Of a stretch of 64,000 nucleotides of DNA, positions 1 to 64,000 are shown piece after piece. The DNA comes from Acidimicrobiia bacterium (lineage in GTDB: Bacteria > Actinomycetota > Acidimicrobiia > Acidimicrobiales > JANYDT01): the NCBI GenBank assembly GCA_031423635.1, contig JANPFX010000221.1:21354-85353 (forward strand). Direction: 5' to 3'. The first letter of the stretch is position 1. Each line of letters begins with the position of its first letter. The notes under the pieces are model-generated. The model did not search any database. It saw only the letters and a list, made by a program, of their open reading frames with translations, and was not told the DNA's origin. Both the position numbers and the translations under genes were made by a program.

Positions 1-574
1 GCACTACGACCTTGTGGTCGCCGATGCGCCCTCCACCGGTCACATCGTCGGCCTCCTTCGCGCCCCCGAGGCGATCAACGAACTCGTTGGCGTTGGACTC
101 ATCCGTTCACAGACACGGTGGATCATCGACATCCTCCACGACGCTGCGACAACCGGCGTGGTGGTCACCACGACGAGCGAGGAACTGCCTGTCAACGAAT
201 GCATCGAATTGCTCGGCCGTCTGCGCAGCGACCTTGCGGTTGCGCCCGAAGCGGTGGTGGTGAACCGGCTCCTCCCGCAATCGATCGTGCCGTCCGATGC
301 TGTGGCGATCGCCCGCCTTGCGGGAAAGGTCGACCCCTCGTCGGAGCCGGCGAAGGCGAAGTTGCTTGATGGGGCCCTCCTTCTGGACGCGCTCTCCTCA
401 GCGCGTGCTCCGCATCTCGACCGCCTGCTCTCGGCATGGAAGGGACCGCTTGCGTTGGTCCCCACGGTGACCCATCGCCCGACGGGTCTGGCGGTCACCC
501 GAGCAGTGGCGCACCATCTCGCTGAGGAACTGTCGACGTCGAGGGAACCTTCCGAACCCCGGGGTCCGCGATGA
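1..574 (+). CDS. ArsA/GET3-family ATPase-like protein, C-terminal part (5' end outside window)
   Basis: Open frame enters from the window edge (codons from nt 2: HYDLVVADAPSTGH, the DxxPTGH switch motif of ArsA-type ATPases). Strong G/C at codon position 3. TGA 572-574 overlaps the next ATG (ATGA). Confidence 0.75.
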   Translation, partial: HYDLVVADAPSTGHIVGLLRAPEAINELVGVGLIRSQTRWIIDILHDAATTGVVVTTTSEELPVNECIELLGRLRSDLAVAPEAVVVNRLLPQSIVPSDAVAIARLAGKVDPSSEPAKAKLLDGALLLDALSSARAPHLDRLLSAWKGPLALVPTVTHRPTGLAVTRAVAHHLAEELSTSREPSEPRGPR

Positions 575-1752
575 GCTCAGACCTCGCCGAGGTTCTCGTC
601 GACGTCGATGTCGTGCTGTGCTGCGGCGCCGGTGGTGTCGGCAAGACCACCACCGCTGCGGCACTCGGTCTGGCCGCTGTTCGTGCCGGACGCGGGCGCG
701 TGCTTGTGCTGACCATCGATCCCGCTCGCCGCTTGGCTGATGCCCTTGGACTCGAGTCGTTCGGCAACGTCGAAACCGCTGTTGGCGTCCCCGACGCTCC
801 GGCAGGCTCCGAGCTGTGGGTGGCCATGCTCGACACGAGCGCCTCGTGGGACGACCTGGTTCGAACCCATGCGCCTGACCCGATCACGATGGAACGGATC
901 CTGTCGAACCAGCTGTACCGCAACATCACGCAACGATTCGTGCAGAGCCACGACTACATAGCCATGGAACGGCTCCACGCCGTGCACCAGTCCGGCCGCT
1001 ATGACCTCATCGTCATCGACACGCCGCCATCACGCAACGCTCTCGATTTCCTCGATGCGCCGAGCAGGATGGCCGACTTCTTCTCGTCGTCGCTGCTGAA
1101 GTGGATCACGCTTCCGTATCGTCTCGGAGGAGAGCGTGTCGGACGACTCGGTTACCTCGCGTCGAAGCCGTTCTACCAAGTTGCCGATCGCATCCTCGGG
1201 TCGCAGTTCCTGGAGGATATCGCCGAGTTCTTCCTGTTGTTCCAGACGATGTACGACGGCTTCGTGCGCCGGGCCACCGACGTCGAGCGTCTCCTTCATC
1301 GTCGCTCGACCGATTTCATCGTCGTGAGCTCGCTCGAGCCGGCGCCCCTCCAGGAGGCCGAGTTCTTCCTGGCCGAGCTGGGTCGGCGGAGCCTGTCGAT
1401 CGGAGCGCTCGTGCTCAACCGCGTGCTCCCGGAGCTGCTCTTCGACCCGGACACCCGACGACTCGCTTCGCGCCTTGTGGATCCATCCGCCGCCGACGAC
1501 CCGAGCGTGCCGGCGGCAGAGCGCCGCATCATGAGACGCGCCGCAACGGCCTACCTCGACCTTGCGGCCCTGGGCGATGCCGAGCGGACGGCGCGGTCGA
1601 CGCTGGCGAATCCGCCAAGGTGCGTGGTCGAGGTGCCGCTGGTCCCCTTGGATCTCCAAGACCTGGGCGGGCTCGTGGCCCTGGCCGATCTGTTGTGGCC
1701 GGTCAGGAAGGCGGCGAGGCGGCCGGGCCGGTCGAAGAAGGCGCCGTCATGA
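571..1752 (+). CDS. ArsA-family P-loop ATPase-like protein
   Basis: 393 aa. Deviant Walker A CCGAGGVGKTTTAAALG, TIDPARRLADALG and VIDTPPSRNALDFL motifs typical of anion-transporting ATPase family. ATGA overlaps at both ends. Confidence 0.8.
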   Translation: MSSDLAEVLVDVDVVLCCGAGGVGKTTTAAALGLAAVRAGRGRVLVLTIDPARRLADALGLESFGNVETAVGVPDAPAGSELWVAMLDTSASWDDLVRTHAPDPITMERILSNQLYRNITQRFVQSHDYIAMERLHAVHQSGRYDLIVIDTPPSRNALDFLDAPSRMADFFSSSLLKWITLPYRLGGERVGRLGYLASKPFYQVADRILGSQFLEDIAEFFLLFQTMYDGFVRRATDVERLLHRRSTDFIVVSSLEPAPLQEAEFFLAELGRRSLSIGALVLNRVLPELLFDPDTRRLASRLVDPSAADDPSVPAAERRIMRRAATAYLDLAALGDAERTARSTLANPPRCVVEVPLVPLDLQDLGGLVALADLLWPVRKAARRPGRSKKAPS

Positions 1753-3284
1753 CTTCCACCCCGCGCGGCGTGCTCGATCGGCAGCACCTGGCGTTGCTCA
1801 CTGCATCATGGGGGCTGGTCGCCGACTTCTGCTTCGGGGATCTTCTTCTCCTCGTTCCGGAAGAAGCACCCTCCGCGCTGACGGATTCCGGCGTGTCGTC
1901 GGATGCGCCACCCGCCTTTCGGGTCATCGGGCAGATTCGTCCCACCACCAGCCAGACCCTCTATCAGGGCGATCTCGTCGGCCGCGTTGTTCCGGTGTCC
2001 GAGCGGCCGCAGTTCGGCGACGCCTGGCGCACGGGCGTCACGACGGACGGTCAGGTCTTCTCGCTCGAGGGGTCGACCGGCGCACGAATCGACGTGGTCC
2101 CCGTCCGGCGTCGGGTCGAGGGGTCGCTTCGGACGATCGCCCTGCTCTCTCGGGAGGTTCCGCTCGAAGCGGCGCGTCGTCTCGGTCGCTTGGAGCGGGT
2201 CTACCTCGAGATCTTCTCGCGCCTGTCCGAGATGATCGCGAACGGGTCGTTTCCCTTTCCCGATGACGACAACGATCCGGGAGATGCGCCGCGGGTCGGC
2301 GACGGCGTGATCGTGCTCGATGCCGACCAGCTGATCTCGTACGCCTCGCCGAACGCAGTGTCGGCACTGCATCGGCTCGGCCACTCCGTCAATCTCGAAG
2401 GCCGCCGGCTGCGTGACCTGGTCAGCAGCGCGCACGCCGAGTCGGCGATGCGGTTGCGCCGCCCGGTGATCTCCGAGGTGGCCGAGATCGATCGAGCGCG
2501 CGAGCAGCGGGTGATCGTGCTCTTCCGGACGATCCCGCTGCTGGTGCTGGCCGAAGGACAGAGCGAAGCAGTAGGGGCAGTGGTGCTCGTCCGTGACGTC
2601 TCCGACCTCCGGCGGCGCGACCAGCTGCTGGCGACCAAAGATGCGTCGATACGTGAAGTGCACCATCGCGTGAAGAACAACTTGCAGACGATCTCCTCGC
2701 TGCTCCGTCTCCAAGGTCGTCGGCTGGAGTCCCCCGAGGCGAAGCTGGCGATCGAGGAATCGGTTCGCCGGATACGTTCGATTGCGCTCGTCCACGAGAC
2801 GCTGTCGCGCGACGTCCGCGACGCGGTTCCGTTCGACGACATCGTCCGACCGCTTGTACGGATGGTCGAAGAGGGCCTTGCGTCCCCTGAGCGTCCGTTG
2901 CGGTTCGTGCTCGACGGAACGATCGGCGACCTCCCCCCGGAGACTGCAACTCCCCTTGCCGTCGTGCTGACGGAGCTGCTGCAAAACGCCGTGGAACACG
3001 CCTATCCGGCGCCGACGGTGCCGACCTCGCCCAATGCCATCGTCAAGCCCGGCGAGATCCGTATCCGCTTGTCCAACGATGCCGCCGGGCTCGATGTCGA
3101 AGTCCGAGATGACGGTGTCGGCCTTCCGGATGGCTTCTCCCTGGCGGCGTCGTCGAGCCTCGGGCTGTCGATCGTCCGCACTCTCGTCACCACCGAGCTC
3201 GGCGGAGTCATCTCGTTCCGGAACGATCACGGCACGGTGGTGTCGCTCCGCATTCCGCGCGTTGCCGATCCACGCGTGAGGTAA
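1749..3284 (+). CDS. pdtaS: Soluble GAF/PAS sensor histidine kinase, PdtaS-type
   Basis: Internal ATG 1749 of ORF 1101-3284 chosen because the upstream part overlaps the ArsA-like gene out of frame. 511 aa with no TM segment. H-box HHRVKNNLQTISSLLRLQ (HisKA_2 type) and ATPase motifs LTELLQNAVEHA, DDGVGLP, GLGLSIV. Confidence 0.72.
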   Translation: MTSTPRGVLDRQHLALLTASWGLVADFCFGDLLLLVPEEAPSALTDSGVSSDAPPAFRVIGQIRPTTSQTLYQGDLVGRVVPVSERPQFGDAWRTGVTTDGQVFSLEGSTGARIDVVPVRRRVEGSLRTIALLSREVPLEAARRLGRLERVYLEIFSRLSEMIANGSFPFPDDDNDPGDAPRVGDGVIVLDADQLISYASPNAVSALHRLGHSVNLEGRRLRDLVSSAHAESAMRLRRPVISEVAEIDRAREQRVIVLFRTIPLLVLAEGQSEAVGAVVLVRDVSDLRRRDQLLATKDASIREVHHRVKNNLQTISSLLRLQGRRLESPEAKLAIEESVRRIRSIALVHETLSRDVRDAVPFDDIVRPLVRMVEEGLASPERPLRFVLDGTIGDLPPETATPLAVVLTELLQNAVEHAYPAPTVPTSPNAIVKPGEIRIRLSNDAAGLDVEVRDDGVGLPDGFSLAASSSLGLSIVRTLVTTELGGVISFRNDHGTVVSLRIPRVADPRVR

Positions 3285-3305
3285 CGACGCGTGAGGTAGC
3301 GACGC
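3273..3305. repeat. 15-bp tandem duplication (2.2 copies) spanning the pdtaS stop codon
   Basis: CGCGTGAGGTAACGA (3273-3287) / CGCGTGAGGTAGCGA (3288-3302) / CGC. One mismatch. Both copies carry an in-frame stop (TAA 3282-3284, TAG 3297-3299). Confidence 0.9.
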
Positions 3306-3326
3306 CTCCGGGTCGACCCCGGTGGA

Positions 3327-3704
3327 TCACGACCCTCCCGCTCGTTCGCTCTTCGACCGTGAGACCTTTCGAGCGGTGCTCCGCGCCGCGAGCATCGGGG
3401 GCGAGCTGATCGTGATCATGCGAAGCGTCTTCTTCGACATGTTGTGGATGGCGAATCCGGCACCTGCGGGGATCAACGCGAGAGAATTCTTCGCGAGGGC
3501 ATGTTCGTGTTCATCCATGGTGAGCACGGCCCCGCCCTTGATGACGACGAGGACCAGGTCCGATCGGGCCGGCTCTTCGGCGAACTCCTCGAACGGTCCG
3601 ACGATCATCACCCCGATCTGCGTCTGGTCGGTGCTGTGGAGCACTTCTCGAAAGTGCTCCTTCGCCTCGGCCAGACGCCGTGCGTCGAACACGAACTCGC
3701 GCAT
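3327..3704 (-). CDS. Cupin-like small protein
   Basis: 125 aa. Beta-rich core VLVVIKGGAVLTMDEHEHALAKNSLALIPAGAGFAIHN resembles a cupin_2 barrel (by eye only). Starts 3 nt after the stop of the upstream gene. Confidence 0.5.
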   Translation of the reverse strand: MREFVFDARRLAEAKEHFREVLHSTDQTQIGVMIVGPFEEFAEEPARSDLVLVVIKGGAVLTMDEHEHALAKNSLALIPAGAGFAIHNMSKKTLRMITISSPPMLAARSTARKVSRSKSERAGGS

Positions 3705-3707
3705 GAC

Positions 3708-4184
3708 CTAACGCTTCGCGCTCTTCTTTGCCGGTGCGACCTTCTTTGCCGATGCAGCCTTGGCGGCAGCGGCCTTCTTCGCCGGAGTTGCCGTCTTCGC
3801 GGGAGCCGCGTTCTTCGCCGCGACCGGTTTCTTGGCGACGGACGTGGTCTTGGCTGTGGCCATGGTCTTCGTCGCGGCCTTCTTCGGAGAGGCCCGCTTC
3901 ACCATCGAGCCGGGGTGCTTGAGCCCTTCGCGCAGCGTCGTGGCGATCGCCTGCGCCACTCCGTCGGCAACGCTCTTCACGTCATCTCGGATCGCCGGGT
4001 CGGTCACAACACCACGAAGTGCCGCGAAGGCTTCCTCGATCGCCTCCCGGATGCCGTCCAGCGCGTCGTTGACGGTCGAGCCTTCGGTGCCGACCGCCTG
4101 TTCGGCGTGATACTTCAGTTTCAATCCGAGGCTGCCGAGACGATCGCCAACTTCGTTCCAACCAGGGTCAGTGTTTGTGTTCAT
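3708..4184 (-). CDS. Hypothetical protein with histone-H1/HupB-like Lys/Ala-rich C-terminal tail (possible nucleoid-associated protein)
   Basis: ATG at 4184 (MNTNTDPGWNEV...) chosen inside ORF 3708-4490 because the upstream part overlaps the EthD gene. ~90-aa helical N-domain followed by ~65 aa of AKKA/PAKK-type repeats (KKAATKTMATAKTTSVAKKPVAAKNAAPAKTATPAKKAAAAKAASAKKVAPAKKSAKR). Confidence 0.65.
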   Translation of the reverse strand: MNTNTDPGWNEVGDRLGSLGLKLKYHAEQAVGTEGSTVNDALDGIREAIEEAFAALRGVVTDPAIRDDVKSVADGVAQAIATTLREGLKHPGSMVKRASPKKAATKTMATAKTTSVAKKPVAAKNAAPAKTATPAKKAAAAKAASAKKVAPAKKSAKR

Positions 4185-4252
4185 GGCTTCGACAATGGCA
4201 GCCGCACCGTGCGCGCCGTAGGGCCGTTCGGGCCCATCGTTGTCGGCAAAAG

Positions 4253-4558
4253 TCAGATGACGACTGCGTGCTCGCTGACGAACAGGCGTGTGCGGCTGCG
4301 CACGTGGGCCATCGAGTCTGCGGCGACTGCTCTTCCGAGGTCGGTCGCGTACGCTGCGTCGAAGTCTTCCCGACTGTCGAACCACAGTTCGGAGACACCG
4401 TCGAACTCCGTCGCGTCGTCGACGAGGTTGAAGGTGATGCGACGCACACGGGGGAGCTGAGCGGCAAGGGGTGCATGCTCGTCGAGCCACCAGCGGCGAA
4501 AGTCTTCCGCGGTCATGTCGTCGCGACGCGACAGCAGGATGACGGCTTTGAAGCTCAT
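4253..4558 (-). CDS. EthD-domain protein
   Basis: 101 aa. MSFKAVILLSRRDDMTAEDFRRWWLDEHAPLA is the typical EthD-family N-terminus. ATGA overlap with upstream gene. Confidence 0.75.
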   Translation of the reverse strand: MSFKAVILLSRRDDMTAEDFRRWWLDEHAPLAAQLPRVRRITFNLVDDATEFDGVSELWFDSREDFDAAYATDLGRAVAADSMAHVRSRTRLFVSEHAVVI

Positions 4559-5106
4559 GATGCCTTCACGATGCGGTGAAGGGGACGTCCACCGACGGCG
4601 AGGGCGAGGAGCGCGACGATTTCCCCCGGACGTGGAGCGTCGTCGACGGAGAAGGCGATGGCGTCCATCTCGTCGAATGACCAGATCTCGTTGCAGTTGG
4701 TGATCGGCGCCACGATCCGCGTGCCCGGACCGCCGAGGAGCTTGGTCGACGGAATGATGGCCGGGCCCTTGCCGAGGCGTGCGCGAACCGGTCCCCCGAA
4801 TCGAGGATGGATGAGGGCTGCGGCGTGTTCGATCTCACCGTCGACCCCGACGATCGCCGCCTTGCCGTAGGCGCTGACCTCGTTGACCTCACAACCGAGC
4901 GCAGCCAGGGCCTCGTCGACCAACAGTGCGCCGAGTTCGGCACCGAGGTCGACCAGTGGTGTGAGGTCATCGACGAATTGCCCGGCATAGGGGTTGGTCA
5001 TCACCACCCCCGTTGCGACCTTGCGCCGCAGGCCGTTCACCGGACGGCCCATCTCCACGCGTGTCGTTTCCACGACCGACACGATCTTCCTGATGCTCAG
5101 ACTCAT
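4555..5106 (-). CDS. 'Amino acid synthesis' family protein (DUF1185/PF06684-like)
   Basis: ATG 5106 (MSLSIRKIVSVVETTRVEMGRPVNGLRRKVATGVVMTNPYAGQFVDDLTPL...) matches my memory of this family's conserved N-terminal pattern. 183 aa. Confidence 0.7.
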   Translation of the reverse strand: MSLSIRKIVSVVETTRVEMGRPVNGLRRKVATGVVMTNPYAGQFVDDLTPLVDLGAELGALLVDEALAALGCEVNEVSAYGKAAIVGVDGEIEHAAALIHPRFGGPVRARLGKGPAIIPSTKLLGGPGTRIVAPITNCNEIWSFDEMDAIAFSVDDAPRPGEIVALLALAVGGRPLHRIVKAS

Positions 5107-5128
5107 GGACAAGACGGTATCGGTCCTT

Positions 5129-6007
5129 TCAGCGGGTGAGGCCGCGTTCCACCCACGCGCCGCGATTGCGTTCGTCGATGACACCCAACTCCTCGAGGAA
5201 GCTGACGAGCTTCGAGAGATCACCGATGATCCGCGCTTGATGGCCCGGGTTGCTCCGAGCCGCCTCGGCCCCGCCGTCGATGTCGAGTGTTCGGTAGACG
5301 TCGGGGTTCACCATGAGCTCGGCGACGAACCCGACGGCGGCCGGGGCGAGAGCCGCTGCGTCGGCCCGCTCGTCGTCCGGCAGGGTGGGCCAGACCTCGA
5401 GGAGGAACGTCTTGGCGAAGCTGAGGTGCCGAGCCTCTTCGAGGACGTGAATCTTCGCGATCTGACGCGAAACAGGATGGAGTGTGTCGTTGCGCATCGT
5501 CGCCCGATTGCACATGTCGAGCAGTTCCTCGACGGCGAGAATGAGCAGGTACCCCATCGCCCGCCCGCCGGGAAGACGATCGACGTCGCCGAGCTCTGCG
5601 CCGCCCGTCGGAGCGTACGTGGGAGTGCCGGCGCGACGGATGTACTCCCCGAACATCGTGGAGTGGCGGCACTCGTCGGCGATCTCGACGAGGAGGTAGC
5701 GGTGCGAGGGGTCGGTCACCGGGAGCTCGGCGAGATGGCGGAGCACGATCTGCATCAACTTGTTCTCGAACCAGATGCCGGCAGCGCTGAGGGATGCGCA
5801 CTCATGGCGGCTGTATGTCCGTCTCTCGGTGTCGTTCATGGCTTCCCATTGCGGCGTTCCGAACAGCGGAAGCTTCTCGGGCGGTAGGTGGAACATCGAG
5901 TCGTCGCAGACCCCGATGCTCCAATCGACATCGCGGAACGGGTCCAGGGTGAGTCGTTCGGAGGCCACTGTCAGTTGGGCGGCCTTTGTTGCAGCGGATA
6001 CTGTCAT
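5129..6007 (-). CDS. Diiron oxygenase (AurF/p-aminobenzoate N-oxygenase-like family)
   Basis: 292 aa. Two E-x2-H ligand motifs (EIADECRH, LEEARH) in a helical protein. First gene of a minus-strand operon, apparently leaderless. Confidence 0.7.
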   Translation of the reverse strand: MTVSAATKAAQLTVASERLTLDPFRDVDWSIGVCDDSMFHLPPEKLPLFGTPQWEAMNDTERRTYSRHECASLSAAGIWFENKLMQIVLRHLAELPVTDPSHRYLLVEIADECRHSTMFGEYIRRAGTPTYAPTGGAELGDVDRLPGGRAMGYLLILAVEELLDMCNRATMRNDTLHPVSRQIAKIHVLEEARHLSFAKTFLLEVWPTLPDDERADAAALAPAAVGFVAELMVNPDVYRTLDIDGGAEAARSNPGHQARIIGDLSKLVSFLEELGVIDERNRGAWVERGLTR

Positions 6008-6069
6008 GCCCGAAACCTAACACTGACAGTAAACACTGTCAATATATTACGCCAGTGAACACTGTCACT
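6005..6069. promoter_or_regulatory. Divergent promoter/operator: leaderless sigma-70-type promoter for the oxygenase operon overlapped by three AACACTG(T/A)CA repeats
   Basis: Minus strand reads TTGACA (6042-6037) - 17 nt - TAGGTT (6019-6014) - 6 nt - ATG (6007-6005). Repeats at 6019-6028, 6032-6041, 6058-6067. Inverted repeat TGACAGT-AAAC-ACTGTCA at 6024-6041. Confidence 0.6.
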
Positions 6070-6097
6070 ATCGGGGTCAGCATGCGATGATGGTGGG

Positions 6098-6835
6098 ATG
6101 CCCCCCGATGGTCATGATCCGGTGCCCGAAGAGCTGAGCCTTGACGAGCTGGCCGATCGATCAGGCGTCAGCACCCGAACGATCCGCTACTACCAGTCCG
6201 AGGGCATTCTCCCCAGCCCGCGCAAAGTGGGCCGTGACGCCCGCTACGCGGTCGCGCATCTCGAACGTCTCGAACAGATCTCCGAGCTCCAGTCCCGCGG
6301 ACTCAAGATCGAGGCGATCAAACAGCTGCTGGGACGGAATCGGGACCATCGGTCCGTCATCGAGTGGTTGGGGGTCGACGACGTGCTCCGGGCCAGGTGG
6401 GCCGACGATGACGCCGCAGCCATGACACGTGCCGAGGTCCACGGTCTCCTCGGTCATCATCCCCATCGCATCGTCGGGGAGATCGTCGATGCCGGGCTGC
6501 TCGATCGCCGTGAGGACGGAACGTTCGTGGCTCCCAGCCGAGCCCTGCTCGACCTCTCGCTTCGCATGCTCGATGCCGGTGTGAGCATCGATGTCGGGGC
6601 GAAGGCTGCGGCACTTCTCCGACGCCGACTGGCGCGAGCGGCCGACGAACTCGTCGAGCTGTTCGCGTCCGAGACGGGGCGGTCCTTTGCCGGGCGGGGT
6701 CGACCCGACGAACTTGCCGCCGCCATCGATGCGATTCGTCCGATTGCCCTCGACGGAGCCAGGCTCATCCTTGCCCAGGAGTTCGAGCGGTCACTTCGCG
6801 TCCTGGCAGCAAAGCCACAGTGGGCCAGGCGCTGA
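6098..6835 (+). CDS. MerR-family transcriptional regulator
   Basis: 245 aa. N-terminal HTH LSLDELADRSGVSTRTIRYYQSEGILPSP...RYAVAHLERLEQI is a classic MerR signature. Divergent from the oxygenase operon. Confidence 0.85.
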   Translation: MPPDGHDPVPEELSLDELADRSGVSTRTIRYYQSEGILPSPRKVGRDARYAVAHLERLEQISELQSRGLKIEAIKQLLGRNRDHRSVIEWLGVDDVLRARWADDDAAAMTRAEVHGLLGHHPHRIVGEIVDAGLLDRREDGTFVAPSRALLDLSLRMLDAGVSIDVGAKAAALLRRRLARAADELVELFASETGRSFAGRGRPDELAAAIDAIRPIALDGARLILAQEFERSLRVLAAKPQWARR

Positions 6836-6861
6836 CAGGCACGACAGCGTAGGGTGCGGTC

Positions 6862-8103
6862 GTGAGCCCCGTCGCCAGCACCGCGGAACCCGCAGGCGTG
6901 TCCGCCGGTGAGCAACTCGACGGCGGTCGTGCATGGCTCGACATGGCGCTCGCCGCATTGTCGATGTTCACGGTCTTCGCCACGGCGTATTCGTTCGGCA
7001 CCTTCGTCCGGCCGATGGCGGAGGAGTTCGATGCCGGACGCGGCGCGACTGCCCTCGTCTTCGCGATCACCGCGTTCGCGTACTTCTCACTGGGCGCGGT
7101 GACAGGGCCGCTCGTGCATCGAGTCGGTCCACGCCGGATGGTTGCGTTCGGCGCGACCGTCCAGGTGATCGGGATGGTGATCACCACCCGCGTGCACGCG
7201 CTGTGGCAGGCATATCTGTCCTATGGCGTCGGCGTCGGCGTCGGCGTGGCGTGTTGCTACGTCCCGTTGGTTGCTGTGGTGGGCGGTTGGTTCAACCGCC
7301 GTCGTCCGGTGGCTCTCGGGATCGCGGTTTCCGGAATCGGCCTGTCGAGCCTGTTCGGTGCGCCCATCGCCGCACGCCTGATCAAGGCCCACGGATGGCG
7401 TGATGCCTATCTCGTGTTTGCGATCGCCACCGGGATCCTTCTGGCGATCGTCGCAATCTTCGTACGGACGCCGCCCTCGTTCGGCGTGGCCCCGCCCATT
7501 CGGCTCAGCGCCGCGCTACGTACACGTACCTTTGTTCTCTGCTACCTCGCGCTCGTGCTTGCATCGATCACGCTGTTCAACGTCTTCGTCAACCTGGTCC
7601 CGTATGCCGAGGACCATGGAATCGCGAAGGTGCGCGCTGCCACGCTCCTCAGCCTCCTCGGCGGAGCGTCGGTCGTGGGTCGCAATGCTCTGGCGTTGCT
7701 TGCCCGACGAGTCGGTACCTTGGCGACCTACGGCCTCTCGATCCTCACGATGGGTGCCACGCAACTTGTCTGGCTCGGCGCCGAATCGAGCTACAGCGCG
7801 TTAGCTGTGTTCGCTGTCCTCTTCGGCGTCGCGTACGGTGGCCTCATCGCGCTCGGTCCGATTCTCCTGGCCGAATTGTTCGGCCCCGAACAATTGGGCG
7901 GCCTGGCCGGTGTCAACTACACCGCGGCCGGGGTCGGCGCGCTCTTCGGCCCGACGGTCGGCGCCTGGCTCGTGGATCGCACGGGCAGCTACACGCTTGG
8001 GACGTCGCTCGGCTTCGTGTTCGGACTGGGCGGTGCCGGCCTCCTGTTCGCCGTGTGGCGTGGCACCCGGGCCGATGCCGCGGCGTCGTCCCGACCCCGG
8101 TAG
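6862..8103 (+). CDS. MFS transporter (oxalate/formate antiporter-like subfamily by eye)
   Basis: 413 aa. About 12 hydrophobic segments, GTG start, follows the MerR gene by 26 nt. Confidence 0.75.
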   Translation: MSPVASTAEPAGVSAGEQLDGGRAWLDMALAALSMFTVFATAYSFGTFVRPMAEEFDAGRGATALVFAITAFAYFSLGAVTGPLVHRVGPRRMVAFGATVQVIGMVITTRVHALWQAYLSYGVGVGVGVACCYVPLVAVVGGWFNRRRPVALGIAVSGIGLSSLFGAPIAARLIKAHGWRDAYLVFAIATGILLAIVAIFVRTPPSFGVAPPIRLSAALRTRTFVLCYLALVLASITLFNVFVNLVPYAEDHGIAKVRAATLLSLLGGASVVGRNALALLARRVGTLATYGLSILTMGATQLVWLGAESSYSALAVFAVLFGVAYGGLIALGPILLAELFGPEQLGGLAGVNYTAAGVGALFGPTVGAWLVDRTGSYTLGTSLGFVFGLGGAGLLFAVWRGTRADAAASSRPR

Positions 8104-8126
8104 TGGCCGAAAACGGCCCGACCCGT

Positions 8127-9278
8127 CTACCTCAGGCGAGCGAGGATCTCTCCCGTCGAAGCCCCGAGCGCCTCGACGGGACCCGGTCGCTCCTCCCAGT
8201 CGCTGAAGCCGACGGGGGATGCGGCGAGTCGATACGCCCGTTCTCCCGCCGCCTCGTCGACGGGCATCTGGACCCAAGCGCCGGCGGCGGCAATCTGGTC
8301 GTCGTCCAGCGCATCGGCAAGTGAGTTGATCGGCGCGAACCAGACGTCGCAGTCGTCGAACCGTTCGACCCACGTGTCGTAGGGGAGCGTGCCGAATTCG
8401 ATGTCGAGCATTGCGATGAGGGCACGCGCGTTCGCCGCGCGTCGACCGGCGGACGTGAATCGCTCGTCGTCGGCCCATTCGGTGCGTCGCAACGCCTGGA
8501 GCAGCGTTGGCCAGTGGCGATCCTGTTCGAGCCCGAGCAACCAGAAGCCGCGCCCATCGGCAGCCATATAGGAGTTGATGATCGGCGCGCCCATCTCGGT
8601 GCGGTGCTTCGTCGACTGAATCCGGCCGAAGTACTCGCGGATGCCGAGGTCCCAGCCGTTCACGTAGACACCGGTCCGCAGTAGCGACGTGTGCACGAGC
8701 CGTCCTTCGCCCGTACGGGTCCGATCGAACAGTGCCGCGCAGATCCCCGACACCATCGAAATCGCGGTCGTGTGATCGCCCATGCCGGATCGGGAAGCCG
8801 GTGGCAGCTCACCGGGCGGAACCATCGAGTGTGCAATCGACGACCGGGCCCAGAAGGCGCCGATGTCATAACCGGCCCGATCGCGATCCGGGCCGGCCAG
8901 CCCGTAGCCCGTGACCGAGGCGTAGATGAGCGACGGATGGCGGGCACGTACCGACTCGTGGTCGAGACCGAGACGCTCCAGTGCATCCGGCCGGAGGTTC
9001 GTCAAGAAGATGTCAGCGTCGGCAAGGAGCCCGTCGAGCTGCGTGCGGGCGTCGTCAGTGCGAAGGTCGAGGACGATGCACCGTTTGCCCCGGTTGTCGA
9101 GCTCGTACGGAGGCACGCGTGCCTGGTCGATGCCGAGGTTGCCGAAGAGGTTGCGCATCGGGTCACCGCTCGGCCCCTCGACCTTGATCACCTCGGCGCC
9201 CCAGTCGGAGAGGATGCCTCCCGCCCCCGGCCCTGCCACCCAGATCGCCAGCTCGACAACACGTACACCGGTCAACAT
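8127..9278 (-). CDS. Family III CoA-transferase (CaiB/BaiF type)
   Basis: ATG 9278 (MLTGVRVVELAIWVAGPGAGGILSDWGAEVIKVEGPSGDPMR) is the typical family III N-terminus. Longer ORF to 9440 rejected. Confidence 0.8.
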   Translation of the reverse strand: MLTGVRVVELAIWVAGPGAGGILSDWGAEVIKVEGPSGDPMRNLFGNLGIDQARVPPYELDNRGKRCIVLDLRTDDARTQLDGLLADADIFLTNLRPDALERLGLDHESVRARHPSLIYASVTGYGLAGPDRDRAGYDIGAFWARSSIAHSMVPPGELPPASRSGMGDHTTAISMVSGICAALFDRTRTGEGRLVHTSLLRTGVYVNGWDLGIREYFGRIQSTKHRTEMGAPIINSYMAADGRGFWLLGLEQDRHWPTLLQALRRTEWADDERFTSAGRRAANARALIAMLDIEFGTLPYDTWVERFDDCDVWFAPINSLADALDDDQIAAAGAWVQMPVDEAAGERAYRLAASPVGFSDWEERPGPVEALGASTGEILARLR

Positions 9279-9378
9279 GCACGCCGACCCTAAGCCACGC
9301 CGGGCGTTGCGGCCAGCGTGCGACGCGGCTCGACCGACTTCACGAACGAGGGGCGTGCGAACCGCTACGTTCGCAGTC

Positions 9379-10092
9379 ATGTTCACCTCGCCAGCAATCG
9401 TTGCCCACAGAGGCGCGTCGAAGGCGTTTCGCGAGAACACGGTCGAGGCCTTCGAGGAGGCCCGGCGTCAGGGTGCGTCGATGGTCGAATTCGACGTGCG
9501 GCGGACAAAGGACGGCGTGCTCGTGATCCACCACGATCCGTCCGTCTCCGGTGTCGGCGTCATTGTCGAGCTCCACGCGTCCGAGTTGCCGAGCTATATC
9601 CCCACCCTCGTTGAGGCGCTCGATGCGTGCGTGGGCATGGAAGTGAACATCGAGATCAAGAACGACGAACGCGAACCGGATTTCGATCCGGACGACGAGG
9701 TAGCGGCGAGGGTCGTCGACCTTCTCGCCACTCGAGAGGACGCCGACGCGATGCTCATCTCATCGTTCCGTGGTCCGACGATCGATGCCATTCGTTCCGC
9801 GAACCCCGAACTGCGTACGGGTTTTCTGTTCACCATGCCGCCGCTTTCTTCCCTGCGACTCGAGGCGATGATCCGGCGGACCGCGGCGACCGGTCATACG
9901 GCGATCCATCCCCACCACCGCGGGGTGACGCAGCGGATGGTCGACCAAGCGCACGAAGTTGATCTGGCCGTGAACGTCTGGACCGTCGACGATCCGAAAC
10001 GGATGCGCTCACTCGCCCGGATCGGGGTCGACGCACTCATCACCAACGTGCCGGGGATCGGCGTCGAGACGTTTCGCGTCCGCCACCCCTAG
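9379..10092 (+). CDS. Glycerophosphodiester phosphodiesterase
   Basis: ATG 9379. AHRGASKAFRENTVEAF and EFDVRRTKDGVLVIHHD motifs of the GDPD family. 237 aa. Confidence 0.8.
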   Translation: MFTSPAIVAHRGASKAFRENTVEAFEEARRQGASMVEFDVRRTKDGVLVIHHDPSVSGVGVIVELHASELPSYIPTLVEALDACVGMEVNIEIKNDEREPDFDPDDEVAARVVDLLATREDADAMLISSFRGPTIDAIRSANPELRTGFLFTMPPLSSLRLEAMIRRTAATGHTAIHPHHRGVTQRMVDQAHEVDLAVNVWTVDDPKRMRSLARIGVDALITNVPGIGVETFRVRHP

Positions 10093-11225
10093 GGAAGGAG
10101 CGAGGTGTACAGCTCCAGGTAGCGCTTGGCCGACACGGCAAGCGACAGGTGCTCCGCAACCCAGGCACGGGGCAGGTACGAGGCGCGCGACTCGAGGAAG
10201 AGGTGCAGCCTCGCCGGGAAATCCGCGGCTGCCCTGAACCGGTCCCCTGTGACCCCGTCGGCAAAGTACGGCACCGACGATGCCGACACCTGGTCGACGC
10301 CATAGGAGAACCGATTCGGGTCGTGCCACTCTCCGAGGTCCCACGCCAGCACGGGAACTCCGGTCGCCATCGCCTCCTGATACGCGAGGCCCTGGTTCTC
10401 GTGCTCGCAAAGGAAGATCAGGCCCCGTGTGCGCTTCAACGCCGACCGATAGGTCTCCTGGTCGTGCTCCCGGTAGACAAGCACCTCGTAACGCAGACCG
10501 CGGGCCTGGAGGGCCTCTTCGACCGGTACTCGTACCTCGCCGCGAACCCGATCCTGATCCCAGCGGATCTTGTCGTAGACGACGAAGTCGAGCTCTTTCG
10601 CTTCATCGGAGCAGTCCGGCCACGCGTCGAGGTCGATCCCGGCGAACCACACCTCGGTTTTCCCGGGGTATCCGGGCTCGAACATCTCGGCCACCCACAG
10701 TGACGCGGAGATGTAGATCCGGCGACGCGGGTCGTTCATCAGGTCAGGGTTTTGATTGGGGTGATCGTAGGGACCGTGCCCGATGATCTGGGGGTTCGGG
10801 AGATCGAGGTAGTCGATGATGCCCGGGTACCCGGCGAGACCCACCGGGTACGTGGGGTTACGGCGGGCCAGCCGTCGGTCGTTGACGACGACGTTGCATC
10901 CGGCGGCCAGGAGCGCCTGAACCAGTCGATCAAACGCCACCCCGAGTCCCGTCACGCGTTGGCCTGCTCTGGCCGCGTGCACGATCTTGCGCGCTGCCCG
11001 GTGGAGGTGACGATCTCCCGGGACAGCTGAATCCCGCTCGAAGTCCTCGAAGAACAACAGGACCACTCGATCGCGGTCCCAGTCGAGTGGCCGGCGATGC
11101 AGTCCGAGTCGGCACACGGCGCGACCCAGGCGCGCCACGCTGCGAGCCGGTGCCTTGACCATCTCATCGGTGATCACGGTGATCACACGGGGCCGCCCGA
11201 TCGCGCCAGTCCCCGCCTTCCTCAT
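10089..11225 (-). CDS. Glycosyltransferase (GT1/GT4-like C-terminal domain)
   Basis: C-terminal ENQGLAYQEAMATGVPVLA resembles the E-x7-E region of GT4 enzymes. Start uncertain (ATG 11225 chosen). Stop overlaps the glpQ-like stop in a shared CTAG. Confidence 0.55.
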   Translation of the reverse strand: MRKAGTGAIGRPRVITVITDEMVKAPARSVARLGRAVCRLGLHRRPLDWDRDRVVLLFFEDFERDSAVPGDRHLHRAARKIVHAARAGQRVTGLGVAFDRLVQALLAAGCNVVVNDRRLARRNPTYPVGLAGYPGIIDYLDLPNPQIIGHGPYDHPNQNPDLMNDPRRRIYISASLWVAEMFEPGYPGKTEVWFAGIDLDAWPDCSDEAKELDFVVYDKIRWDQDRVRGEVRVPVEEALQARGLRYEVLVYREHDQETYRSALKRTRGLIFLCEHENQGLAYQEAMATGVPVLAWDLGEWHDPNRFSYGVDQVSASSVPYFADGVTGDRFRAAADFPARLHLFLESRASYLPRAWVAEHLSLAVSAKRYLELYTSLLP

Positions 11226-11357
11226 GCGGCAAGTATCGGCGACCGGCGGGCGTGGCTCAATGCGCCGTTCGGCCCGTCGGCTCAGGGAAGGGCAACCGCT
11301 ACGGTTTGGTGCGTTGGCAAAGCCCACCATGGCGAGCCGCGGAGAAGAGTTCAGTCA

Positions 11358-12275
11358 GTGGCGACCACGTATTCCTCGCTTTCGTCAGGTGTCCGAGCGT
11401 TCGGTCGTGAGATCCGCGGCCTGTATCGGATCCGCACCCGTGATGTGCCCGGCGACGTGGCCCGGACGCTCGCTCATCTGCGTGACGTCGAGCGATCAGC
11501 AGTCGCCCTCGGCGGGAGCGAGCATCGTGGACTCGACGTGCTGGTTGTCGGGTGCGGCCAGACGCCGCGAGAGGTCCTCGGATTCGGTGCCCGCAATCGC
11601 GTCACCGGGATCGACCTCGACGTCGTTCCGACCGGAATCGATCCGATTTCGTACCTGCGGCTCCTCCGGCAGAACGGCGCGGTGCGGGTGGCCAAGACGC
11701 TCGGCCGAAAGGCGCTCGGGATCGACCGGAGGTTCGCCGCCGAGATGCAACGCCAGATCGGTGCGCCGTCCGCGTCGTCGCCGGTCATCCGGCAGATGAA
11801 CGCCGAAGCGATGTCGTTCGCGGACGAGTCGTTCGACCTCGTGTACTCCTATTCGGTGTTCGAGCATCTTCCAGATCCGGCCGCCGTCCTGGCCGAGATG
11901 GGCCGGGTATTGCGCCCGGGCGGGGCCGGATTCGTGAGCGCGCACTACTGGACGTCGGAGAGCGGCGCCCATGACATCCGGGTGTTCGCCGGCGATCGCG
12001 AAGACGTCCCGCTCTGGGCACACCTCCGCCCGGCCCATCGTCACGAGATCACCGAGAACGCCCATCTCAACTACTGGCGCGTCGAGCAGTACCGCCGGCT
12101 CTTTGCGAGCGTTCCGGACGGTCAGGTCGAGGTGGAGTTCCACGAACCGGATCGGCTCGCGGTGTTGGCCGATGAGCTCCAGCGGATCCGTGATGCCGGT
12201 GAACTCGGCGGCTATGCCGACGAGGAGTTGCTCGGCGTGAACATCTCCATGATGTGGCGCAGGCCGCTGCCCTGA
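11358..12275 (+). CDS. Class I SAM-dependent methyltransferase
   Basis: VLVVGCGQTPRE (motif I), DLVYSYSVFEHLPDP and VLRPGGAGFV motifs. Start uncertain (GTG 11358 chosen to avoid overlap with the divergent GT gene). Confidence 0.65.
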   Translation: MATTYSSLSSGVRAFGREIRGLYRIRTRDVPGDVARTLAHLRDVERSAVALGGSEHRGLDVLVVGCGQTPREVLGFGARNRVTGIDLDVVPTGIDPISYLRLLRQNGAVRVAKTLGRKALGIDRRFAAEMQRQIGAPSASSPVIRQMNAEAMSFADESFDLVYSYSVFEHLPDPAAVLAEMGRVLRPGGAGFVSAHYWTSESGAHDIRVFAGDREDVPLWAHLRPAHRHEITENAHLNYWRVEQYRRLFASVPDGQVEVEFHEPDRLAVLADELQRIRDAGELGGYADEELLGVNISMMWRRPLP

Positions 12276-12313
12276 CGCCTGTCGGGCTCCGGGTGGCGCC
12301 ACGGAGCCTGGCG

Positions 12314-13222
12314 CTACGGGAGCACGAGGTCGATGACTTCGGGCTCCCACCGAAACTGGAGCACTTCGGCATCGCCGAGGTGGTCGCCGTCGACCTGCCA
12401 TGGAAACGGGCGATTCCCGACGACCCGGATCGAGCGGAGGTTCTCGCGAACTTCGACCCCGGGTACCCTCCGCAACCGGTCACCCCCGCGCAACGCCGCA
12501 GTCACCGCGCGCAACGTGGAGCGAAGTCCGAACTGCGTGAGCACGACGCATGCCAGCGGATCGTCGAGGGTCGCCCCCGGAGCCAGCGACAGCGGCCGCG
12601 ATCCGAGAAAGGTGTACGGGTCGGTGTTCATGCACACGGCGAAGTACCCCTCGACGGATCCGTTGCCGAACTCCACCCGAAAAGGAGCGGACCGTCGGTC
12701 GAAGTGCCGAACCCAGGTGTCGATCGCCGCGTAGGCGAAAAGTGGATGCCCGAGGTATCGCTTGAGCTGGCCTCGCCGTTCGACCTGTTCGACCACCGCA
12801 GCGTCGTAGCCCATCCCGACGTGGAAACAGAAGAACCGACCGTTGACGCTGCCGAGTCCGACCCGCTTGATCGATCGGCGCGAGAGGGCTGACAGCAGCT
12901 GATTGGTCGCTTCGACCGGTTCGTTGACGAGCCCGATCGTGCGGGCGAACACGTTCGTCGAGCCCCCGGGCAGCACGGCAAGCGCCGTCCGCGAGCGCAC
13001 GAGGCCGTTCGCAACTTCGTTCACCGTACCGTCGCCGCCGAACGACACCACGACGTCGACACCGGTCGCGGCCGCACCCTGGGCCAAACGCGTGGCGTGA
13101 CCCCGTCGTTTCGTCTCCGAGACGGTCAGATCGTGACTGGCGGCCAGCGCGTTCTGGATGACGACACGGCCGCGTGCGGTGACGCCCGACGCCGATGGAT
13201 TGACGATGAAAAGGATCTTCAC
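12314..13222 (-). CDS. Diacylglycerol-kinase-family lipid kinase (YegS/BmrU type)
   Basis: 302 aa. KILFIVNPSASG and VVVSFGGDGTVNEVANGL (DAGK catalytic motif). GTG start. Confidence 0.8.
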   Translation of the reverse strand: MKILFIVNPSASGVTARGRVVIQNALAASHDLTVSETKRRGHATRLAQGAAATGVDVVVSFGGDGTVNEVANGLVRSRTALAVLPGGSTNVFARTIGLVNEPVEATNQLLSALSRRSIKRVGLGSVNGRFFCFHVGMGYDAAVVEQVERRGQLKRYLGHPLFAYAAIDTWVRHFDRRSAPFRVEFGNGSVEGYFAVCMNTDPYTFLGSRPLSLAPGATLDDPLACVVLTQFGLRSTLRAVTAALRGGDRLRRVPGVEVRENLRSIRVVGNRPFPWQVDGDHLGDAEVLQFRWEPEVIDLVLP

Positions 13223-13383
13223 GAAGCTCCGGGAGCTCTACGACGGGTGGCGAGAGAGAGTGACTCCCGACACATGAGTTCGTGCGAATTTTCACAAGCA
13301 CGTCGGGGCCGATCAGAATACGAGGTCACCGCTCCGCCTTGCTCCCGCTTCGGGGCGGCTCTCACCTTCTCAGGAGTCAGTTC

Positions 13384-14163
13384 ATGAACGTTGCCGTCTG
13401 CGTCAAGCAGATCCCGGACCCGGCCCTCCCGGGGTCGCTGGATCCCTCAACCCACGCACTTGTCCGCGAGGGCAAGCTCATCCTCGACGACTCCGACGCC
13501 GATGGGGGGGAGATGGCGCTGCGCCTCGTCGAGGCGGCGGGCGGGGGTGAGGTCACTCTCGTCTCGATGGCTCCCAATTCCGAACAGAGCGGCCTCCGCA
13601 CCGGTCTGGCCATGGGCGCACACAAGGCCATCCTCGTCAGCGATCCGGCGCTCAAGGGCTCCGACTCGCTCGGCACGGCCAAGGTCCTGGCCGCGGCGAT
13701 CAAGCGGGCAAACCCCGATCTCGTGATCGCCGCCACCGAGTCGACCGACGGCTATACCGGCACCACACCGGTCCAGATCGCCGAACTCCTCGGGTTCCCA
13801 TCGGTCACCTTCGCCAAGAAGGTCACCGTTTCGGGCAGCACCGTGGTCGTCGAGCGCCAGACGGAGTCCGGCTACGACGACGTGAGCGCGTCGCTCCCCG
13901 CCATGGTCACCGTCACCGCCGGTGTCGTCGAGGTTCGCTATCCGTCCTTCAAGGGCATCATGGCGGCCAAGGGCAAGCCCCTCGAGGAGCTCAAGATCGC
14001 CGACCTCGGCATCGACGCGTCGTCGGTCGGCTGGGCCGGTGCGGGCCAGAAGGTCGACTCCGTGGTCGACGCCGAAGCCCGCCAGGCGGGCATGGTCATC
14101 GAAGACGACGGCGAGGCGTACGCCAAGATCGTCGAGTTCCTCGAACAGCTCAAGGTCATCTGA
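13384..14163 (+). CDS. etfB: Electron transfer flavoprotein beta subunit
   Basis: [14 protein letters not shown]-terminus and overall ETF-beta pattern. 259 aa. Confidence 0.9.
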
Positions 14164-14209
14164 GCGCCGGCTCAGCATTCGTTCGTTATCGGTAGAGAGA
14201 GAACACATC

Positions 14210-15178
14210 ATGGCAATTTCAACGATTTGGGTTGTTGCAGAGGTCGTCGACGGAAACGTCACCACCAGCTCGCTCGAGCTGCTCACGGCGGCACGGGCCA
14301 CCGGAGCGACGGTCGAAGCCGTCGTGGCCGGCGACGGCGCAGCCGTTGCCGACCAACTCGGCAGTTTCGGAGCCTCGAAGGTCTATTCCACCGGTGATCT
14401 CGGCGGGTCGCTCCTCGGTGTCCCCGTGGCTTCGGCGATCGCCGCACTCGTCGCCGGGGGCAACACCCCCGATGCGATCCTCCTGGCGCAGACCTACGAC
14501 GGCCGCGACATCGCCGGTCGTCTTTCGGTCAAGCTCGACCGCACCGTGCTCACGAATGCGGTCGGCGTCTCCGTCGTCGGCGACACGCTCGTCGCCGACC
14601 ATGCCGTCTTCGGCGGCTCGAAGATCGTGAAGGCCAGCTTCACCGGTGCGGGGCCGTTCATCGTGCTGGTTCGTCCGAAGAGCTACGCCGCGGAGGCTTC
14701 CGGTGGCGCGGCGGCCGCCGTCGAAACCATTGCGGTTCCCGACAGTGGCGCATCCGGATCGGCCACCGTCACCCAGCGTCACATGGAGGAGCGCACCGGA
14801 CCGAAGCTCGACGAAGCTGCCGTCGTCGTGTCCGGCGGCCGTGGTCTCGGTGAAGCCGGCAAGTTCTCCCTGGTCGAAGACCTGGCCAAGGCGCTGCATG
14901 GGGCGCCGGGTGCATCACGGGCCATCGTCGATGCCGGCTGGGTCCCCTACTCGTACCAGGTCGGCCAGACGGGCAAGACGGTCAAGCCCGAGGTCTACAT
15001 CGCCGCCGGCATCTCCGGTGCCACGCAGCACATGGTCGGTATGAAGGGCGCGAAGAACATCATCGCCATCAACAAGGACAAAGAAGCTCCGATTTTCGGC
15101 ATCGCTGATCTTGGAATCGTTGGTGATGTCCACAAGGTTTTGCCGAAGCTGTTGGAAGCGTTGAAGGGCCGCTCGTAA
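14210..15178 (+). CDS. etfA: Electron transfer flavoprotein alpha subunit
   Basis: ATG 14210. C-terminal FAD-binding region VVSGGRGLG...[19 protein letters not shown]. 322 aa. Confidence 0.9.
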
Positions 15179-15260
15179 ACGCGAGCCCGAAGCGCGGCAG
15201 AACGGCGCGAGGCCGAACTCCTCGTGTCGAGTAGTCGGCAGAACAAGCGTCAACCTGAGG

Positions 15261-15295
15261 AAAACCGGCAGATTCTTCTGCCGGTTTTTCGCTTT
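15261..15295 (+). terminator. Intrinsic terminator downstream of etfA
   Basis: 12-bp stem AAAACCGGCAGA / TCTGCCGGTTTT with TTCT loop, followed by a T-rich run. Confidence 0.8.
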
Positions 15296-15331
15296 AGAAC
15301 CGGGGTGTATTTTCCGAAAGATCGACTGTCT

Positions 15332-18300
15332 ATGGTCAGCTTCGATCACGCGTCGTCGCTGACGGCGTGCCCTCAACCGGAGAGCACCGCTCACGCCCGA
15401 GCGGTGCTTCACGACATCGTGGACGACCTTGACGCCCTGCTGTTGTTCATCGAACTCCCAGCACGGAAGGTATCCGTCATTCGAGGACTCGGCTCGCTCG
15501 GGTTGACTCAAGCGGATCTCGACGCGGTCCGTCTCCTCGATCTGCTCGTCTACGAGGACCAAGTGCGCGTGGAAGCGTTGGTCCGGGGGATGTTCGAGGA
15601 CCAGCTTCCGCTCGCCAGCATCGACGTGGTCATGCAGGATGCATCCGGGGCGCTGCGTCCGGTCGGCCTCACGTTTCAGCGGGTCGACGAAAACGGCCGA
15701 ACGGGCGTTCTGCTTGCCTTGGAGGACCTACGCGCCGAATACCGCACCGCTGGATCACGCCTTCGACGGCGCGAGCTCAACGCCATCGTCGAGCGGGCAT
15801 CGCACCGGCTCGCGCTTGCGTCGAACGAGCAACTCGATGCGGCCCTCGCCGTCTGTGCTGAGGAGCTTGCGGCAGCGCTGGGGGCGGACCGTCTTTCGTT
15901 CTGGAGACTCGACTGCAACGATGTCTTGCAGAAGTCGCCGTGGCTGTGGCCAGTGGCGCCGTCAGGTGTCCAGATCGACTTTGCCGGCATCAGCGTCGAC
16001 CTCATCGGCGAACTGGCACGGAAGTCCGGCAACGGGATCGTCCTTCTACGAGCCACCGAACTCTCCGCTTCCTCGCCGCGCTACCTCCAGTGGCTGCGCG
16101 AGGACGGAGGAACGCTGATATGTGTGACCCGCGTCGACAACGACGGCAACACCCGAGTCTTCTCGTTCCACGTTCCCGATGACGACCCGAACCCACATCC
16201 CGACGAGATCCACGCGGCACGTGGCATCTTCGAGGTCATCGGCAACGCTCTCGACCGCCGAGCGATGTCCGAGACCATCGAGAGGAACGCTCGCTGGTCC
16301 CAGGCTGTCCTCGAGAGCTCGAGCGACATGATCGGTGTGCTCGACGAGGGATCGGTCATCCGGTTCGCCAGTGAATCGGTCAGCGATCTGGGCTACCAGC
16401 GCAGTGACATCGAGGGACGGCGATCGCTCGACCTCGTCCACCCCGACGATCTTCCGATCGCCGCCGAGCTCTTCTCCTCGCCGATCTCGAAGGTCGTGCG
16501 GTTCCGTCACGCTGACGGGTCGTGGCGCTACCTCGAGTGCCGCATCCGCAACCTCCTGGACGACCCCACGATTCACGGTCTGCTGCTCAACGCTCGCGAC
16601 GTCACCGAACGCGTGATGATCGAACGGACGGTCGCGTCGTATGCACGCGCCCAGCACCTGCTGTCGAGCGTCACGATGCGGCTCTCCGCCGCGCTCCCGG
16701 GTGAGCTTCTCGACGAACTCCGGCGCGGGCTCATCGAGCTCGCTGTTTTCGTCGGCGTCGACCGGGCGGCGCTCTGGTGGGCCAAGGAACCGGGCAGCGT
16801 CGATGCCGAGATGTTCGTCGGAGCCGACGGCACCGATCAGCTTCCACCGGGTCAGATCAGGGTGCCCGTTCCCGACCACATGCCGGCTTTCTCGTTCGAG
16901 CGATCGACCGACACCAACGCGGTGATGTTCACGAGCATGCGCCATCCCGACCTTCCTCCCGTGGCGGCGATGCTGGCGGCTCGTTTCGTCGGGCCGACCG
17001 GAACCCCCGGCATGCTGACGCTCGGATCGGAGAGCTCAGACTACGAACCCGACGAAGCCATTCAGCGGGTCGTGCCGGCATTCGCCCAGATCGTCAGCAC
17101 CGCGATGCTCCGCCACAACGCCGAACAGCGCTTGCAGCACCAGGCCACCATCGATCCGGTGACCGGTCTGGCCAATCGAGCGGTGATCCGCCGTCGCCTC
17201 GAGGAAGACCTCGAACGCACGCTCATCGAGGACGAGAGCGTCGCGTTGTTGCTTCTCGACCTCGACGACTTCAAGCTGGTGAACGACGGCTACGGACACC
17301 TTGCCGGTGATGACCTCCTCCGACAGTTCGGCGAACGCCTCAGCGGAACCTGTGGTCCCGACGATCTGGTGGGTCGACTCGGTGGAGATGAGTTCGTCGT
17401 GATCCGCTCCGGTCCGTCGGCTGCTCAGGAGATTGCGCCGCTTGCTGACCGGATCACGTTGGCGCTTCACGAACCGTTCGTGCTCGACGACCGGCGCTTC
17501 ACCGTGTCGTCGTCGATCGGCATCTCGACATTTCAGCCGGGCGACGATCCCGTCGACATGTCCGACCTTCTCCGGCGCGCCGACATCGCCATGTATCAGG
17601 CGAAGCGTCTCGGACCGGGCGAGGTCGCCCGATTCAACGACTCCATGGGTCAGCGGGCACGGGGCAATGCCATTCTCCGTACCGACCTGGAGTTGGCGAT
17701 CAAGAACCGCGATCTCGAAGTGTGGCTGCAGCCGATCGTCGACACGGTTACCGGACGGCGCCTCGGCGCGGAAGCCCTCGCCCGATGGCGTCATCCGAGC
17801 CTCGGGCTGATGAGTCCAGATGTCTTTGTCCCGATGGCGGAACGCTCCGGCTTGATCAATGCGCTCGGCGCCCTCATCCTCGACAAGGCACTCGAAGCAC
17901 TTGTACGGCTGCGCCGTGAGTTGATCGTCGATGACTCGTTCTACGTGTCGGTGAACGTGGCCGCGCCGCAGCTTCGAGAATCCAACTTCGGCGACATTGT
18001 CGCCGCCGCGCTCAACACCTTTGGTATCTCCACCCAACAGGTGCGCCTCGAGATCACCGAGTCGAGTCTCGTCGATCGGTCGCTACGTGGCTCGATGCAG
18101 GATCTTCGGCGCTCTGGTCTCCAACTGGCGATCGACGATTTCGGCACCGGATATTCGTCGCTCGCGTCGCTCCAGGATCTGCCAGTCGACGTGCTGAAGG
18201 TCGACCGGAGCTTCGTGCAGAGGATCGACACGGATCGGCAGGCCGCGGCGCTCGTCGCCGCCGTGGTCACCATGGCCAACACGCTCGGACTCGAAACGGT

Positions 18301-18463
18301 CGCCGAGGGCGTGGAAACCGAGGGACAGCGGGCCGCGCTCGCGCTTCTCGGCTGCCCATCCTCGCAGGGCTACCTGTTCGCACGCCCGCTCGAGGGCTCG
18401 AGTTGGCAGCGCCAGCCCGACCTTGGCGCACTCCCCTACTCGTTGAGCGCGACCGGCGGGTAA
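15332..18463 (+). CDS. Multi-domain PAS/GAF sensor with GGDEF diguanylate cyclase and EAL phosphodiesterase domains
   Basis: ATG 15332 chosen downstream of the etfA terminator. Intact RLGGDEFVV, EALARW and DDFGTGYSSL motifs. ~1043 aa. Confidence 0.85.
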   Translation: MVSFDHASSLTACPQPESTAHARAVLHDIVDDLDALLLFIELPARKVSVIRGLGSLGLTQADLDAVRLLDLLVYEDQVRVEALVRGMFEDQLPLASIDVVMQDASGALRPVGLTFQRVDENGRTGVLLALEDLRAEYRTAGSRLRRRELNAIVERASHRLALASNEQLDAALAVCAEELAAALGADRLSFWRLDCNDVLQKSPWLWPVAPSGVQIDFAGISVDLIGELARKSGNGIVLLRATELSASSPRYLQWLREDGGTLICVTRVDNDGNTRVFSFHVPDDDPNPHPDEIHAARGIFEVIGNALDRRAMSETIERNARWSQAVLESSSDMIGVLDEGSVIRFASESVSDLGYQRSDIEGRRSLDLVHPDDLPIAAELFSSPISKVVRFRHADGSWRYLECRIRNLLDDPTIHGLLLNARDVTERVMIERTVASYARAQHLLSSVTMRLSAALPGELLDELRRGLIELAVFVGVDRAALWWAKEPGSVDAEMFVGADGTDQLPPGQIRVPVPDHMPAFSFERSTDTNAVMFTSMRHPDLPPVAAMLAARFVGPTGTPGMLTLGSESSDYEPDEAIQRVVPAFAQIVSTAMLRHNAEQRLQHQATIDPVTGLANRAVIRRRLEEDLERTLIEDESVALLLLDLDDFKLVNDGYGHLAGDDLLRQFGERLSGTCGPDDLVGRLGGDEFVVIRSGPSAAQEIAPLADRITLALHEPFVLDDRRFTVSSSIGISTFQPGDDPVDMSDLLRRADIAMYQAKRLGPGEVARFNDSMGQRARGNAILRTDLELAIKNRDLEVWLQPIVDTVTGRRLGAEALARWRHPSLGLMSPDVFVPMAERSGLINALGALILDKALEALVRLRRELIVDDSFYVSVNVAAPQLRESNFGDIVAAALNTFGISTQQVRLEITESSLVDRSLRGSMQDLRRSGLQLAIDDFGTGYSSLASLQDLPVDVLKVDRSFVQRIDTDRQAAALVAAVVTMANTLGLETVAEGVETEGQRAALALLGCPSSQGYLFARPLEGSSWQRQPDLGALPYSLSATGG

Positions 18464-19167
18464 CCGAAGAAGGCCAACCCGTCGAGGGTGGTGGGGTCGA
18501 CTGATGACCAGTCGAGTGCCTCGACCTGGGCTCTGCTCCTGCGACTGCTGACGCTGCGCAGTACGTCGAAGGCGCTTGCCCTCAGCAACGGCTTCTCCGC
18601 TGCCCCGTCTCCTGCGAACTCGGCACCGTCGATGACGATCCGGACGGGGCTGCCTCCCGCGCTGCTCGCGAGTTGACGGCGGATGAAGCCGAGTCCGACG
18701 GCGACTGCGGTCGAGTCGCGCGCCCCGGGGGCGCCGAGAGCGTGCCGCAGATCATGTTCATGGGTCACGGCATCGAAGAGCAGTTGCGAAAGCGCCATGC
18801 CACGTTGGCTGGCGACAGCCTCGACGAAGGGCGCATAGGTGTTCCACTCGTCGAGGATCTCCGGTCCGCTTCGCCCGGCACGCTTGTCGAGGTGGGCCTG
18901 CGTCCATGGCGGCGTTGCGACGCCGGCCATGTTCTGGTTGATGGCGTCGTCGATGACACCCGCGATGTGGGCGAGCGTCTGGAGGACGGTCCACTCGGGA
19001 CAGTGCGGGACGATCCGCTCCCATTCCTCTTCTTCGAGCCCAGCGAGCAACGTGGTGACCCGCTCCCGCAGATCCCGGTAGGCGAGACCGACATCGATCG
19101 TGGCCAGCGACTCCTGCGTGTACCCGTTCACGGTCGCCGAGCGTAGATCCAACCGGACGTCGGGCAT
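18436..19167 (-). CDS. DinB-like / maleylpyruvate isomerase-family (mycothiol-dependent enzyme family) protein
   Basis: ATG 19167. WERIVPHCPEWTVLQTLAHIAG resembles the TIGR03083-type N-terminal domain. 3' end overlaps the convergent GGDEF-EAL gene by 28 nt. Confidence 0.6.
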   Translation of the reverse strand: MPDVRLDLRSATVNGYTQESLATIDVGLAYRDLRERVTTLLAGLEEEEWERIVPHCPEWTVLQTLAHIAGVIDDAINQNMAGVATPPWTQAHLDKRAGRSGPEILDEWNTYAPFVEAVASQRGMALSQLLFDAVTHEHDLRHALGAPGARDSTAVAVGLGFIRRQLASSAGGSPVRIVIDGAEFAGDGAAEKPLLRASAFDVLRSVSSRRSRAQVEALDWSSVDPTTLDGLAFFGYPPVALNE

Positions 19168-19209
19168 CCGGCGGTTGCGCCAGTGTCTGCGACATGACAT
19201 ACTTGCCCC

Positions 19210-19312
19210 GTGCGTTCGCTTTCTCTCATTCTCGTAGTAGGTCACTGAGCGCACAGCTTTCGTTTCCCGCTGCACGCGCTCGACCTCCGGTAGATCCGGA
19301 GGTTTTTTGTTT
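19210..19312 (+). promoter_or_regulatory. Candidate ilvB leader peptide plus intrinsic terminator (transcription attenuator)
   Basis: GTG 19210 to TGA 19248 encodes MRSLSLILVVGH, using rare codons CTT, ATT, GTA, GTA. Hairpin CCTCCGG (19284-19290) / CCGGAGG (19296-19302) followed by TTTTTTGTTT. Lies 82 nt upstream of the ilvB ATG. Confidence 0.55.
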
Positions 19313-19393
19313 CTCCGGCCGGAATCCGACCACCGTCCTCCGTCTTGCCCGAACTTCCCCACTTCACCCACCTCACCAAGGAACATCCTCGCC

Positions 19394-21157
19394 ATGGAGC
19401 TGACCGGCGCCCAAGCCCTCATCAAGAGCCTCGAAATGTGCAACACCGAGGTCATCTTCGGACTCCCGGGAGGGTGCATCCTTCCCGCCTACGACCCCTT
19501 GCTCGAGAGCCCGATCCGTCACATCCTGGTTCGCCACGAACAGGGTGCGGGCCACATGGCCGAAGGGTACGCGCACGTCACCGGGCGACCGGGCGTCGCG
19601 ATGGTGACCTCAGGTCCGGCGGCCACCAACATGGTCACGCCGCTGTGCGACGCCTACATGGACTCGATCCCCATGGTGTGCATCACCGGCCAGGTTCCGA
19701 CGGCGGCCATCGGCACCGACGCGTTTCAGGAGTGCGACACCGTCGGCATCACCCGTTCGGTCACCAAGCACAACGAGCTGATCATGAATGCACAGGACAT
19801 CCCGCGCATCGTTGCCGAGGCCTTCCACATCGCCACGACCGGCCGCCCCGGCCCTGTGCTGATCGACGTTCCGAAGGACGTGCTGCAGAACAAGATGCAG
19901 TGGTACTGGCCCGACGTCATCGATCTCGCCGGATATCACCCGGTCATGAACGCCGACCCGATGTCGATCAGGCGGGCCGCTGAGCTGATCCTCGCCTCGA
20001 CCCGACCGATTCTTTACGTGGGCGGCGGAGTTCTCAAGGCTCGCGCCGCAGCCCAACTGAAGGAGCTCGCCGAGCTCTGCGACATCCATGTCGTCACCAC
20101 GCTGATGGCCCGGGGAGCGTTTCCGGATGATCATCGGCTCGCCCTCGGCATGCCCGGCATGCACGGCAACTACACCGCCATCACCGCGATGCAGCAGAGC
20201 GATCTGCTGATCAACCTCGGAGCGCGCTTCGACGATCGGGTGACCGGCAAGCTCGGTGGATTCGCTCCTGGCGCCAAGATCATCCACGCCGACATCGACC
20301 CGGCCGAGCAGGGCAAGGTTCGCACCCCCGACGTGTCGCTCGTCGGTGATGCCCGGATCACGATCGAGCATCTCATCGCGGCGATCAAGGAACTGCTCGG
20401 TACCGGTTCGTCGTTCCCGGATCGCGGTGTGTGGAAGCAGGCGATCTCTGGTTGGCAGGAGAACTTCCCCCTGACCTACGCGCCCCAGCAGGTCGACGGT
20501 CCGCTGAAGCCGCAGATGGTGATGGAGGCGCTGCGTGACTCGGCACCCGAAGGCACCATCCTGGCATCGGGGGTCGGTCAGCATCAGATGTGGGCGTCGC
20601 AGTACTGGAAGTTCAACGAGCCGTACACCTGGGTGAACTCCGGCGGTCTCGGCACCATGGGCTTCTCGGTGCCGGCGGCAATCGGCGCCAAGGTCGGCTG
20701 CCCGGACAAGACCGTGTGGGCGGTTGACGGCGATGGTTGCTTCCAGATGACCAACCAGGAGCTCACCACCGCGTCGATCGAGCGCATCCCGGTCAAGGTG
20801 GCGATCCTCAACAACTCCTACCTCGGCATGGTCCGCCAGTGGCAGGAGATGTTCTATGAAGAGCGCTACTCCGAGGTGTACCTTTCGCCGGAACTCCCGG
20901 ACTTCGTGAAGCTGGCGGAAGCGATGGGTTGCGTCGGCATCCGCGTCGACTCGCCCGAAGAGGTGCAGCCGGCCATCGACAAGGCGAACTCGATCAACGA
21001 TCGTCCGGTCGTGGTCGACTTCCGCACCGACGAGAGCGAAAAGGTCTTCCCGATGGTCCCTGCGGGCATCGGCAATGACGACGTCGAGGTGCACGAGTCG
21101 CAACGTGAACGTCTTGCCGCAGACAAAGCCCGTCGTATCGCCAACCGCGCCTGGTAA
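19394..21157 (+). CDS. ilvB: Acetolactate synthase large subunit
   Basis: ATG 19394 (MELTGAQALIKSLE...). TPP-enzyme motifs throughout, including GGLGTMGFSVPAAIGA...DGDGCFQMT. 587 aa. Confidence 0.95.
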   Translation: MELTGAQALIKSLEMCNTEVIFGLPGGCILPAYDPLLESPIRHILVRHEQGAGHMAEGYAHVTGRPGVAMVTSGPAATNMVTPLCDAYMDSIPMVCITGQVPTAAIGTDAFQECDTVGITRSVTKHNELIMNAQDIPRIVAEAFHIATTGRPGPVLIDVPKDVLQNKMQWYWPDVIDLAGYHPVMNADPMSIRRAAELILASTRPILYVGGGVLKARAAAQLKELAELCDIHVVTTLMARGAFPDDHRLALGMPGMHGNYTAITAMQQSDLLINLGARFDDRVTGKLGGFAPGAKIIHADIDPAEQGKVRTPDVSLVGDARITIEHLIAAIKELLGTGSSFPDRGVWKQAISGWQENFPLTYAPQQVDGPLKPQMVMEALRDSAPEGTILASGVGQHQMWASQYWKFNEPYTWVNSGGLGTMGFSVPAAIGAKVGCPDKTVWAVDGDGCFQMTNQELTTASIERIPVKVAILNNSYLGMVRQWQEMFYEERYSEVYLSPELPDFVKLAEAMGCVGIRVDSPEEVQPAIDKANSINDRPVVVDFRTDESEKVFPMVPAGIGNDDVEVHESQRERLAADKARRIANRAW

Positions 21158-21187
21158 GTGCACGTAGGAACTAGGAAAGAATCAGAC

Positions 21188-21706
21188 ATGGCACAGCTCC
21201 ACACCCTCAGCGTCCTCGTCGAGAACAAGTTTGGCGTCCTCGCCCGCGTCACGAGCCTCGTTTCGCGACGCGGCTACAACATCGAGTCGCTGGCTGTCGC
21301 TCCGACGGATGACCCGCAATACTCGCGGATTACCATCGTTGTCGACGCCGATTCCACGCCGATGGACCAAATCGTCAAGCAGCTGAACAAGCTCATCAAC
21401 GTGATCGACATCGTCGAGCTCTCGCCCGAGGATTCCGTCGCCCGCGAGCTTCTCCTCATCTCCGTCACGGCGCTCCCCGAGCGGCGGGCCGAGATCGCCG
21501 AGCTCGTCAACATCTTCGACGCGAAGATCGTCAATGTCGGCTGGGACCAGATGACGATCGCGCTTGCCGATCCACCGGAGAAGCTCGATGACTTCGAGGA
21601 CCTCCTGCGTCCCTACGGCATCGTCGAGGTCCAGCGGACAGGCCGCGTCGCCCTACCGAAGCTCAAGCGCGAAGCCCCCCAACTGCGAGCCGTCGCCGCC
21701 AGCTAG
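21188..21706 (+). CDS. ilvN: Acetolactate synthase small (regulatory) subunit
   Basis: ATG 21188. HTLSVLVENKFGVLARVTSLVSRRGYNIESLAV ACT-domain signature. 172 aa. Confidence 0.93.
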   Translation: MAQLHTLSVLVENKFGVLARVTSLVSRRGYNIESLAVAPTDDPQYSRITIVVDADSTPMDQIVKQLNKLINVIDIVELSPEDSVARELLLISVTALPERRAEIAELVNIFDAKIVNVGWDQMTIALADPPEKLDDFEDLLRPYGIVEVQRTGRVALPKLKREAPQLRAVAAS

Positions 21707-21713
21707 AGCACGT

Positions 21714-21814
21714 TAGGAGAGAGGTTGCCCCTCCGTTTCTTTGGCGCTGCGCCGCTCGCTTCGCTCGACTGCTCGCAACACCAGCGATCCGTCCACTAGG
21801 AGAGAGGTTGCCCC
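21714..21814. repeat. Perfect 18-bp direct repeat TAGGAGAGAGGTTGCCCC (two copies, 83 bp apart)
   Basis: Copies at 21714-21731 and 21797-21814, in the ilvN / LysR-gene convergent intergenic region. Confidence 0.9.
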
Positions 21815-21863
21815 CATATATGGGGGCAGAACACCTCCGAACGTTGTTGGGAGGTGTTCTGCC
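21809..21863. terminator. Two overlapping strong hairpins (probable bidirectional terminator)
   Basis: Perfect 20-bp palindrome TGCCCCCATATATGGGGGCA (21809-21828). It overlaps by 4 nt a 14-bp stem GGCAGAACACCTCC (21825-21838) / GGAGGTGTTCTGCC (21850-21863). Confidence 0.65.
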
Positions 21864-21881
21864 GCAGTCTGCGCAGAGCGC

Positions 21882-23908
<2,027 letters not shown>

Positions 23909-23919
23909 GAAACTCCCGG

Positions 23920-23965
23920 GAGAGTGCAGCCAAGTCGCTCAGGATGCGACCGAGGCTGCACTCTC
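23920..23965 (+). terminator. Long-loop hairpin downstream of ilvC (possible terminator or structured RNA)
   Basis: 12-bp stem GAGAGTGCAGCC / GGCTGCACTCTC with a 22-nt loop. No T-tract. Confidence 0.35.
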
Positions 23966-24007
23966 GCCCGTTCGTACCCCGCCGCGTTGGTCGGTAGCGT
24001 CAGGGCC

Positions 24008-24994
24008 ATGTCCGTCGGCCGCCTTCCCGATTTCCGTCGCCGTCCTCGTCAGCGGGTTGCGGCGGCGGTGGTCGCGATGACGTTGCTGGCCGGCCAGCCC
24101 GTGGCGGCGCAAAGCGCAGGACCCAGGGTGGGGGAGCACTGGCATTTGGCCTTCGGGGTCTGGAACTGCGGCACCTGGGAGCCGCCGATCACGCCAGGAG
24201 ACGACCCTCTGGGCATTCATACGCACGGCGATGGCCTGATCCATGTTCACCCGTTCGAGGAGGCGGCGGCCGGGAAGAATGCGGTGCTCGGCAGGTTTCT
24301 CTCGGTCTCCAAGGTGACCCTCACCAGTGGGTCGTTGGTCCTCCCGACGAAGAAGCTCACGGCCGGAGGGACGTGCCAGGGGAAGAAGGCCGTCATCCGC
24401 ACTCTGACCTGGTCATCGAAGAAGGTGAACGCTCCCACCGTTGTCTCGGGTGACGGCAACAACGTGCCGCTGCGGGACGAGGAGGTCATCGTCATCGCCT
24501 ACGGCCCGGCCGATGCCAAGGTAGGGCTGCCTCCATCGGTCGCTGAGCTGGAAGACCCCGCCGATCTTCCGCCGCCACCGCTTACCGCCAAAGATCTCGC
24601 TGCACTTCCCGCACCCCCGGGCTCGATTCCCTCGGTGGTCACAACGGGAAAGGCACCCTCGACGCTCAGGATCGTCGACCGGATGGTCGGCACGGGAGCC
24701 GAAGCCAAGAAGGGGACGAGACCCTATGTGCGCTTTGCTTTGTACCTCTGGCGTAGCGGCGAACTTCTCGACGTCTCATCGTGGAAGCGTGGCGAGCAAC
24801 CTCTCGCATTGAGCCGGCTCGGGAAGGGCCGACTCCTTCCCGGCCTGGAGAAGGGGCTTCTCGGCATGAAGACGGGCGGGATTCGAGAGATCGTGATCCC
24901 TCCCGCCGAGGGGTTCGGTCCGGCGGGTTCGCCGCCGGTCTCGGGCACCGACACCTTGGTGATGGTGCTACAGCTCGTCTCGGTCGCCACGTGA
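24008..24994 (+). CDS. Secreted fusion protein: His-rich N-terminal domain of unknown function plus C-terminal FKBP-type peptidyl-prolyl isomerase
   Basis: ATG 24008. Arg-rich signal-like N-terminus (FRRRPRQRVAAAVVAMTLLAGQPVAAQS). HWH and IHTHGDGLIHVHP motifs. Pro-rich linker. FKBP-like tail (RPYVRFALYLWRSGELLDVS...LLPGLEKGLLGMKTGGIREIVIPP). Confidence 0.7.
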   Translation: MSVGRLPDFRRRPRQRVAAAVVAMTLLAGQPVAAQSAGPRVGEHWHLAFGVWNCGTWEPPITPGDDPLGIHTHGDGLIHVHPFEEAAAGKNAVLGRFLSVSKVTLTSGSLVLPTKKLTAGGTCQGKKAVIRTLTWSSKKVNAPTVVSGDGNNVPLRDEEVIVIAYGPADAKVGLPPSVAELEDPADLPPPPLTAKDLAALPAPPGSIPSVVTTGKAPSTLRIVDRMVGTGAEAKKGTRPYVRFALYLWRSGELLDVSSWKRGEQPLALSRLGKGRLLPGLEKGLLGMKTGGIREIVIPPAEGFGPAGSPPVSGTDTLVMVLQLVSVAT

Positions 24995-25043
24995 GCTCCG
25001 GGGTGCACACCGTGGCGGCAGTTCTGCGGACGTCGGCGTTCTG

Positions 25044-25658
25044 ATGGAGTGGTCCGATCTCGTCCGCGGTCGAAAGATGGTGCGGGACTTCACCGACGAG
25101 CCGATCGACGAAGCGACGCTCCGTAGTGTGCTCGACGGTGCTCGGCGCACTCCGAGCGCCGGTTTCACGCAGGGACTCGACTGGGTTGTGCTCGTCGGCC
25201 CGGAACAGACATCGCTGTTCTGGGATCAGACGCTCCCGGCAGCGGAACGGTCGACCTTTCGGTGGCCCGGACTTCTTCGCGCTCCGGTGATCGTTCTGCC
25301 GATGGCTGACCGACGCGCCTATGTAGGTCGCTACGCCGAGCCCGACAAGGCGCAGTCAGGGCTCGGCGAGGGGGCCGACCGGTGGCCGGTGCCGTACTGG
25401 GATGTCGATGCCGGCATGGCGGCCATGGCGTTGCTCTACGCGGTGGTCGACGCCGGTCTGGGCGCGCTGTTCTTTGGGATCTTCCGTTCCGAGAACGAGC
25501 TCCTCGCCTCCCTCGGTGTTCCCGCCGGTGTGCGCCCGATCGGAGCGGTGGCCATCGGACATCCGACCGAGGCGGCGAAGCTGGTCGGTCGTCAGGGGAG
25601 CCCGTCCCGGCGTCCACGCCGGCCGCTCGACGACATGGTCCACCGCGGACGCTGGTGA
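25044..25658 (+). CDS. Nitroreductase-family protein
   Basis: 204 aa. RKMVRDFTDEPIDEATLRSVLDGARRTPSAGFTQG is the typical family N-terminus. Confidence 0.75.
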   Translation: MEWSDLVRGRKMVRDFTDEPIDEATLRSVLDGARRTPSAGFTQGLDWVVLVGPEQTSLFWDQTLPAAERSTFRWPGLLRAPVIVLPMADRRAYVGRYAEPDKAQSGLGEGADRWPVPYWDVDAGMAAMALLYAVVDAGLGALFFGIFRSENELLASLGVPAGVRPIGAVAIGHPTEAAKLVGRQGSPSRRPRRPLDDMVHRGRW

Positions 25659-25684
25659 GCTCCGAGACGAACTCCGCGGCGGAA

Positions 25685-26488
25685 TCAACTCGTGCGGAGC
25701 TCCACGAGAACGCCGAAGTGATCCGATGGAACCACGCCGTTGCGGGGCGTTGTCCCCAAGAGACCCGCGCTGATCGGTACGCCAACCCCTTTCGGGCGGG
25801 GCCATGAGACGAGCACGTAGTCGAGCCGACGATTCGGCCAGGTCGCGTCAGCGAGGTGGGGGTTGCGCCGTGACCAGGTGTACCCGGGGGAGTCGTCACC
25901 TGCCATCTCCCATGCATCGGTGAGGACGAGTCCTCGTTGTGGCGGGGTCCGTCGCCCTGTCAGCATGCGGATCTCGTCGCTGTCGGGCACGGCATTCAAG
26001 TCGCCGCCAACCACGACTGGGAACGCCGTATCGGGGTCAGGTCGTCGCTCAACGATATGTGCGCATAGTTGCTCGGCCTGTGCCACTCGAGTCGCCGATC
26101 GGTCGAAACGATGCTCGAAGTGGGTGGAGACGCTGGTGATCACGCCGTGGGGTGAATCGACCGAAGCGAATATCGCTGTGCGGGGTGTCCGCTCACCGCG
26201 GGCGTCGACCAGCTCGATGGTCTCGGATCCGAGGAGTGGCCACCGGGACATGACGGCGTTGCCGAACGACTGACCGCGCCAGAAGATCGTCGGTGTACGG
26301 GCGGAGTGCCAGCCAAGCGCCTGGCTGATCAAGTCGACCTGATCAGCGCCGCCCTCCATGGCCCAGACCTCCTGAAGGCACACAATGTCGGGCTGCTCCT
26401 CCCGGAGCGTCTCGACCAGCGCCACGAGGCGGCGCTCGTGCTCACCGAACCGATGTCCGACGTTCCATGTAGCGATTCGGACGACCAC
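25685..26488 (-). CDS. Endonuclease/exonuclease/phosphatase (EEP) family protein
   Basis: GTG 26488 (VVRIATWNV...). DIVCLQEV, GGDLNA and SDHFGV motifs. The upstream part of ORF to 26773 overlaps the ABC gene and was rejected. Confidence 0.75.
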   Translation of the reverse strand: MVVRIATWNVGHRFGEHERRLVALVETLREEQPDIVCLQEVWAMEGGADQVDLISQALGWHSARTPTIFWRGQSFGNAVMSRWPLLGSETIELVDARGERTPRTAIFASVDSPHGVITSVSTHFEHRFDRSATRVAQAEQLCAHIVERRPDPDTAFPVVVGGDLNAVPDSDEIRMLTGRRTPPQRGLVLTDAWEMAGDDSPGYTWSRRNPHLADATWPNRRLDYVLVSWPRPKGVGVPISAGLLGTTPRNGVVPSDHFGVLVELRTS

Positions 26489-26534
26489 GAACTCGATCGT
26501 AGGGGTGGATCGGTTCGGCCGGTAGCGTGGGGGC

Positions 26535-27200
26535 GTGCTCAAGACGACCGCAGTGACCAAAGACTTCGGCGATCTCGTCGCCCTGGAGGGGATCACTCTC
26601 GAGGCGTCCGCCGGCGAGATGGTGGCGATCGTCGGACACAACGGCGCAGGCAAGTCGACGCTTCTGCGGATCATCTCCGGCCTTCTGGAGCCGACATCGG
26701 GGGAGATCTCGATCGCCGGGTACGAACCGGGTTCGATCGAGGCCCGCGCCGCTACGTCGTATCTCCCCGACAACCCGGTTCTCTACGACGACTTGAGCGT
26801 GATCGAGCACCTCGAGTACATCGCCCGCCTCCATGACCGCGACGACTGGGAGGACCATGCCTGGGACCTGCTGACCCGTCTCGGACTCGACCACCGGGCC
26901 GATGACCTCCCGGCGACCTTCAGCCGCGGGCTTCGTCAGAAGGCCGCGCTGGCTGTCGGCTTCGTCCGTCCGTTTCAGCTTCTCCTGATCGATGAGCCCT
27001 TTGTCGGACTCGACGCGTCCGGTCGTGACGCGCTCGTCACCTTGCTGGTCGAGGCGGCTGCTCTCGGCGCCGCGGTCGTTGTCTCCACCCACGAGCTCGG
27101 CTTCCTCGAGCGGGCGTCGCATTGCGTCGTGTTGCGCGACGGCGTGGTCGTCCGCGACGGTGCTCTCACCGCCGAGGTGGCGAGGGAACTCGTCTCGTGA
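26535..27200 (+). CDS. ABC transporter ATP-binding protein
   Basis: 221 aa. Walker A GHNGAGKST, signature FSRGLRQK, Walker B LLLIDEP. GTGA overlap with the next gene. Confidence 0.9.
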   Translation: MLKTTAVTKDFGDLVALEGITLEASAGEMVAIVGHNGAGKSTLLRIISGLLEPTSGEISIAGYEPGSIEARAATSYLPDNPVLYDDLSVIEHLEYIARLHDRDDWEDHAWDLLTRLGLDHRADDLPATFSRGLRQKAALAVGFVRPFQLLLIDEPFVGLDASGRDALVTLLVEAAALGAAVVVSTHELGFLERASHCVVLRDGVVVRDGALTAEVARELVS

Positions 27201-28828
27201 GCGTCACGGATGCCGCAGCTTCGGTGACGGCATCGGTCGGTGATCCATTCGTCGCTCTCCGGGATCTCCGACGGGCCCGCAAGGCGAACCGCCTACAGGG
27301 CCTGCCCTGGGGCGAAACCCTCTATCGCGTCTACTTGATCGTGATCGGCGTCGGGGGCATCGTCTGGTGGCTTGCCGCTGTGCTCGGCGAGCGTCAGGTC
27401 TCGGCGTCGACGGTCGCCGACGTCCGCCGTGTCGGTCCCGGCATCATCGGGTGCGTACTCGCGGTTGTGGTCGGCAACTCGCTTCGATCGGGTGCCCGAG
27501 GGGCCGCTCTCACCATCGAACCCGCCGATGTCGCCCATGTCCTACAGGCGCCCCTGTCGCGGGCTCGGGTGCTGCGCCGCCCGGCCGTCCACACGCTTCG
27601 TCGCGGCGTGCTGACCGGCTTTGTCGTCGGCGGGGCGGTAGGTCCGCTCACTGCGCCGTTCCTTCCGGGCGGCCCGGGGCGTTGGACGCTGTTCACGGCG
27701 GCGCTCGGCGCGGTGTTCGGACTCGCGCTGTCGTCGCTCGCGCTCGTCGCGAGCGGTCGACGTCTTTCGCCTCGTCTCGCTCTTGCGGTCAGCGTCGGCT
27801 TGCTCGGCTGGTCCGCGGCCGACATCGCCCGGGAGTCGATCACGTCGCCTCTTTCGTTTGCCGGGACAGCGCTTCTTCGGCCTCTCCCGGACGCTCCGGC
27901 CGCGGCAGATCGTTCGGCTCTCGGGATCTGCGCCGTCGCAGTCGTGCTCCTGGCGCTTGCTCTCGTCGGTCTCGGAGGAGTTGGCGTGGAAGCGGCCGAA
28001 CGACGCGCCCGACTCATCAGCCAGTTGCGTTTCGCCGTGTCGACGCAGGACCTGCGCGGAGTGGTCCTCCTCCGCCGTCAGCTCGCGTCGGAGCGGGCGC
28101 GCCGCCAACCATGGTTCCGGGTCCGCGGACAGGCCGGGCCGGGCAGGGCTGTCGTCGTCCGAGGTCTGCGGAGCATGGCCCGGTGGCCGGTTGCGCGCGT
28201 CACCCGCGTTGTCGTGCTGGCGGTCGTTGCGGGTGCCCTCATGAGACTCGCGTACGAGGGGGCGCTCCCTCTAGTAGTACTAAGCGCGCTTTGTTTCTTC
28301 GTCATGGGTCTCGATCTCGTCGAACCGTTGGCACAGGACGCGGATCGGCCTGATCTGCTGAAGTCGCTCCCCCGACACCGCGGCCGAATGGCGAACCGTC
28401 AACTCATCGTCCCGAGCGCTGTCGCAGCGCTCTTCGGTCTCGTGGCCGGTCTCGCTGCCATCGCCGCCGGTGTGTTCACCGGGTCGACGGTGGGGCCGAA
28501 CACCGAAACCGCTCTGGCCCTCGTATTCTCGGCGGTCGCCGGAGCGGTGATGGGTGCGCTCGGTGGTGCCGTGAATGTGGCGCAGGGTCCACCCTCGCTC
28601 AGCACGATGCTGTCCACCCCGGAGTTCGCGTTCCTCCGCACCTCGCTCCCCGTGATCCTCACGGTGGTCGGCACGGTCGGACCGCTGCTCTCGTGTCGCG
28701 TTGCGGCGAACGACGCCAAGTCGCCGTCGGTGTATCCGGGGATGGTTCGTGGCCTGTTGGTGGTCGGACTCATCGGCTATGGCGTGGTCCTGTGGATCAC
28801 CGACGGCGGGATACGAGAACCGAAGTAG
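27197..28828 (+). CDS. Large polytopic membrane protein, probable permease partner of the preceding ATPase (family not recognised)
   Basis: GTG 27197 overlapping the ATPase stop. 543 aa, Ala/Leu/Val/Gly-rich with many hydrophobic segments separated by Arg-rich loops. Confidence 0.6.
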   Translation: MSVTDAAASVTASVGDPFVALRDLRRARKANRLQGLPWGETLYRVYLIVIGVGGIVWWLAAVLGERQVSASTVADVRRVGPGIIGCVLAVVVGNSLRSGARGAALTIEPADVAHVLQAPLSRARVLRRPAVHTLRRGVLTGFVVGGAVGPLTAPFLPGGPGRWTLFTAALGAVFGLALSSLALVASGRRLSPRLALAVSVGLLGWSAADIARESITSPLSFAGTALLRPLPDAPAAADRSALGICAVAVVLLALALVGLGGVGVEAAERRARLISQLRFAVSTQDLRGVVLLRRQLASERARRQPWFRVRGQAGPGRAVVVRGLRSMARWPVARVTRVVVLAVVAGALMRLAYEGALPLVVLSALCFFVMGLDLVEPLAQDADRPDLLKSLPRHRGRMANRQLIVPSAVAALFGLVAGLAAIAAGVFTGSTVGPNTETALALVFSAVAGAVMGALGGAVNVAQGPPSLSTMLSTPEFAFLRTSLPVILTVVGTVGPLLSCRVAANDAKSPSVYPGMVRGLLVVGLIGYGVVLWITDGGIREPK

Positions 28829-28939
28829 CACCTTGGGAACTCGTCTCCGCGTCAATTCGCCAGTCCCTCGCTTTTGTTGACCGTTCGTCGCAAGTGACGG
28901 TGAACTCCTGGCGGAGCGGGCCTCGAACCCGTCATCCTT

Positions 28940-29395
28940 TTGGCCATGCCCTCGTGGACTCCGAATTGGAACCCGGTCGTGATCGACGAGGTCGGCCTGC
29001 TCGACGCAATCGCCGACTGTGCGGCTGCTATCGCGTCGATCGAGGACGGTCACGACGCGCTGGAGCCTTTTGTGGTCCGCGCCCGTGACCAGTGGGAAGG
29101 GCCCGCTCGTCTCGATTTCGAGGATGACTACACATCCTTCGAGCGACAGGTCGGAGCGGTGATCGCCGAATTGAGGCAGGCTTCGCTGGGTTTGCAACGC
29201 GAGATCGCCGAGGCGCATGAAGAACAAGCGCGTCGTTGGGTCCAGCAGGAGCGGTGGAGGCAGGAGGAAGCGGCCGAAGATGCGGCTGCGATCGCCGAAC
29301 GAGAAGCGGGGAGACGACAACCGGTCGGCGAACGAGACAGCGCCGACGAGTTCCGGGTCGGCGCGGATTCCCCGGGCGACGGCGACCTGATCTGA
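28940..29395 (+). CDS. Hypothetical acidic helical protein with WXG-like motif
   Basis: 151 aa. Predicted helical, W52-E-G54-P-A-x3-F resembles the WXG100 hairpin motif. C-terminal E/R/Q/A-rich charged segment. Start 28940 or 28946. Confidence 0.5.
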   Translation: MAMPSWTPNWNPVVIDEVGLLDAIADCAAAIASIEDGHDALEPFVVRARDQWEGPARLDFEDDYTSFERQVGAVIAELRQASLGLQREIAEAHEEQARRWVQQERWRQEEAAEDAAAIAEREAGRRQPVGERDSADEFRVGADSPGDGDLI

Positions 29396-29406
29396 TCCGG
29401 GCCGCT

Positions 29407-30666
<1,260 letters not shown>

Positions 30667-30683
30667 CTAGCCTTGCTGACCCT

Positions 30684-32264
30684 GTGGCACGCATCCTGGT
30701 AACTGAGTCCATCGCCGAAGGCGGATTGGAGCGACTTCGCAAGGCGGGGCACACCGTCGATGCGCAAGAGGGTCTCTCCCCCGTTGAGCTGAACGACGCG
30801 ATCGTCGGCGCACATGCTCTGATCATCCGATCGGCTACGAAGGTCACGGCTGATCTGCTCGAACACGCCGATGTTCTTGCCGTTGTCGGTCGGGCCGGAA
30901 TCGGTCTCGACAACGTTGATGTACCGGCCGCCACCCGACGCGGCGTCATGGTCGTGAACGCGCCGCAGTCGAATGTGGTCTCCGCCGCCGAACAGGCCAT
31001 GGCGCTCTTGCTGGCCACGGCCCGCAACCTCGCCCAGGCCCACAGCGCGCTGAAGAATGGCAAATGGGAACGCTCGAAATGGGAGGGGGTCGAGCTCTAC
31101 GGCAAGACGATCTCGATCATCGGCCTCGGCCGGGTCGGGGCGCTTGTTGCCGAGCGCTGCGCAGCTTTCGGGATGCGCGTGATCGCGTTCGATCCGTACA
31201 TTTCTCATGATCGTGCCGCCGCTCTCGGCGCAGAGCTGCACACCCTCGAAGAGTGCGTGCGTCAGTCCGACTTCATGTCGGTCCATCTCCCGAAGACCAA
31301 GGAGACGAACGGCATCATCGGGGCGGCCATGCTCAAGTTGGCGAAGGTGGACCTCCGAATCGTGAACACGGCTCGCGGCGGCATCGTCGACGAGGTCGCG
31401 CTCTATGACGCCGTGAAGTCCGGCCAGATCGCCGGTGCGGGTCTCGACGTGTTCAGTGACGAGCCCTGCACCGACTCGCCGCTCTTCACCCTCGACCGAG
31501 TGGTTGTCACCCCGCACCTCGGCGCGAGCACTCGTGAGGCGCAGGACAAGGCCGGCGACACGATTGCCGACATGGTCCAGTTGGCTCTCGCCGGCGACTT
31601 CGTGCCGTTCGCCGTCAATGTGGACGCCGCTGCGGCCAGCGAGACTATCCGCCCATACCTGCCGCTGGCCGAACGACTCGGGCTCCTCGTAGCCGGCCTC
31701 TGCCATGGAACGCCGTCCGAGTTGGCGATCACCTTTGCCGGCCAGATCGCCGACTACGACACACGCATCCTCCGCCTCGCCGTCCTCAAGGGTCTGCTCG
31801 GTGCCGTGCATGACGATCAGGTCACCTATGTCAACGCGCCGCAGCTTGCCGACGAGCGCTCGATGTCGGTCACCGAGACGAAGTCGTCGCTCTCACTCGA
31901 CTATCGCTCCAAGATCGAACTCCGCACGTCGTGCGGCCACTCCCTCGCCGGTACGATCGCCGGTCTCCGGATGGAGCCGCGCATTGTGATGGTTGACGAT
32001 CATGCGGTGGAAGTGCCGCCTTCGCGGCATCTGCTGGTCGTGCGCAACGACGATCGTCCAGGCATGATCGGCGCCGTCGGCGTCACACTCGCCAAGCACG
32101 AAGTGAACATTTCGAACATGGCACTGGGTCGCTCGGAGACGGGTGGGAGCGCCCTGATGATCCTCGACACCGACGACGCGGTGCCGACAGCCGCGCTCGA
32201 AGAACTTCGTTCGGTTGACGGCATCCTCGGGGTCGACCCGATCGATGAGGCTCTGCGGAACTGA
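30684..32264 (+). CDS. serA: D-3-phosphoglycerate dehydrogenase (long form with ASB and ACT domains)
   Basis: GTG 30684 (VARILVTESI...). GLGRVGALVAERCAAFGM NAD motif. C-terminal ACT region. 526 aa, like SerA1. Confidence 0.9.
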   Translation: MARILVTESIAEGGLERLRKAGHTVDAQEGLSPVELNDAIVGAHALIIRSATKVTADLLEHADVLAVVGRAGIGLDNVDVPAATRRGVMVVNAPQSNVVSAAEQAMALLLATARNLAQAHSALKNGKWERSKWEGVELYGKTISIIGLGRVGALVAERCAAFGMRVIAFDPYISHDRAAALGAELHTLEECVRQSDFMSVHLPKTKETNGIIGAAMLKLAKVDLRIVNTARGGIVDEVALYDAVKSGQIAGAGLDVFSDEPCTDSPLFTLDRVVVTPHLGASTREAQDKAGDTIADMVQLALAGDFVPFAVNVDAAAASETIRPYLPLAERLGLLVAGLCHGTPSELAITFAGQIADYDTRILRLAVLKGLLGAVHDDQVTYVNAPQLADERSMSVTETKSSLSLDYRSKIELRTSCGHSLAGTIAGLRMEPRIVMVDDHAVEVPPSRHLLVVRNDDRPGMIGAVGVTLAKHEVNISNMALGRSETGGSALMILDTDDAVPTAALEELRSVDGILGVDPIDEALRN

Positions 32265-32323
32265 CGGCGACGCGGACGACCGCCCCGGAGTGTGCTCCGA
32301 GGCGGTCGCCGATCGAACATCTC

Positions 32324-32758
32324 TCAGTGGGAGAAGCGGGTACCGTTCGCTTCGCGGAGCCGCTCCGACATCGCCGACAAGAGCTTCATCGAGAGGCCGG
32401 GGATGTGGGCAAGAGCAGTGGAGAACTGCGACGGCCCGAGAACCAGCAGGGTGGCATCGGTGATCGCGGTGACCGTGGCCGAGCGGGGCCGCTTGTCGAT
32501 GGGGGCGAACTCACCGAAGTGCGATCCCGCCCCGAGGGTCGTCACGAGGTTGCCGTCGATCTCGACCTTGAGCGATCCGTCGTGCACGACGTAGCACTCG
32601 AACCCGGTCGAACCCTGGCGCACAATGACTTTGCCGGCCGACACCTCGACCTCGTCGCAGAGGCTGGCGAGTTCCTTCAATTCCTTCTGGGTACAGGACG
32701 AGAACAGCGGGACGGCTGCGAGGTGCGTGAGTTTGTCGGTCTTCGATGGCTTCGCCAT
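32324..32758 (-). CDS. Stand-alone cyclic-nucleotide-binding domain protein
   Basis: 144 aa. VIVRQGSTGFECYVVHDGSLKV...GAGSHFGEFAPIDKRPRSATVTA matches the CAP-effector-domain pattern (FGE...RSA). No output domain. Confidence 0.8.
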   Translation of the reverse strand: MAKPSKTDKLTHLAAVPLFSSCTQKELKELASLCDEVEVSAGKVIVRQGSTGFECYVVHDGSLKVEIDGNLVTTLGAGSHFGEFAPIDKRPRSATVTAITDATLLVLGPSQFSTALAHIPGLSMKLLSAMSERLREANGTRFSH

Positions 32759-32954
32759 GGCTGCTCCGTGTGGTTCGGTGTGATGGTCGTCCCATCATGG
32801 CCCACAAGCTGCGCTGATTTCCTCTCCGGATCGCGGATTCCTCGGTTCGCTCGGGCTCCCTGTCGTTTCCGGCGTGGCGTGGGCGGATTCCGTCGTTGAC
32901 GTCGGTGCGTTCCTCCGCAATGCTGCACGGATTCATCTACCCGGAGGACAAACC

Positions 32955-33332
32955 ATGACTCGTGCCAGCTTCGGCAAGAGATTTCTTGCCGCACTTCTCG
33001 ACGGAATCATCGTCGGGGTGGTGGGCGCCATCCTCGGAGCGATCCTCGGAGGCGGAGCAGCGGGTCAGGCGCTGTCCACGGCGATCGGTCTCGGGTACTA
33101 CATCTACTTCGAAGGTGGCCAGGGCGCCACGCTCGGCAAGAAAGCTCTGGGGCTTCGCGTCGTGTCCACCTCGGGTTCGTCGCCGATCGGGTACGGGTCG
33201 GCCGCCGTCCGCTACGTCGGGCGTATCGTCTCGGCAATCCCGTTGGGTCTCGGATACTTCTGGATGTTGTGGGACAAGGACAAGCAGACCTGGCACGACA
33301 AGATGGCCTCGACCTACGTCGTGAACGTCTGA
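32955..33332 (+). CDS. RDD-family membrane protein
   Basis: ATG 32955 with GGAGGA RBS. FGKRFLAALLDGIIV and WHDKMASTYVV motifs. 125 aa. Confidence 0.75.
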   Translation: MTRASFGKRFLAALLDGIIVGVVGAILGAILGGGAAGQALSTAIGLGYYIYFEGGQGATLGKKALGLRVVSTSGSSPIGYGSAAVRYVGRIVSAIPLGLGYFWMLWDKDKQTWHDKMASTYVVNV

Positions 33333-33342
33333 CCACTCCTTC

Positions 33343-33403
33343 GGGTGCCGCGGCACCCCGGTTGTCGCGATTCCTGCCCGGGCCAACGTGTCCCGGGCAG
33401 TTT
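33343..33403. terminator. Two GC-rich hairpins between convergent genes (bidirectional terminators)
   Basis: Palindrome GGGTGCCGCGGCACCC (33343-33358). 9-bp stem CTGCCCGGG / CCCGGGCAG (33374-33400) followed by TTT. Confidence 0.65.
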
Positions 33404-33415
33404 CGCGTCGGAGGG

Positions 33416-34888
33416 TCAGAGGTTTCGTTTCGCCCAGCGGTGTAGGCGGACGATGAACACGACCGCTCCGAGCGACAGCACCAGGGACACGATGTGCGAG
33501 GCGCGGTAGCCGGCAGCGATTGCCGACCTCGCGAGGTTGCTCACTTCGGTGTTCTCGCCTTTGAGGAGCGGTCGGATCTCCTCGAGGTTTCCGACGCGGT
33601 GGCGGATCACGCCGAACAGCACGCCGCTCACGGCGGCCACGCCGACGGTCGATCCGAGGTTGCGCAGGAACTGGTGGGCGGCGCTGGTCCGGCCCATGTC
33701 GGCGGCGTCGGCCGACCGTTGTAGGAGCGTGAGACCGGCGTTGGTCACCGCACCGATGCCGCACCCCTGGAGGAACGACATTGCCGCGACGACGGCGACC
33801 GGGGTAGACGTCGAGCTGTAGACCGCGAGGCCGGTGACCAGCGGTGGAATCGTGAGCAGGCCGCCGGCAAGCATCACCTGGGTGTTCGTGAAACGATCGA
33901 GCAGGCGGCTGACGACGATCGATGCCGTTGTCCATCCGAGGGCCATGAAGGTGACGGAGAATGCGGCGATTTCTCGTGACCGTCCGAGCGCTCCGGTCAC
34001 GTAGAACGGCACGAACCCTTCCACGGCGAGTCCGCCGGCGAACAACAGGAACACGGCGATGTTGATCGCCGCGAAGGGGGGTTTGGTGAGATGACGGAGT
34101 TCGAGAATCGGTGAGGCCGCGCGCCGCGCGTGCCTCCAGTAGGCCCCGCCGAAAACGAGGGCGGCGGCGATGGGGAGCGCGGCCGTTGCATTGAACTCGG
34201 TGGCGCCCACGAGCAGCAGAGTCAGGAAGGTGCCGAGCAGAACGAGCCCGCGGAGGTCGAACGAAACTGATGCTCCTTCGCGCTTTCCGGGCAGTCGGTT
34301 CCAGCCGATGAACGCCGCGAAGAGTGTGAGAGGAATGTTGACGGCAAACACGGCGCGCCATCCGAGCGGGGTCCGGACGAGCGCCGCGGCGAGCGCTGGG
34401 CCGGCAAAGGACATCACACCCCACACGGTGGAGTTCGCGGCGAATGCCCGGCTCCGAAGGTGCTCCGGGAAGGTGACGCCGACTGCGGCCAGGGCCACAG
34501 CAACGACGAGCCCGCCGCCCATTCCCTGCACGGTGCGGGCGAGGATCAACGTCTCCATCGTCGGTGCAAAGCAGCACGCCGTGCTGGAGAGGAGAAACGT
34601 AACGAGCGTGAATCGGTACACCCGGGCGAGGCCCAGCCCGTCGATCAACGGCCCGGAAGCGAGCGCGGCGATCGTGAGGGTCAGGGTGAAGGCCGTGAAG
34701 ACCCACGGCAGCAGACGAACCCGCCCAAGATCACCGGCGATGGTGCTCTGCACGGCGGTGACGCCCAGTCCGTCGAAGGCCGACAACGAGATCGCCGTGA
34801 GGGTCGAGATGGTGATGGACCGGTACTGCGCCGAGAACACCGACTTCGCGGCACGCTCGGCGCTCGCCTCCGTCGTCACCGGCGTCAC
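33416..34888 (-). CDS. MFS transporter, 14-TMS drug:H+ antiporter (DHA2)-like
   Basis: 490 aa. Many TM segments and the motif region LARTVQGMGGG. GTGA overlap with the upstream HAD gene. Confidence 0.8.
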   Translation of the reverse strand: MTPVTTEASAERAAKSVFSAQYRSITISTLTAISLSAFDGLGVTAVQSTIAGDLGRVRLLPWVFTAFTLTLTIAALASGPLIDGLGLARVYRFTLVTFLLSSTACCFAPTMETLILARTVQGMGGGLVVAVALAAVGVTFPEHLRSRAFAANSTVWGVMSFAGPALAAALVRTPLGWRAVFAVNIPLTLFAAFIGWNRLPGKREGASVSFDLRGLVLLGTFLTLLLVGATEFNATAALPIAAALVFGGAYWRHARRAASPILELRHLTKPPFAAINIAVFLLFAGGLAVEGFVPFYVTGALGRSREIAAFSVTFMALGWTTASIVVSRLLDRFTNTQVMLAGGLLTIPPLVTGLAVYSSTSTPVAVVAAMSFLQGCGIGAVTNAGLTLLQRSADAADMGRTSAAHQFLRNLGSTVGVAAVSGVLFGVIRHRVGNLEEIRPLLKGENTEVSNLARSAIAAGYRASHIVSLVLSLGAVVFIVRLHRWAKRNL

Positions 34889-35700
34889 GTCTCGTCGGCG
34901 GCGAGCTCACGCTCGAGTACCACAGCTACTCCGTCGTCGTCGTTCGAAACGGTGATCTCGTCGGCAGCCTGCTTGGTCACCGGATGCGCGTTGTCCATGG
35001 CGACCCCGTGGCCCGCCCACGCGAGCATGTCGACGTCGTTTGGCATATCGCCGAACGCGATGACGTCTTGCTGCGATGCGTCGAAGTGATGGGCGATCCG
35101 CTCGAGGGCGTCGGCTTTGGTGACGCCGAAGGGCATGAGCTCGATGAGCGAGTTTGGTCCGAGGTCATCGCCCATGGACCCATAGGTCACGGTGGCAAGG
35201 TCTCCGATCGCCGCGATCAGGGCGCCAAGCAGGTCGACGTCCATCGCGGGATGCCGGAACATGATCTTCGTGAGCTGCCCGTCGAGGAGTTTCTCGAGTG
35301 GCGCCTCGCGAGCTTCGCGTCCATGCGCGAACACGGCCTTGTAGCCGGGAATGTGGCCGAAACCGGACGGACCGTCGACAGCGAACGAGGCATCGGGCAG
35401 TATGGCGCGGATGGCGTCGGCAGCAGCGAGGGCGGTCGTTCGCTGGTGGAGCCGTTGATCAACGACCCGCTCATCGGTGAGATCGATGACCATGGCCCCG
35501 TTCGAGCACACGGCCAGACCCTGGTGACCGGTCATCTCGGCAATCGGGTGGACCCAACGCGGCGGGCGGCCGGTGGCCAGCACGAAGGTCGAACCGCCTG
35601 CGACGACGCGGTCGAGCACCACCTTGGTCCGAGGGGCCAGCGACCCGTCGGATCGTATGAGCGTCCCGTCGATGTCAGACGCAACCACCCGAAAACGCAC
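34885..35700 (-). CDS. HAD-family hydrolase, Cof-type
   Basis: 271 aa. DIDGTL (motif I) and GDMPNDVDML (motif IV). GTG start. Confidence 0.8.
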   Translation of the reverse strand: MRFRVVASDIDGTLIRSDGSLAPRTKVVLDRVVAGGSTFVLATGRPPRWVHPIAEMTGHQGLAVCSNGAMVIDLTDERVVDQRLHQRTTALAAADAIRAILPDASFAVDGPSGFGHIPGYKAVFAHGREAREAPLEKLLDGQLTKIMFRHPAMDVDLLGALIAAIGDLATVTYGSMGDDLGPNSLIELMPFGVTKADALERIAHHFDASQQDVIAFGDMPNDVDMLAWAGHGVAMDNAHPVTKQAADEITVSNDDDGVAVVLERELAADET

Positions 35701-35756
35701 CCTTTCACGGTAGACGCTTGTCGGTGAACCGGGCGCTCGCTCGTTGAGGGCAGCCC

Positions 35757-35879
35757 GGTCAGCTCGTCGCGGTGGGTCAGCCCCTGGGTCAGCTCAGCGC
35801 TTTGGGTCGGGACGTCTGCACTTTTGGCACGTGTGCACTTTTGGCACGAATCCCGACCCAACGACGTCAGCTGACCCAG
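35757..35879. repeat. Nested inverted repeats with a central tandem 15-mer and multiple GGTCAGC half-sites
   Basis: Outer arms CTGGGTCAGCT (35784-35794) / AGCTGACCCAG (35869-35879). Inner arms TTGGGTCGGGA (35802-35812) / TCCCGACCCAA (35851-35861). Centre TGCACTTTTGGCACG x2 (35817-35831, 35834-35848). GGTCAGC also at 35757 and 35775. Confidence 0.85.
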
Positions 35880-35889
35880 AATCGCCGGG

Positions 35890-36237
35890 TCACGCCGAAG
35901 GCTCGGCGTATTCTCGGAATGCGGACAACGCTCGCGGCCCGTAGACGGTTCCAGGTCCTCCGTTCATGACGATTGCGACGCCGATGGTCTCGGCAACCTC
36001 GGCCTCGGTTGCGCCGGTCCGAGCCGCTCCGCGAGCGTGTGCGGCGATGCAGCCGTCGCACTGCTTGGAGATGGCGATGGCCAAGGAGATCAGTTCTTTC
36101 GTCTTCGCCGAGAGCACCCCGTCCTTCATCGCGGCGGCGTGGAGTTCAGCGAAGCCTTTCATCACATCGGGAATGTCCTCACGGAGGGCGCGAGCCGGGG
36201 CGCGGAGCTCGTCTTGAATCTGGCGGGCGGAGTCCAT
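35890..36237 (-). CDS. Carboxymuconolactone decarboxylase / AhpD-like family protein
   Basis: 115 aa. CDGCIAAH (CxxC-x2-H) motif. Confidence 0.8.
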   Translation of the reverse strand: MDSARQIQDELRAPARALREDIPDVMKGFAELHAAAMKDGVLSAKTKELISLAIAISKQCDGCIAAHARGAARTGATEAEVAETIGVAIVMNGGPGTVYGPRALSAFREYAEPSA

Positions 36238-36359
36238 CTCAGCAGTCTTGCGGGTTCCGTGCCATCTCCGACGGTTTGGTAGCCGCGGTTGGTTCGTAGA
36301 CTCCCTGGTGACGCAGAACAGCGTTCCTCTGGTCGGAACGCATCGGAAAGAGACTCGCC

Positions 36360-37514
36360 ATGGATTTCGAACTGTCAGACGAACACCAGATGTTCCAGAA
36401 GACGATGCGTGACTTCGTCGACCGCGAGATCCGTCCTGTTGCCCGAGACTGGGAACACGAAGGTCGCTATCCGACCGAGATCGTCGAGAAGATGAAGCAA
36501 CTCGGGCTCTTCGGCATCACGATCCCGGGTACGTATGGCGGCATGGACGCCGACCTCGTGACGATGGCGATCGTGTTCGAGGAGATCTCCAAGGGGTGGA
36601 TGGGGATCGCCGGCATCCTCGGAAGCCACTCACTCGCCTGCAAGATGATCGTCAACCACGGCACCGAGGAGCAGAAGCTGCGCTGGCTGCCCGAACTGGC
36701 GACGGGTGTTCGCCGGACGTGCATCGCCCTGACGGAGCCGAACGCCGGAACCGACCTCCAGCGCATCCGGACCACAGCGAAGAAGGTCGACGGCGGCTAC
36801 ATCCTCAACGGCACGAAGATGTGGATCACCAACGCCCGCTACGCGAACCCGATGCCGGTTCTGTGCAAGACCGATCCGACCACCACGCCTCCGCACAAAG
36901 GGATGAGCGTGCTGATGGTCGAGCAGGGCTCAGCCGGCATGACCGTGACGAAAGACATCGGCAAGCTCGGCTACAAGGGCACGGAGAGTTGCGAAGTCGT
37001 CTTCGAAGACTGCTTCGTCCCTGAGGATTGTCTGCTCGGCGGTTACGAGGGCCGAGGAATGCAAATGGCCCTGGGCGCGCTCGAGGTCGGCCGGGTCAAC
37101 ATCGCTGCGCGATCCGTTGGTATCGCTCAGGCGGCGCTCGATCAGGCGCTGCGCTATACGAAGGATCGCGAGGCCTTCGGACAGTCGATCAACAATTTCC
37201 AGGCTGTGCAGATGAAGCTCGGCGACATGGCCACGCAAGTGCAGGCGGCGCGCCTGCTCACGTGGTGGGCGGCGTGGCGGTCCGACAAAGGTATGCGCGC
37301 AGATATGGAGTCGGGCATGGCGAAACTGTTCGCTTCTGAAGTTGCCATCACCTGCTCACTCGACTCGATGAGGCTCCACGGTGGCTACGGCTATTCGACC
37401 GAGTTCGAGGTCGAGCGCCTCTATCGCGACGCGCCGCTGATGGCCATCGGTGAAGGCATGAACGACATCTTGAAGACGGTCATCGCAAAAGCGCTGATCG
37501 CCGAGTTGCACTGA
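36360..37514 (+). CDS. Acyl-CoA dehydrogenase
   Basis: 384 aa. ALTEPNAGTDL, GTKMWITNA and a C-terminal catalytic Glu region (MAIGEGMNDI). Typical ACAD layout. Confidence 0.9.
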   Translation: MDFELSDEHQMFQKTMRDFVDREIRPVARDWEHEGRYPTEIVEKMKQLGLFGITIPGTYGGMDADLVTMAIVFEEISKGWMGIAGILGSHSLACKMIVNHGTEEQKLRWLPELATGVRRTCIALTEPNAGTDLQRIRTTAKKVDGGYILNGTKMWITNARYANPMPVLCKTDPTTTPPHKGMSVLMVEQGSAGMTVTKDIGKLGYKGTESCEVVFEDCFVPEDCLLGGYEGRGMQMALGALEVGRVNIAARSVGIAQAALDQALRYTKDREAFGQSINNFQAVQMKLGDMATQVQAARLLTWWAAWRSDKGMRADMESGMAKLFASEVAITCSLDSMRLHGGYGYSTEFEVERLYRDAPLMAIGEGMNDILKTVIAKALIAELH

Positions 37515-37557
37515 TCCTTGTGCGGCCTCCGATGCGGGCGAAGGGGACTTTGGAGCG

Positions 37558-38541
37558 ATGCCGGTGATCGAGACGGTCGGACTGCGAAAGACCTTCCAGC
37601 CGAAAGGGCCCGGTGCCAAAAAGAAGGGTGCTGCCGTTGAGCCGATCGTGGCCGTCGACGGGATCAACCTGCGCGTCGACGCCGGCGAGATCTTCGGTCT
37701 GCTCGGCCCGAACGGTGCCGGAAAGAGCACGACGATCAAGATGCTCTCGACCCTCCTCGCTCCGTCCGGGGGCCAGGCCACTGTTGCCGGATTCTCGCTG
37801 GCAACGCAGCGGAACGAGATCCGACGGGTGATCGGTGTTGTCTCGCAGAGCGGTGGCCTCGACTCCGAGGAGACACCGATGCGAGAGCTCGTGCACCAGA
37901 GCGTGCTCTTCGGTCTCGATCGCCAGGCGGCCACGAAGCGGGTGAGGGAGTTGCTCGACCGCTTCGAGCTCGGAGCTGCGGCGAACCGGCAGATCAAGAC
38001 GTTGTCCGGCGGTCAGCGTCGCCGTGTCGACATCGCGCTCGGGCTCGTCCACGCCCCGAAGTTGCTCTTCCTCGACGAGCCGACCACGGGTCTCGACCCG
38101 CAGAGTCGTGCGAACCTGTGGGACGCAGTGCGCCGGCTGAGGAGCGAGGGGACAACCGTGCTCATCACGACCCACTACCTCGATGAGGCCGACGCGTTGT
38201 GCGACCGGCTCGCCATCGTCGATCACGGTCGGATCGTCGCCGAAGGAACGGCCGACGCGTTGAAAGCAGGAGTGGGCGGCGATGTGATCACGCTGCACCT
38301 GCCCGACCCTTCGGCAGCTGACGGCGTGATCCGATCGAATGGGTTGGCGACGCACATCGAGCGATTCGGCGACGATGCGCTCCGCCTCACCGTCGGACGC
38401 GGTGATTCGACGGTCGGTCCGCTCCTTCGACTGCTCGACGACGCCGGGATCGAGACGACCTCGCTCTCGACCGCGCGTCCGACCCTCGACGACGTCTTCC
38501 TTCGCCATACCGGTCGTTCCCTTCGCGACACGCCCGCCTGA
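37558..38541 (+). CDS. ABC transporter ATP-binding protein (DrrA/ABC-2 exporter type)
   Basis: 327 aa. GPNGAGKST, LSGGQRRRVDIALGL, LLFLDEPTTGLDP. Confidence 0.9.
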   Translation: MPVIETVGLRKTFQPKGPGAKKKGAAVEPIVAVDGINLRVDAGEIFGLLGPNGAGKSTTIKMLSTLLAPSGGQATVAGFSLATQRNEIRRVIGVVSQSGGLDSEETPMRELVHQSVLFGLDRQAATKRVRELLDRFELGAAANRQIKTLSGGQRRRVDIALGLVHAPKLLFLDEPTTGLDPQSRANLWDAVRRLRSEGTTVLITTHYLDEADALCDRLAIVDHGRIVAEGTADALKAGVGGDVITLHLPDPSAADGVIRSNGLATHIERFGDDALRLTVGRGDSTVGPLLRLLDDAGIETTSLSTARPTLDDVFLRHTGRSLRDTPA

Positions 38542-38572
38542 TTCCGCTGAAATCACGAAGGACCATCGCCAC

Positions 38573-39325
38573 ATGTTCCATGACGTTCGAACTGTCTTCA
38601 TCCGATCGATCACCCAAGTGCTCCGCAATCCCGTGTGGGTGGTGGTCACCTTGGTGCAACCGCTGTTCTATCTGCTGTTCTACGCGCCGCTCCTGAAGCG
38701 AACGATCGGGTCGGACCGGCTCAACGGCGGAAGTGCCTACGACATCTTCGTGCCGGGCCTCTTGATGCAGCTCGCCCTCTTCGGCACCGCCTTTGCCGGA
38801 TTCGGCCTCGTGTCCGAGCTCCGTGAAGGTGTCATCGAGCGCATGCTCGTCACCCCAGTTCGGCGGAGTGCACTGCTCATCGGGCGAGTGCTCGCCAACC
38901 TCGTTGCACTCGTGTTTCAGGCAACGGTCATCACGCTCGTGTCGTGGCCGATGGGTCTGAACCTCCGTCCATCGGCAATCCTCGGCGTACTCGTACTGCT
39001 TGGCGTAGGAATCACGTTCGCCTCGTTGTCTTACACCGTCAGCATGATCCTGGGGAATGAGGATGCCCTCGCCGGACTGCTCAACTTCGTGACCGTGCCG
39101 ATCTTGCTGCTCTCTGGCATGCTGCTTCCGCTCTCGCTCGGACCGAAGTGGTTGCAGCGGGTAGCGAACATCAATCCGCTCAAGCACGCCGTCGACGCTG
39201 CGCGCGACTTGTTCCGCGGCAACCTCACGACGTTCGCTGTCGGGCGCGGCGTCACCGTCGTGTTCGTCTGTTCGGCCGCCGCGCTGATCATCGGTACCCG
39301 AAAGTTCGAGCACTACGCCGATTGA
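38573..39325 (+). CDS. ABC-2-type transporter permease
   Basis: ATG 38573. 250 aa, six hydrophobic segments, follows the ATPase by 31 nt. Confidence 0.8.
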   Translation: MFHDVRTVFIRSITQVLRNPVWVVVTLVQPLFYLLFYAPLLKRTIGSDRLNGGSAYDIFVPGLLMQLALFGTAFAGFGLVSELREGVIERMLVTPVRRSALLIGRVLANLVALVFQATVITLVSWPMGLNLRPSAILGVLVLLGVGITFASLSYTVSMILGNEDALAGLLNFVTVPILLLSGMLLPLSLGPKWLQRVANINPLKHAVDAARDLFRGNLTTFAVGRGVTVVFVCSAAALIIGTRKFEHYAD

Positions 39326-39431
39326 TGGTCCGCCTCATGCGTCGGGGTCCGCGCGCCCGGCGCTGAGGGCCCAACATCCCTGCGAGGCGTTGTGCATATC
39401 GACCCTGTCGATTCCGATAGGGCTGCGCAGA

Positions 39432-40037
39432 TCAGTCGATTTCGACCCCGAACCCGATGACCAGGCCGACGAGCGAACTCGAGGAGAAGTGGGCTCCACG
39501 AAGCTTCGCCGTGAGCGGGTTGATGAGGAAGCCGAACGCCGTCCGGAAGTCGGAGTCGGTCAGGTTGGCCCCGGCAAATCCGGCCCGTGCGAGGTCGGTT
39601 TCGTGGAACACCGCACCGGTCAGATCTGCCTCGAGGAATTCGGCCTCGAGTGCTCGGCACTCGGACACGCGGATCGCTCCGAGGCGCGACCTTGCGAAGT
39701 TCGCGTAGCTGAGGTCGCAGCGGTCGAAGGTGTTCGGCGAGGTTGCGGAGTACGCCGACCACGACGCGACCGAGAAGTCGGCACCGGTGAGGCGGCAGTC
39801 CTCGAACGTCGTGTCGCGAATCGTGCAGTCCGTCCATTTCGACAACGACAGGTCGGTTCCCACGAATCGGCATCGGTCGAACACGCATTCCACGGGTGAC
39901 CATGGGAGGTCAGACGATGTGAGGTGGAACTCGCAGTCGGCGAACTCGACATCTCGGAACGTTTTGTGCAGCGGCATCGCTCCGTCGATCACCGCACCGA
40001 TCCAACGTTCACCGTCGTCGATCGACCCCAGCTCCAT
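39432..40037 (-). CDS. Pentapeptide-repeat protein (MfpA/Qnr-sized)
   Basis: 201 aa. Long runs of A(D/N)LxX-type pentapeptides (FEDCRLTGADFSVAS, CDLSYANFARSRL, EADLTGAVFHETDLARAGFAGANLTDSDF). Confidence 0.85.
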   Translation of the reverse strand: MELGSIDDGERWIGAVIDGAMPLHKTFRDVEFADCEFHLTSSDLPWSPVECVFDRCRFVGTDLSLSKWTDCTIRDTTFEDCRLTGADFSVASWSAYSATSPNTFDRCDLSYANFARSRLGAIRVSECRALEAEFLEADLTGAVFHETDLARAGFAGANLTDSDFRTAFGFLINPLTAKLRGAHFSSSSLVGLVIGFGVEID

Positions 40038-40081
40038 TCGAGCAACCTACGCGTGCTCGCCGGGACGGCGGGCTTCCGGCG

Positions 40082-41137
40082 TCATCGGGCGACGGCATCT
40101 GCGTGATGCCGGGCCATGTTGGCCGGGTAGCTCCGGGCGTAGTAGTTCCAGAGTTGCTGCCCATAGACACCCGTCCCCGTGCTCGCCTGCCCGGACTTCC
40201 CGGCGAGGAGTTCATCGCGTTTGGCCATGAAGCCCGCGTTGGCATGCCGTGGGCTGTTCTGAACTGCCTCCGCGAACACAGGTGCGAGCGGTAGTGGGTC
40301 AAGGCTTGTCCGGAGGTCGGGCCCGTGGAAGTACGCCGAGGAGAACCGGGGTTCGGTCGCAATCACGCGGTGCGTGGTGGCAATTACATAGTTCCCGCTG
40401 ATCTCCTGGAGCATCTCCCCGAGGTTGATTACGAGCGTGCCCGGCACGACAGGTACGTCGATCCACTCACCTTCGGGATTGAGGGCCTGCAGGCCGCCGA
40501 CCCGGTGCTGTACCAGGACGGTGACGAAGCCGGCGTCATGGTGAGCATTGACCCCGCACTGCCCTGCTGGCGTTTGCGGGTAACGGATGAGCTTGGCGAG
40601 CGACATCGGCCGTTCGCCGAACACGTTCTGGAGGTGATCCTCCGCCAACCCGAATGCCGAAGAGAGCGCCGCCATCAGCTGATCGGCTATCTCGCCCATC
40701 ATGGACATGAAGTCCTCGACGAGTGCGCGAAATCCCGGGATGGTCGCTTCGTCGAGCCACTGGTTCGGACCGTCAAGTCGGAGAAACGGTGGGTCAATAT
40801 CATACGTGTACGGATCATGTGCGGTGCAGAGATCCAGCTGCTCGCGATAGTCCACCCGATTGTCGGTCAGCTCTGCGCCGACGCGCTCCCATCCGCGGAA
40901 GTGAGGCGACTCGATCTTGTCGATTCGGGCTTTCACGTCGCCTGGGAGAGCGAAGAACTCACCGAGCGCACGGAAGTATCGGTCGAAGAACGTCTGCTCG
41001 ACACCGTGGCCGTTGAGGAGCAGGAATCCGACCCGATGCGCGATCTCCAGTAGGTCCGATGCGAACTGATCTCGCTGTTCGGGCGTCTCCGGCGCGTTCC
41101 AGTGGCGGAGATCGAGGACAGGAATTTCGGAGAACAT
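40082..41137 (-). CDS. 2-oxoglutarate/Fe(II)-dependent oxygenase (isopenicillin N synthase family)
   Basis: 351 aa. N-terminal IPVLDL, HHD facial-triad region (NAHHDAGFVTVL), distal ATTHRV. GAAGGA RBS. Confidence 0.85.
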   Translation of the reverse strand: MFSEIPVLDLRHWNAPETPEQRDQFASDLLEIAHRVGFLLLNGHGVEQTFFDRYFRALGEFFALPGDVKARIDKIESPHFRGWERVGAELTDNRVDYREQLDLCTAHDPYTYDIDPPFLRLDGPNQWLDEATIPGFRALVEDFMSMMGEIADQLMAALSSAFGLAEDHLQNVFGERPMSLAKLIRYPQTPAGQCGVNAHHDAGFVTVLVQHRVGGLQALNPEGEWIDVPVVPGTLVINLGEMLQEISGNYVIATTHRVIATEPRFSSAYFHGPDLRTSLDPLPLAPVFAEAVQNSPRHANAGFMAKRDELLAGKSGQASTGTGVYGQQLWNYYARSYPANMARHHADAVAR

Positions 41138-41203
41138 GGGAGCGGTCCTTCGGAGATGCTCGCCGGTCGTTGTTTCGAAGCGTCGGATGAATCGAGGCTT
41201 GCT

Positions 41204-41223
41204 CTCCGACCGGTGACACTACC
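41204..41223. repeat. 20-bp perfect repeat copy 1 (CTCCGACCGGTGACACTACC)
   Basis: Lies 66 nt upstream (minus-strand sense) of the 2OG-oxygenase ATG. Identical to 41861-41880. Confidence 0.9.
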
Positions 41224-41276
41224 CGCACCGAGTCAAGTGAGCGTTGCCGTCGGTAACGCGCCGCCGCGCGAGTTGC

Positions 41277-41828
41277 CTAGGAAAGGGCCGAATCCCTGCG
41301 TCGGCGGCCGCCGGAAACGAGTGCTGAACCCAGGACGACCAAGAGGACAGCGACCGCGAACTCGGTTCGAGAGTGTCGCCCAGTGAAGGCGAGCGTCGTC
41401 GGCTCAACCGCGACGGGCACGTCGAGGCGGGTCGTGACGGCGAGCACCTCGACCGTCCACGCGTGTCTGAGACCGTTGGAGAGGACTTCGATGGTCATTC
41501 GTCCGGTCGGCACATCAGGGAATCTGTAGCGGCCCCGTTCGTCGGTCACGACGGTGCGGCAAATGCCGTCAGGCAAGGTGATCGTGACGAACGCGCCCGC
41601 CGAAGTGGCCTCGTTCACCGATCGGCGCCCGTCGCCGTCGATATCGACGAAGACGAGACCGGTGACGTCGCGAACGGATTGCGGGGCCGTCGGCGCCGAC
41701 TCGCGTGTCGTCGAGTCGATCGTGGTCACGGGGAAGGAGGTCGGCGTCGGAGGCGGGCCCTCGGGAGATGGGACCGACTCGTTGAGTTCGGTGCTCGGTA
41801 CGAGGATCGGAGCCACGGACGGTCTCAT
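41277..41828 (-). CDS. Cell-surface protein with SdrD-B/CarboxypepD_reg-like fold and C-terminal LAxTG sortase sorting signal
   Basis: ATG 41828 chosen where G/C third-position bias begins. VFVDIDGDGRRS...VVTDERGRYRF motif. C-terminus LAFTG + hydrophobic stretch + RRRRD. N-terminal signal peptide not convincing. Confidence 0.6.
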   Translation of the reverse strand: MRPSVAPILVPSTELNESVPSPEGPPPTPTSFPVTTIDSTTRESAPTAPQSVRDVTGLVFVDIDGDGRRSVNEATSAGAFVTITLPDGICRTVVTDERGRYRFPDVPTGRMTIEVLSNGLRHAWTVEVLAVTTRLDVPVAVEPTTLAFTGRHSRTEFAVAVLLVVLGSALVSGGRRRRDSALS

Positions 41829-41860
41829 CTGTCTCAAGAACCTTGACAGGTTCCGTGCCG

Positions 41861-41880
41861 CTCCGACCGGTGACACTACC
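41861..41880. repeat. 20-bp perfect repeat copy 2 (CTCCGACCGGTGACACTACC)
   Basis: Lies 32 nt upstream (minus-strand sense) of the LAxTG-protein ATG. The minus strand reads GGTAGTGTCACCGGTCGGAG and contains a TANNNT-type -10 (TAGTGT). Confidence 0.9.
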
Positions 41881-42126
41881 TGCCTTGCGCCAAGCGACCA
41901 GCTGGCGGCGAGAACGCGATGCACCGACGTATGGAGCCGTCCGAGGGGACGAATCTCGGCGACTGCAGTCAGCGCCCGTGACCGAGCAGCTTTCGTCCCA
42001 CGATCGATCTGAGCCCTTCGTGGATGGAACGTAGGCTGCCACCGTGCCCACCGAACCGCTTTCGTCATCTGGATCGACGCCTTTTGTGTCATGCAGCCGG
42101 CGCCAATCGAACGAAGTCGGCTGACC

Positions 42127-42870
42127 ATGGACCTGGGTATAGCCGGGCGCACGGCGGCGGTTGCTGCGGGCTCAGCCGGTCTCGGATTCGGCTCCGCTCG
42201 GGCGCTGGTCGAGAACGGCGTGCGTGTCGCGTTGTGTGGACGAAGCGAGCAACGACTGATCGCCGCCGCCCAGTCACTGGGCCCGCTGGCTGTTCCGCTC
42301 GTCGCCGACGTGAGCACCGTCGAGGGAGCCGTTGCGTTCGTTGAAGCGGCACGCGCTCGACTCGGCCACATCGACATTCTCGTGGCGAACGCCGGAGGTC
42401 CCCCGCCGGGGACTTTCGCGTCGACACCGTTGGCGGCCTACCTGCCAGCGATCGAGTTGAGCCTGCTCTCAACTGTTGCCATGTGTCAGGCGGTCGTACC
42501 CGAGATGCAGTCCCGGCGTTGGGGTCGAATCGTTGCGATCACGTCGATCTCGGTTCGCCAACCGATTGCCAACCTGGTGCTTTCGAATACGGCGCGTGCG
42601 GGACTCACGGGATTCCTCAAGACGCTCGCCCGCGAAGTCGCCCCGGACGGCGTCACGGTGAACTCCGTGCAACCCGGCGTGCACGCGACGGAGCGGATCT
42701 CGAACGTCTACCGATCGATGGCCGATGCCGCAGTAGGAGTGCCGGCAGGCGTTGTCGGCGATCCGAACGACTTCGGCCAGATCGTGGCGTTCCTCTGTTC
42801 AGAGCAGTCTCGTTTCATCACCGGTGCGGCGCTCCCGGTCGATGGTGGGTCCTACGCCGGCCTGCAATGA
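42127..42870 (+). CDS. Short-chain dehydrogenase/reductase (SDR)
   Basis: ATG 42127 (MDLGIAGRTAAVAAGSAGLGFG). NAGG motif. 247 aa. ATGA overlap with the next gene. Confidence 0.85.
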   Translation: MDLGIAGRTAAVAAGSAGLGFGSARALVENGVRVALCGRSEQRLIAAAQSLGPLAVPLVADVSTVEGAVAFVEAARARLGHIDILVANAGGPPPGTFASTPLAAYLPAIELSLLSTVAMCQAVVPEMQSRRWGRIVAITSISVRQPIANLVLSNTARAGLTGFLKTLAREVAPDGVTVNSVQPGVHATERISNVYRSMADAAVGVPAGVVGDPNDFGQIVAFLCSEQSRFITGAALPVDGGSYAGLQ

Positions 42871-43670
42871 CGACGGCACGGATTCTTCTCGCCTCCGGTG
42901 GGCCGACGTATGCCCACGACCACGCGACCGCAGCATTGGTCCTGACGGACCTCCTGACGAGCGCCGGTCATGTCGTCGTAGGAATCACGACCCATCCGGA
43001 CGACATTCCCGCAGCCGTCGAGCAAACCGCGCCTGACTGCATCGTCTCGCACATGCTCTGGTGGCGAATGCTCGCAGAGCGCTACGACGATCTCAGGGCT
43101 ACCTGGGCATACGAGGCGTCAGAAGCAGTTCGCAATGCGCTCGAACGTTTCGTCATCGATGGGGGTGCGTTGGTCGCGTTGCACACGAGCACGATCTGTT
43201 TCGACGAATGGCCGGGCTGGGGAGATCTGCTGGGAGCTCAGTGGAACTGGGACCGTTCGTTTCATCCTCCGCTTGGTGCGGTGTCGGTTCGTCTGGTGTC
43301 GCCTGGAGCGGGCAGTGCTGCGGATCAGGAGACAACGGCTCGATCGAAGCCAATGGGTATTCCTGCTCTACTCACGAGTGAAGCGATCGAGGTGGTTGGA
43401 GGGCTTGTCGACTACGAAACCGTGGACGAGGTCTACATGCACCTTGATGTTCGCCACGACGCACAACCACTGGCGTTCGCCCGCCCGCTCGGCGATCCCC
43501 TCGCCGCGGAGCACCCGGTCCTGTGGTGTCGCTGCGTCGGTCGCGGTGCGGTCGCGACGTTCGGCCTTGGGCACGACGCGAGCGCGTTGTCCCACCCGAC
43601 GACGGCCGAGCTCGTTCGACGATGTGTGGCGTGGACGGTACGATCGACGCGTGCGTCGTCAGGGCACTAA
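42867..43670 (+). CDS. ThuA-like (class I glutamine-amidotransferase-like fold) protein
   Basis: 267 aa. GGALVALHTSTICFDEWPGWGDLLGAQW resembles the ThuA-domain core. Confidence 0.6.
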   Translation: MTTARILLASGGPTYAHDHATAALVLTDLLTSAGHVVVGITTHPDDIPAAVEQTAPDCIVSHMLWWRMLAERYDDLRATWAYEASEAVRNALERFVIDGGALVALHTSTICFDEWPGWGDLLGAQWNWDRSFHPPLGAVSVRLVSPGAGSAADQETTARSKPMGIPALLTSEAIEVVGGLVDYETVDEVYMHLDVRHDAQPLAFARPLGDPLAAEHPVLWCRCVGRGAVATFGLGHDASALSHPTTAELVRRCVAWTVRSTRASSGH

Positions 43671-43714
43671 CGACCACTAGAGAACCGGTGGCCGGGCCAT
43701 CCGAAGGAGCAGCA

Positions 43715-45031
43715 ATGAGCACGATGGTGATCACCGGCGCGATGGTGATCGATGGAACCGGCGCGGCGCCGCATCCCGCTGACGTCCATGTGTCCGGCGA
43801 TCGCATCGTGGCGGTCACCCGGACGTCTGAGCAGTCTGCACCGGCCCCTGGAGCGAGAATCGTCGACGCCACCGGATGCACGGTGATGCCGGGCCTGATC
43901 GACGCCCATACCCACGTGACCCTCGGCGAACCTGCTTCGAACGACGAACTGTTCTTCCGGCGCGAACCTGCAAGTGCGGCGATCATCGCTGCGGCCAACG
44001 TTCGCAAGTTGCTCCTTGCCGGTGTCACATCGTTCCTTGATGCCGATGGCCTCTACGGCATTGGCCCGGCATTGCGCGACTGCATCAACGCAGGGATCGT
44101 TCCCGGCCCGAGCATGAAGTCCGGACACCACGCGCTCATGACAGCCGTTGGAGGTACTGCTGGTCGGCTCATCCCTGATGAAGGGACGGCGGGCTACGCA
44201 GAAGTCGTGCATGACCGCGACGACATGGTGCGTGTGGTCCGGCGGCAGATCAAAGAGGGAGCCGATTGCATCAAGGTGCATGTGACGGGCTCGGTTCCGA
44301 GCCGTCGCGGTGAGTTGTGCGTGTGGAAGCGCAGCGAGCTCGAAGTCGTCTGTGAAACAGCGCACGAACTCGGCGCTTGGGTGCTCGGACACTGCCGCAG
44401 TCAGGAGTCGACCCTGCTCGCAGCCCAGACCGGGATCGACGTGATCTACCACGGGTCGTACCTCGATGAAGCGTGCATCGACGCGATGCTCGAGGCTGGT
44501 TCGCTGCTGGTTCCCACGTGGACCTTCCTGGCCAATCTCGCCGACTACGGCTCCAAGGCCGGCGCCGGTGCGATGGCTCTCGACTGGTTCGCCAGCGAGA
44601 TCGAAGCAACGGCGAAGATGACCCGCGTTGCCTACGACCGTGGCGTGCCGATTGCGTGTGGAACCGAGACCGGGTTCAGCGTGACGCCGATCGGTGAGTG
44701 GCATGCCCGAGAGATGGAAGTGTTTGTCCACCAGATGGGCATCACCCCGCTGGAGGCGATCACCTGCGGGACCCGCAACGGTGCCATCGCCACCCGCGAG
44801 CAGGGCGAGACCGGCGTTGTGGAGGTCGGTATGCGCGCCGATCTTCTTGTGGTTGACGGTGATCCGTCGGAGGACATCGCAATCCTGCAGGATCGGTCGA
44901 AGCTGCGTAACGTGATCTGTCGCGGCGAAGACGTCGATCTGACCCCCATTCCGGAGCGCCGTGACCTGCCGGGAGAACGCTCGATGTCATGGACCGCTGT
45001 CCCGTTGACGCAGGCGGTTGCCCGATCGTGA
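43715..45031 (+). CDS. Metal-dependent amidohydrolase
   Basis: ATG 43715 with GAAGGAG RBS. VMPGLIDAHTHV metal-binding motif. 438 aa. Confidence 0.8.
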   Translation: MSTMVITGAMVIDGTGAAPHPADVHVSGDRIVAVTRTSEQSAPAPGARIVDATGCTVMPGLIDAHTHVTLGEPASNDELFFRREPASAAIIAAANVRKLLLAGVTSFLDADGLYGIGPALRDCINAGIVPGPSMKSGHHALMTAVGGTAGRLIPDEGTAGYAEVVHDRDDMVRVVRRQIKEGADCIKVHVTGSVPSRRGELCVWKRSELEVVCETAHELGAWVLGHCRSQESTLLAAQTGIDVIYHGSYLDEACIDAMLEAGSLLVPTWTFLANLADYGSKAGAGAMALDWFASEIEATAKMTRVAYDRGVPIACGTETGFSVTPIGEWHAREMEVFVHQMGITPLEAITCGTRNGAIATREQGETGVVEVGMRADLLVVDGDPSEDIAILQDRSKLRNVICRGEDVDLTPIPERRDLPGERSMSWTAVPLTQAVARS

Positions 45032-45807
45032 GCACTCCGATCGCCATCGTCACGGGTGCCGGGCGCGGACTCGGCCTGGCCATCGCCGATCGTCTGCGCG
45101 CTGATGGGTTTGAAACGATCGGGCTCGACGTCGACGGAGCCGCGGGCACCATCGTGTGCGACGTCACCGATCACGCTGCGGTCGAAGTGATGATCGCCTC
45201 CCTGTCGGCGGCTCCGGCCGCTGTCGTGAACAACGCTGGCATCGTTCGGTTCGGGTCGCTACTCGACGTGAGCGACGCCGAGTTTCGCCGTGTCGTCGAC
45301 GTGAACCTCACCGGCACCTTCACCATCGCTCGCCTTGCGGCTCGCCGGATGGTGGCCGACGGTGTGCACGGGTCGATCGTGAACATCACCTCAATCAATG
45401 GGGTGTCACCGGGTCTGAACTCCGGGGCCTATGGCGCGACGAAGGCCGCTGTGGCCCTGCTCACCCGACAGATGGCGTTGGAATGGGGGCCACACGGAAT
45501 CCGAGTGAACGCTGTGGCCCCGGGGCTGATCGACGCCGGAATGTCGGAGCCGATCTACGCCGACCCCGAAGCACGGGTGGCTCGCGCGGGTCGGGTCCCG
45601 CTCGGTCGTCTGGGAACGTCGGACGACATTGCTTCGGCGGTGTCGTTCCTGGTCTCCGATCAGGCGGCCTACATCACGGGCACCGAGATGATCGTTGACG
45701 GAGGGGTGGTGCAGAGCGCGATCTCCTCGCTCCCTCGGCCCAAGGCCGTTGACGGAGTCGGCGGCGTGCCGAACGCTGCCGCCAGCAACGGGACCGTCCA
45801 TGCGTGA
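45028..45807 (+). CDS. Short-chain dehydrogenase/reductase (SDR)
   Basis: GTG 45028 (GTGA overlap). IAIVTGAGRGLGLAIA, NNAG, YGATKAA catalytic motif. 259 aa. Confidence 0.85.
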   Translation: MSTPIAIVTGAGRGLGLAIADRLRADGFETIGLDVDGAAGTIVCDVTDHAAVEVMIASLSAAPAAVVNNAGIVRFGSLLDVSDAEFRRVVDVNLTGTFTIARLAARRMVADGVHGSIVNITSINGVSPGLNSGAYGATKAAVALLTRQMALEWGPHGIRVNAVAPGLIDAGMSEPIYADPEARVARAGRVPLGRLGTSDDIASAVSFLVSDQAAYITGTEMIVDGGVVQSAISSLPRPKAVDGVGGVPNAAASNGTVHA

Positions 45808-46561
45808 CGTCGCTGGCATGTCGGTGTTGGTCACCGGCGGCGGCTCCGGGATCGGTGCGGCTACCGCCGCCCGTTTTGCATCGCTAGGCGCAAAGGTAAC
45901 GATCAGCGGACGCCGGGTCGAAAAGCTTGCGTCCGTCGTGGACGCCATTGGCACCAACTGTCGGAGCGTCGTTGGTGACGTCACGCTGGCCGCCGATCGG
46001 ACGGCGATGATCAACGCAGCAGCGGAGTTCGGTGGCGGTCTCGACGTGCTCGTGAACAACGCCGGCAACATGGTTCGCGCGTCGGTGGCGGAGTGGGACG
46101 AAGAGGCGATTCTCTCGGTGCTCAACTCCAACGTGGTCGCCGGCATGATGCTCGTGCAATCCGCACTTCCGCATCTGCTCGCGCGACGCGGTTGCGTGGT
46201 GTTCGTGAGTTCCGTGTACACCACACGGGCCTTTCCCGGAGCGGCGCCCTATGCCGTGACGAAGGGTGCGGTCGAAACGCTGACCGCCGTCCTCGCGAGC
46301 GAACTCGGTCCCCAGGGCGTGCGGGTCTCGTGCGTGCGACCGGGAGCGGTATTCACCGAAATCAACCAGCGCGCTGGACTGTGGGACGACGATGCAGCGT
46401 TGGCGAGGCTGCAGAGCATGGCCTCGGCGCACGCACTCGGCCGTATCGGCACCACCGACGAGATCGCCGAAGCCATTGAGTTCGTGTCGCGCTCCGAGTG
46501 GATCACCGGCGACGTGGTGAGCGTCGACGGTGGCCTCGGGCTCGGCCATACCCACACCTGA
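45800..46561 (+). CDS. Short-chain dehydrogenase/reductase (SDR)
   Basis: ATG 45800 (8-nt overlap with the previous gene). VLVTGGGSGIGAATA, NNAG, YAVTKGA. 253 aa. Confidence 0.85.
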   Translation: MRDVAGMSVLVTGGGSGIGAATAARFASLGAKVTISGRRVEKLASVVDAIGTNCRSVVGDVTLAADRTAMINAAAEFGGGLDVLVNNAGNMVRASVAEWDEEAILSVLNSNVVAGMMLVQSALPHLLARRGCVVFVSSVYTTRAFPGAAPYAVTKGAVETLTAVLASELGPQGVRVSCVRPGAVFTEINQRAGLWDDDAALARLQSMASAHALGRIGTTDEIAEAIEFVSRSEWITGDVVSVDGGLGLGHTHT

Positions 46562-46590
46562 GATCGTTCTCGTTTCTTTCGGAGGTCATC

Positions 46591-47802
46591 ATGTCGACAC
46601 CAACCATCGTCACCATCACGGGTCTCGACGAAGCAAGGGAGATCTACCGACACAAGGACATGGCGCAGGCACTCTACGACGAGGGCGAGATCATGAACGG
46701 TGTGCTCGTCAATCTGCATGGTGATGACCACCGCAGCCGTCGGCGTTTGGAGAATCGGCTCTTTCGCCGTGACACCCTCGATCACTACGAGCACGAACGA
46801 TTTCCTCCGATCATCAACGCCACCCTCGCCCCCCACGTCGCCGCCGGGTCCAGTGAGCTCGTCACGTTGAGCCATCAGCTGATGATGAACCTCGCCGCGT
46901 TCAATGCCGGTGTCGACCGCCCGACCGGCACGGCGGCCGAGACGCACCGGCTCTACGCCCAGATGATGAAGTTCATCGAGGGCGCCACGATCGCGCACTC
47001 CACGCGTGACAAGGCCGTTGTGAACGGCGAAGTGGCTGAAGCAATGGGCCGCTTCCAGACGGAGTTTCTCGACCCATCGATCGAGCGTCGCCGGGCCCTC
47101 ATTGACGATGTTGGCGCAGGACGAGCCTCCGAGTCATCGCTGCCACGTGACGTGCTGACCGTGCTCCTCCGCAACATCGACCAGCTCCCGCTTCCGGCCG
47201 ACATCATCCAGCGCGAGATCGCGTTCTTCCTTCTCGCCGGGGCGCATACGAGCGCAACGGCATTCACCAGATCCCTCGACAACATCTTCACGTGGATAGC
47301 GTCCCACCCGGACGATGAGGATCGTTTACGCGCTGATCGTTTGTTCGTGCAGCGGTGCGTGCATGAGACGGTTCGTTTGCAACCATCGAGTCCGGTCGCG
47401 CAACGCTGGGCCCGTTCGGAGGTCACGCGTAAGGACGGTTCCGTGATTCGTTCGGGATCGAAGGTCGTGATCGACCTCATGTCGGTCAACCGTGACCCCT
47501 CGATCTTCGGAGACGACGCTGCGGTGTTCAATCCGCACCGCGTCGTGAGCCGTGACGACGTAGGTCCTTTCGGGCTGTCGTTTGGGCACGGGATGCATCA
47601 TTGCATCGGTCAGGAATTGGCCGCCGGCGTTCTGCTCGGCGAAGGAGACGACCCCAGCAACCATCTCTTCGGCCTCGCCACGATTGCCGTGCAGGCAATG
47701 ATCGACCGCGGCGCGCGTCGCAACCCGACCAACCCACCAGTCATCGATGCCGCAACCAGCCGCCCTTACTGGTCCAGCTATCCGGTGGTCTTCAACGCGT
47801 GA
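46591..47802 (+). CDS. Cytochrome P450 (paralog A)
   Basis: ATG 46591 with GGAGG RBS. I-helix LAGAHTSA, EXXR (HETVRL), heme loop FGHGMHHCIGQELA. 403 aa. Confidence 0.9.
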   Translation: MSTPTIVTITGLDEAREIYRHKDMAQALYDEGEIMNGVLVNLHGDDHRSRRRLENRLFRRDTLDHYEHERFPPIINATLAPHVAAGSSELVTLSHQLMMNLAAFNAGVDRPTGTAAETHRLYAQMMKFIEGATIAHSTRDKAVVNGEVAEAMGRFQTEFLDPSIERRRALIDDVGAGRASESSLPRDVLTVLLRNIDQLPLPADIIQREIAFFLLAGAHTSATAFTRSLDNIFTWIASHPDDEDRLRADRLFVQRCVHETVRLQPSSPVAQRWARSEVTRKDGSVIRSGSKVVIDLMSVNRDPSIFGDDAAVFNPHRVVSRDDVGPFGLSFGHGMHHCIGQELAAGVLLGEGDDPSNHLFGLATIAVQAMIDRGARRNPTNPPVIDAATSRPYWSSYPVVFNA

Positions 47803-47843
47803 TGAACGATCCCATCAACTCGGCGCGCAGAAGCGTTCGACCG

Positions 47844-48953
47844 TCAGCTGCCGGCAGGTAGCGCGGGGCTGAGGTCGAGGCGCTCGGCGAATGGCACGGC
47901 GCGCCTCCACATCGTGAGGAACAATTCCTCGCCGCGTTTGTTGGCGGTGTCAAGGGTTGCCATGGTGACCACTCCCAGCACCGAAAAGAACAGACCGATG
48001 CCGCGCATCTGGTGCAGCAGTACATCGAGGCTCGGCGGCGTTGCGCCGGCCGCTCGGTACTCGGCCAAGTACAGATCGACGAGTTCGTCGAAGTTCCCGC
48101 ATGACACCTCGGGGTCAAGACTGAGGGCGAGGAAGTAGTACAGGTCTGTGGCGCCGGGCCCGCGGCTGGTGAGTTGCCAGTCGAGGAACGCGAAATCGGC
48201 GAGCGGCGCGGTCGGGGAGAAGACGATGTTGTCGGTTCGGAAGTCACCATGGGTGACGGTTCCCGGCTGGGAGGCGTAGTCGGCCACCCAGGAGAGAGCG
48301 TGCGGGGCGAACCGCTGTCCCCAATCCAGCATGTATTCGGGCACCATGTGGCCGTAGCGGGCCGTGGCAATCGGTAGGCAGTCGTCGTACATCGCCAGCA
48401 TTCCGGAGTTTGATGGGTCGTCGATGCGAGGTAGCCACTCGAGGTCGTCTGCTCGCCCATCGCTCCATCGGGCATGGATTTTCGCCATTGCGGTGATCAG
48501 GGTGCGCGCCTGTTCGAGGCTGCACGGTTGGAGTTGATCCCCGACATCGTATGTGTGCATATCTTCGAGGAGAAGACACCATTGCTGGGTGTCGACATCG
48601 GCTCCGTTGTAGAAGCACGCTGGCACTCGGACGGGGCTGTCCTTCGCGAGGTGGCGGTAGAAGCCGGATTCCTTTTCGTAGAGGCGAAGCATCGTGCCGA
48701 TCATCCGGCCGCCGGGATCTTGGGTCGGAATCTTGGAGACCACCGATGTCGGCGCCCCGGCTGCGACCGCTGCGACCGGGTCCTCGTACGACAACGCGAT
48801 CCGATGGATCTCGCCGATGAAGCCGACTCCTTCACCGATACGGCTGAACTCGACCGCAGTGACAGCAACCGGGCTCACGCCCGACTCGGCGAACACGCCG
48901 CTGAGCCATTCGGGCGTCATGTCTTCGACGCGTGTGGGGATCGCCTGAGTCAT
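47844..48953 (-). CDS. Phosphotransferase-family kinase (APH/CHK, ecdysteroid-kinase-like)
   Basis: 369 aa. Catalytic loop THGDFRTDNIVF and DWQL metal-binding region. Confidence 0.75.
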   Translation of the reverse strand: MTQAIPTRVEDMTPEWLSGVFAESGVSPVAVTAVEFSRIGEGVGFIGEIHRIALSYEDPVAAVAAGAPTSVVSKIPTQDPGGRMIGTMLRLYEKESGFYRHLAKDSPVRVPACFYNGADVDTQQWCLLLEDMHTYDVGDQLQPCSLEQARTLITAMAKIHARWSDGRADDLEWLPRIDDPSNSGMLAMYDDCLPIATARYGHMVPEYMLDWGQRFAPHALSWVADYASQPGTVTHGDFRTDNIVFSPTAPLADFAFLDWQLTSRGPGATDLYYFLALSLDPEVSCGNFDELVDLYLAEYRAAGATPPSLDVLLHQMRGIGLFFSVLGVVTMATLDTANKRGEELFLTMWRRAVPFAERLDLSPALPAGS

Positions 48954-49089
48954 CGCGGAAGCATAGGACTGCGTGGTCGCTGGTGCTCAGTCGAGGCACC
49001 CCGGGACGATGACGCATTCGCGGTGATGACGATCAGGCTTGCGACGGGTTGTCGGTGGCCTCACCCTGGTCGACAGTTGGTCCGGCGTG

Positions 49090-49929
49090 TCAGTGGCGGT
49101 TCGAACTGCCCATTGCCGCATCGCGAAGTGCATCGGCAACCAGCACTCGAGCGAGGTGGCGGCGGTACGCGGATGAACCGCGTAGATCGGCGGGTGGGTC
49201 GGAGCCCTCGTCTGCTAGCGCTGCCGCGTCGGCCAAGGACGCTCCGGCTGCCAACGCGGCCTCGGTGCCACGTGCGCGAATGACCTGGGTCGCCATGGAC
49301 GCCAAGGCGACGCGTCCGCCGCATGCGGCTGCGCCGACCAGAGCCCAGTCCTGGGAGCGGATGGTGAACTTCTGGTACGACCAACCGATGCCGCGCGCGC
49401 TCGGTAGCCGAATCTCGGTGAGGACCTCGTCGGCTGCGATGGTCGAGGTCCAGAATCCGATGAAGAGGTCATCGAAAGCGATTTCTCGTTCGCCGTTGGA
49501 CCCGATGACGACCACTCTCGCGTCGAGGGCGAGGAGTGCACAGGACACGTCGCTTGCTGGGTCGGCGTGGGCCACGCCACCCCCGAGTGTGCCCCTGTTG
49601 CGCACCTGGGGGTCGCCGACGAGGGATGCAGCGCGAGCGAGGATTGGAGCGTGCTCCTGCACGATCGGTGATGCTGCGACATCGCGATACGTGGCCATCG
49701 CGTCGATGACCAGTTCCGTCCCACTGCCAGCCGGTTCAGTGTGGATTTTCCGGATCCCGAGCCCGGCCAGATCGAGCAGAACCGTGGGCGCAGCGAGGCG
49801 CAACTTCATGAGTGGCAGGAGCGACTGTCCGCCGGCGATTACCTTCGCTTCGTCACCGTACTCAGTGAGCGCGCTGATCGTCTCCTCGATCGAAGTGACT
49901 GCGATGTAGCGAAATGGCGCGGGTATCAC
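49090..49929 (-). CDS. Molybdenum hydroxylase FAD-binding medium subunit (CoxM/CutM-like)
   Basis: GTG 49929 (GTGA overlap). [14 protein letters not shown] and [15 protein letters not shown] motifs. Confidence 0.85.
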
Positions 49930-50434
49930 GGCGATACTCCGTTCGGAGGAGGGGATCCGTGCTCCGCCGCCCACCGGATCGACTCGACGATCATTTGGTA
50001 ACCGGTGCAGCGGCAGATATTGCCTTCGAGTGCTTCACGGATCTCGGTTTCGCTCGGATCAGGGTTCTCTGCCAGCAGAGCGGTTGACGCCATCACCATG
50101 CCCGGGGTGCAATAGCCACACTGCAGTCCGTGGCATTGGCGAAATCCTTCCTGTAGCGCGCTGCGGCCATCGAACGGTCCGTCGACCCCTTCGATAGTGC
50201 GGACCGAACGACCCTGCGTTTGCACGGCGAGCACGGTGCAGCTCTTTACCGCGTCGCCGTCGAGCAGCACGGTGCACGCACCACAGTTCGACGTGTCGCA
50301 ACCCACGTGCGTCCCCGTGAGGCGCAGGTGCTCCCGCAACAGGTGCACGAGGAGCGTGCGGTCTTCGACTTCATAGCGAACGCTCTTCCCGTTGACGTCG
50401 ACGTTCACCAGGGTCTTCGGATGCTCGGCGAAAT

Positions 50435-50438
<4 letters not shown>
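49926..50438 (-). CDS. Molybdenum hydroxylase [2Fe-2S] small subunit (CoxS/CutS-like)
   Basis: ATG 50438 (ATGA overlap). [25 protein letters not shown] cluster motifs. 170 aa. Confidence 0.9.
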
Positions 50439-52771
<2,333 letters not shown>

Positions 52772-52888
52772 GATCGGACCGCTGCTGAATAGTGTCGGGG
52801 GCTCATGGGCGCTCCGGTCGGAGTGGTGATCGGAAGGGTGTTGCGAGCAGAGAAGCGCAGCGGAGCAGCGCAGCGCAATGAGGAGGGC

Positions 52889-54274
52889 TCATGGCTTGAG
52901 GTGGTTCCCTTCCTTGTCCTGTGGATCGAACCACCACTGCTCGGCATTGTCCTTCGACTGTTCCGTGCGGGGCCGTCCCCATCCGAGGAACTTGCCGAGG
53001 AACTGATCCGGACCGCTCTCCTCGCGCCGCCACCAACGTCTCTCACCGCCATGGACCTTCTTGCGATAGGACGAGAATCCAACGGCCACGATCAGCGCAA
53101 CTCCGAAGAAGAGGCTCTCCACCCAGGTCTGGGCCACGCCGGCGAGTTGGAGACCCTTCACGCCGCTCTGCAGCACGAACACGGCAAGCACGGTCCCCCA
53201 CACGTTGAAGCGGCGCTTGAACTGCGTGGCCCCGAGGAACGCTGCGGCGAACGCCGGAAGAAGATACGGCGATCCGGACTGTGCCTGCGTCGAGCCGTAC
53301 TGAGATGCCAGCAGCACGCCAGCGAAGGCCGACGCCACCGCCGAGACGACGAGCGCGCCCCACGTGTAGCGATCGACCTGGACGCCGGCGAGACGGGCCG
53401 CCTCACGTCCGCCGCCGGTGGCGAACAGGTACCGGCCGAGTGCGGTGTGCTCGAGCACGAACCAACCGGCCACGGCAAGGATGAGTGCGTAGAGCACGGT
53501 TTTGTTCACGCCGGCGCCGAGTTGGCGCGTAAGTGACTTGAACGAATCGCTGAAGCCCAGAATCGACTTGTTCTTGGACAGCCATACCGCAAACGCCGTG
53601 AAGATCGAACTGGTCCCAAGAGTGGCGATGAACGAGTCGATCTTCACCTTCACCACCAGAAATCCGTTGATGAGGCCGATAACGAGGCCTGATCCAAGAG
53701 CGAGTGCGATGCCGATGGCGATCGGCCATCCCTGGTTCACCAATGCCCAACTCACCACGATCGCCGATGTCGAAACCGACGCAGCGATGGACAGGTCGAA
53801 GACTCCCGCCGACAACGGGATCAACAGGCCGAGCGCCACGACGGTGAGGATGGCCTGCTGATTGAGCACCGAACGATGGGTCAGCCATGTCGTCCAGGTG
53901 TCGGGCACCCACAGCATGAACACCGCCCACGACAGCGCGTAGAGATACACGACGCCGATATTTCGGGGGTGGAGTTTGTGCCAGCGAAACGGTGAACGTT
54001 TTGTCTCGAATCGACTGTCCACACGCTCGGTCGGCTCGGTGTGTTTCATCACCATCGTGGGACGTCGGGTGAGCCAATGCTTCTTCATCGCCGGGCGAGC
54101 GATGACATCACCGGTTCGTTCATCGAATTGGACCGTGCGCTTCGACAGGTCACGCCGCGATGCCGCCTCCACGCGTTTCGCTCGGGCAAAGGTAGACGCC
54201 TCTCGAACGAACTTCGGGGCGCGCCGATCATCTCGGGATGTTTTTGGTACACGGTTGTCGGTGTCGCTGCTCAT
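52889..54274 (-). CDS. Sugar-type ABC transporter permease (RbsC/AraH family) with long N- and C-terminal extensions
   Basis: ATG 54274 overlaps the ATPase stop (ATGA). The core (about aa 110-405) resembles monosaccharide permeases (GGREAARLAGV). ~100-aa basic N-extension and ~55-aa Trp/charge-rich C-tail. Confidence 0.75.
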   Translation of the reverse strand: MSSDTDNRVPKTSRDDRRAPKFVREASTFARAKRVEAASRRDLSKRTVQFDERTGDVIARPAMKKHWLTRRPTMVMKHTEPTERVDSRFETKRSPFRWHKLHPRNIGVVYLYALSWAVFMLWVPDTWTTWLTHRSVLNQQAILTVVALGLLIPLSAGVFDLSIAASVSTSAIVVSWALVNQGWPIAIGIALALGSGLVIGLINGFLVVKVKIDSFIATLGTSSIFTAFAVWLSKNKSILGFSDSFKSLTRQLGAGVNKTVLYALILAVAGWFVLEHTALGRYLFATGGGREAARLAGVQVDRYTWGALVVSAVASAFAGVLLASQYGSTQAQSGSPYLLPAFAAAFLGATQFKRRFNVWGTVLAVFVLQSGVKGLQLAGVAQTWVESLFFGVALIVAVGFSSYRKKVHGGERRWWRREESGPDQFLGKFLGWGRPRTEQSKDNAEQWWFDPQDKEGNHLKP

Positions 54275-56028
54275 CGTCGCCTCCAGCGTGCCAGAGCATG
54301 GCGCGTCCACTGCGCGAGTCGACCGCCCCGTTCCGGTGACAGCATCTGCGTTGCAACGGTATCGACCTCGGCCGGCGTCTCGCTATGCATCTCAAGGTCG
54401 GCGCCGGACCTGATGACCTTCGGTCCGGTGGGTCGCTGGCGCACCTTCATGGTCTTGCGGGAGGAGGCTGAGCCGAGCATCTCGGCAACGACGCGATCCT
54501 CGGTGAGCGTGGCGTCGGTGAGTTCGGCCGCGACCATTCCGCCCCGAAGCACGAACACCCGGTCGCAGATGTGGACGAGTTCTTCCGCGTCGCTCGACGT
54601 GACAAGCACGGCCATTCCCTTCTCGGCCGCTTCGCTGATCGTTCGATAGATGCCAGCCTTCGCGCCGACGTCGACGCCCTGGGTCGGTTCGTCAAGGAGC
54701 AGCACCTTGGGCTCCGTTCGAAGCCAGCGCGCCAAGACCGCCTTCTGCTGGTTGCCGCCGGAGAACTTCTCCATCCGTCTTCGGATGATCGGCGGTTGCA
54801 CGTCGAGCCGTCTCACCCAGTCCGTGACCTCGTTCCGTACGGTGCGATGACGAAGCCGCCCGCTGCGTTGCAGCGGACCATAGCGGGGGAGTGGTATGTG
54901 TTCGACCAGTCGGTCATCGGCCACCAGACCGAGGTTCTTGCGGTCGGCGGGCACGAGTGCCATGCCAGCCTTGATGGCCTCGCGCGGAGCGGCAAAGACT
55001 TTCGTCTTGCCCACCAGCACACGACCGGCAAAACGCGGCGACGCACCGAACACGCATGCGGCGATTTCGTCGCGCCCGGAACCGACGAGCCCGGCGACGC
55101 CGACGACTTCGCCGACGTGAACCGTGAAGCTCACATCGCGCAACGTGATGCCCGACACGCCGACTACCTCCAATACCGGAACAAGTGAACGAGCCGTGGA
55201 CGAGCGACTGTAGAGCTGCATGACCGATCGGCCCACGATGAGTTCGATGAGCTTCGCCTGGCTCAACTGCGCAGAGGGCACTCCAGCGGCGACGACCTGA
55301 CCATCGCGCAGCACGGTGACGCGATCTGCGAGGCCGAGTACTTCTTCGAGAATGTGGCTGACGAAGACCACACCGGCACCCTCGGCGGCCACGCGTCTGA
55401 CCTCGCGGAAGAGAGCATCGACTTCGTTGCGGTTGAGCGATGCCGTTGGCTCGTCGAGAACAAGGATGCCCCGCTCTCCAGGCTCCCAGTCACGAAGCGC
55501 GCGTACGATAGCGATAGCAGCACGTTCGGCCGCAGTGAGAAGCGCGACCGGCCGTCGTACGTCAGGAGCAAGTCCGAACCGCAGGAGTTCGTGTTGGGCC
55601 CGCTCCACTTCGGCGCTCCACGCAATCCGCCCGAAGGCTCCTGTTGTCCAGCCCTGCCCCAGGCCGAGATTCTCGACCGCCGACAGGGTCGGTACCAGGC
55701 CGAGGTCTTGATGGACGATACGAATCCGGCGCCGGATATCGGCAGGCGCCGACCACAGGTCGACGGGTTGGGCATCAACGAGCACCTGTGCTCCGTGGTC
55801 GGCTTTGATGTAGCCGCCGAGCAGTTTGATGAGCGTGGACTTACCCGACCCGTTCTGCCCGACGATCGCATGCACTTCGCCGGAGCGCAGCGTCAACATG
55901 GCATCGCGGAGCGCAACCTGCCCGGGATAGGTCTTGGACAGTCGTCGGATCGTCAGAAGGTCAGCAGGCCCGTCCACCGGAGTGGACGGGCCTACCGATT
56001 CTTCAGGGGAACGGAGATCGACGATCAC
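54271..56028 (-). CDS. Sugar-type ABC transporter ATP-binding protein (tandem NBDs, RbsA/MglA-like) with C-terminal extension
   Basis: 585 aa, GTG start. GQNGSGKST, LVLDEPTASL, FSGGNQQKAVLARWL, LLLDEPTQGVD. ~65 extra C-terminal residues. Confidence 0.85.
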   Translation of the reverse strand: MIVDLRSPEESVGPSTPVDGPADLLTIRRLSKTYPGQVALRDAMLTLRSGEVHAIVGQNGSGKSTLIKLLGGYIKADHGAQVLVDAQPVDLWSAPADIRRRIRIVHQDLGLVPTLSAVENLGLGQGWTTGAFGRIAWSAEVERAQHELLRFGLAPDVRRPVALLTAAERAAIAIVRALRDWEPGERGILVLDEPTASLNRNEVDALFREVRRVAAEGAGVVFVSHILEEVLGLADRVTVLRDGQVVAAGVPSAQLSQAKLIELIVGRSVMQLYSRSSTARSLVPVLEVVGVSGITLRDVSFTVHVGEVVGVAGLVGSGRDEIAACVFGASPRFAGRVLVGKTKVFAAPREAIKAGMALVPADRKNLGLVADDRLVEHIPLPRYGPLQRSGRLRHRTVRNEVTDWVRRLDVQPPIIRRRMEKFSGGNQQKAVLARWLRTEPKVLLLDEPTQGVDVGAKAGIYRTISEAAEKGMAVLVTSSDAEELVHICDRVFVLRGGMVAAELTDATLTEDRVVAEMLGSASSRKTMKVRQRPTGPKVIRSGADLEMHSETPAEVDTVATQMLSPERGGRLAQWTRHALARWRRR

Positions 56029-56067
56029 TGCAGCCGAACGTCGGATGTGGCTGACTGCCTGCGAAAA

Positions 56068-57324
56068 TCACTTGCCCCAGAGCTTGGCGAATTGATCCTG
56101 AAATCCGTTGACCCCCGGCCACAGCTTCGATGCGTCGGCGAGACTGCCCTTCTCCAGGATCTGGAGCGGGAGGCCGTTCACCAGGATGTCGGGGTGTCCT
56201 TCGATGGATGCTTGCGCCGGGGGCGTCGAACGTCCCGGCCCAGTTCCGGAAAGCACGCGAGCAGCGACATCGATGGCCCGCCATCCGAGCAGCTCCGATG
56301 CGAGACCAACTTCGGCGACCTGGTGCTTTCCCGCATCGATGAAGCCGAAGTTCATCGGGCCACCGGCCTGTGAAATAGCTTGGGCCTGGGGGAGCAGACC
56401 GGCCGCTTCGATGGCGTCGGGCACACCGAAGAGCATGCCGCCGAAGGCGTACACGACGAAATCGAGATCCTTGTTGGCCTGTAGCTTCGAGACGATCTGA
56501 CCGGGGAGGTTGGTGCCGAGGTCGGTGATCGCGGCCTCCATGGTGTCGACCTTGCAGTCCGCACACACCTTGGCGATCTCCTCGGTGAAGCCCTTCTGCA
56601 CAGTGGACAGGACGGGGAACACCGGTAGGCCGACGAACAAGATGTTCTTCTTTGCCGATTTCGTAGCAGCGTAGTCCGCCATCAACGCACCGTAGAAGTA
56701 GTAGTCATCACCGGAGAGCAGATTCGCCGAGATACCGTTACCCGGTTCGTAGGGCTCCGGCATCGACCAGGCAATCACCGGGATCTTGGCGTCCTCAAGG
56801 GTCTTCAGCTGGGTCGCGAACCATTCCCGCGGGTTCCCGCTCGTGAGCACAACGTCGGGCTTGGCGGCAATGGCGGCGTCAAAGGCCGCAGCAACCGTCT
56901 CCGGCGTGTCCTTGTGTGCAGTGGTCTCGAGCGTCCAGCCGAGCTTCTTGGCGGCTGCTTCGATTCCGCCCTTGATCTCTTCACAGACCGGCACGCTGCA
57001 CTGCACGTAGTACACCTTCTTACCGGCGGGAATGGCGGCGATTGCCTCGTTGAACGGCAGCTCGGTGACCGGCTTCGTGAACGCTGCAACGCGATCGGCC
57101 GGATCAGTAGTAGCCGTTGCTGCGCTGGTCTCCGCAGCTGCGGCTTCGGTCGGCGCTGCCTCGGTGGCGGCCGGCTCTGTCTCTGCCGGGGCCGCCTCGG
57201 TTGCGGGTGCCTCGGTGGCGACCGCTTCCGTCGCTGCGTCGGTGGTTTTGCTGTCGCTACTGCACGCGGTGGCGATGAGGCCAACCGCAATAATGAGAGC
57301 CGACAGGATACGGCGAGATTTCAT
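56068..57324 (-). CDS. ABC transporter substrate-binding lipoprotein (periplasmic-binding-protein type I, sugar-like)
   Basis: ATG 57324. Signal and lipobox MKSRRILSALIIAVGLIATAC. ~50-aa T/E/A/P low-complexity linker. 418 aa. Confidence 0.8.
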   Translation of the reverse strand: MKSRRILSALIIAVGLIATACSSDSKTTDAATEAVATEAPATEAAPAETEPAATEAAPTEAAAAETSAATATTDPADRVAAFTKPVTELPFNEAIAAIPAGKKVYYVQCSVPVCEEIKGGIEAAAKKLGWTLETTAHKDTPETVAAAFDAAIAAKPDVVLTSGNPREWFATQLKTLEDAKIPVIAWSMPEPYEPGNGISANLLSGDDYYFYGALMADYAATKSAKKNILFVGLPVFPVLSTVQKGFTEEIAKVCADCKVDTMEAAITDLGTNLPGQIVSKLQANKDLDFVVYAFGGMLFGVPDAIEAAGLLPQAQAISQAGGPMNFGFIDAGKHQVAEVGLASELLGWRAIDVAARVLSGTGPGRSTPPAQASIEGHPDILVNGLPLQILEKGSLADASKLWPGVNGFQDQFAKLWGK

Positions 57325-57345
57325 GAAGGTCCCCTGGTGTGGTGA

Positions 57346-57361
57346 CGCCCTGCGCAGGGCG
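57346..57361. promoter_or_regulatory. Perfect 16-bp palindrome in the divergent SBP / P450 intergenic region
   Basis: CGCCCTGCGCAGGGCG, 22 nt upstream of the SBP ATG (minus-strand sense). Confidence 0.5.
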
Positions 57362-57479
57362 CGTACGAGGCACGTAGTGTTGCATCTAACGACGGTGCCG
57401 TCCAACTTTTGTCGTGGTGCTCGCCGCACGGCGATCACCGGCCCGTCTGCCGATCTCTTTTCCCTCTGAGGTTTGTCCT

Positions 57480-58754
57480 GTGCCCGGCTTCTCACCTCTC
57501 CAAGACGATCCCTCGATAGGCGAAGCACTGCGCGTCGACACGTGGTCCGGCGCACGCGAGGTCTTTCGGGCCAGAACCCTCCGCCAAGGTCTTTACGACG
57601 AAGCAGGGGTGCTGATGCGCGACGTCATCGTGAACCTCCACGGTGTAGCCCACCGGGATCGGCGACGCGTCGAGAACCGGCTCTTCCGACGGGACAACTT
57701 CCGCTGGTACGACGCGGAGGTCATCCCATTTCTCATCTCCGAAGCGATCGCCGCCGACATCGCGTCGGGGCAAGCTGATCTGTTGACCCTTGCCAGGCGA
57801 ACGATGATGAAGCTCGCCTGCACGATCGCCGGTCTCGACATCGTCGACGACGATTTCGAGACCGTGTTCGCGCTTATGAATCGGCTGGCGCGAGCGGCAA
57901 CGGTCTTTCACGCAACGATCGATCACGACGAATTGCGCGCCGACGGCCTCGATGCGCTCACCCAGGTCGACACCCTGTTCGTGCGGCCGGCGCTTCATCG
58001 ACGCATCGCTCTCATCAACGCGCACGCTGCGGGCGAATGTGCCGAGGACGAACTTCCGCGAGATGTGCTCACCACGCTCCTGTGCAACCAGGACGCATTG
58101 GGCCTGCCGATCGATGTCGTAATCAGGGAAACCGCGTACTTCCCGTGGGTGGGCTCACACTCCACCGCCAATGCGTTCGTCCATGCGGTTCACCGACTCT
58201 TCCAGTGGTTCGATGCCCACCCGGCGGATCGGTTGACCGTTACATCCGATCCGTTACGCCTCCAGCGATTCGTACACGAGACGTTGCGGCTGCATCCGGC
58301 GTCACCACAGACTCACCGCCTCGGCACCGACGAACCAACGACGATCGGCGGAAACGTGATCGCTTTTGGTCAACGGGTCATCGTCGACATGGAGCAGGCG
58401 AATCGAGATCGCAGCGTGTGGGGACCGGATGCCGACGAGTTCTGTCCCGACCGTCGCATCCCCGACGACGCCGCACCATGGGGGCTCACGTTCGGGCACG
58501 GCATCCATGCCTGCCTGGGTATGGAGTTGGCCGGCGGCACGGCTCCCGAACTCGGGGCTGCCGGAGCCGTCGATCCGAACGCCCACGTGTTCGGGGCGAT
58601 CACCACGATGGCCTCGATGCTCTTCGCCCGCGGGCTCGAACGCGACCCCCGGCACCCGGCCGTGCTCGACACGTCGACCGTTCGCACCGTGTTCTCCTCC
58701 TATCCCGTGGTGTTCCGGCCGACGACCGCGACCTTGGCGTCCGTTGAACAGTGA
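57480..58754 (+). CDS. Cytochrome P450 (paralog B)
   Basis: GTG 57480 (start uncertain). NLHGVAHRDRRRVENRLFRRD, HETLRL, FGHGIHACLGMELA. Collinear similarity to the P450 at 46591-47802, including the shared C-terminal SSYPVVF. Confidence 0.85.
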   Translation: MPGFSPLQDDPSIGEALRVDTWSGAREVFRARTLRQGLYDEAGVLMRDVIVNLHGVAHRDRRRVENRLFRRDNFRWYDAEVIPFLISEAIAADIASGQADLLTLARRTMMKLACTIAGLDIVDDDFETVFALMNRLARAATVFHATIDHDELRADGLDALTQVDTLFVRPALHRRIALINAHAAGECAEDELPRDVLTTLLCNQDALGLPIDVVIRETAYFPWVGSHSTANAFVHAVHRLFQWFDAHPADRLTVTSDPLRLQRFVHETLRLHPASPQTHRLGTDEPTTIGGNVIAFGQRVIVDMEQANRDRSVWGPDADEFCPDRRIPDDAAPWGLTFGHGIHACLGMELAGGTAPELGAAGAVDPNAHVFGAITTMASMLFARGLERDPRHPAVLDTSTVRTVFSSYPVVFRPTTATLASVEQ

Positions 58755-58776
58755 CTGGATCGGTAGAGTCGCACCG

Positions 58777-59631
58777 ATGCCCGCCGAAGACGTCGTTGAG
58801 CAACTCCGACGTATTGGGATGTCCGGCTACGAAGCCAAGGTCTATCTCGCCATGCTCGCCGCCGGTCTACCGCTGAACGGATACGAACTCGCCAAGCAGT
58901 CCGGTGTTCCGCGCAGCACGGTGTACGAAACAGTCGCCAAGCTCGTGGCCCGTGGCAGCGCGTTCGAGGTCAACGTTCCCGACTCGGGAACCGCGTACCT
59001 TCCGCTCCCGATCGAGAGTCTTCTCGCCCGCGTGCGCCGCGAGGTCGACGATGCGCTCGGTGCACTTGCCACGTCGTTGCCGAACGTCAGCGCACCACGC
59101 GAGACCCATCTCACGCAACAGATCCGCGGCCGGCGCAGCGTGCTCGACCGCGCCAAGGACGTCATCGAGAGTGCCGTGTCGGATCTCCTCGTTTCGATCT
59201 GGCCGCCCGAGGTTCCGGCCGTCGTCGACGACTTGCGACGCGCCGCCGCACGTGGCGTTGAGGTGACCACCCTCGTGTTCGGTGGCGGCGACTCCCTTCG
59301 GGGAGTCGGCACGGTGTTCGAGCATCGTTTCTCGGCGCCCGACGTCGTGGAGGAACGTCTCGGTTGCCGTCTGTTCGCCTTCGTTGCCGATCGTTCCAGT
59401 GTCCTGACCGCTGGTGCAGTTGGTGAGGAGACGTGGGGCATGTGGTGTGATGACCCGGCGATGGCGCTCGTTGTTGCTGAGTACATCCGCCACGACATGG
59501 CGATCCAATCGATCCTCGGCTCCACCCACGGCCAGGCGCTCCGGGGTCTGTGGGAGGGGTCGGAGGAACTCCAGCGGCTTCGTGCCACGGTGGGTTCGCC
59601 CGGCCTGCAGGTGTTCGGGGCAAAACCATGA
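58777..59631 (+). CDS. TrmB-family transcriptional regulator
   Basis: ATG 58777. N-terminal wHTH GMSGYEAKVYLAMLAAGLPLNGYELAKQSGVPRSTVYETVAKLVARG. 284 aa. Confidence 0.8.
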   Translation: MPAEDVVEQLRRIGMSGYEAKVYLAMLAAGLPLNGYELAKQSGVPRSTVYETVAKLVARGSAFEVNVPDSGTAYLPLPIESLLARVRREVDDALGALATSLPNVSAPRETHLTQQIRGRRSVLDRAKDVIESAVSDLLVSIWPPEVPAVVDDLRRAAARGVEVTTLVFGGGDSLRGVGTVFEHRFSAPDVVEERLGCRLFAFVADRSSVLTAGAVGEETWGMWCDDPAMALVVAEYIRHDMAIQSILGSTHGQALRGLWEGSEELQRLRATVGSPGLQVFGAKP

Positions 59632-59713
59632 CCTCACGTTTCGCGACTCGATCGCGGGCGACCAGTGCTCCGGAGACCAGCTCCCCAGAAATCACATCGA
59701 AACGAAGGACTCC

Positions 59714-59938
59714 ATGATCGAACGACCCGTCGTGACCATCGACAAGGAACGCTGCGTGAGCGCAGGGCGTTGCATCGCCGATGAATCGTCAGCATTCGGT
59801 TTCGACGGCGACGAACTTGCTGAAGTTCTGCCCGGCGCTTCGGAGCTTTCGGTCGAGCGGCTGATCGTTCTGGCCCGTCGGTGCCCGGGCCTGGCGATCG
59901 AAGTTCGCTCCTTTTCCGGCGAGTTGCTGGCGCCGTGA
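59714..59938 (+). CDS. Small ferredoxin (single [3Fe-4S]/[4Fe-4S]-cluster type, P450 redox-partner-like)
   Basis: 74 aa. CVSAGRC ... CP cluster ligand pattern. GAAGGA RBS. Confidence 0.8.
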   Translation: MIERPVVTIDKERCVSAGRCIADESSAFGFDGDELAEVLPGASELSVERLIVLARRCPGLAIEVRSFSGELLAP

Positions 59939-60951
59939 GCACACCCCGCGTCGCTCGACACCTCCGGCCGGGTCCGGTCGATGTCCATGCACACGTTGTT
60001 CTGGAGGACACCTTCGGCACCGCCGGACCTCACGGACCGCGACTCGACGAAGAAGGAGGAGTGCAGGAGTTCCACGTCGGTGCGTACACGCTGTGCGGCG
60101 TACGCTACCGCGGCTCACTCTTCATGGATGCGAACCTGCGGATCGAACGCATGGACGCGCATGGCATTTCGGTGCAGGCCCTCTCGCCGAATCCGCTGAC
60201 CTACTTTCACCACGTCGATGCGTCGCTGGCGATCGACTATTGCCGACGTCACAACGACTCGTTGGCCGTACTCGTGGCAGCGCACCCGGATCGATTGGTC
60301 GGTCTCGCTCAGCTCCCGGCACAAGACCCCGACGCCGCGTGCGAGGAGCTCCGGCGAAGCATCGAGGAGTTGGGCCTCGTCGGCGGCTACATCGGAACCG
60401 ACCCTGGGCCGCGAGCGCTCGACGACGCTGCGCTCGAACAACTCTGGTCGACCTTCGTCGATCTTGACGTACCGGTGTTCGTCCATCCCGCGCCATCGGG
60501 AATCGATGGGCCGCTGCGTGATGCTCGTCTTCGCCGTTTCGATCTCGATCTCATTCTCGAGTTTGCCTACGAGGAATCCGTCGCCGTCGCACAGTTGATT
60601 TTCGGTGGCGTCCTCCACCGCCACCCTGAGCTCGACGTGTGCCTGAGCCACGGCGGTGGTGCGATCCCGTACCTCTACGGTCGGTGGGAGGCGGCCACGC
60701 GTCTACGGGCGTGGTCGCCCGACTGGCTACGCGAGCCCGGAGCATACGGTCGCATGTTGGCACGGCTGTGGTTCGACGTGCATGTCGCCGACCAGCGCGC
60801 CGTGCGTCTGCTCGCCGAGGTTGTGGGCGAGGGCCGGCTCGTCATGGGCACGAACTTCGGCGGATGGGACACCGGTGGCGATGAGTCCGAAACTGCGGGC
60901 CGTGCCGACGCTCTCGCTGACAATGCTCGGCGGCTTCTTCGCCTCTCCTAG
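59935..60951 (+). CDS. Amidohydrolase_2 (ACMSD/LigW-type decarboxylase or hydratase) family protein
   Basis: GTG 59935 (GTGA overlap with ferredoxin). VDVHAHVV N-terminal metal motif, VFVHP, LSHGGGAIP, TNFGGWD. 338 aa. Confidence 0.75.
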   Translation: MSTPRVARHLRPGPVDVHAHVVLEDTFGTAGPHGPRLDEEGGVQEFHVGAYTLCGVRYRGSLFMDANLRIERMDAHGISVQALSPNPLTYFHHVDASLAIDYCRRHNDSLAVLVAAHPDRLVGLAQLPAQDPDAACEELRRSIEELGLVGGYIGTDPGPRALDDAALEQLWSTFVDLDVPVFVHPAPSGIDGPLRDARLRRFDLDLILEFAYEESVAVAQLIFGGVLHRHPELDVCLSHGGGAIPYLYGRWEAATRLRAWSPDWLREPGAYGRMLARLWFDVHVADQRAVRLLAEVVGEGRLVMGTNFGGWDTGGDESETAGRADALADNARRLLRLS

Positions 60952-60957
60952 ACCGAT

Positions 60958-60994
60958 GCTGTCGTGACGTGCGCTGTCGTGACGTGCGCTGTCA
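60958..60994. repeat. 15-bp tandem repeat (2.5 copies) between convergent genes
   Basis: GCTGTCGTGACGTGC at 60958-60972 and 60973-60987, then GCTGTCA. The last partial copy contains the Rieske gene stop (60992-60994). Confidence 0.9.
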
Positions 60995-62581
60995 CCGTGT
61001 CGGATCGATGCGTTGGAAGAGTCGGTCGTAGAAGTGGCGGATCTTCGATTCGTTGTAACTCGCGAAGATCACCTCCTGCTGCTCCTGCGCCTTCAGTCCG
61101 GTTTGCACATGGGGCAGGTTGAGCGAGTCCTGTTGGAACACCTTCACGATCGGGCCGAGCTCACCTGCCAGCATCCAGTCGTCATCAACACCGAGGTGGG
61201 TGACCTTGGCCGGGGCCGGACGGTTTTCGGGGTCCGGAGCAGGCGGCCAGATCATGATCTCGAAGATTGAGGAGTTCGGATCTGAACCGTTCGGACGGAA
61301 GCGGTACATGAGGTAGTGGAAGCAACCCCACGGCGACCAGTTCGGGAAAACGGAATAGAACATCGCGTCGATCATTTCCGCGTCGCTCACATTGTCGACG
61401 TTGACCTCCCCCCCGAACTGGGTGCGGACGCCGGCGCGCTTCTGCTCGGCAATCCACGCCCGGACGGCCGGTGGACCGCCCGCCTTCACCTCCGCCGGCG
61501 GGTTCGGCGTCGACAGCGGAATGTCTTCGAGACCTGGAAGTAAGGTGCCGCCGACCCACTTGCACAGATGCGGATCGGCCTGAGTCTGCGAACCGCTGAT
61601 CCAGTTGCCTTCGTCGTCGAAGATGCTGGCGTTGCCGTCGAGATCGGTGACCTCCACGTGACACGAATCGACGCGACCTGTCTCGAGCCGTTGGTAGATA
61701 TGCCCGTTCAGCGGATGTCGCCACCTGGCATACTGCTTGCCGTCGGCGAGCCGCTCGTAGTGCGGCATACCGGCAAGATGCGGGCTTTCCACGGCATGCG
61801 GGGAGATCGCCCGGGAGAAGTTCTCGTAGACGTCGTAACGGCTGTTGGCGTCGCCGAGGTTCTCCATCAGCGTCGGGTGAGTGGCGACCGTGTGATACGC
61901 CTCCATGAACGCTTCCTGCAGGGCCTTCCAGTTCACCGGCATGATCTTGGCGACGTGCGCAGCCTTGTAGCGATGGGTGAACGGCAGGTGGGTGAAGTGA
62001 TCGCCCAGGTTGCCCAGGAAGTCTTCGAGCGGCTCGGCATTCCGATCCGGATTGATGAACACGAACCCCTGCCACACGTCGACCTTGGCATAAGGCAGGT
62101 CGTATTCGTCCTTATCAAGATCAGGGAAATCCCATTCGCACGGGATCTCCTTCAGTGAGCCGTCGAGGTTCCAGTTCCAGCCGTGGAACGCGCACCGGAG
62201 GTTCTTTGCGCCCTTGCCTTCACAGGTTCGGAGCTTGCGGCCACGATGCAGACACGCGTTGCGATGAGCCTTGATGCTGCCGTCGGCGTCACGGACGATG
62301 AGGAACGACAGGTGAGCGATGTCGTACACGTGGTAGTCGCCGACGTTCGGGATGTCATCGACGAGGCAGGCGAACTGCCACACCCGACTCCACAGGTGCT
62401 CGACCTCGAGGTCATGCCACTCCTGCGAGTAGTAGACGTGGGCCGGAACGCGAGTGTTTCCCGGCGGGAGCATGGCGGACTCTCGGCGAAGGACATCGCT
62501 CACCGGATGGGAGTCGTGGCCGAGCAGCTCGGCGAAGCTGACTCCGGCAGAGCGATTGGTTCCCGTCAGGATCTCGGTCAT
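60992..62581 (-). CDS. Rieske [2Fe-2S] non-heme iron oxygenase, alpha-subunit-like (unusually long, 529 aa)
   Basis: Rieske motif CLHRG...CAFHGW. Mononuclear iron motif EAYHTVATH. No beta subunit or reductase gene adjacent. Confidence 0.85.
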   Translation of the reverse strand: MTEILTGTNRSAGVSFAELLGHDSHPVSDVLRRESAMLPPGNTRVPAHVYYSQEWHDLEVEHLWSRVWQFACLVDDIPNVGDYHVYDIAHLSFLIVRDADGSIKAHRNACLHRGRKLRTCEGKGAKNLRCAFHGWNWNLDGSLKEIPCEWDFPDLDKDEYDLPYAKVDVWQGFVFINPDRNAEPLEDFLGNLGDHFTHLPFTHRYKAAHVAKIMPVNWKALQEAFMEAYHTVATHPTLMENLGDANSRYDVYENFSRAISPHAVESPHLAGMPHYERLADGKQYARWRHPLNGHIYQRLETGRVDSCHVEVTDLDGNASIFDDEGNWISGSQTQADPHLCKWVGGTLLPGLEDIPLSTPNPPAEVKAGGPPAVRAWIAEQKRAGVRTQFGGEVNVDNVSDAEMIDAMFYSVFPNWSPWGCFHYLMYRFRPNGSDPNSSIFEIMIWPPAPDPENRPAPAKVTHLGVDDDWMLAGELGPIVKVFQQDSLNLPHVQTGLKAQEQQEVIFASYNESKIRHFYDRLFQRIDPTR

Positions 62582-62725
62582 GACGAAACGGTAGTCCGGC
62601 GGTCAGGGATCGTTGCAGTCGGGCAGTCCCGGCTCGGTGGTGGTGAGCTCGCTGCTCTTGTAACCGTTGGCTTGGAGCCGAGTAGGCACGAAACGCCAAG
62701 CAGGTCTGTGTTCGTTCCTCAGGCA

Positions 62726-63565
62726 TCACACGGTGAGACCGGTGACCTCATCGAGCACACTCGTGCCGTCGTTGTGGGAGTGCGTGAATCCGAGCGCTCG
62801 TTCCTGACGAACGGCGTCGACAGAGCGCAGAGCGACGATGTAAGCGCGTCGCCAACTCGACTCGGTGGTGTTGCCCCCGGACCCGTGGAGCACTCCTTCG
62901 CTGTGGACCGTGATGTCTCCGCGAGATATCGGCACCGGCACCATCACATCGCCGTCACGAAGGTCGGTGATCAGGGTGTGGCTCTGGGTCCGATCCTCAT
63001 GGAGCGGCCGGTGTGCGCGGACGGGCTCGGTCTGGCTGCCCGGCAGGAACTGCATGCAGCCGTTCTCCAGCGTCGAGTCCTCGACGGCGAGCCAGCACGT
63101 GGCCGTACGTCGGTCGTCGGTGTCGATCCAATAGGCCTGATCCTGATGCCAGCCGAACACGGCGTCGCTCCGGCCCGGGTGCTTTGCGAGGAGCTGATCG
63201 AAGTCGATCGTCATTCCCTCTCCACAGAGCTGCTCGGCGATCGAGTGGGCGCGCCGCTCGAACACGTTGCCGACCCACTCGGGGTGGTAGCGGCGCGGCA
63301 GCATCACGTTGACAATGGCGTAGCCCGACGGATCGGTGCCGTGCTCACCGGTCGTCATGTCGTTGAAGTCCTTGCCATCGACCTTGATCTCCCGGCGGAG
63401 GAACGCGTCGTAGACGGCCTCGATCTCATCCACCTCGGCTTGGCTCAACACGCCGCGCAGGTGCACATAACCGTCGCGTCGGAATGCCTCGAGTTCATCG
63501 TCGGACACCACGTAGGAATCCGGACGACGTCGATCGGAACCATCGGTCTTTGTCGTGCTCGTCAC
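62726..63565 (-). CDS. Phytanoyl-CoA dioxygenase (PhyH) family Fe(II)/2OG oxygenase
   Basis: GTG 63565. FRRDGYVHLRGVL N-terminal motif. WHQDQAYW (HxD). 279 aa. Confidence 0.75.
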   Translation of the reverse strand: MTSTTKTDGSDRRRPDSYVVSDDELEAFRRDGYVHLRGVLSQAEVDEIEAVYDAFLRREIKVDGKDFNDMTTGEHGTDPSGYAIVNVMLPRRYHPEWVGNVFERRAHSIAEQLCGEGMTIDFDQLLAKHPGRSDAVFGWHQDQAYWIDTDDRRTATCWLAVEDSTLENGCMQFLPGSQTEPVRAHRPLHEDRTQSHTLITDLRDGDVMVPVPISRGDITVHSEGVLHGSGGNTTESSWRRAYIVALRSVDAVRQERALGFTHSHNDGTSVLDEVTGLTV

Positions 63566-63654
63566 GCCGTCAATGGTACGGCCCGGGTGATTCCTGTGTT
63601 CGAGCCCGGCGGGGGCGAGTTCGCCGGACCTTCGCCCGGTCCCTCGCAAGTGCG

Positions 63655-64000
63655 ATGGCAGATGGAAAACTCGAAGTCGTGCCCGCCAGTTACGAAAGCC
63701 GCCTGTTCACGATCACGCCCACCAAGACGGGCTACGAAACCCGCGTGATGCCAGGCGGGGATCAGAAGATCGGCCTGAACATGGTGCTGGTCGGCACATT
63801 CGGTCTCGTGGGGGGGCTCTTCCTGCCCGGAATCCTCCGCATCATCGTGGTCGCCCTCGCCGTGATCGTGCTGATTCTCGGCACGGCTGCACTGGTCCAG
63901 GCAGCGCGCGCGAAGACCCGAGCGCTCACCACCCTCGACCGCAGCGCCGGCATGATCACCCAGTCGGGCACCGCCGTGCCCATCGCCGAGGTGACGGGGA
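63655..64000 (+). CDS. Hypothetical membrane protein, N-terminal part (3' end outside window)
   Basis: My own translation from ATG 63655: MADGKLEVVPASYESRLFTITPTKTGYETRVMPGGDQKIGLNMVLVGTFGLVGGLFLPGILRIIVVALAVIVLILGTAAL... Strong G/C3 bias and two hydrophobic segments. Open to the window edge, so absent from the ORF track. Confidence 0.5.
   Translation, partial: MADGKLEVVPASYESRLFTITPTKTGYETRVMPGGDQKIGLNMVLVGTFGLVGGLFLPGILRIIVVALAVIVLILGTAALVQAARAKTRALTTLDRSAGMITQSGTAVPIAEVTG

Follow-up and report, generated by a model that had tools for sequence, protein, structure and literature searches.

The block at positions 42127–63565 of the window, by which we mean the whole 64,000-nt stretch of DNA analysed here, is with somewhat better than even confidence a conserved catabolic cluster of ~15 genes, predicted to form three transcription units and accompanied by four lineage-specific additions. 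The units read SDR1-ThuA-Amh1-SDR2-SDR3-P450a, SBP-ATPase-permease-CoxL-CoxS-CoxM and P450b-TrmB-ferredoxin-Amh2. The window belongs to the genome of a freshwater member of the Ilumatobacteraceae (Acidimicrobiia). Gene calling on the window places 19 genes in the block; the original prediction had given 21, and its own list sums to 19. All families that it had named are present, as Pfam matches or, for the ferredoxin, as an open reading frame. The coding density of 95% (1055 non-coding bases) agrees with the claimed near-absence of non-coding space, and overlaps of 4–8 bases couple gene ends within the block. Pfam searches of the whole window, covering 59 of the 60 gene calls and the ferredoxin context, likewise bear out the stated absence of a ferredoxin reductase, a Rieske reductase and an XdhC/CoxF-type maturation gene.

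We compared 12 long orthologous loci (19 kb or longer, each from a different GTDB species representative, with genomic GC contents of 47–71%) with 45 loci anchored on paralogous CoxL genes. The ABC transporter genes and CoxS are present in all 12 long loci, P450a, P450b, SDR2, SDR3 and the ThuA-like gene in 10, Amh2 and CoxM in 8, and the TrmB regulator in 7, whereas the non-Cox genes among these occur in none of the 45 paralogous loci. This difference, 10/12 versus 0/45 for the core, bears out the proposal of a non-random gene cluster. Membership is kept between clades while gene order is rearranged, and the core co-occurs in three bacterial classes in differing gene orders. Twelve cluster genes lie within 21 kb in Geodermatophilus sabuli, whose assembly carries no MAG label, 11 lie on the megaplasmid pTHN of Novosphingobium sp. 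THN1, and 7–10 are found in loci L083 and L090 and in a Rhodoferax-labelled MAG; the carriers are mostly MAGs, some with doubtful taxonomic labels. On this sequence comparison, about 15 of the 19 genes are a conserved cluster shared by many bacteria from water and soil, and the remainder are lineage-specific additions. The idea of the block as a single unit holds for these ~15 genes, whose neighbourhood is conserved far beyond chance, and fails for four.

Unit 1 lies on the forward strand and opens with the short-chain dehydrogenase SDR1 (42127–42870; adh_short_C2, 1.2e-48). SDR1 is semi-conserved (2 of the 12 long loci), with orthologues at 76–94% in L002–L004, 59% in G. sabuli and 42% in Novosphingobium. 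The ThuA-like core gene (42867–43670) shares 4 bases with the end of SDR1, stop included, and its match to PF06283 (7e-17) exceeds the gathering score; its product has no sequence relative in the PDB, and H17, H106, D113, H133, D187, E188 and H236 are kept in 23 orthologues of 27–86% identity. Amh1 (43715–45031) is an Amidohydro_1 protein of the prolidase/ochratoxinase (amide hydrolase) type, with amidohydrolases, ochratoxinase and Xaa-Pro/Arg carboxypeptidases as its best PDB matches (1e-27 to 5e-41) and with HxH, Lys and His ligands that are invariant among orthologues. It belongs to the core in the cross-phylum variants (48–61% in L083, L085, L089, L090 and L091) and is absent from one Ilumatobacteraceae subclade, where a TIM-barrel gene is found elsewhere in the cluster. 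The core members SDR2 (45028–45807; Pfam 7.9e-53) and SDR3 (45800–46561; Pfam 5.5e-44) have counterparts of 51–64% and 54–65% identity, respectively, in L082, L083, L085, L090 and L091. The unit ends with the core gene P450a (46591–47802; PF00067), which carries the Cys ligand motif FGHGMHHCIG and the I-helix motif AGAHTS and has more than 2700 homologues; its AlphaFold2 model reaches a pLDDT of 89.8, and its identity to any solved P450 is at most 21%.

Unit 2 is encoded on the reverse strand. Its first gene specifies a substrate-binding lipoprotein, SBP (56068–57324; Peripla_BP_4), with only weak PDB relatives (ribose-binding protein, 4e-6), and is followed by an ABC ATPase with tandem nucleotide-binding domains (54271–55977; Pfam), whose top NCBIfam matches AraG, YtfR, XylG and RbsA each fall under the cut-off, and by the permease (52889–54172; BPD_transp_2), which keeps a constant position directly upstream of CoxL. 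CoxL (50435–52771; Pfam) is the molybdopterin subunit of a form II type molybdenum hydroxylase and carries AYRGAGR (residue 349) and GIGESG (residue 725). It scores under every NCBIfam cut-off, has orthologues at 73–96% in 33 loci, and finds its nearest solved structures in CO dehydrogenase and quinoline oxidoreductase. The enzyme is completed by the 2x[2Fe-2S] subunit CoxS (49926–50438; Fer2_2 and Fer2) and the FAD subunit CoxM (49090–49974; FAD_binding_5 and CO_deh_flav_C), the latter missing beside CoxS in one subclade. The molybdoenzyme may be a separable module, since three variants (L089, L090 and L091) have no CoxLSM inside a 10-kb distance and two Ilumatobacteraceae loci carry ABC plus CoxLSM genes without other cluster genes. 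In the divergent intergenic region between SBP and P450b, CACGTAGTGTTGCATCTAACGACG (57371–57394) is near-invariant in the window and in L002, L003 and L004 while flanking sequence diverges, and we regard this block as a candidate operator or promoter element.

Unit 3, on the forward strand, starts with the core gene P450b (57480–58754; PF00067), whose product shares 43% identity with P450a and shows the motifs FGHGIHACLG and VGSHST. It is followed by a TrmB-family regulator with the TrmB HTH and an effector domain (58777–59631; 48% identity in G. sabuli and 52% in L090) and by the open reading frame of a small 74-aa ferredoxin (59714–59938), whose counterpart in L001 gives a weak Fer4_15 match; ferredoxins also adjoin a P450 in L082, L083, L084 and L090. 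The core member Amh2 (59935–60951) is an Amidohydro_2 protein by Pfam, of the ACMSD/hydroxybenzoate-decarboxylase type. It matches ACMSD (6e-35), gamma-resorcylate decarboxylase (4e-26), LigW, LigJ and LigY in the PDB, and its HxH, His and Asp residues recur without change across 14 orthologues.

The remaining genes of the block, all on the reverse strand, are accessory. The EcKL/APH-type kinase (47844–48953; EcKL, 3e-19) is restricted to the window and L002 (1 of 12 long loci), and its position, the last in the ABC-Cox operon, is variable: L003 has a DUF4143 ATPase there, and L004 has STAND-type ATPases. The 529-aa Rieske oxygenase alpha subunit (60992–62581; Pfam) is an insertion found in 0 of the 12 long orthologous loci. 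In L002, Amh2 abuts PhyH with ~40–57 bases between them and no Rieske gene; homologues of the oxygenase (73–82%) adjoin an FMO-like gene in unrelated neighbourhoods, and the arrangement of the window is seen again on an independent contig (L001). The PhyH-family 2-oxoglutarate dioxygenase (62726–63511; PF05721, 4e-35) is clade-specific and restricted to L002 and L003 (2 of 12). Locus comparison places the kinase, the Rieske oxygenase, PhyH and a 2OG oxygenase on the left outside the conserved system. The proposal of five oxygen-inserting chemistries acting in one system does not hold, as conservation extends to just two of them, the P450s and the molybdoenzyme.

Both P450s, CoxL, Amh1, Amh2 and the ThuA-like protein retain their catalytic and ligand residues. 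No cluster protein meets an NCBIfam subfamily or equivalog cut-off, and every activity is therefore a family-level guess. No pathway assignment was found in curated family models, solved structures or the literature, consistent with the claim that the block matches no described pathway. From the families, a small polar organic compound would be imported by the ABC system and sensed by TrmB, which would control the units. Amh1 would cleave an amide-type C–N bond, the two ferredoxin-dependent P450s would hydroxylate two C–H positions (for example alkyl, methoxy or ring carbons), and the SDRs together with the ThuA-like protein would convert alcohols to carbonyls. The form-II-type CoxLSM could then either (i) oxidize an aldehyde to the acid or (ii) hydroxylate a ring carbon beside nitrogen, and Amh2 might remove a carboxyl group or hydrolyse a C–C bond. 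No ring-cleavage enzyme is encoded within the window. A hydroxylated ring, or else a sugar-like moiety, most likely occurs in the substrate alongside an amide or N-substituent and alkyl or methoxy groups open to oxidation. The role is most likely that of a catabolic module for a small polar compound, leading from uptake through hydroxylation by the P450s, oxidation of the alcohols and oxidation by the molybdoenzyme to amide cleavage and decarboxylation; a tailoring or detoxifying role may apply instead. The predicted carbohydrate-type importer is present in the window but proves lineage-specific, since in other carriers the enzyme core is accompanied by either a LIV-type ABC system or an MFS transporter with a TonB receptor. 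That three kinds of importer adjoin the core argues for uptake and catabolism. For the suggested glycosylated aromatic or heterocyclic substrate, a sugar-like plus (hetero)cyclic part remains a reasonable guess, but the sugar-like character is not secured because the transporter type varies.

Utilization of a methylated or deoxy sugar or cyclitol is unlikely, though the least so among the alternatives. The P450s would remove O-methyl groups or add hydroxyls, the SDRs and ThuA would yield keto-sugars, and the molybdoenzyme would clear formaldehyde or another aldehyde. Demethylation of 6-O-methyl-galactose by a P450 with ferredoxin is an established precedent (PMC6292453, PMC9400963), and TrmB, ThuA and a CUT2 importer in the window, a xylose-isomerase-like TIM barrel in nine related loci and Gfo/Idh/MocA and IolM-like genes adjoining ThuA in G. 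sabuli fit this route. It leaves the conserved amide hydrolase and ACMSD-type decarboxylase unexplained, however; other carriers have LIV-type or MFS transporters, and P450a is not notably close to any sugar-binding P450.

We see a slim chance for a variant of riboflavin/lumichrome catabolism, or of the breakdown of some other N-heterocycle that is methylated and bears a ribityl or sugar tail, in which the P450s would take a ring methyl to the carboxylate, Amh1 would open the amide ring, Amh2 would decarboxylate and CoxLSM would hydroxylate the heterocycle. The lum operon draws on the same classes of enzyme in this order, with variants anticipated by its authors (PMC12746152), the window holds a sugar-type importer and regulator, and hydantoinase A, cupin and HpcH aldolase genes nearby in L083 recall LumH, LumY and LumX in size. 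Against this, the lum hallmarks are absent from the window by Pfam, in a comparison based on gene content, and no FMN riboswitch was found. This route is a substrate-specific version of the catabolic-cluster explanation.

Equally slim is the chance that the cluster oxidizes or aromatizes an alicyclic carboxylic acid or a terpenoid-like compound resembling carboxyl-rich alicyclic dissolved organic matter. The chc pathway provides a precedent (PMC9795900), and P450s of marine Acidimicrobiales have been linked to recalcitrant compounds (PMC10205998). KstD/ChcC-like flavoprotein desaturase, SnoaL/LEH and luciferase-like genes lie beside the core in L082, L083, L089 and L090, and ChcB2 is among the NCBIfam matches of SDR2, under cut-off. 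Yet the window is without desaturases, the similarities fall far under the family cut-offs (108 versus 1000 bits), and a sugar-type importer would be odd for such acids.

P450s, SDRs and ferredoxins are common tailoring genes, and the nearest solved P450s are mostly biosynthetic, as a tailoring cluster for a secondary metabolite would have it. We consider this improbable: the variants examined contain no enzyme that would form a scaffold (PKS, NRPS, terpene synthase or glycosyltransferase), the cluster has importers and a TonB receptor as neighbours, and low-GC (47%) planktonic Ilumatobacteraceae genomes retain it. Still less credible is a mosaic of unrelated operons lying side by side, which holds for the Rieske oxygenase, PhyH, the kinase and the left-hand 2OG oxygenase and could accommodate the isolated ABC-CoxLSM of L016–L018, but is refuted for the core by the comparison of orthologous with paralogous CoxL loci and by the cross-class carriers. 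The least probable reading takes CoxLSM for an aerobic CO dehydrogenase unrelated to its neighbours: CO dehydrogenases are the best solved relatives of CoxL, but AYRGAGR stands where the form I signature has AY(R)CSFR, the NCBIfam scores stay under both model cut-offs (587 versus 991 and 563 versus 950), coxDEF-type genes are absent from the window by Pfam, and an organic-solute importer shares the operon in 12 of 12 loci.

The designs closest to the conserved catabolic cluster are the cyclohexanecarboxylate (chc) and lumichrome (lum) pathways. The chc pathway leads from a P450 through an SDR to desaturases (PMC9795900); membership fails, and desaturases are absent from the window. Membership in lum, compared by its described gene content, fails on hallmarks that the window lacks: a self-sufficient fusion P450, the TPP decarboxylase of two subunits (LumK/L), a xanthine oxidase formed by one 140-kDa chain, a Rieske alpha/beta pair and its reductase, and an extradiol dioxygenase. 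In lum, a P450 carries a methyl group through to the carboxylate, and amidohydrolases, a decarboxylase and a xanthine-oxidase-type enzyme act after it; among the variants its authors expect is Stadtman's route, which retains the ribityl chain (PMC12746152).

We determined the gene content of the interval 42127–63565 from a codon-model gene call, which places 60 genes in the window, and from an ORF listing, which supplies a 74-aa ferredoxin with its ATG at 59714. The interval holds 19 genes rather than the 21 consecutive genes of the original prediction, whose gene families were all confirmed by Pfam. It is 95% coding, with overlaps of 4–8 bases between several adjacent genes, and is organized in four strand blocks: (i) the short-chain dehydrogenase gene SDR1 to P450a on the plus strand (42127–47802), (ii) the substrate-binding lipoprotein (SBP), ATPase, permease, CoxL, CoxS, CoxM and a kinase on the minus strand (57324–47844), (iii) P450b, TrmB, ferredoxin and the Amidohydro_2 enzyme Amh2 on the plus strand (57480–60951), and (iv) a Rieske oxygenase (60992–62581) and PhyH (62726–63511) on the minus strand. 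The GC content is 63–68% along the whole window, the remainder of which is mainly housekeeping according to Pfam scans (ilvBN, ilvC, serA, ETF, exporters). As already reported, neither a ferredoxin reductase nor an XdhC/CoxF-type gene was found in the window by these scans. At 3327–8103, the minus strand carries a set of genes for a cupin, an unassigned protein, EthD, AA_synth (PF06684) and an AurF-like diiron N-oxygenase, after which come a divergently oriented MerR regulator and an MFS transporter; the set may represent a small oxidative or biosynthetic unit of its own.

Orthologues of CoxL that are 73–96% identical were found in 33 loci from GTDB species representatives, followed by two loci at 56% and then a drop to paralogues at ≤44%. 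The orthologous loci are mostly labelled Ilumatobacteraceae, Acidimicrobiia or Actinomycetota, and lake and river samples are frequent among them. We compared all window proteins with these loci by tblastn and scored gene neighbourhoods in those 12 orthologous loci that span ≥19 kb. The ABC genes and CoxS are present in all 12; P450a, P450b, SDR2, SDR3 and the ThuA-like gene in 10; Amh2 and CoxM in 8; and TrmB in 7. The Amidohydro_1 enzyme Amh1 occurs in 3 of the 12, with additional fragments at locus edges, SDR1 and PhyH in 2, the kinase in 1 and the Rieske gene in none. By tblastn, the non-Cox genes of the cluster appear in 0 of 45 loci anchored on paralogous CoxL. Carrier genomes span 47% to 72% GC, and membership is kept across clades though gene order differs, which is the signature of a functional cluster and not of inherited adjacency.

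Related clusters extend well beyond these loci. At 145–166 kb of JAAGWF010000010.1, a 21-kb locus of Geodermatophilus sabuli (L082, not labelled as a MAG), with CoxL within 10 kb and no transporter nearby, shares CoxL (54%), CoxS, CoxM, ThuA, P450a (60%), ferredoxin, SDR1 (59%), Amh2 (56%), a second P450, SDR2, TrmB (48%) and SDR3. At about 199–215 kb, the plasmid pTHN of Novosphingobium sp. THN1 from Lake Taihu (L085), with an MFS transporter, a TonB receptor and CoxL within 10 kb, shares CoxS-L-M-G, Amh1 (48%), two P450s, SDR2 (56%), ThuA, SDR3, Amh2 (53%) and SDR1. A MAG labelled Acidobacteriota (L083; CoxL within 10 kb, transporter not seen) shares ferredoxin, Amh2, CoxL (62%), Amh1, two P450s, SDR2, ThuA and SDR3. 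Two further loci have no CoxL within 10 kb: an Acidimicrobiales MAG (L090; transporter not seen) carries the core together with a TIM barrel and a 2-oxoacid:ferredoxin oxidoreductase-like gene, and a MAG labelled Rhodoferax (L091; LIV-type ABC) shares Amh1, Amh2, two SDRs, ThuA and two P450s. Two marine contigs of 34% GC (L029 and L030), with a CUT2 ABC system and CoxL within 10 kb, share SBP, ATPase, permease, CoxL (56%) and two P450s, and L030 alone also an SDR. These two contigs agree in gene order but are filed as Crocinitomicaceae and Pelagibacterales, so at least one of the labels must stem from faulty binning; among named organisms, their P450 is most closely related to those of Alphaproteobacteria and Rhodoferax MAGs. 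Comparison of the carriers yields a universal core of Amh1, Amh2, SDR2, the ThuA-like protein, SDR3 and two P450s, usually with the ferredoxin; CoxLSM is a frequent partner, and the transporter type varies. Matches in Streptantibioticus cattleyicolor pSCAT (only P450 and ferredoxin) and Paracoccus versutus (a different cluster) were rejected as carriers.

Some genes of the block are local additions. An independent ENA metagenome contig (L001) encodes an identical Rieske protein flanked by the same genes. In the locus with the 96% identical CoxL (L002), Amh2 and PhyH are separated by a gap of ~40–57 bases, and in the window this very junction is filled by the Rieske gene together with the 144 bases upstream of it. 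Homologues of the Rieske protein (82% and 73% identity) have unrelated neighbourhoods, each adjoining a ~600-aa FMO-like flavoprotein. At 60958–60987, within the 40-base gap between Amh2 and Rieske, the 15-base unit GCTGTCGTGACGTGC is tandemly duplicated, a duplication not found at the matching junction of L002 and a second orthologous locus, L003. The slot between CoxM and P450a is a gene-turnover hot spot inside the cluster: it holds the EcKL/APH-type kinase (47844–48953, minus strand) in the window, a DUF4143/AAA_14 ATPase in L003 (13800–15050), and STAND/AAA_16 and ATPase_2/DUF234 genes in a third locus, L004 (14023–17096). At 40082–41816, the space between a pentapeptide-repeat gene and SDR1 is taken up by a 2OG-Fe(II) oxygenase and a small CarboxypepD_reg-like protein; the pentapeptide-repeat gene of L003 directly abuts SDR1, indicating that the 2OG oxygenase and the small gene (41277–41816) are also local insertions. 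Both edges of the cluster thus seem to gather oxygenase genes. In L002, an 8-base tandem repeat (GGTTCGAC)n upstream of SDR1 (~20935–21046) runs to the contig end.

A 24-base block at 57371–57394 is conserved in four genomes and is, judged from sequence, a candidate control site. Beside it, just upstream of the SBP gene, lies a perfect 16-base palindrome, CGCCCTGCGCAGGGCG (57346–57361), of which L002 and L003 retain only part. A 13-mer common to the regions upstream of SDR1 and SBP/P450b was rejected as a shared operator, as it is not conserved in L002, and is probably due to chance. No Rfam match or riboswitch was found in the window, and a promoter/terminator consensus scan returned no more sites than in shuffled sequence.

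The molybdoenzyme CoxLSM is very unlikely to be a form I aerobic CO dehydrogenase. The AY(R)CSFR loop with its copper-binding cysteine is replaced by AYRGAGR at residue 349, and curated models score 587 versus a cut-off of 991 bits (TIGR02416) and 563 versus 950 bits (NF040766); by Pfam, no coxD/E/F maturation genes are among the window's genes. The features of form II CoxL-type enzymes are all present, namely the AYRGAGR loop, the C-terminal catalytic Glu motif GIGESG, and separate CoxS [2Fe-2S] and CoxM FAD subunits. In an Ilumatobacteraceae clade of 47% GC, a CoxG-like gene lies ahead of the ABC genes and CoxM has an NDH-2-type flavoprotein gene behind it (L012, 5289–5738 and 13661–14896). 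CoxG also follows CoxM in Novosphingobium (L085, 9809–10390) and is adjacent in L010 and L012.

Family tests place the remaining proteins broadly. No window protein reached an NCBIfam subfamily or equivalog cut-off, and sequence searches of the PDB gave family-level matches only, with none for the ThuA-like protein. P450a (46591–47802, 403 aa) and P450b (57480–58754, 424 aa) consist of the haem domain only, with a separate ferredoxin, and are remote from any solved structure. AlphaFold2 and Foldseek gave a confident P450 fold for P450a with generic neighbours (≤21% identity, TM ~0.7) that provide no substrate clue. Both P450s have His at the usual I-helix acid position (Asp/Glu of AGxD/ETT), and AGAHTS occurs in all 120 P450a homologues among the matches listed; the proton-delivery site may have changed throughout the family. 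The metal ligands of Amh2 (H18, H20, H184, D281; HxH, His, Asp) are invariant, and its closest PDB match is ACMSD (6e-35), followed by resorcylate, LigW and salicylate decarboxylases. Amh2 therefore fits the ACMSD-related decarboxylases, nearer to decarboxylases than to lactonases, and Amh1 has its nearest relatives in ochratoxinase and amide hydrolases of the prolidase type. The ThuA-like protein (ThuA domain, 62.8 versus 33.4 bits) keeps seven His/Asp/Glu residues over 23 orthologues and is thus probably an enzyme. A Gfo/Idh/MocA (ThuB-type) gene is absent from the window and adjoins ThuA in G. sabuli. The importer has the CUT2 composition of a Peripla_BP_4 SBP, a single ATPase with two nucleotide-binding domains and a BPD_transp_2 permease. 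Against CUT2 systems of known sugar specificity, its ATPase and permease matches stay below cut-off, and no NCBIfam model matches the SBP; the best PDB match of the SBP is at 4e-6. TrmB combines an N-terminal HTH (PF01978) and a C-terminal effector-binding domain (PF11495), both above gathering scores, and falls far below cut-off for TrmB equivalog models (43 versus 600 bits).

From the observed gene content, conservation and retained catalytic residues we infer all reactions of a working model, and we lean towards the following catabolic logic. A small polar compound would be imported, Amh1 would cut an amide-type bond, and the ferredoxin-dependent P450s would hydroxylate two distinct C–H positions. 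The SDRs with the ThuA-like protein would oxidize the resulting alcohols, the molybdoenzyme an aldehyde or ring carbon, and Amh2 would take off a carboxyl group or hydrolyse a C–C bond, with TrmB controlling the whole cluster. A bolder reading, to which we give little credence, is that the cluster serves worldwide to process a dissolved metabolite found everywhere, candidates being a heterocycle derived from a vitamin and an amide of mycosporine-like or cyclitol-derived type; the form II CoxL would then act on the imported compound and might also reduce the P450s. Electrons would pass from the iron-sulfur subunit of CoxLSM to the small ferredoxin and on to the two P450s, a route that, if true, would account for the absence of a ferredoxin reductase gene from every variant examined. 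As substrates, diketopiperazine, pantothenate, thymine, folate and mycosporine would each account for only some of the genes.

The original prediction of an oxidative island was largely right as an observation and half right as an interpretation: the cluster is most likely an uncharacterised catabolic module of familiar families, smaller and far more widespread than predicted. It is kept in abundant planktonic Acidimicrobiia, with related copies labelled Rhodoferax, Pelagibacterales and Crocinitomicaceae, which makes it probable that the cluster acts on a compound common in dissolved organic matter. Since G. sabuli and Novosphingobium sp. THN1 are apparently cultured, the substrate question is directly testable, and its answer would give function to thousands of database proteins.

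We found no description of the cluster in the literature; the nearest designs are the lum operon and the chc aromatisation route. The lumichrome (riboflavin) catabolic operon lumA-Y of Nocardioides simplex (Sinha et al. 2025, PMC12746152) likewise unites in one catabolic cluster a P450, alcohol/aldehyde oxidases, amidohydrolases, a decarboxylase and transport genes, as well as a xanthine-oxidase-family hydroxylase and a Rieske oxygenase, and its P450 oxidizes a methyl group. LumU is self-sufficient, combining haem, ferredoxin and reductase in a chain of 81 kDa, LumJ consists of one 140-kDa chain, the decarboxylase LumK/L is two-subunit and TPP-dependent, and the extradiol dioxygenase LumE and a complete Rieske system (LumABCD, alpha/beta with ferredoxin and reductase) are essential (PMC12746152). 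The present cluster has separate haem-domain P450s and a ferredoxin instead of a fused P450, and neither a LumJ-type chain nor LumK/L, the sole TPP enzyme in the window being acetolactate synthase (19394–21157). It also lacks an extradiol dioxygenase, a Rieske beta subunit and a reductase, and its lone Rieske alpha gene is not conserved. Compared by described gene content, lum has no stated counterpart of the ThuA-like protein, TrmB or the second P450. A methylated N-heterocycle of riboflavin type fits part of the pan-cluster and is an unlikely substrate.

Cyclohexanecarboxylate aromatisation (chc) in Sinomonas cyclohexanicum (Yamamoto et al. 2021, as summarised in PMC9795900) shares hydroxylation by a P450 and ferredoxin followed by SDR oxidation to a ketone; that summary describes the route without a molybdoenzyme, amidohydrolases or ThuA, unlike the cluster. 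KstD-like desaturases, as in chc, are present in several variants of the cluster and absent from the window, which has no FAD_binding_2 gene. SDR2 scores 144 versus 350 bits for the ChcB2 model, and the ChcC1/ChcC2-type homologues of G. sabuli 108 versus 1000 bits. An alicyclic acid, again matching part of the pan-cluster, is similarly improbable.

Marine Bacteroidota use a P450/ferredoxin pair for O-demethylation of 6-O-methyl-D-galactose (PMC6292453, PMC9400963). As may be the case here, a P450 with a small ferredoxin there works on a polar carbohydrate taken up by the cell, and the handling of the aldehyde is linked to it; that system differs in its P450 family and its polysaccharide utilisation locus, and has no amidohydrolases, ThuA or molybdoenzyme. 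The 3-keto-disaccharide cluster thuEFGKAB and the cyclitol clusters iol/moc have in common with our cluster a sugar-type ABC importer, a ThuA domain and, as predicted here, NAD-dependent ring-alcohol oxidation; their TIM-barrel enzyme is paralleled in related loci, and moc clusters add oxygenase-dependent O-demethylation. By comparison with thu and iol, the window contains no ThuB (Gfo/Idh/MocA) or iol genes, and to our knowledge P450s, a molybdoenzyme and amidohydrolases are foreign to thu and iol/moc clusters. A methylated or deoxy cyclitol or sugar suits part of the pan-cluster and is, as the substrate, hardly probable.

In its AYRGAGR loop and three subunits, CoxLSM resembles the form II CoxL-type ('putative CO dehydrogenase') molybdenum hydroxylases, a group for which we know of no established physiological substrate and whose genes environmental surveys routinely tally among putative CO dehydrogenases. 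Unlike the group at large, it is operon-fused to an organic-solute ABC importer and linked to a P450/SDR/amidohydrolase module, the link to the module recurring in two apparently cultured strains, and this tie of a form II CoxL orthologous group argues for an organic substrate.
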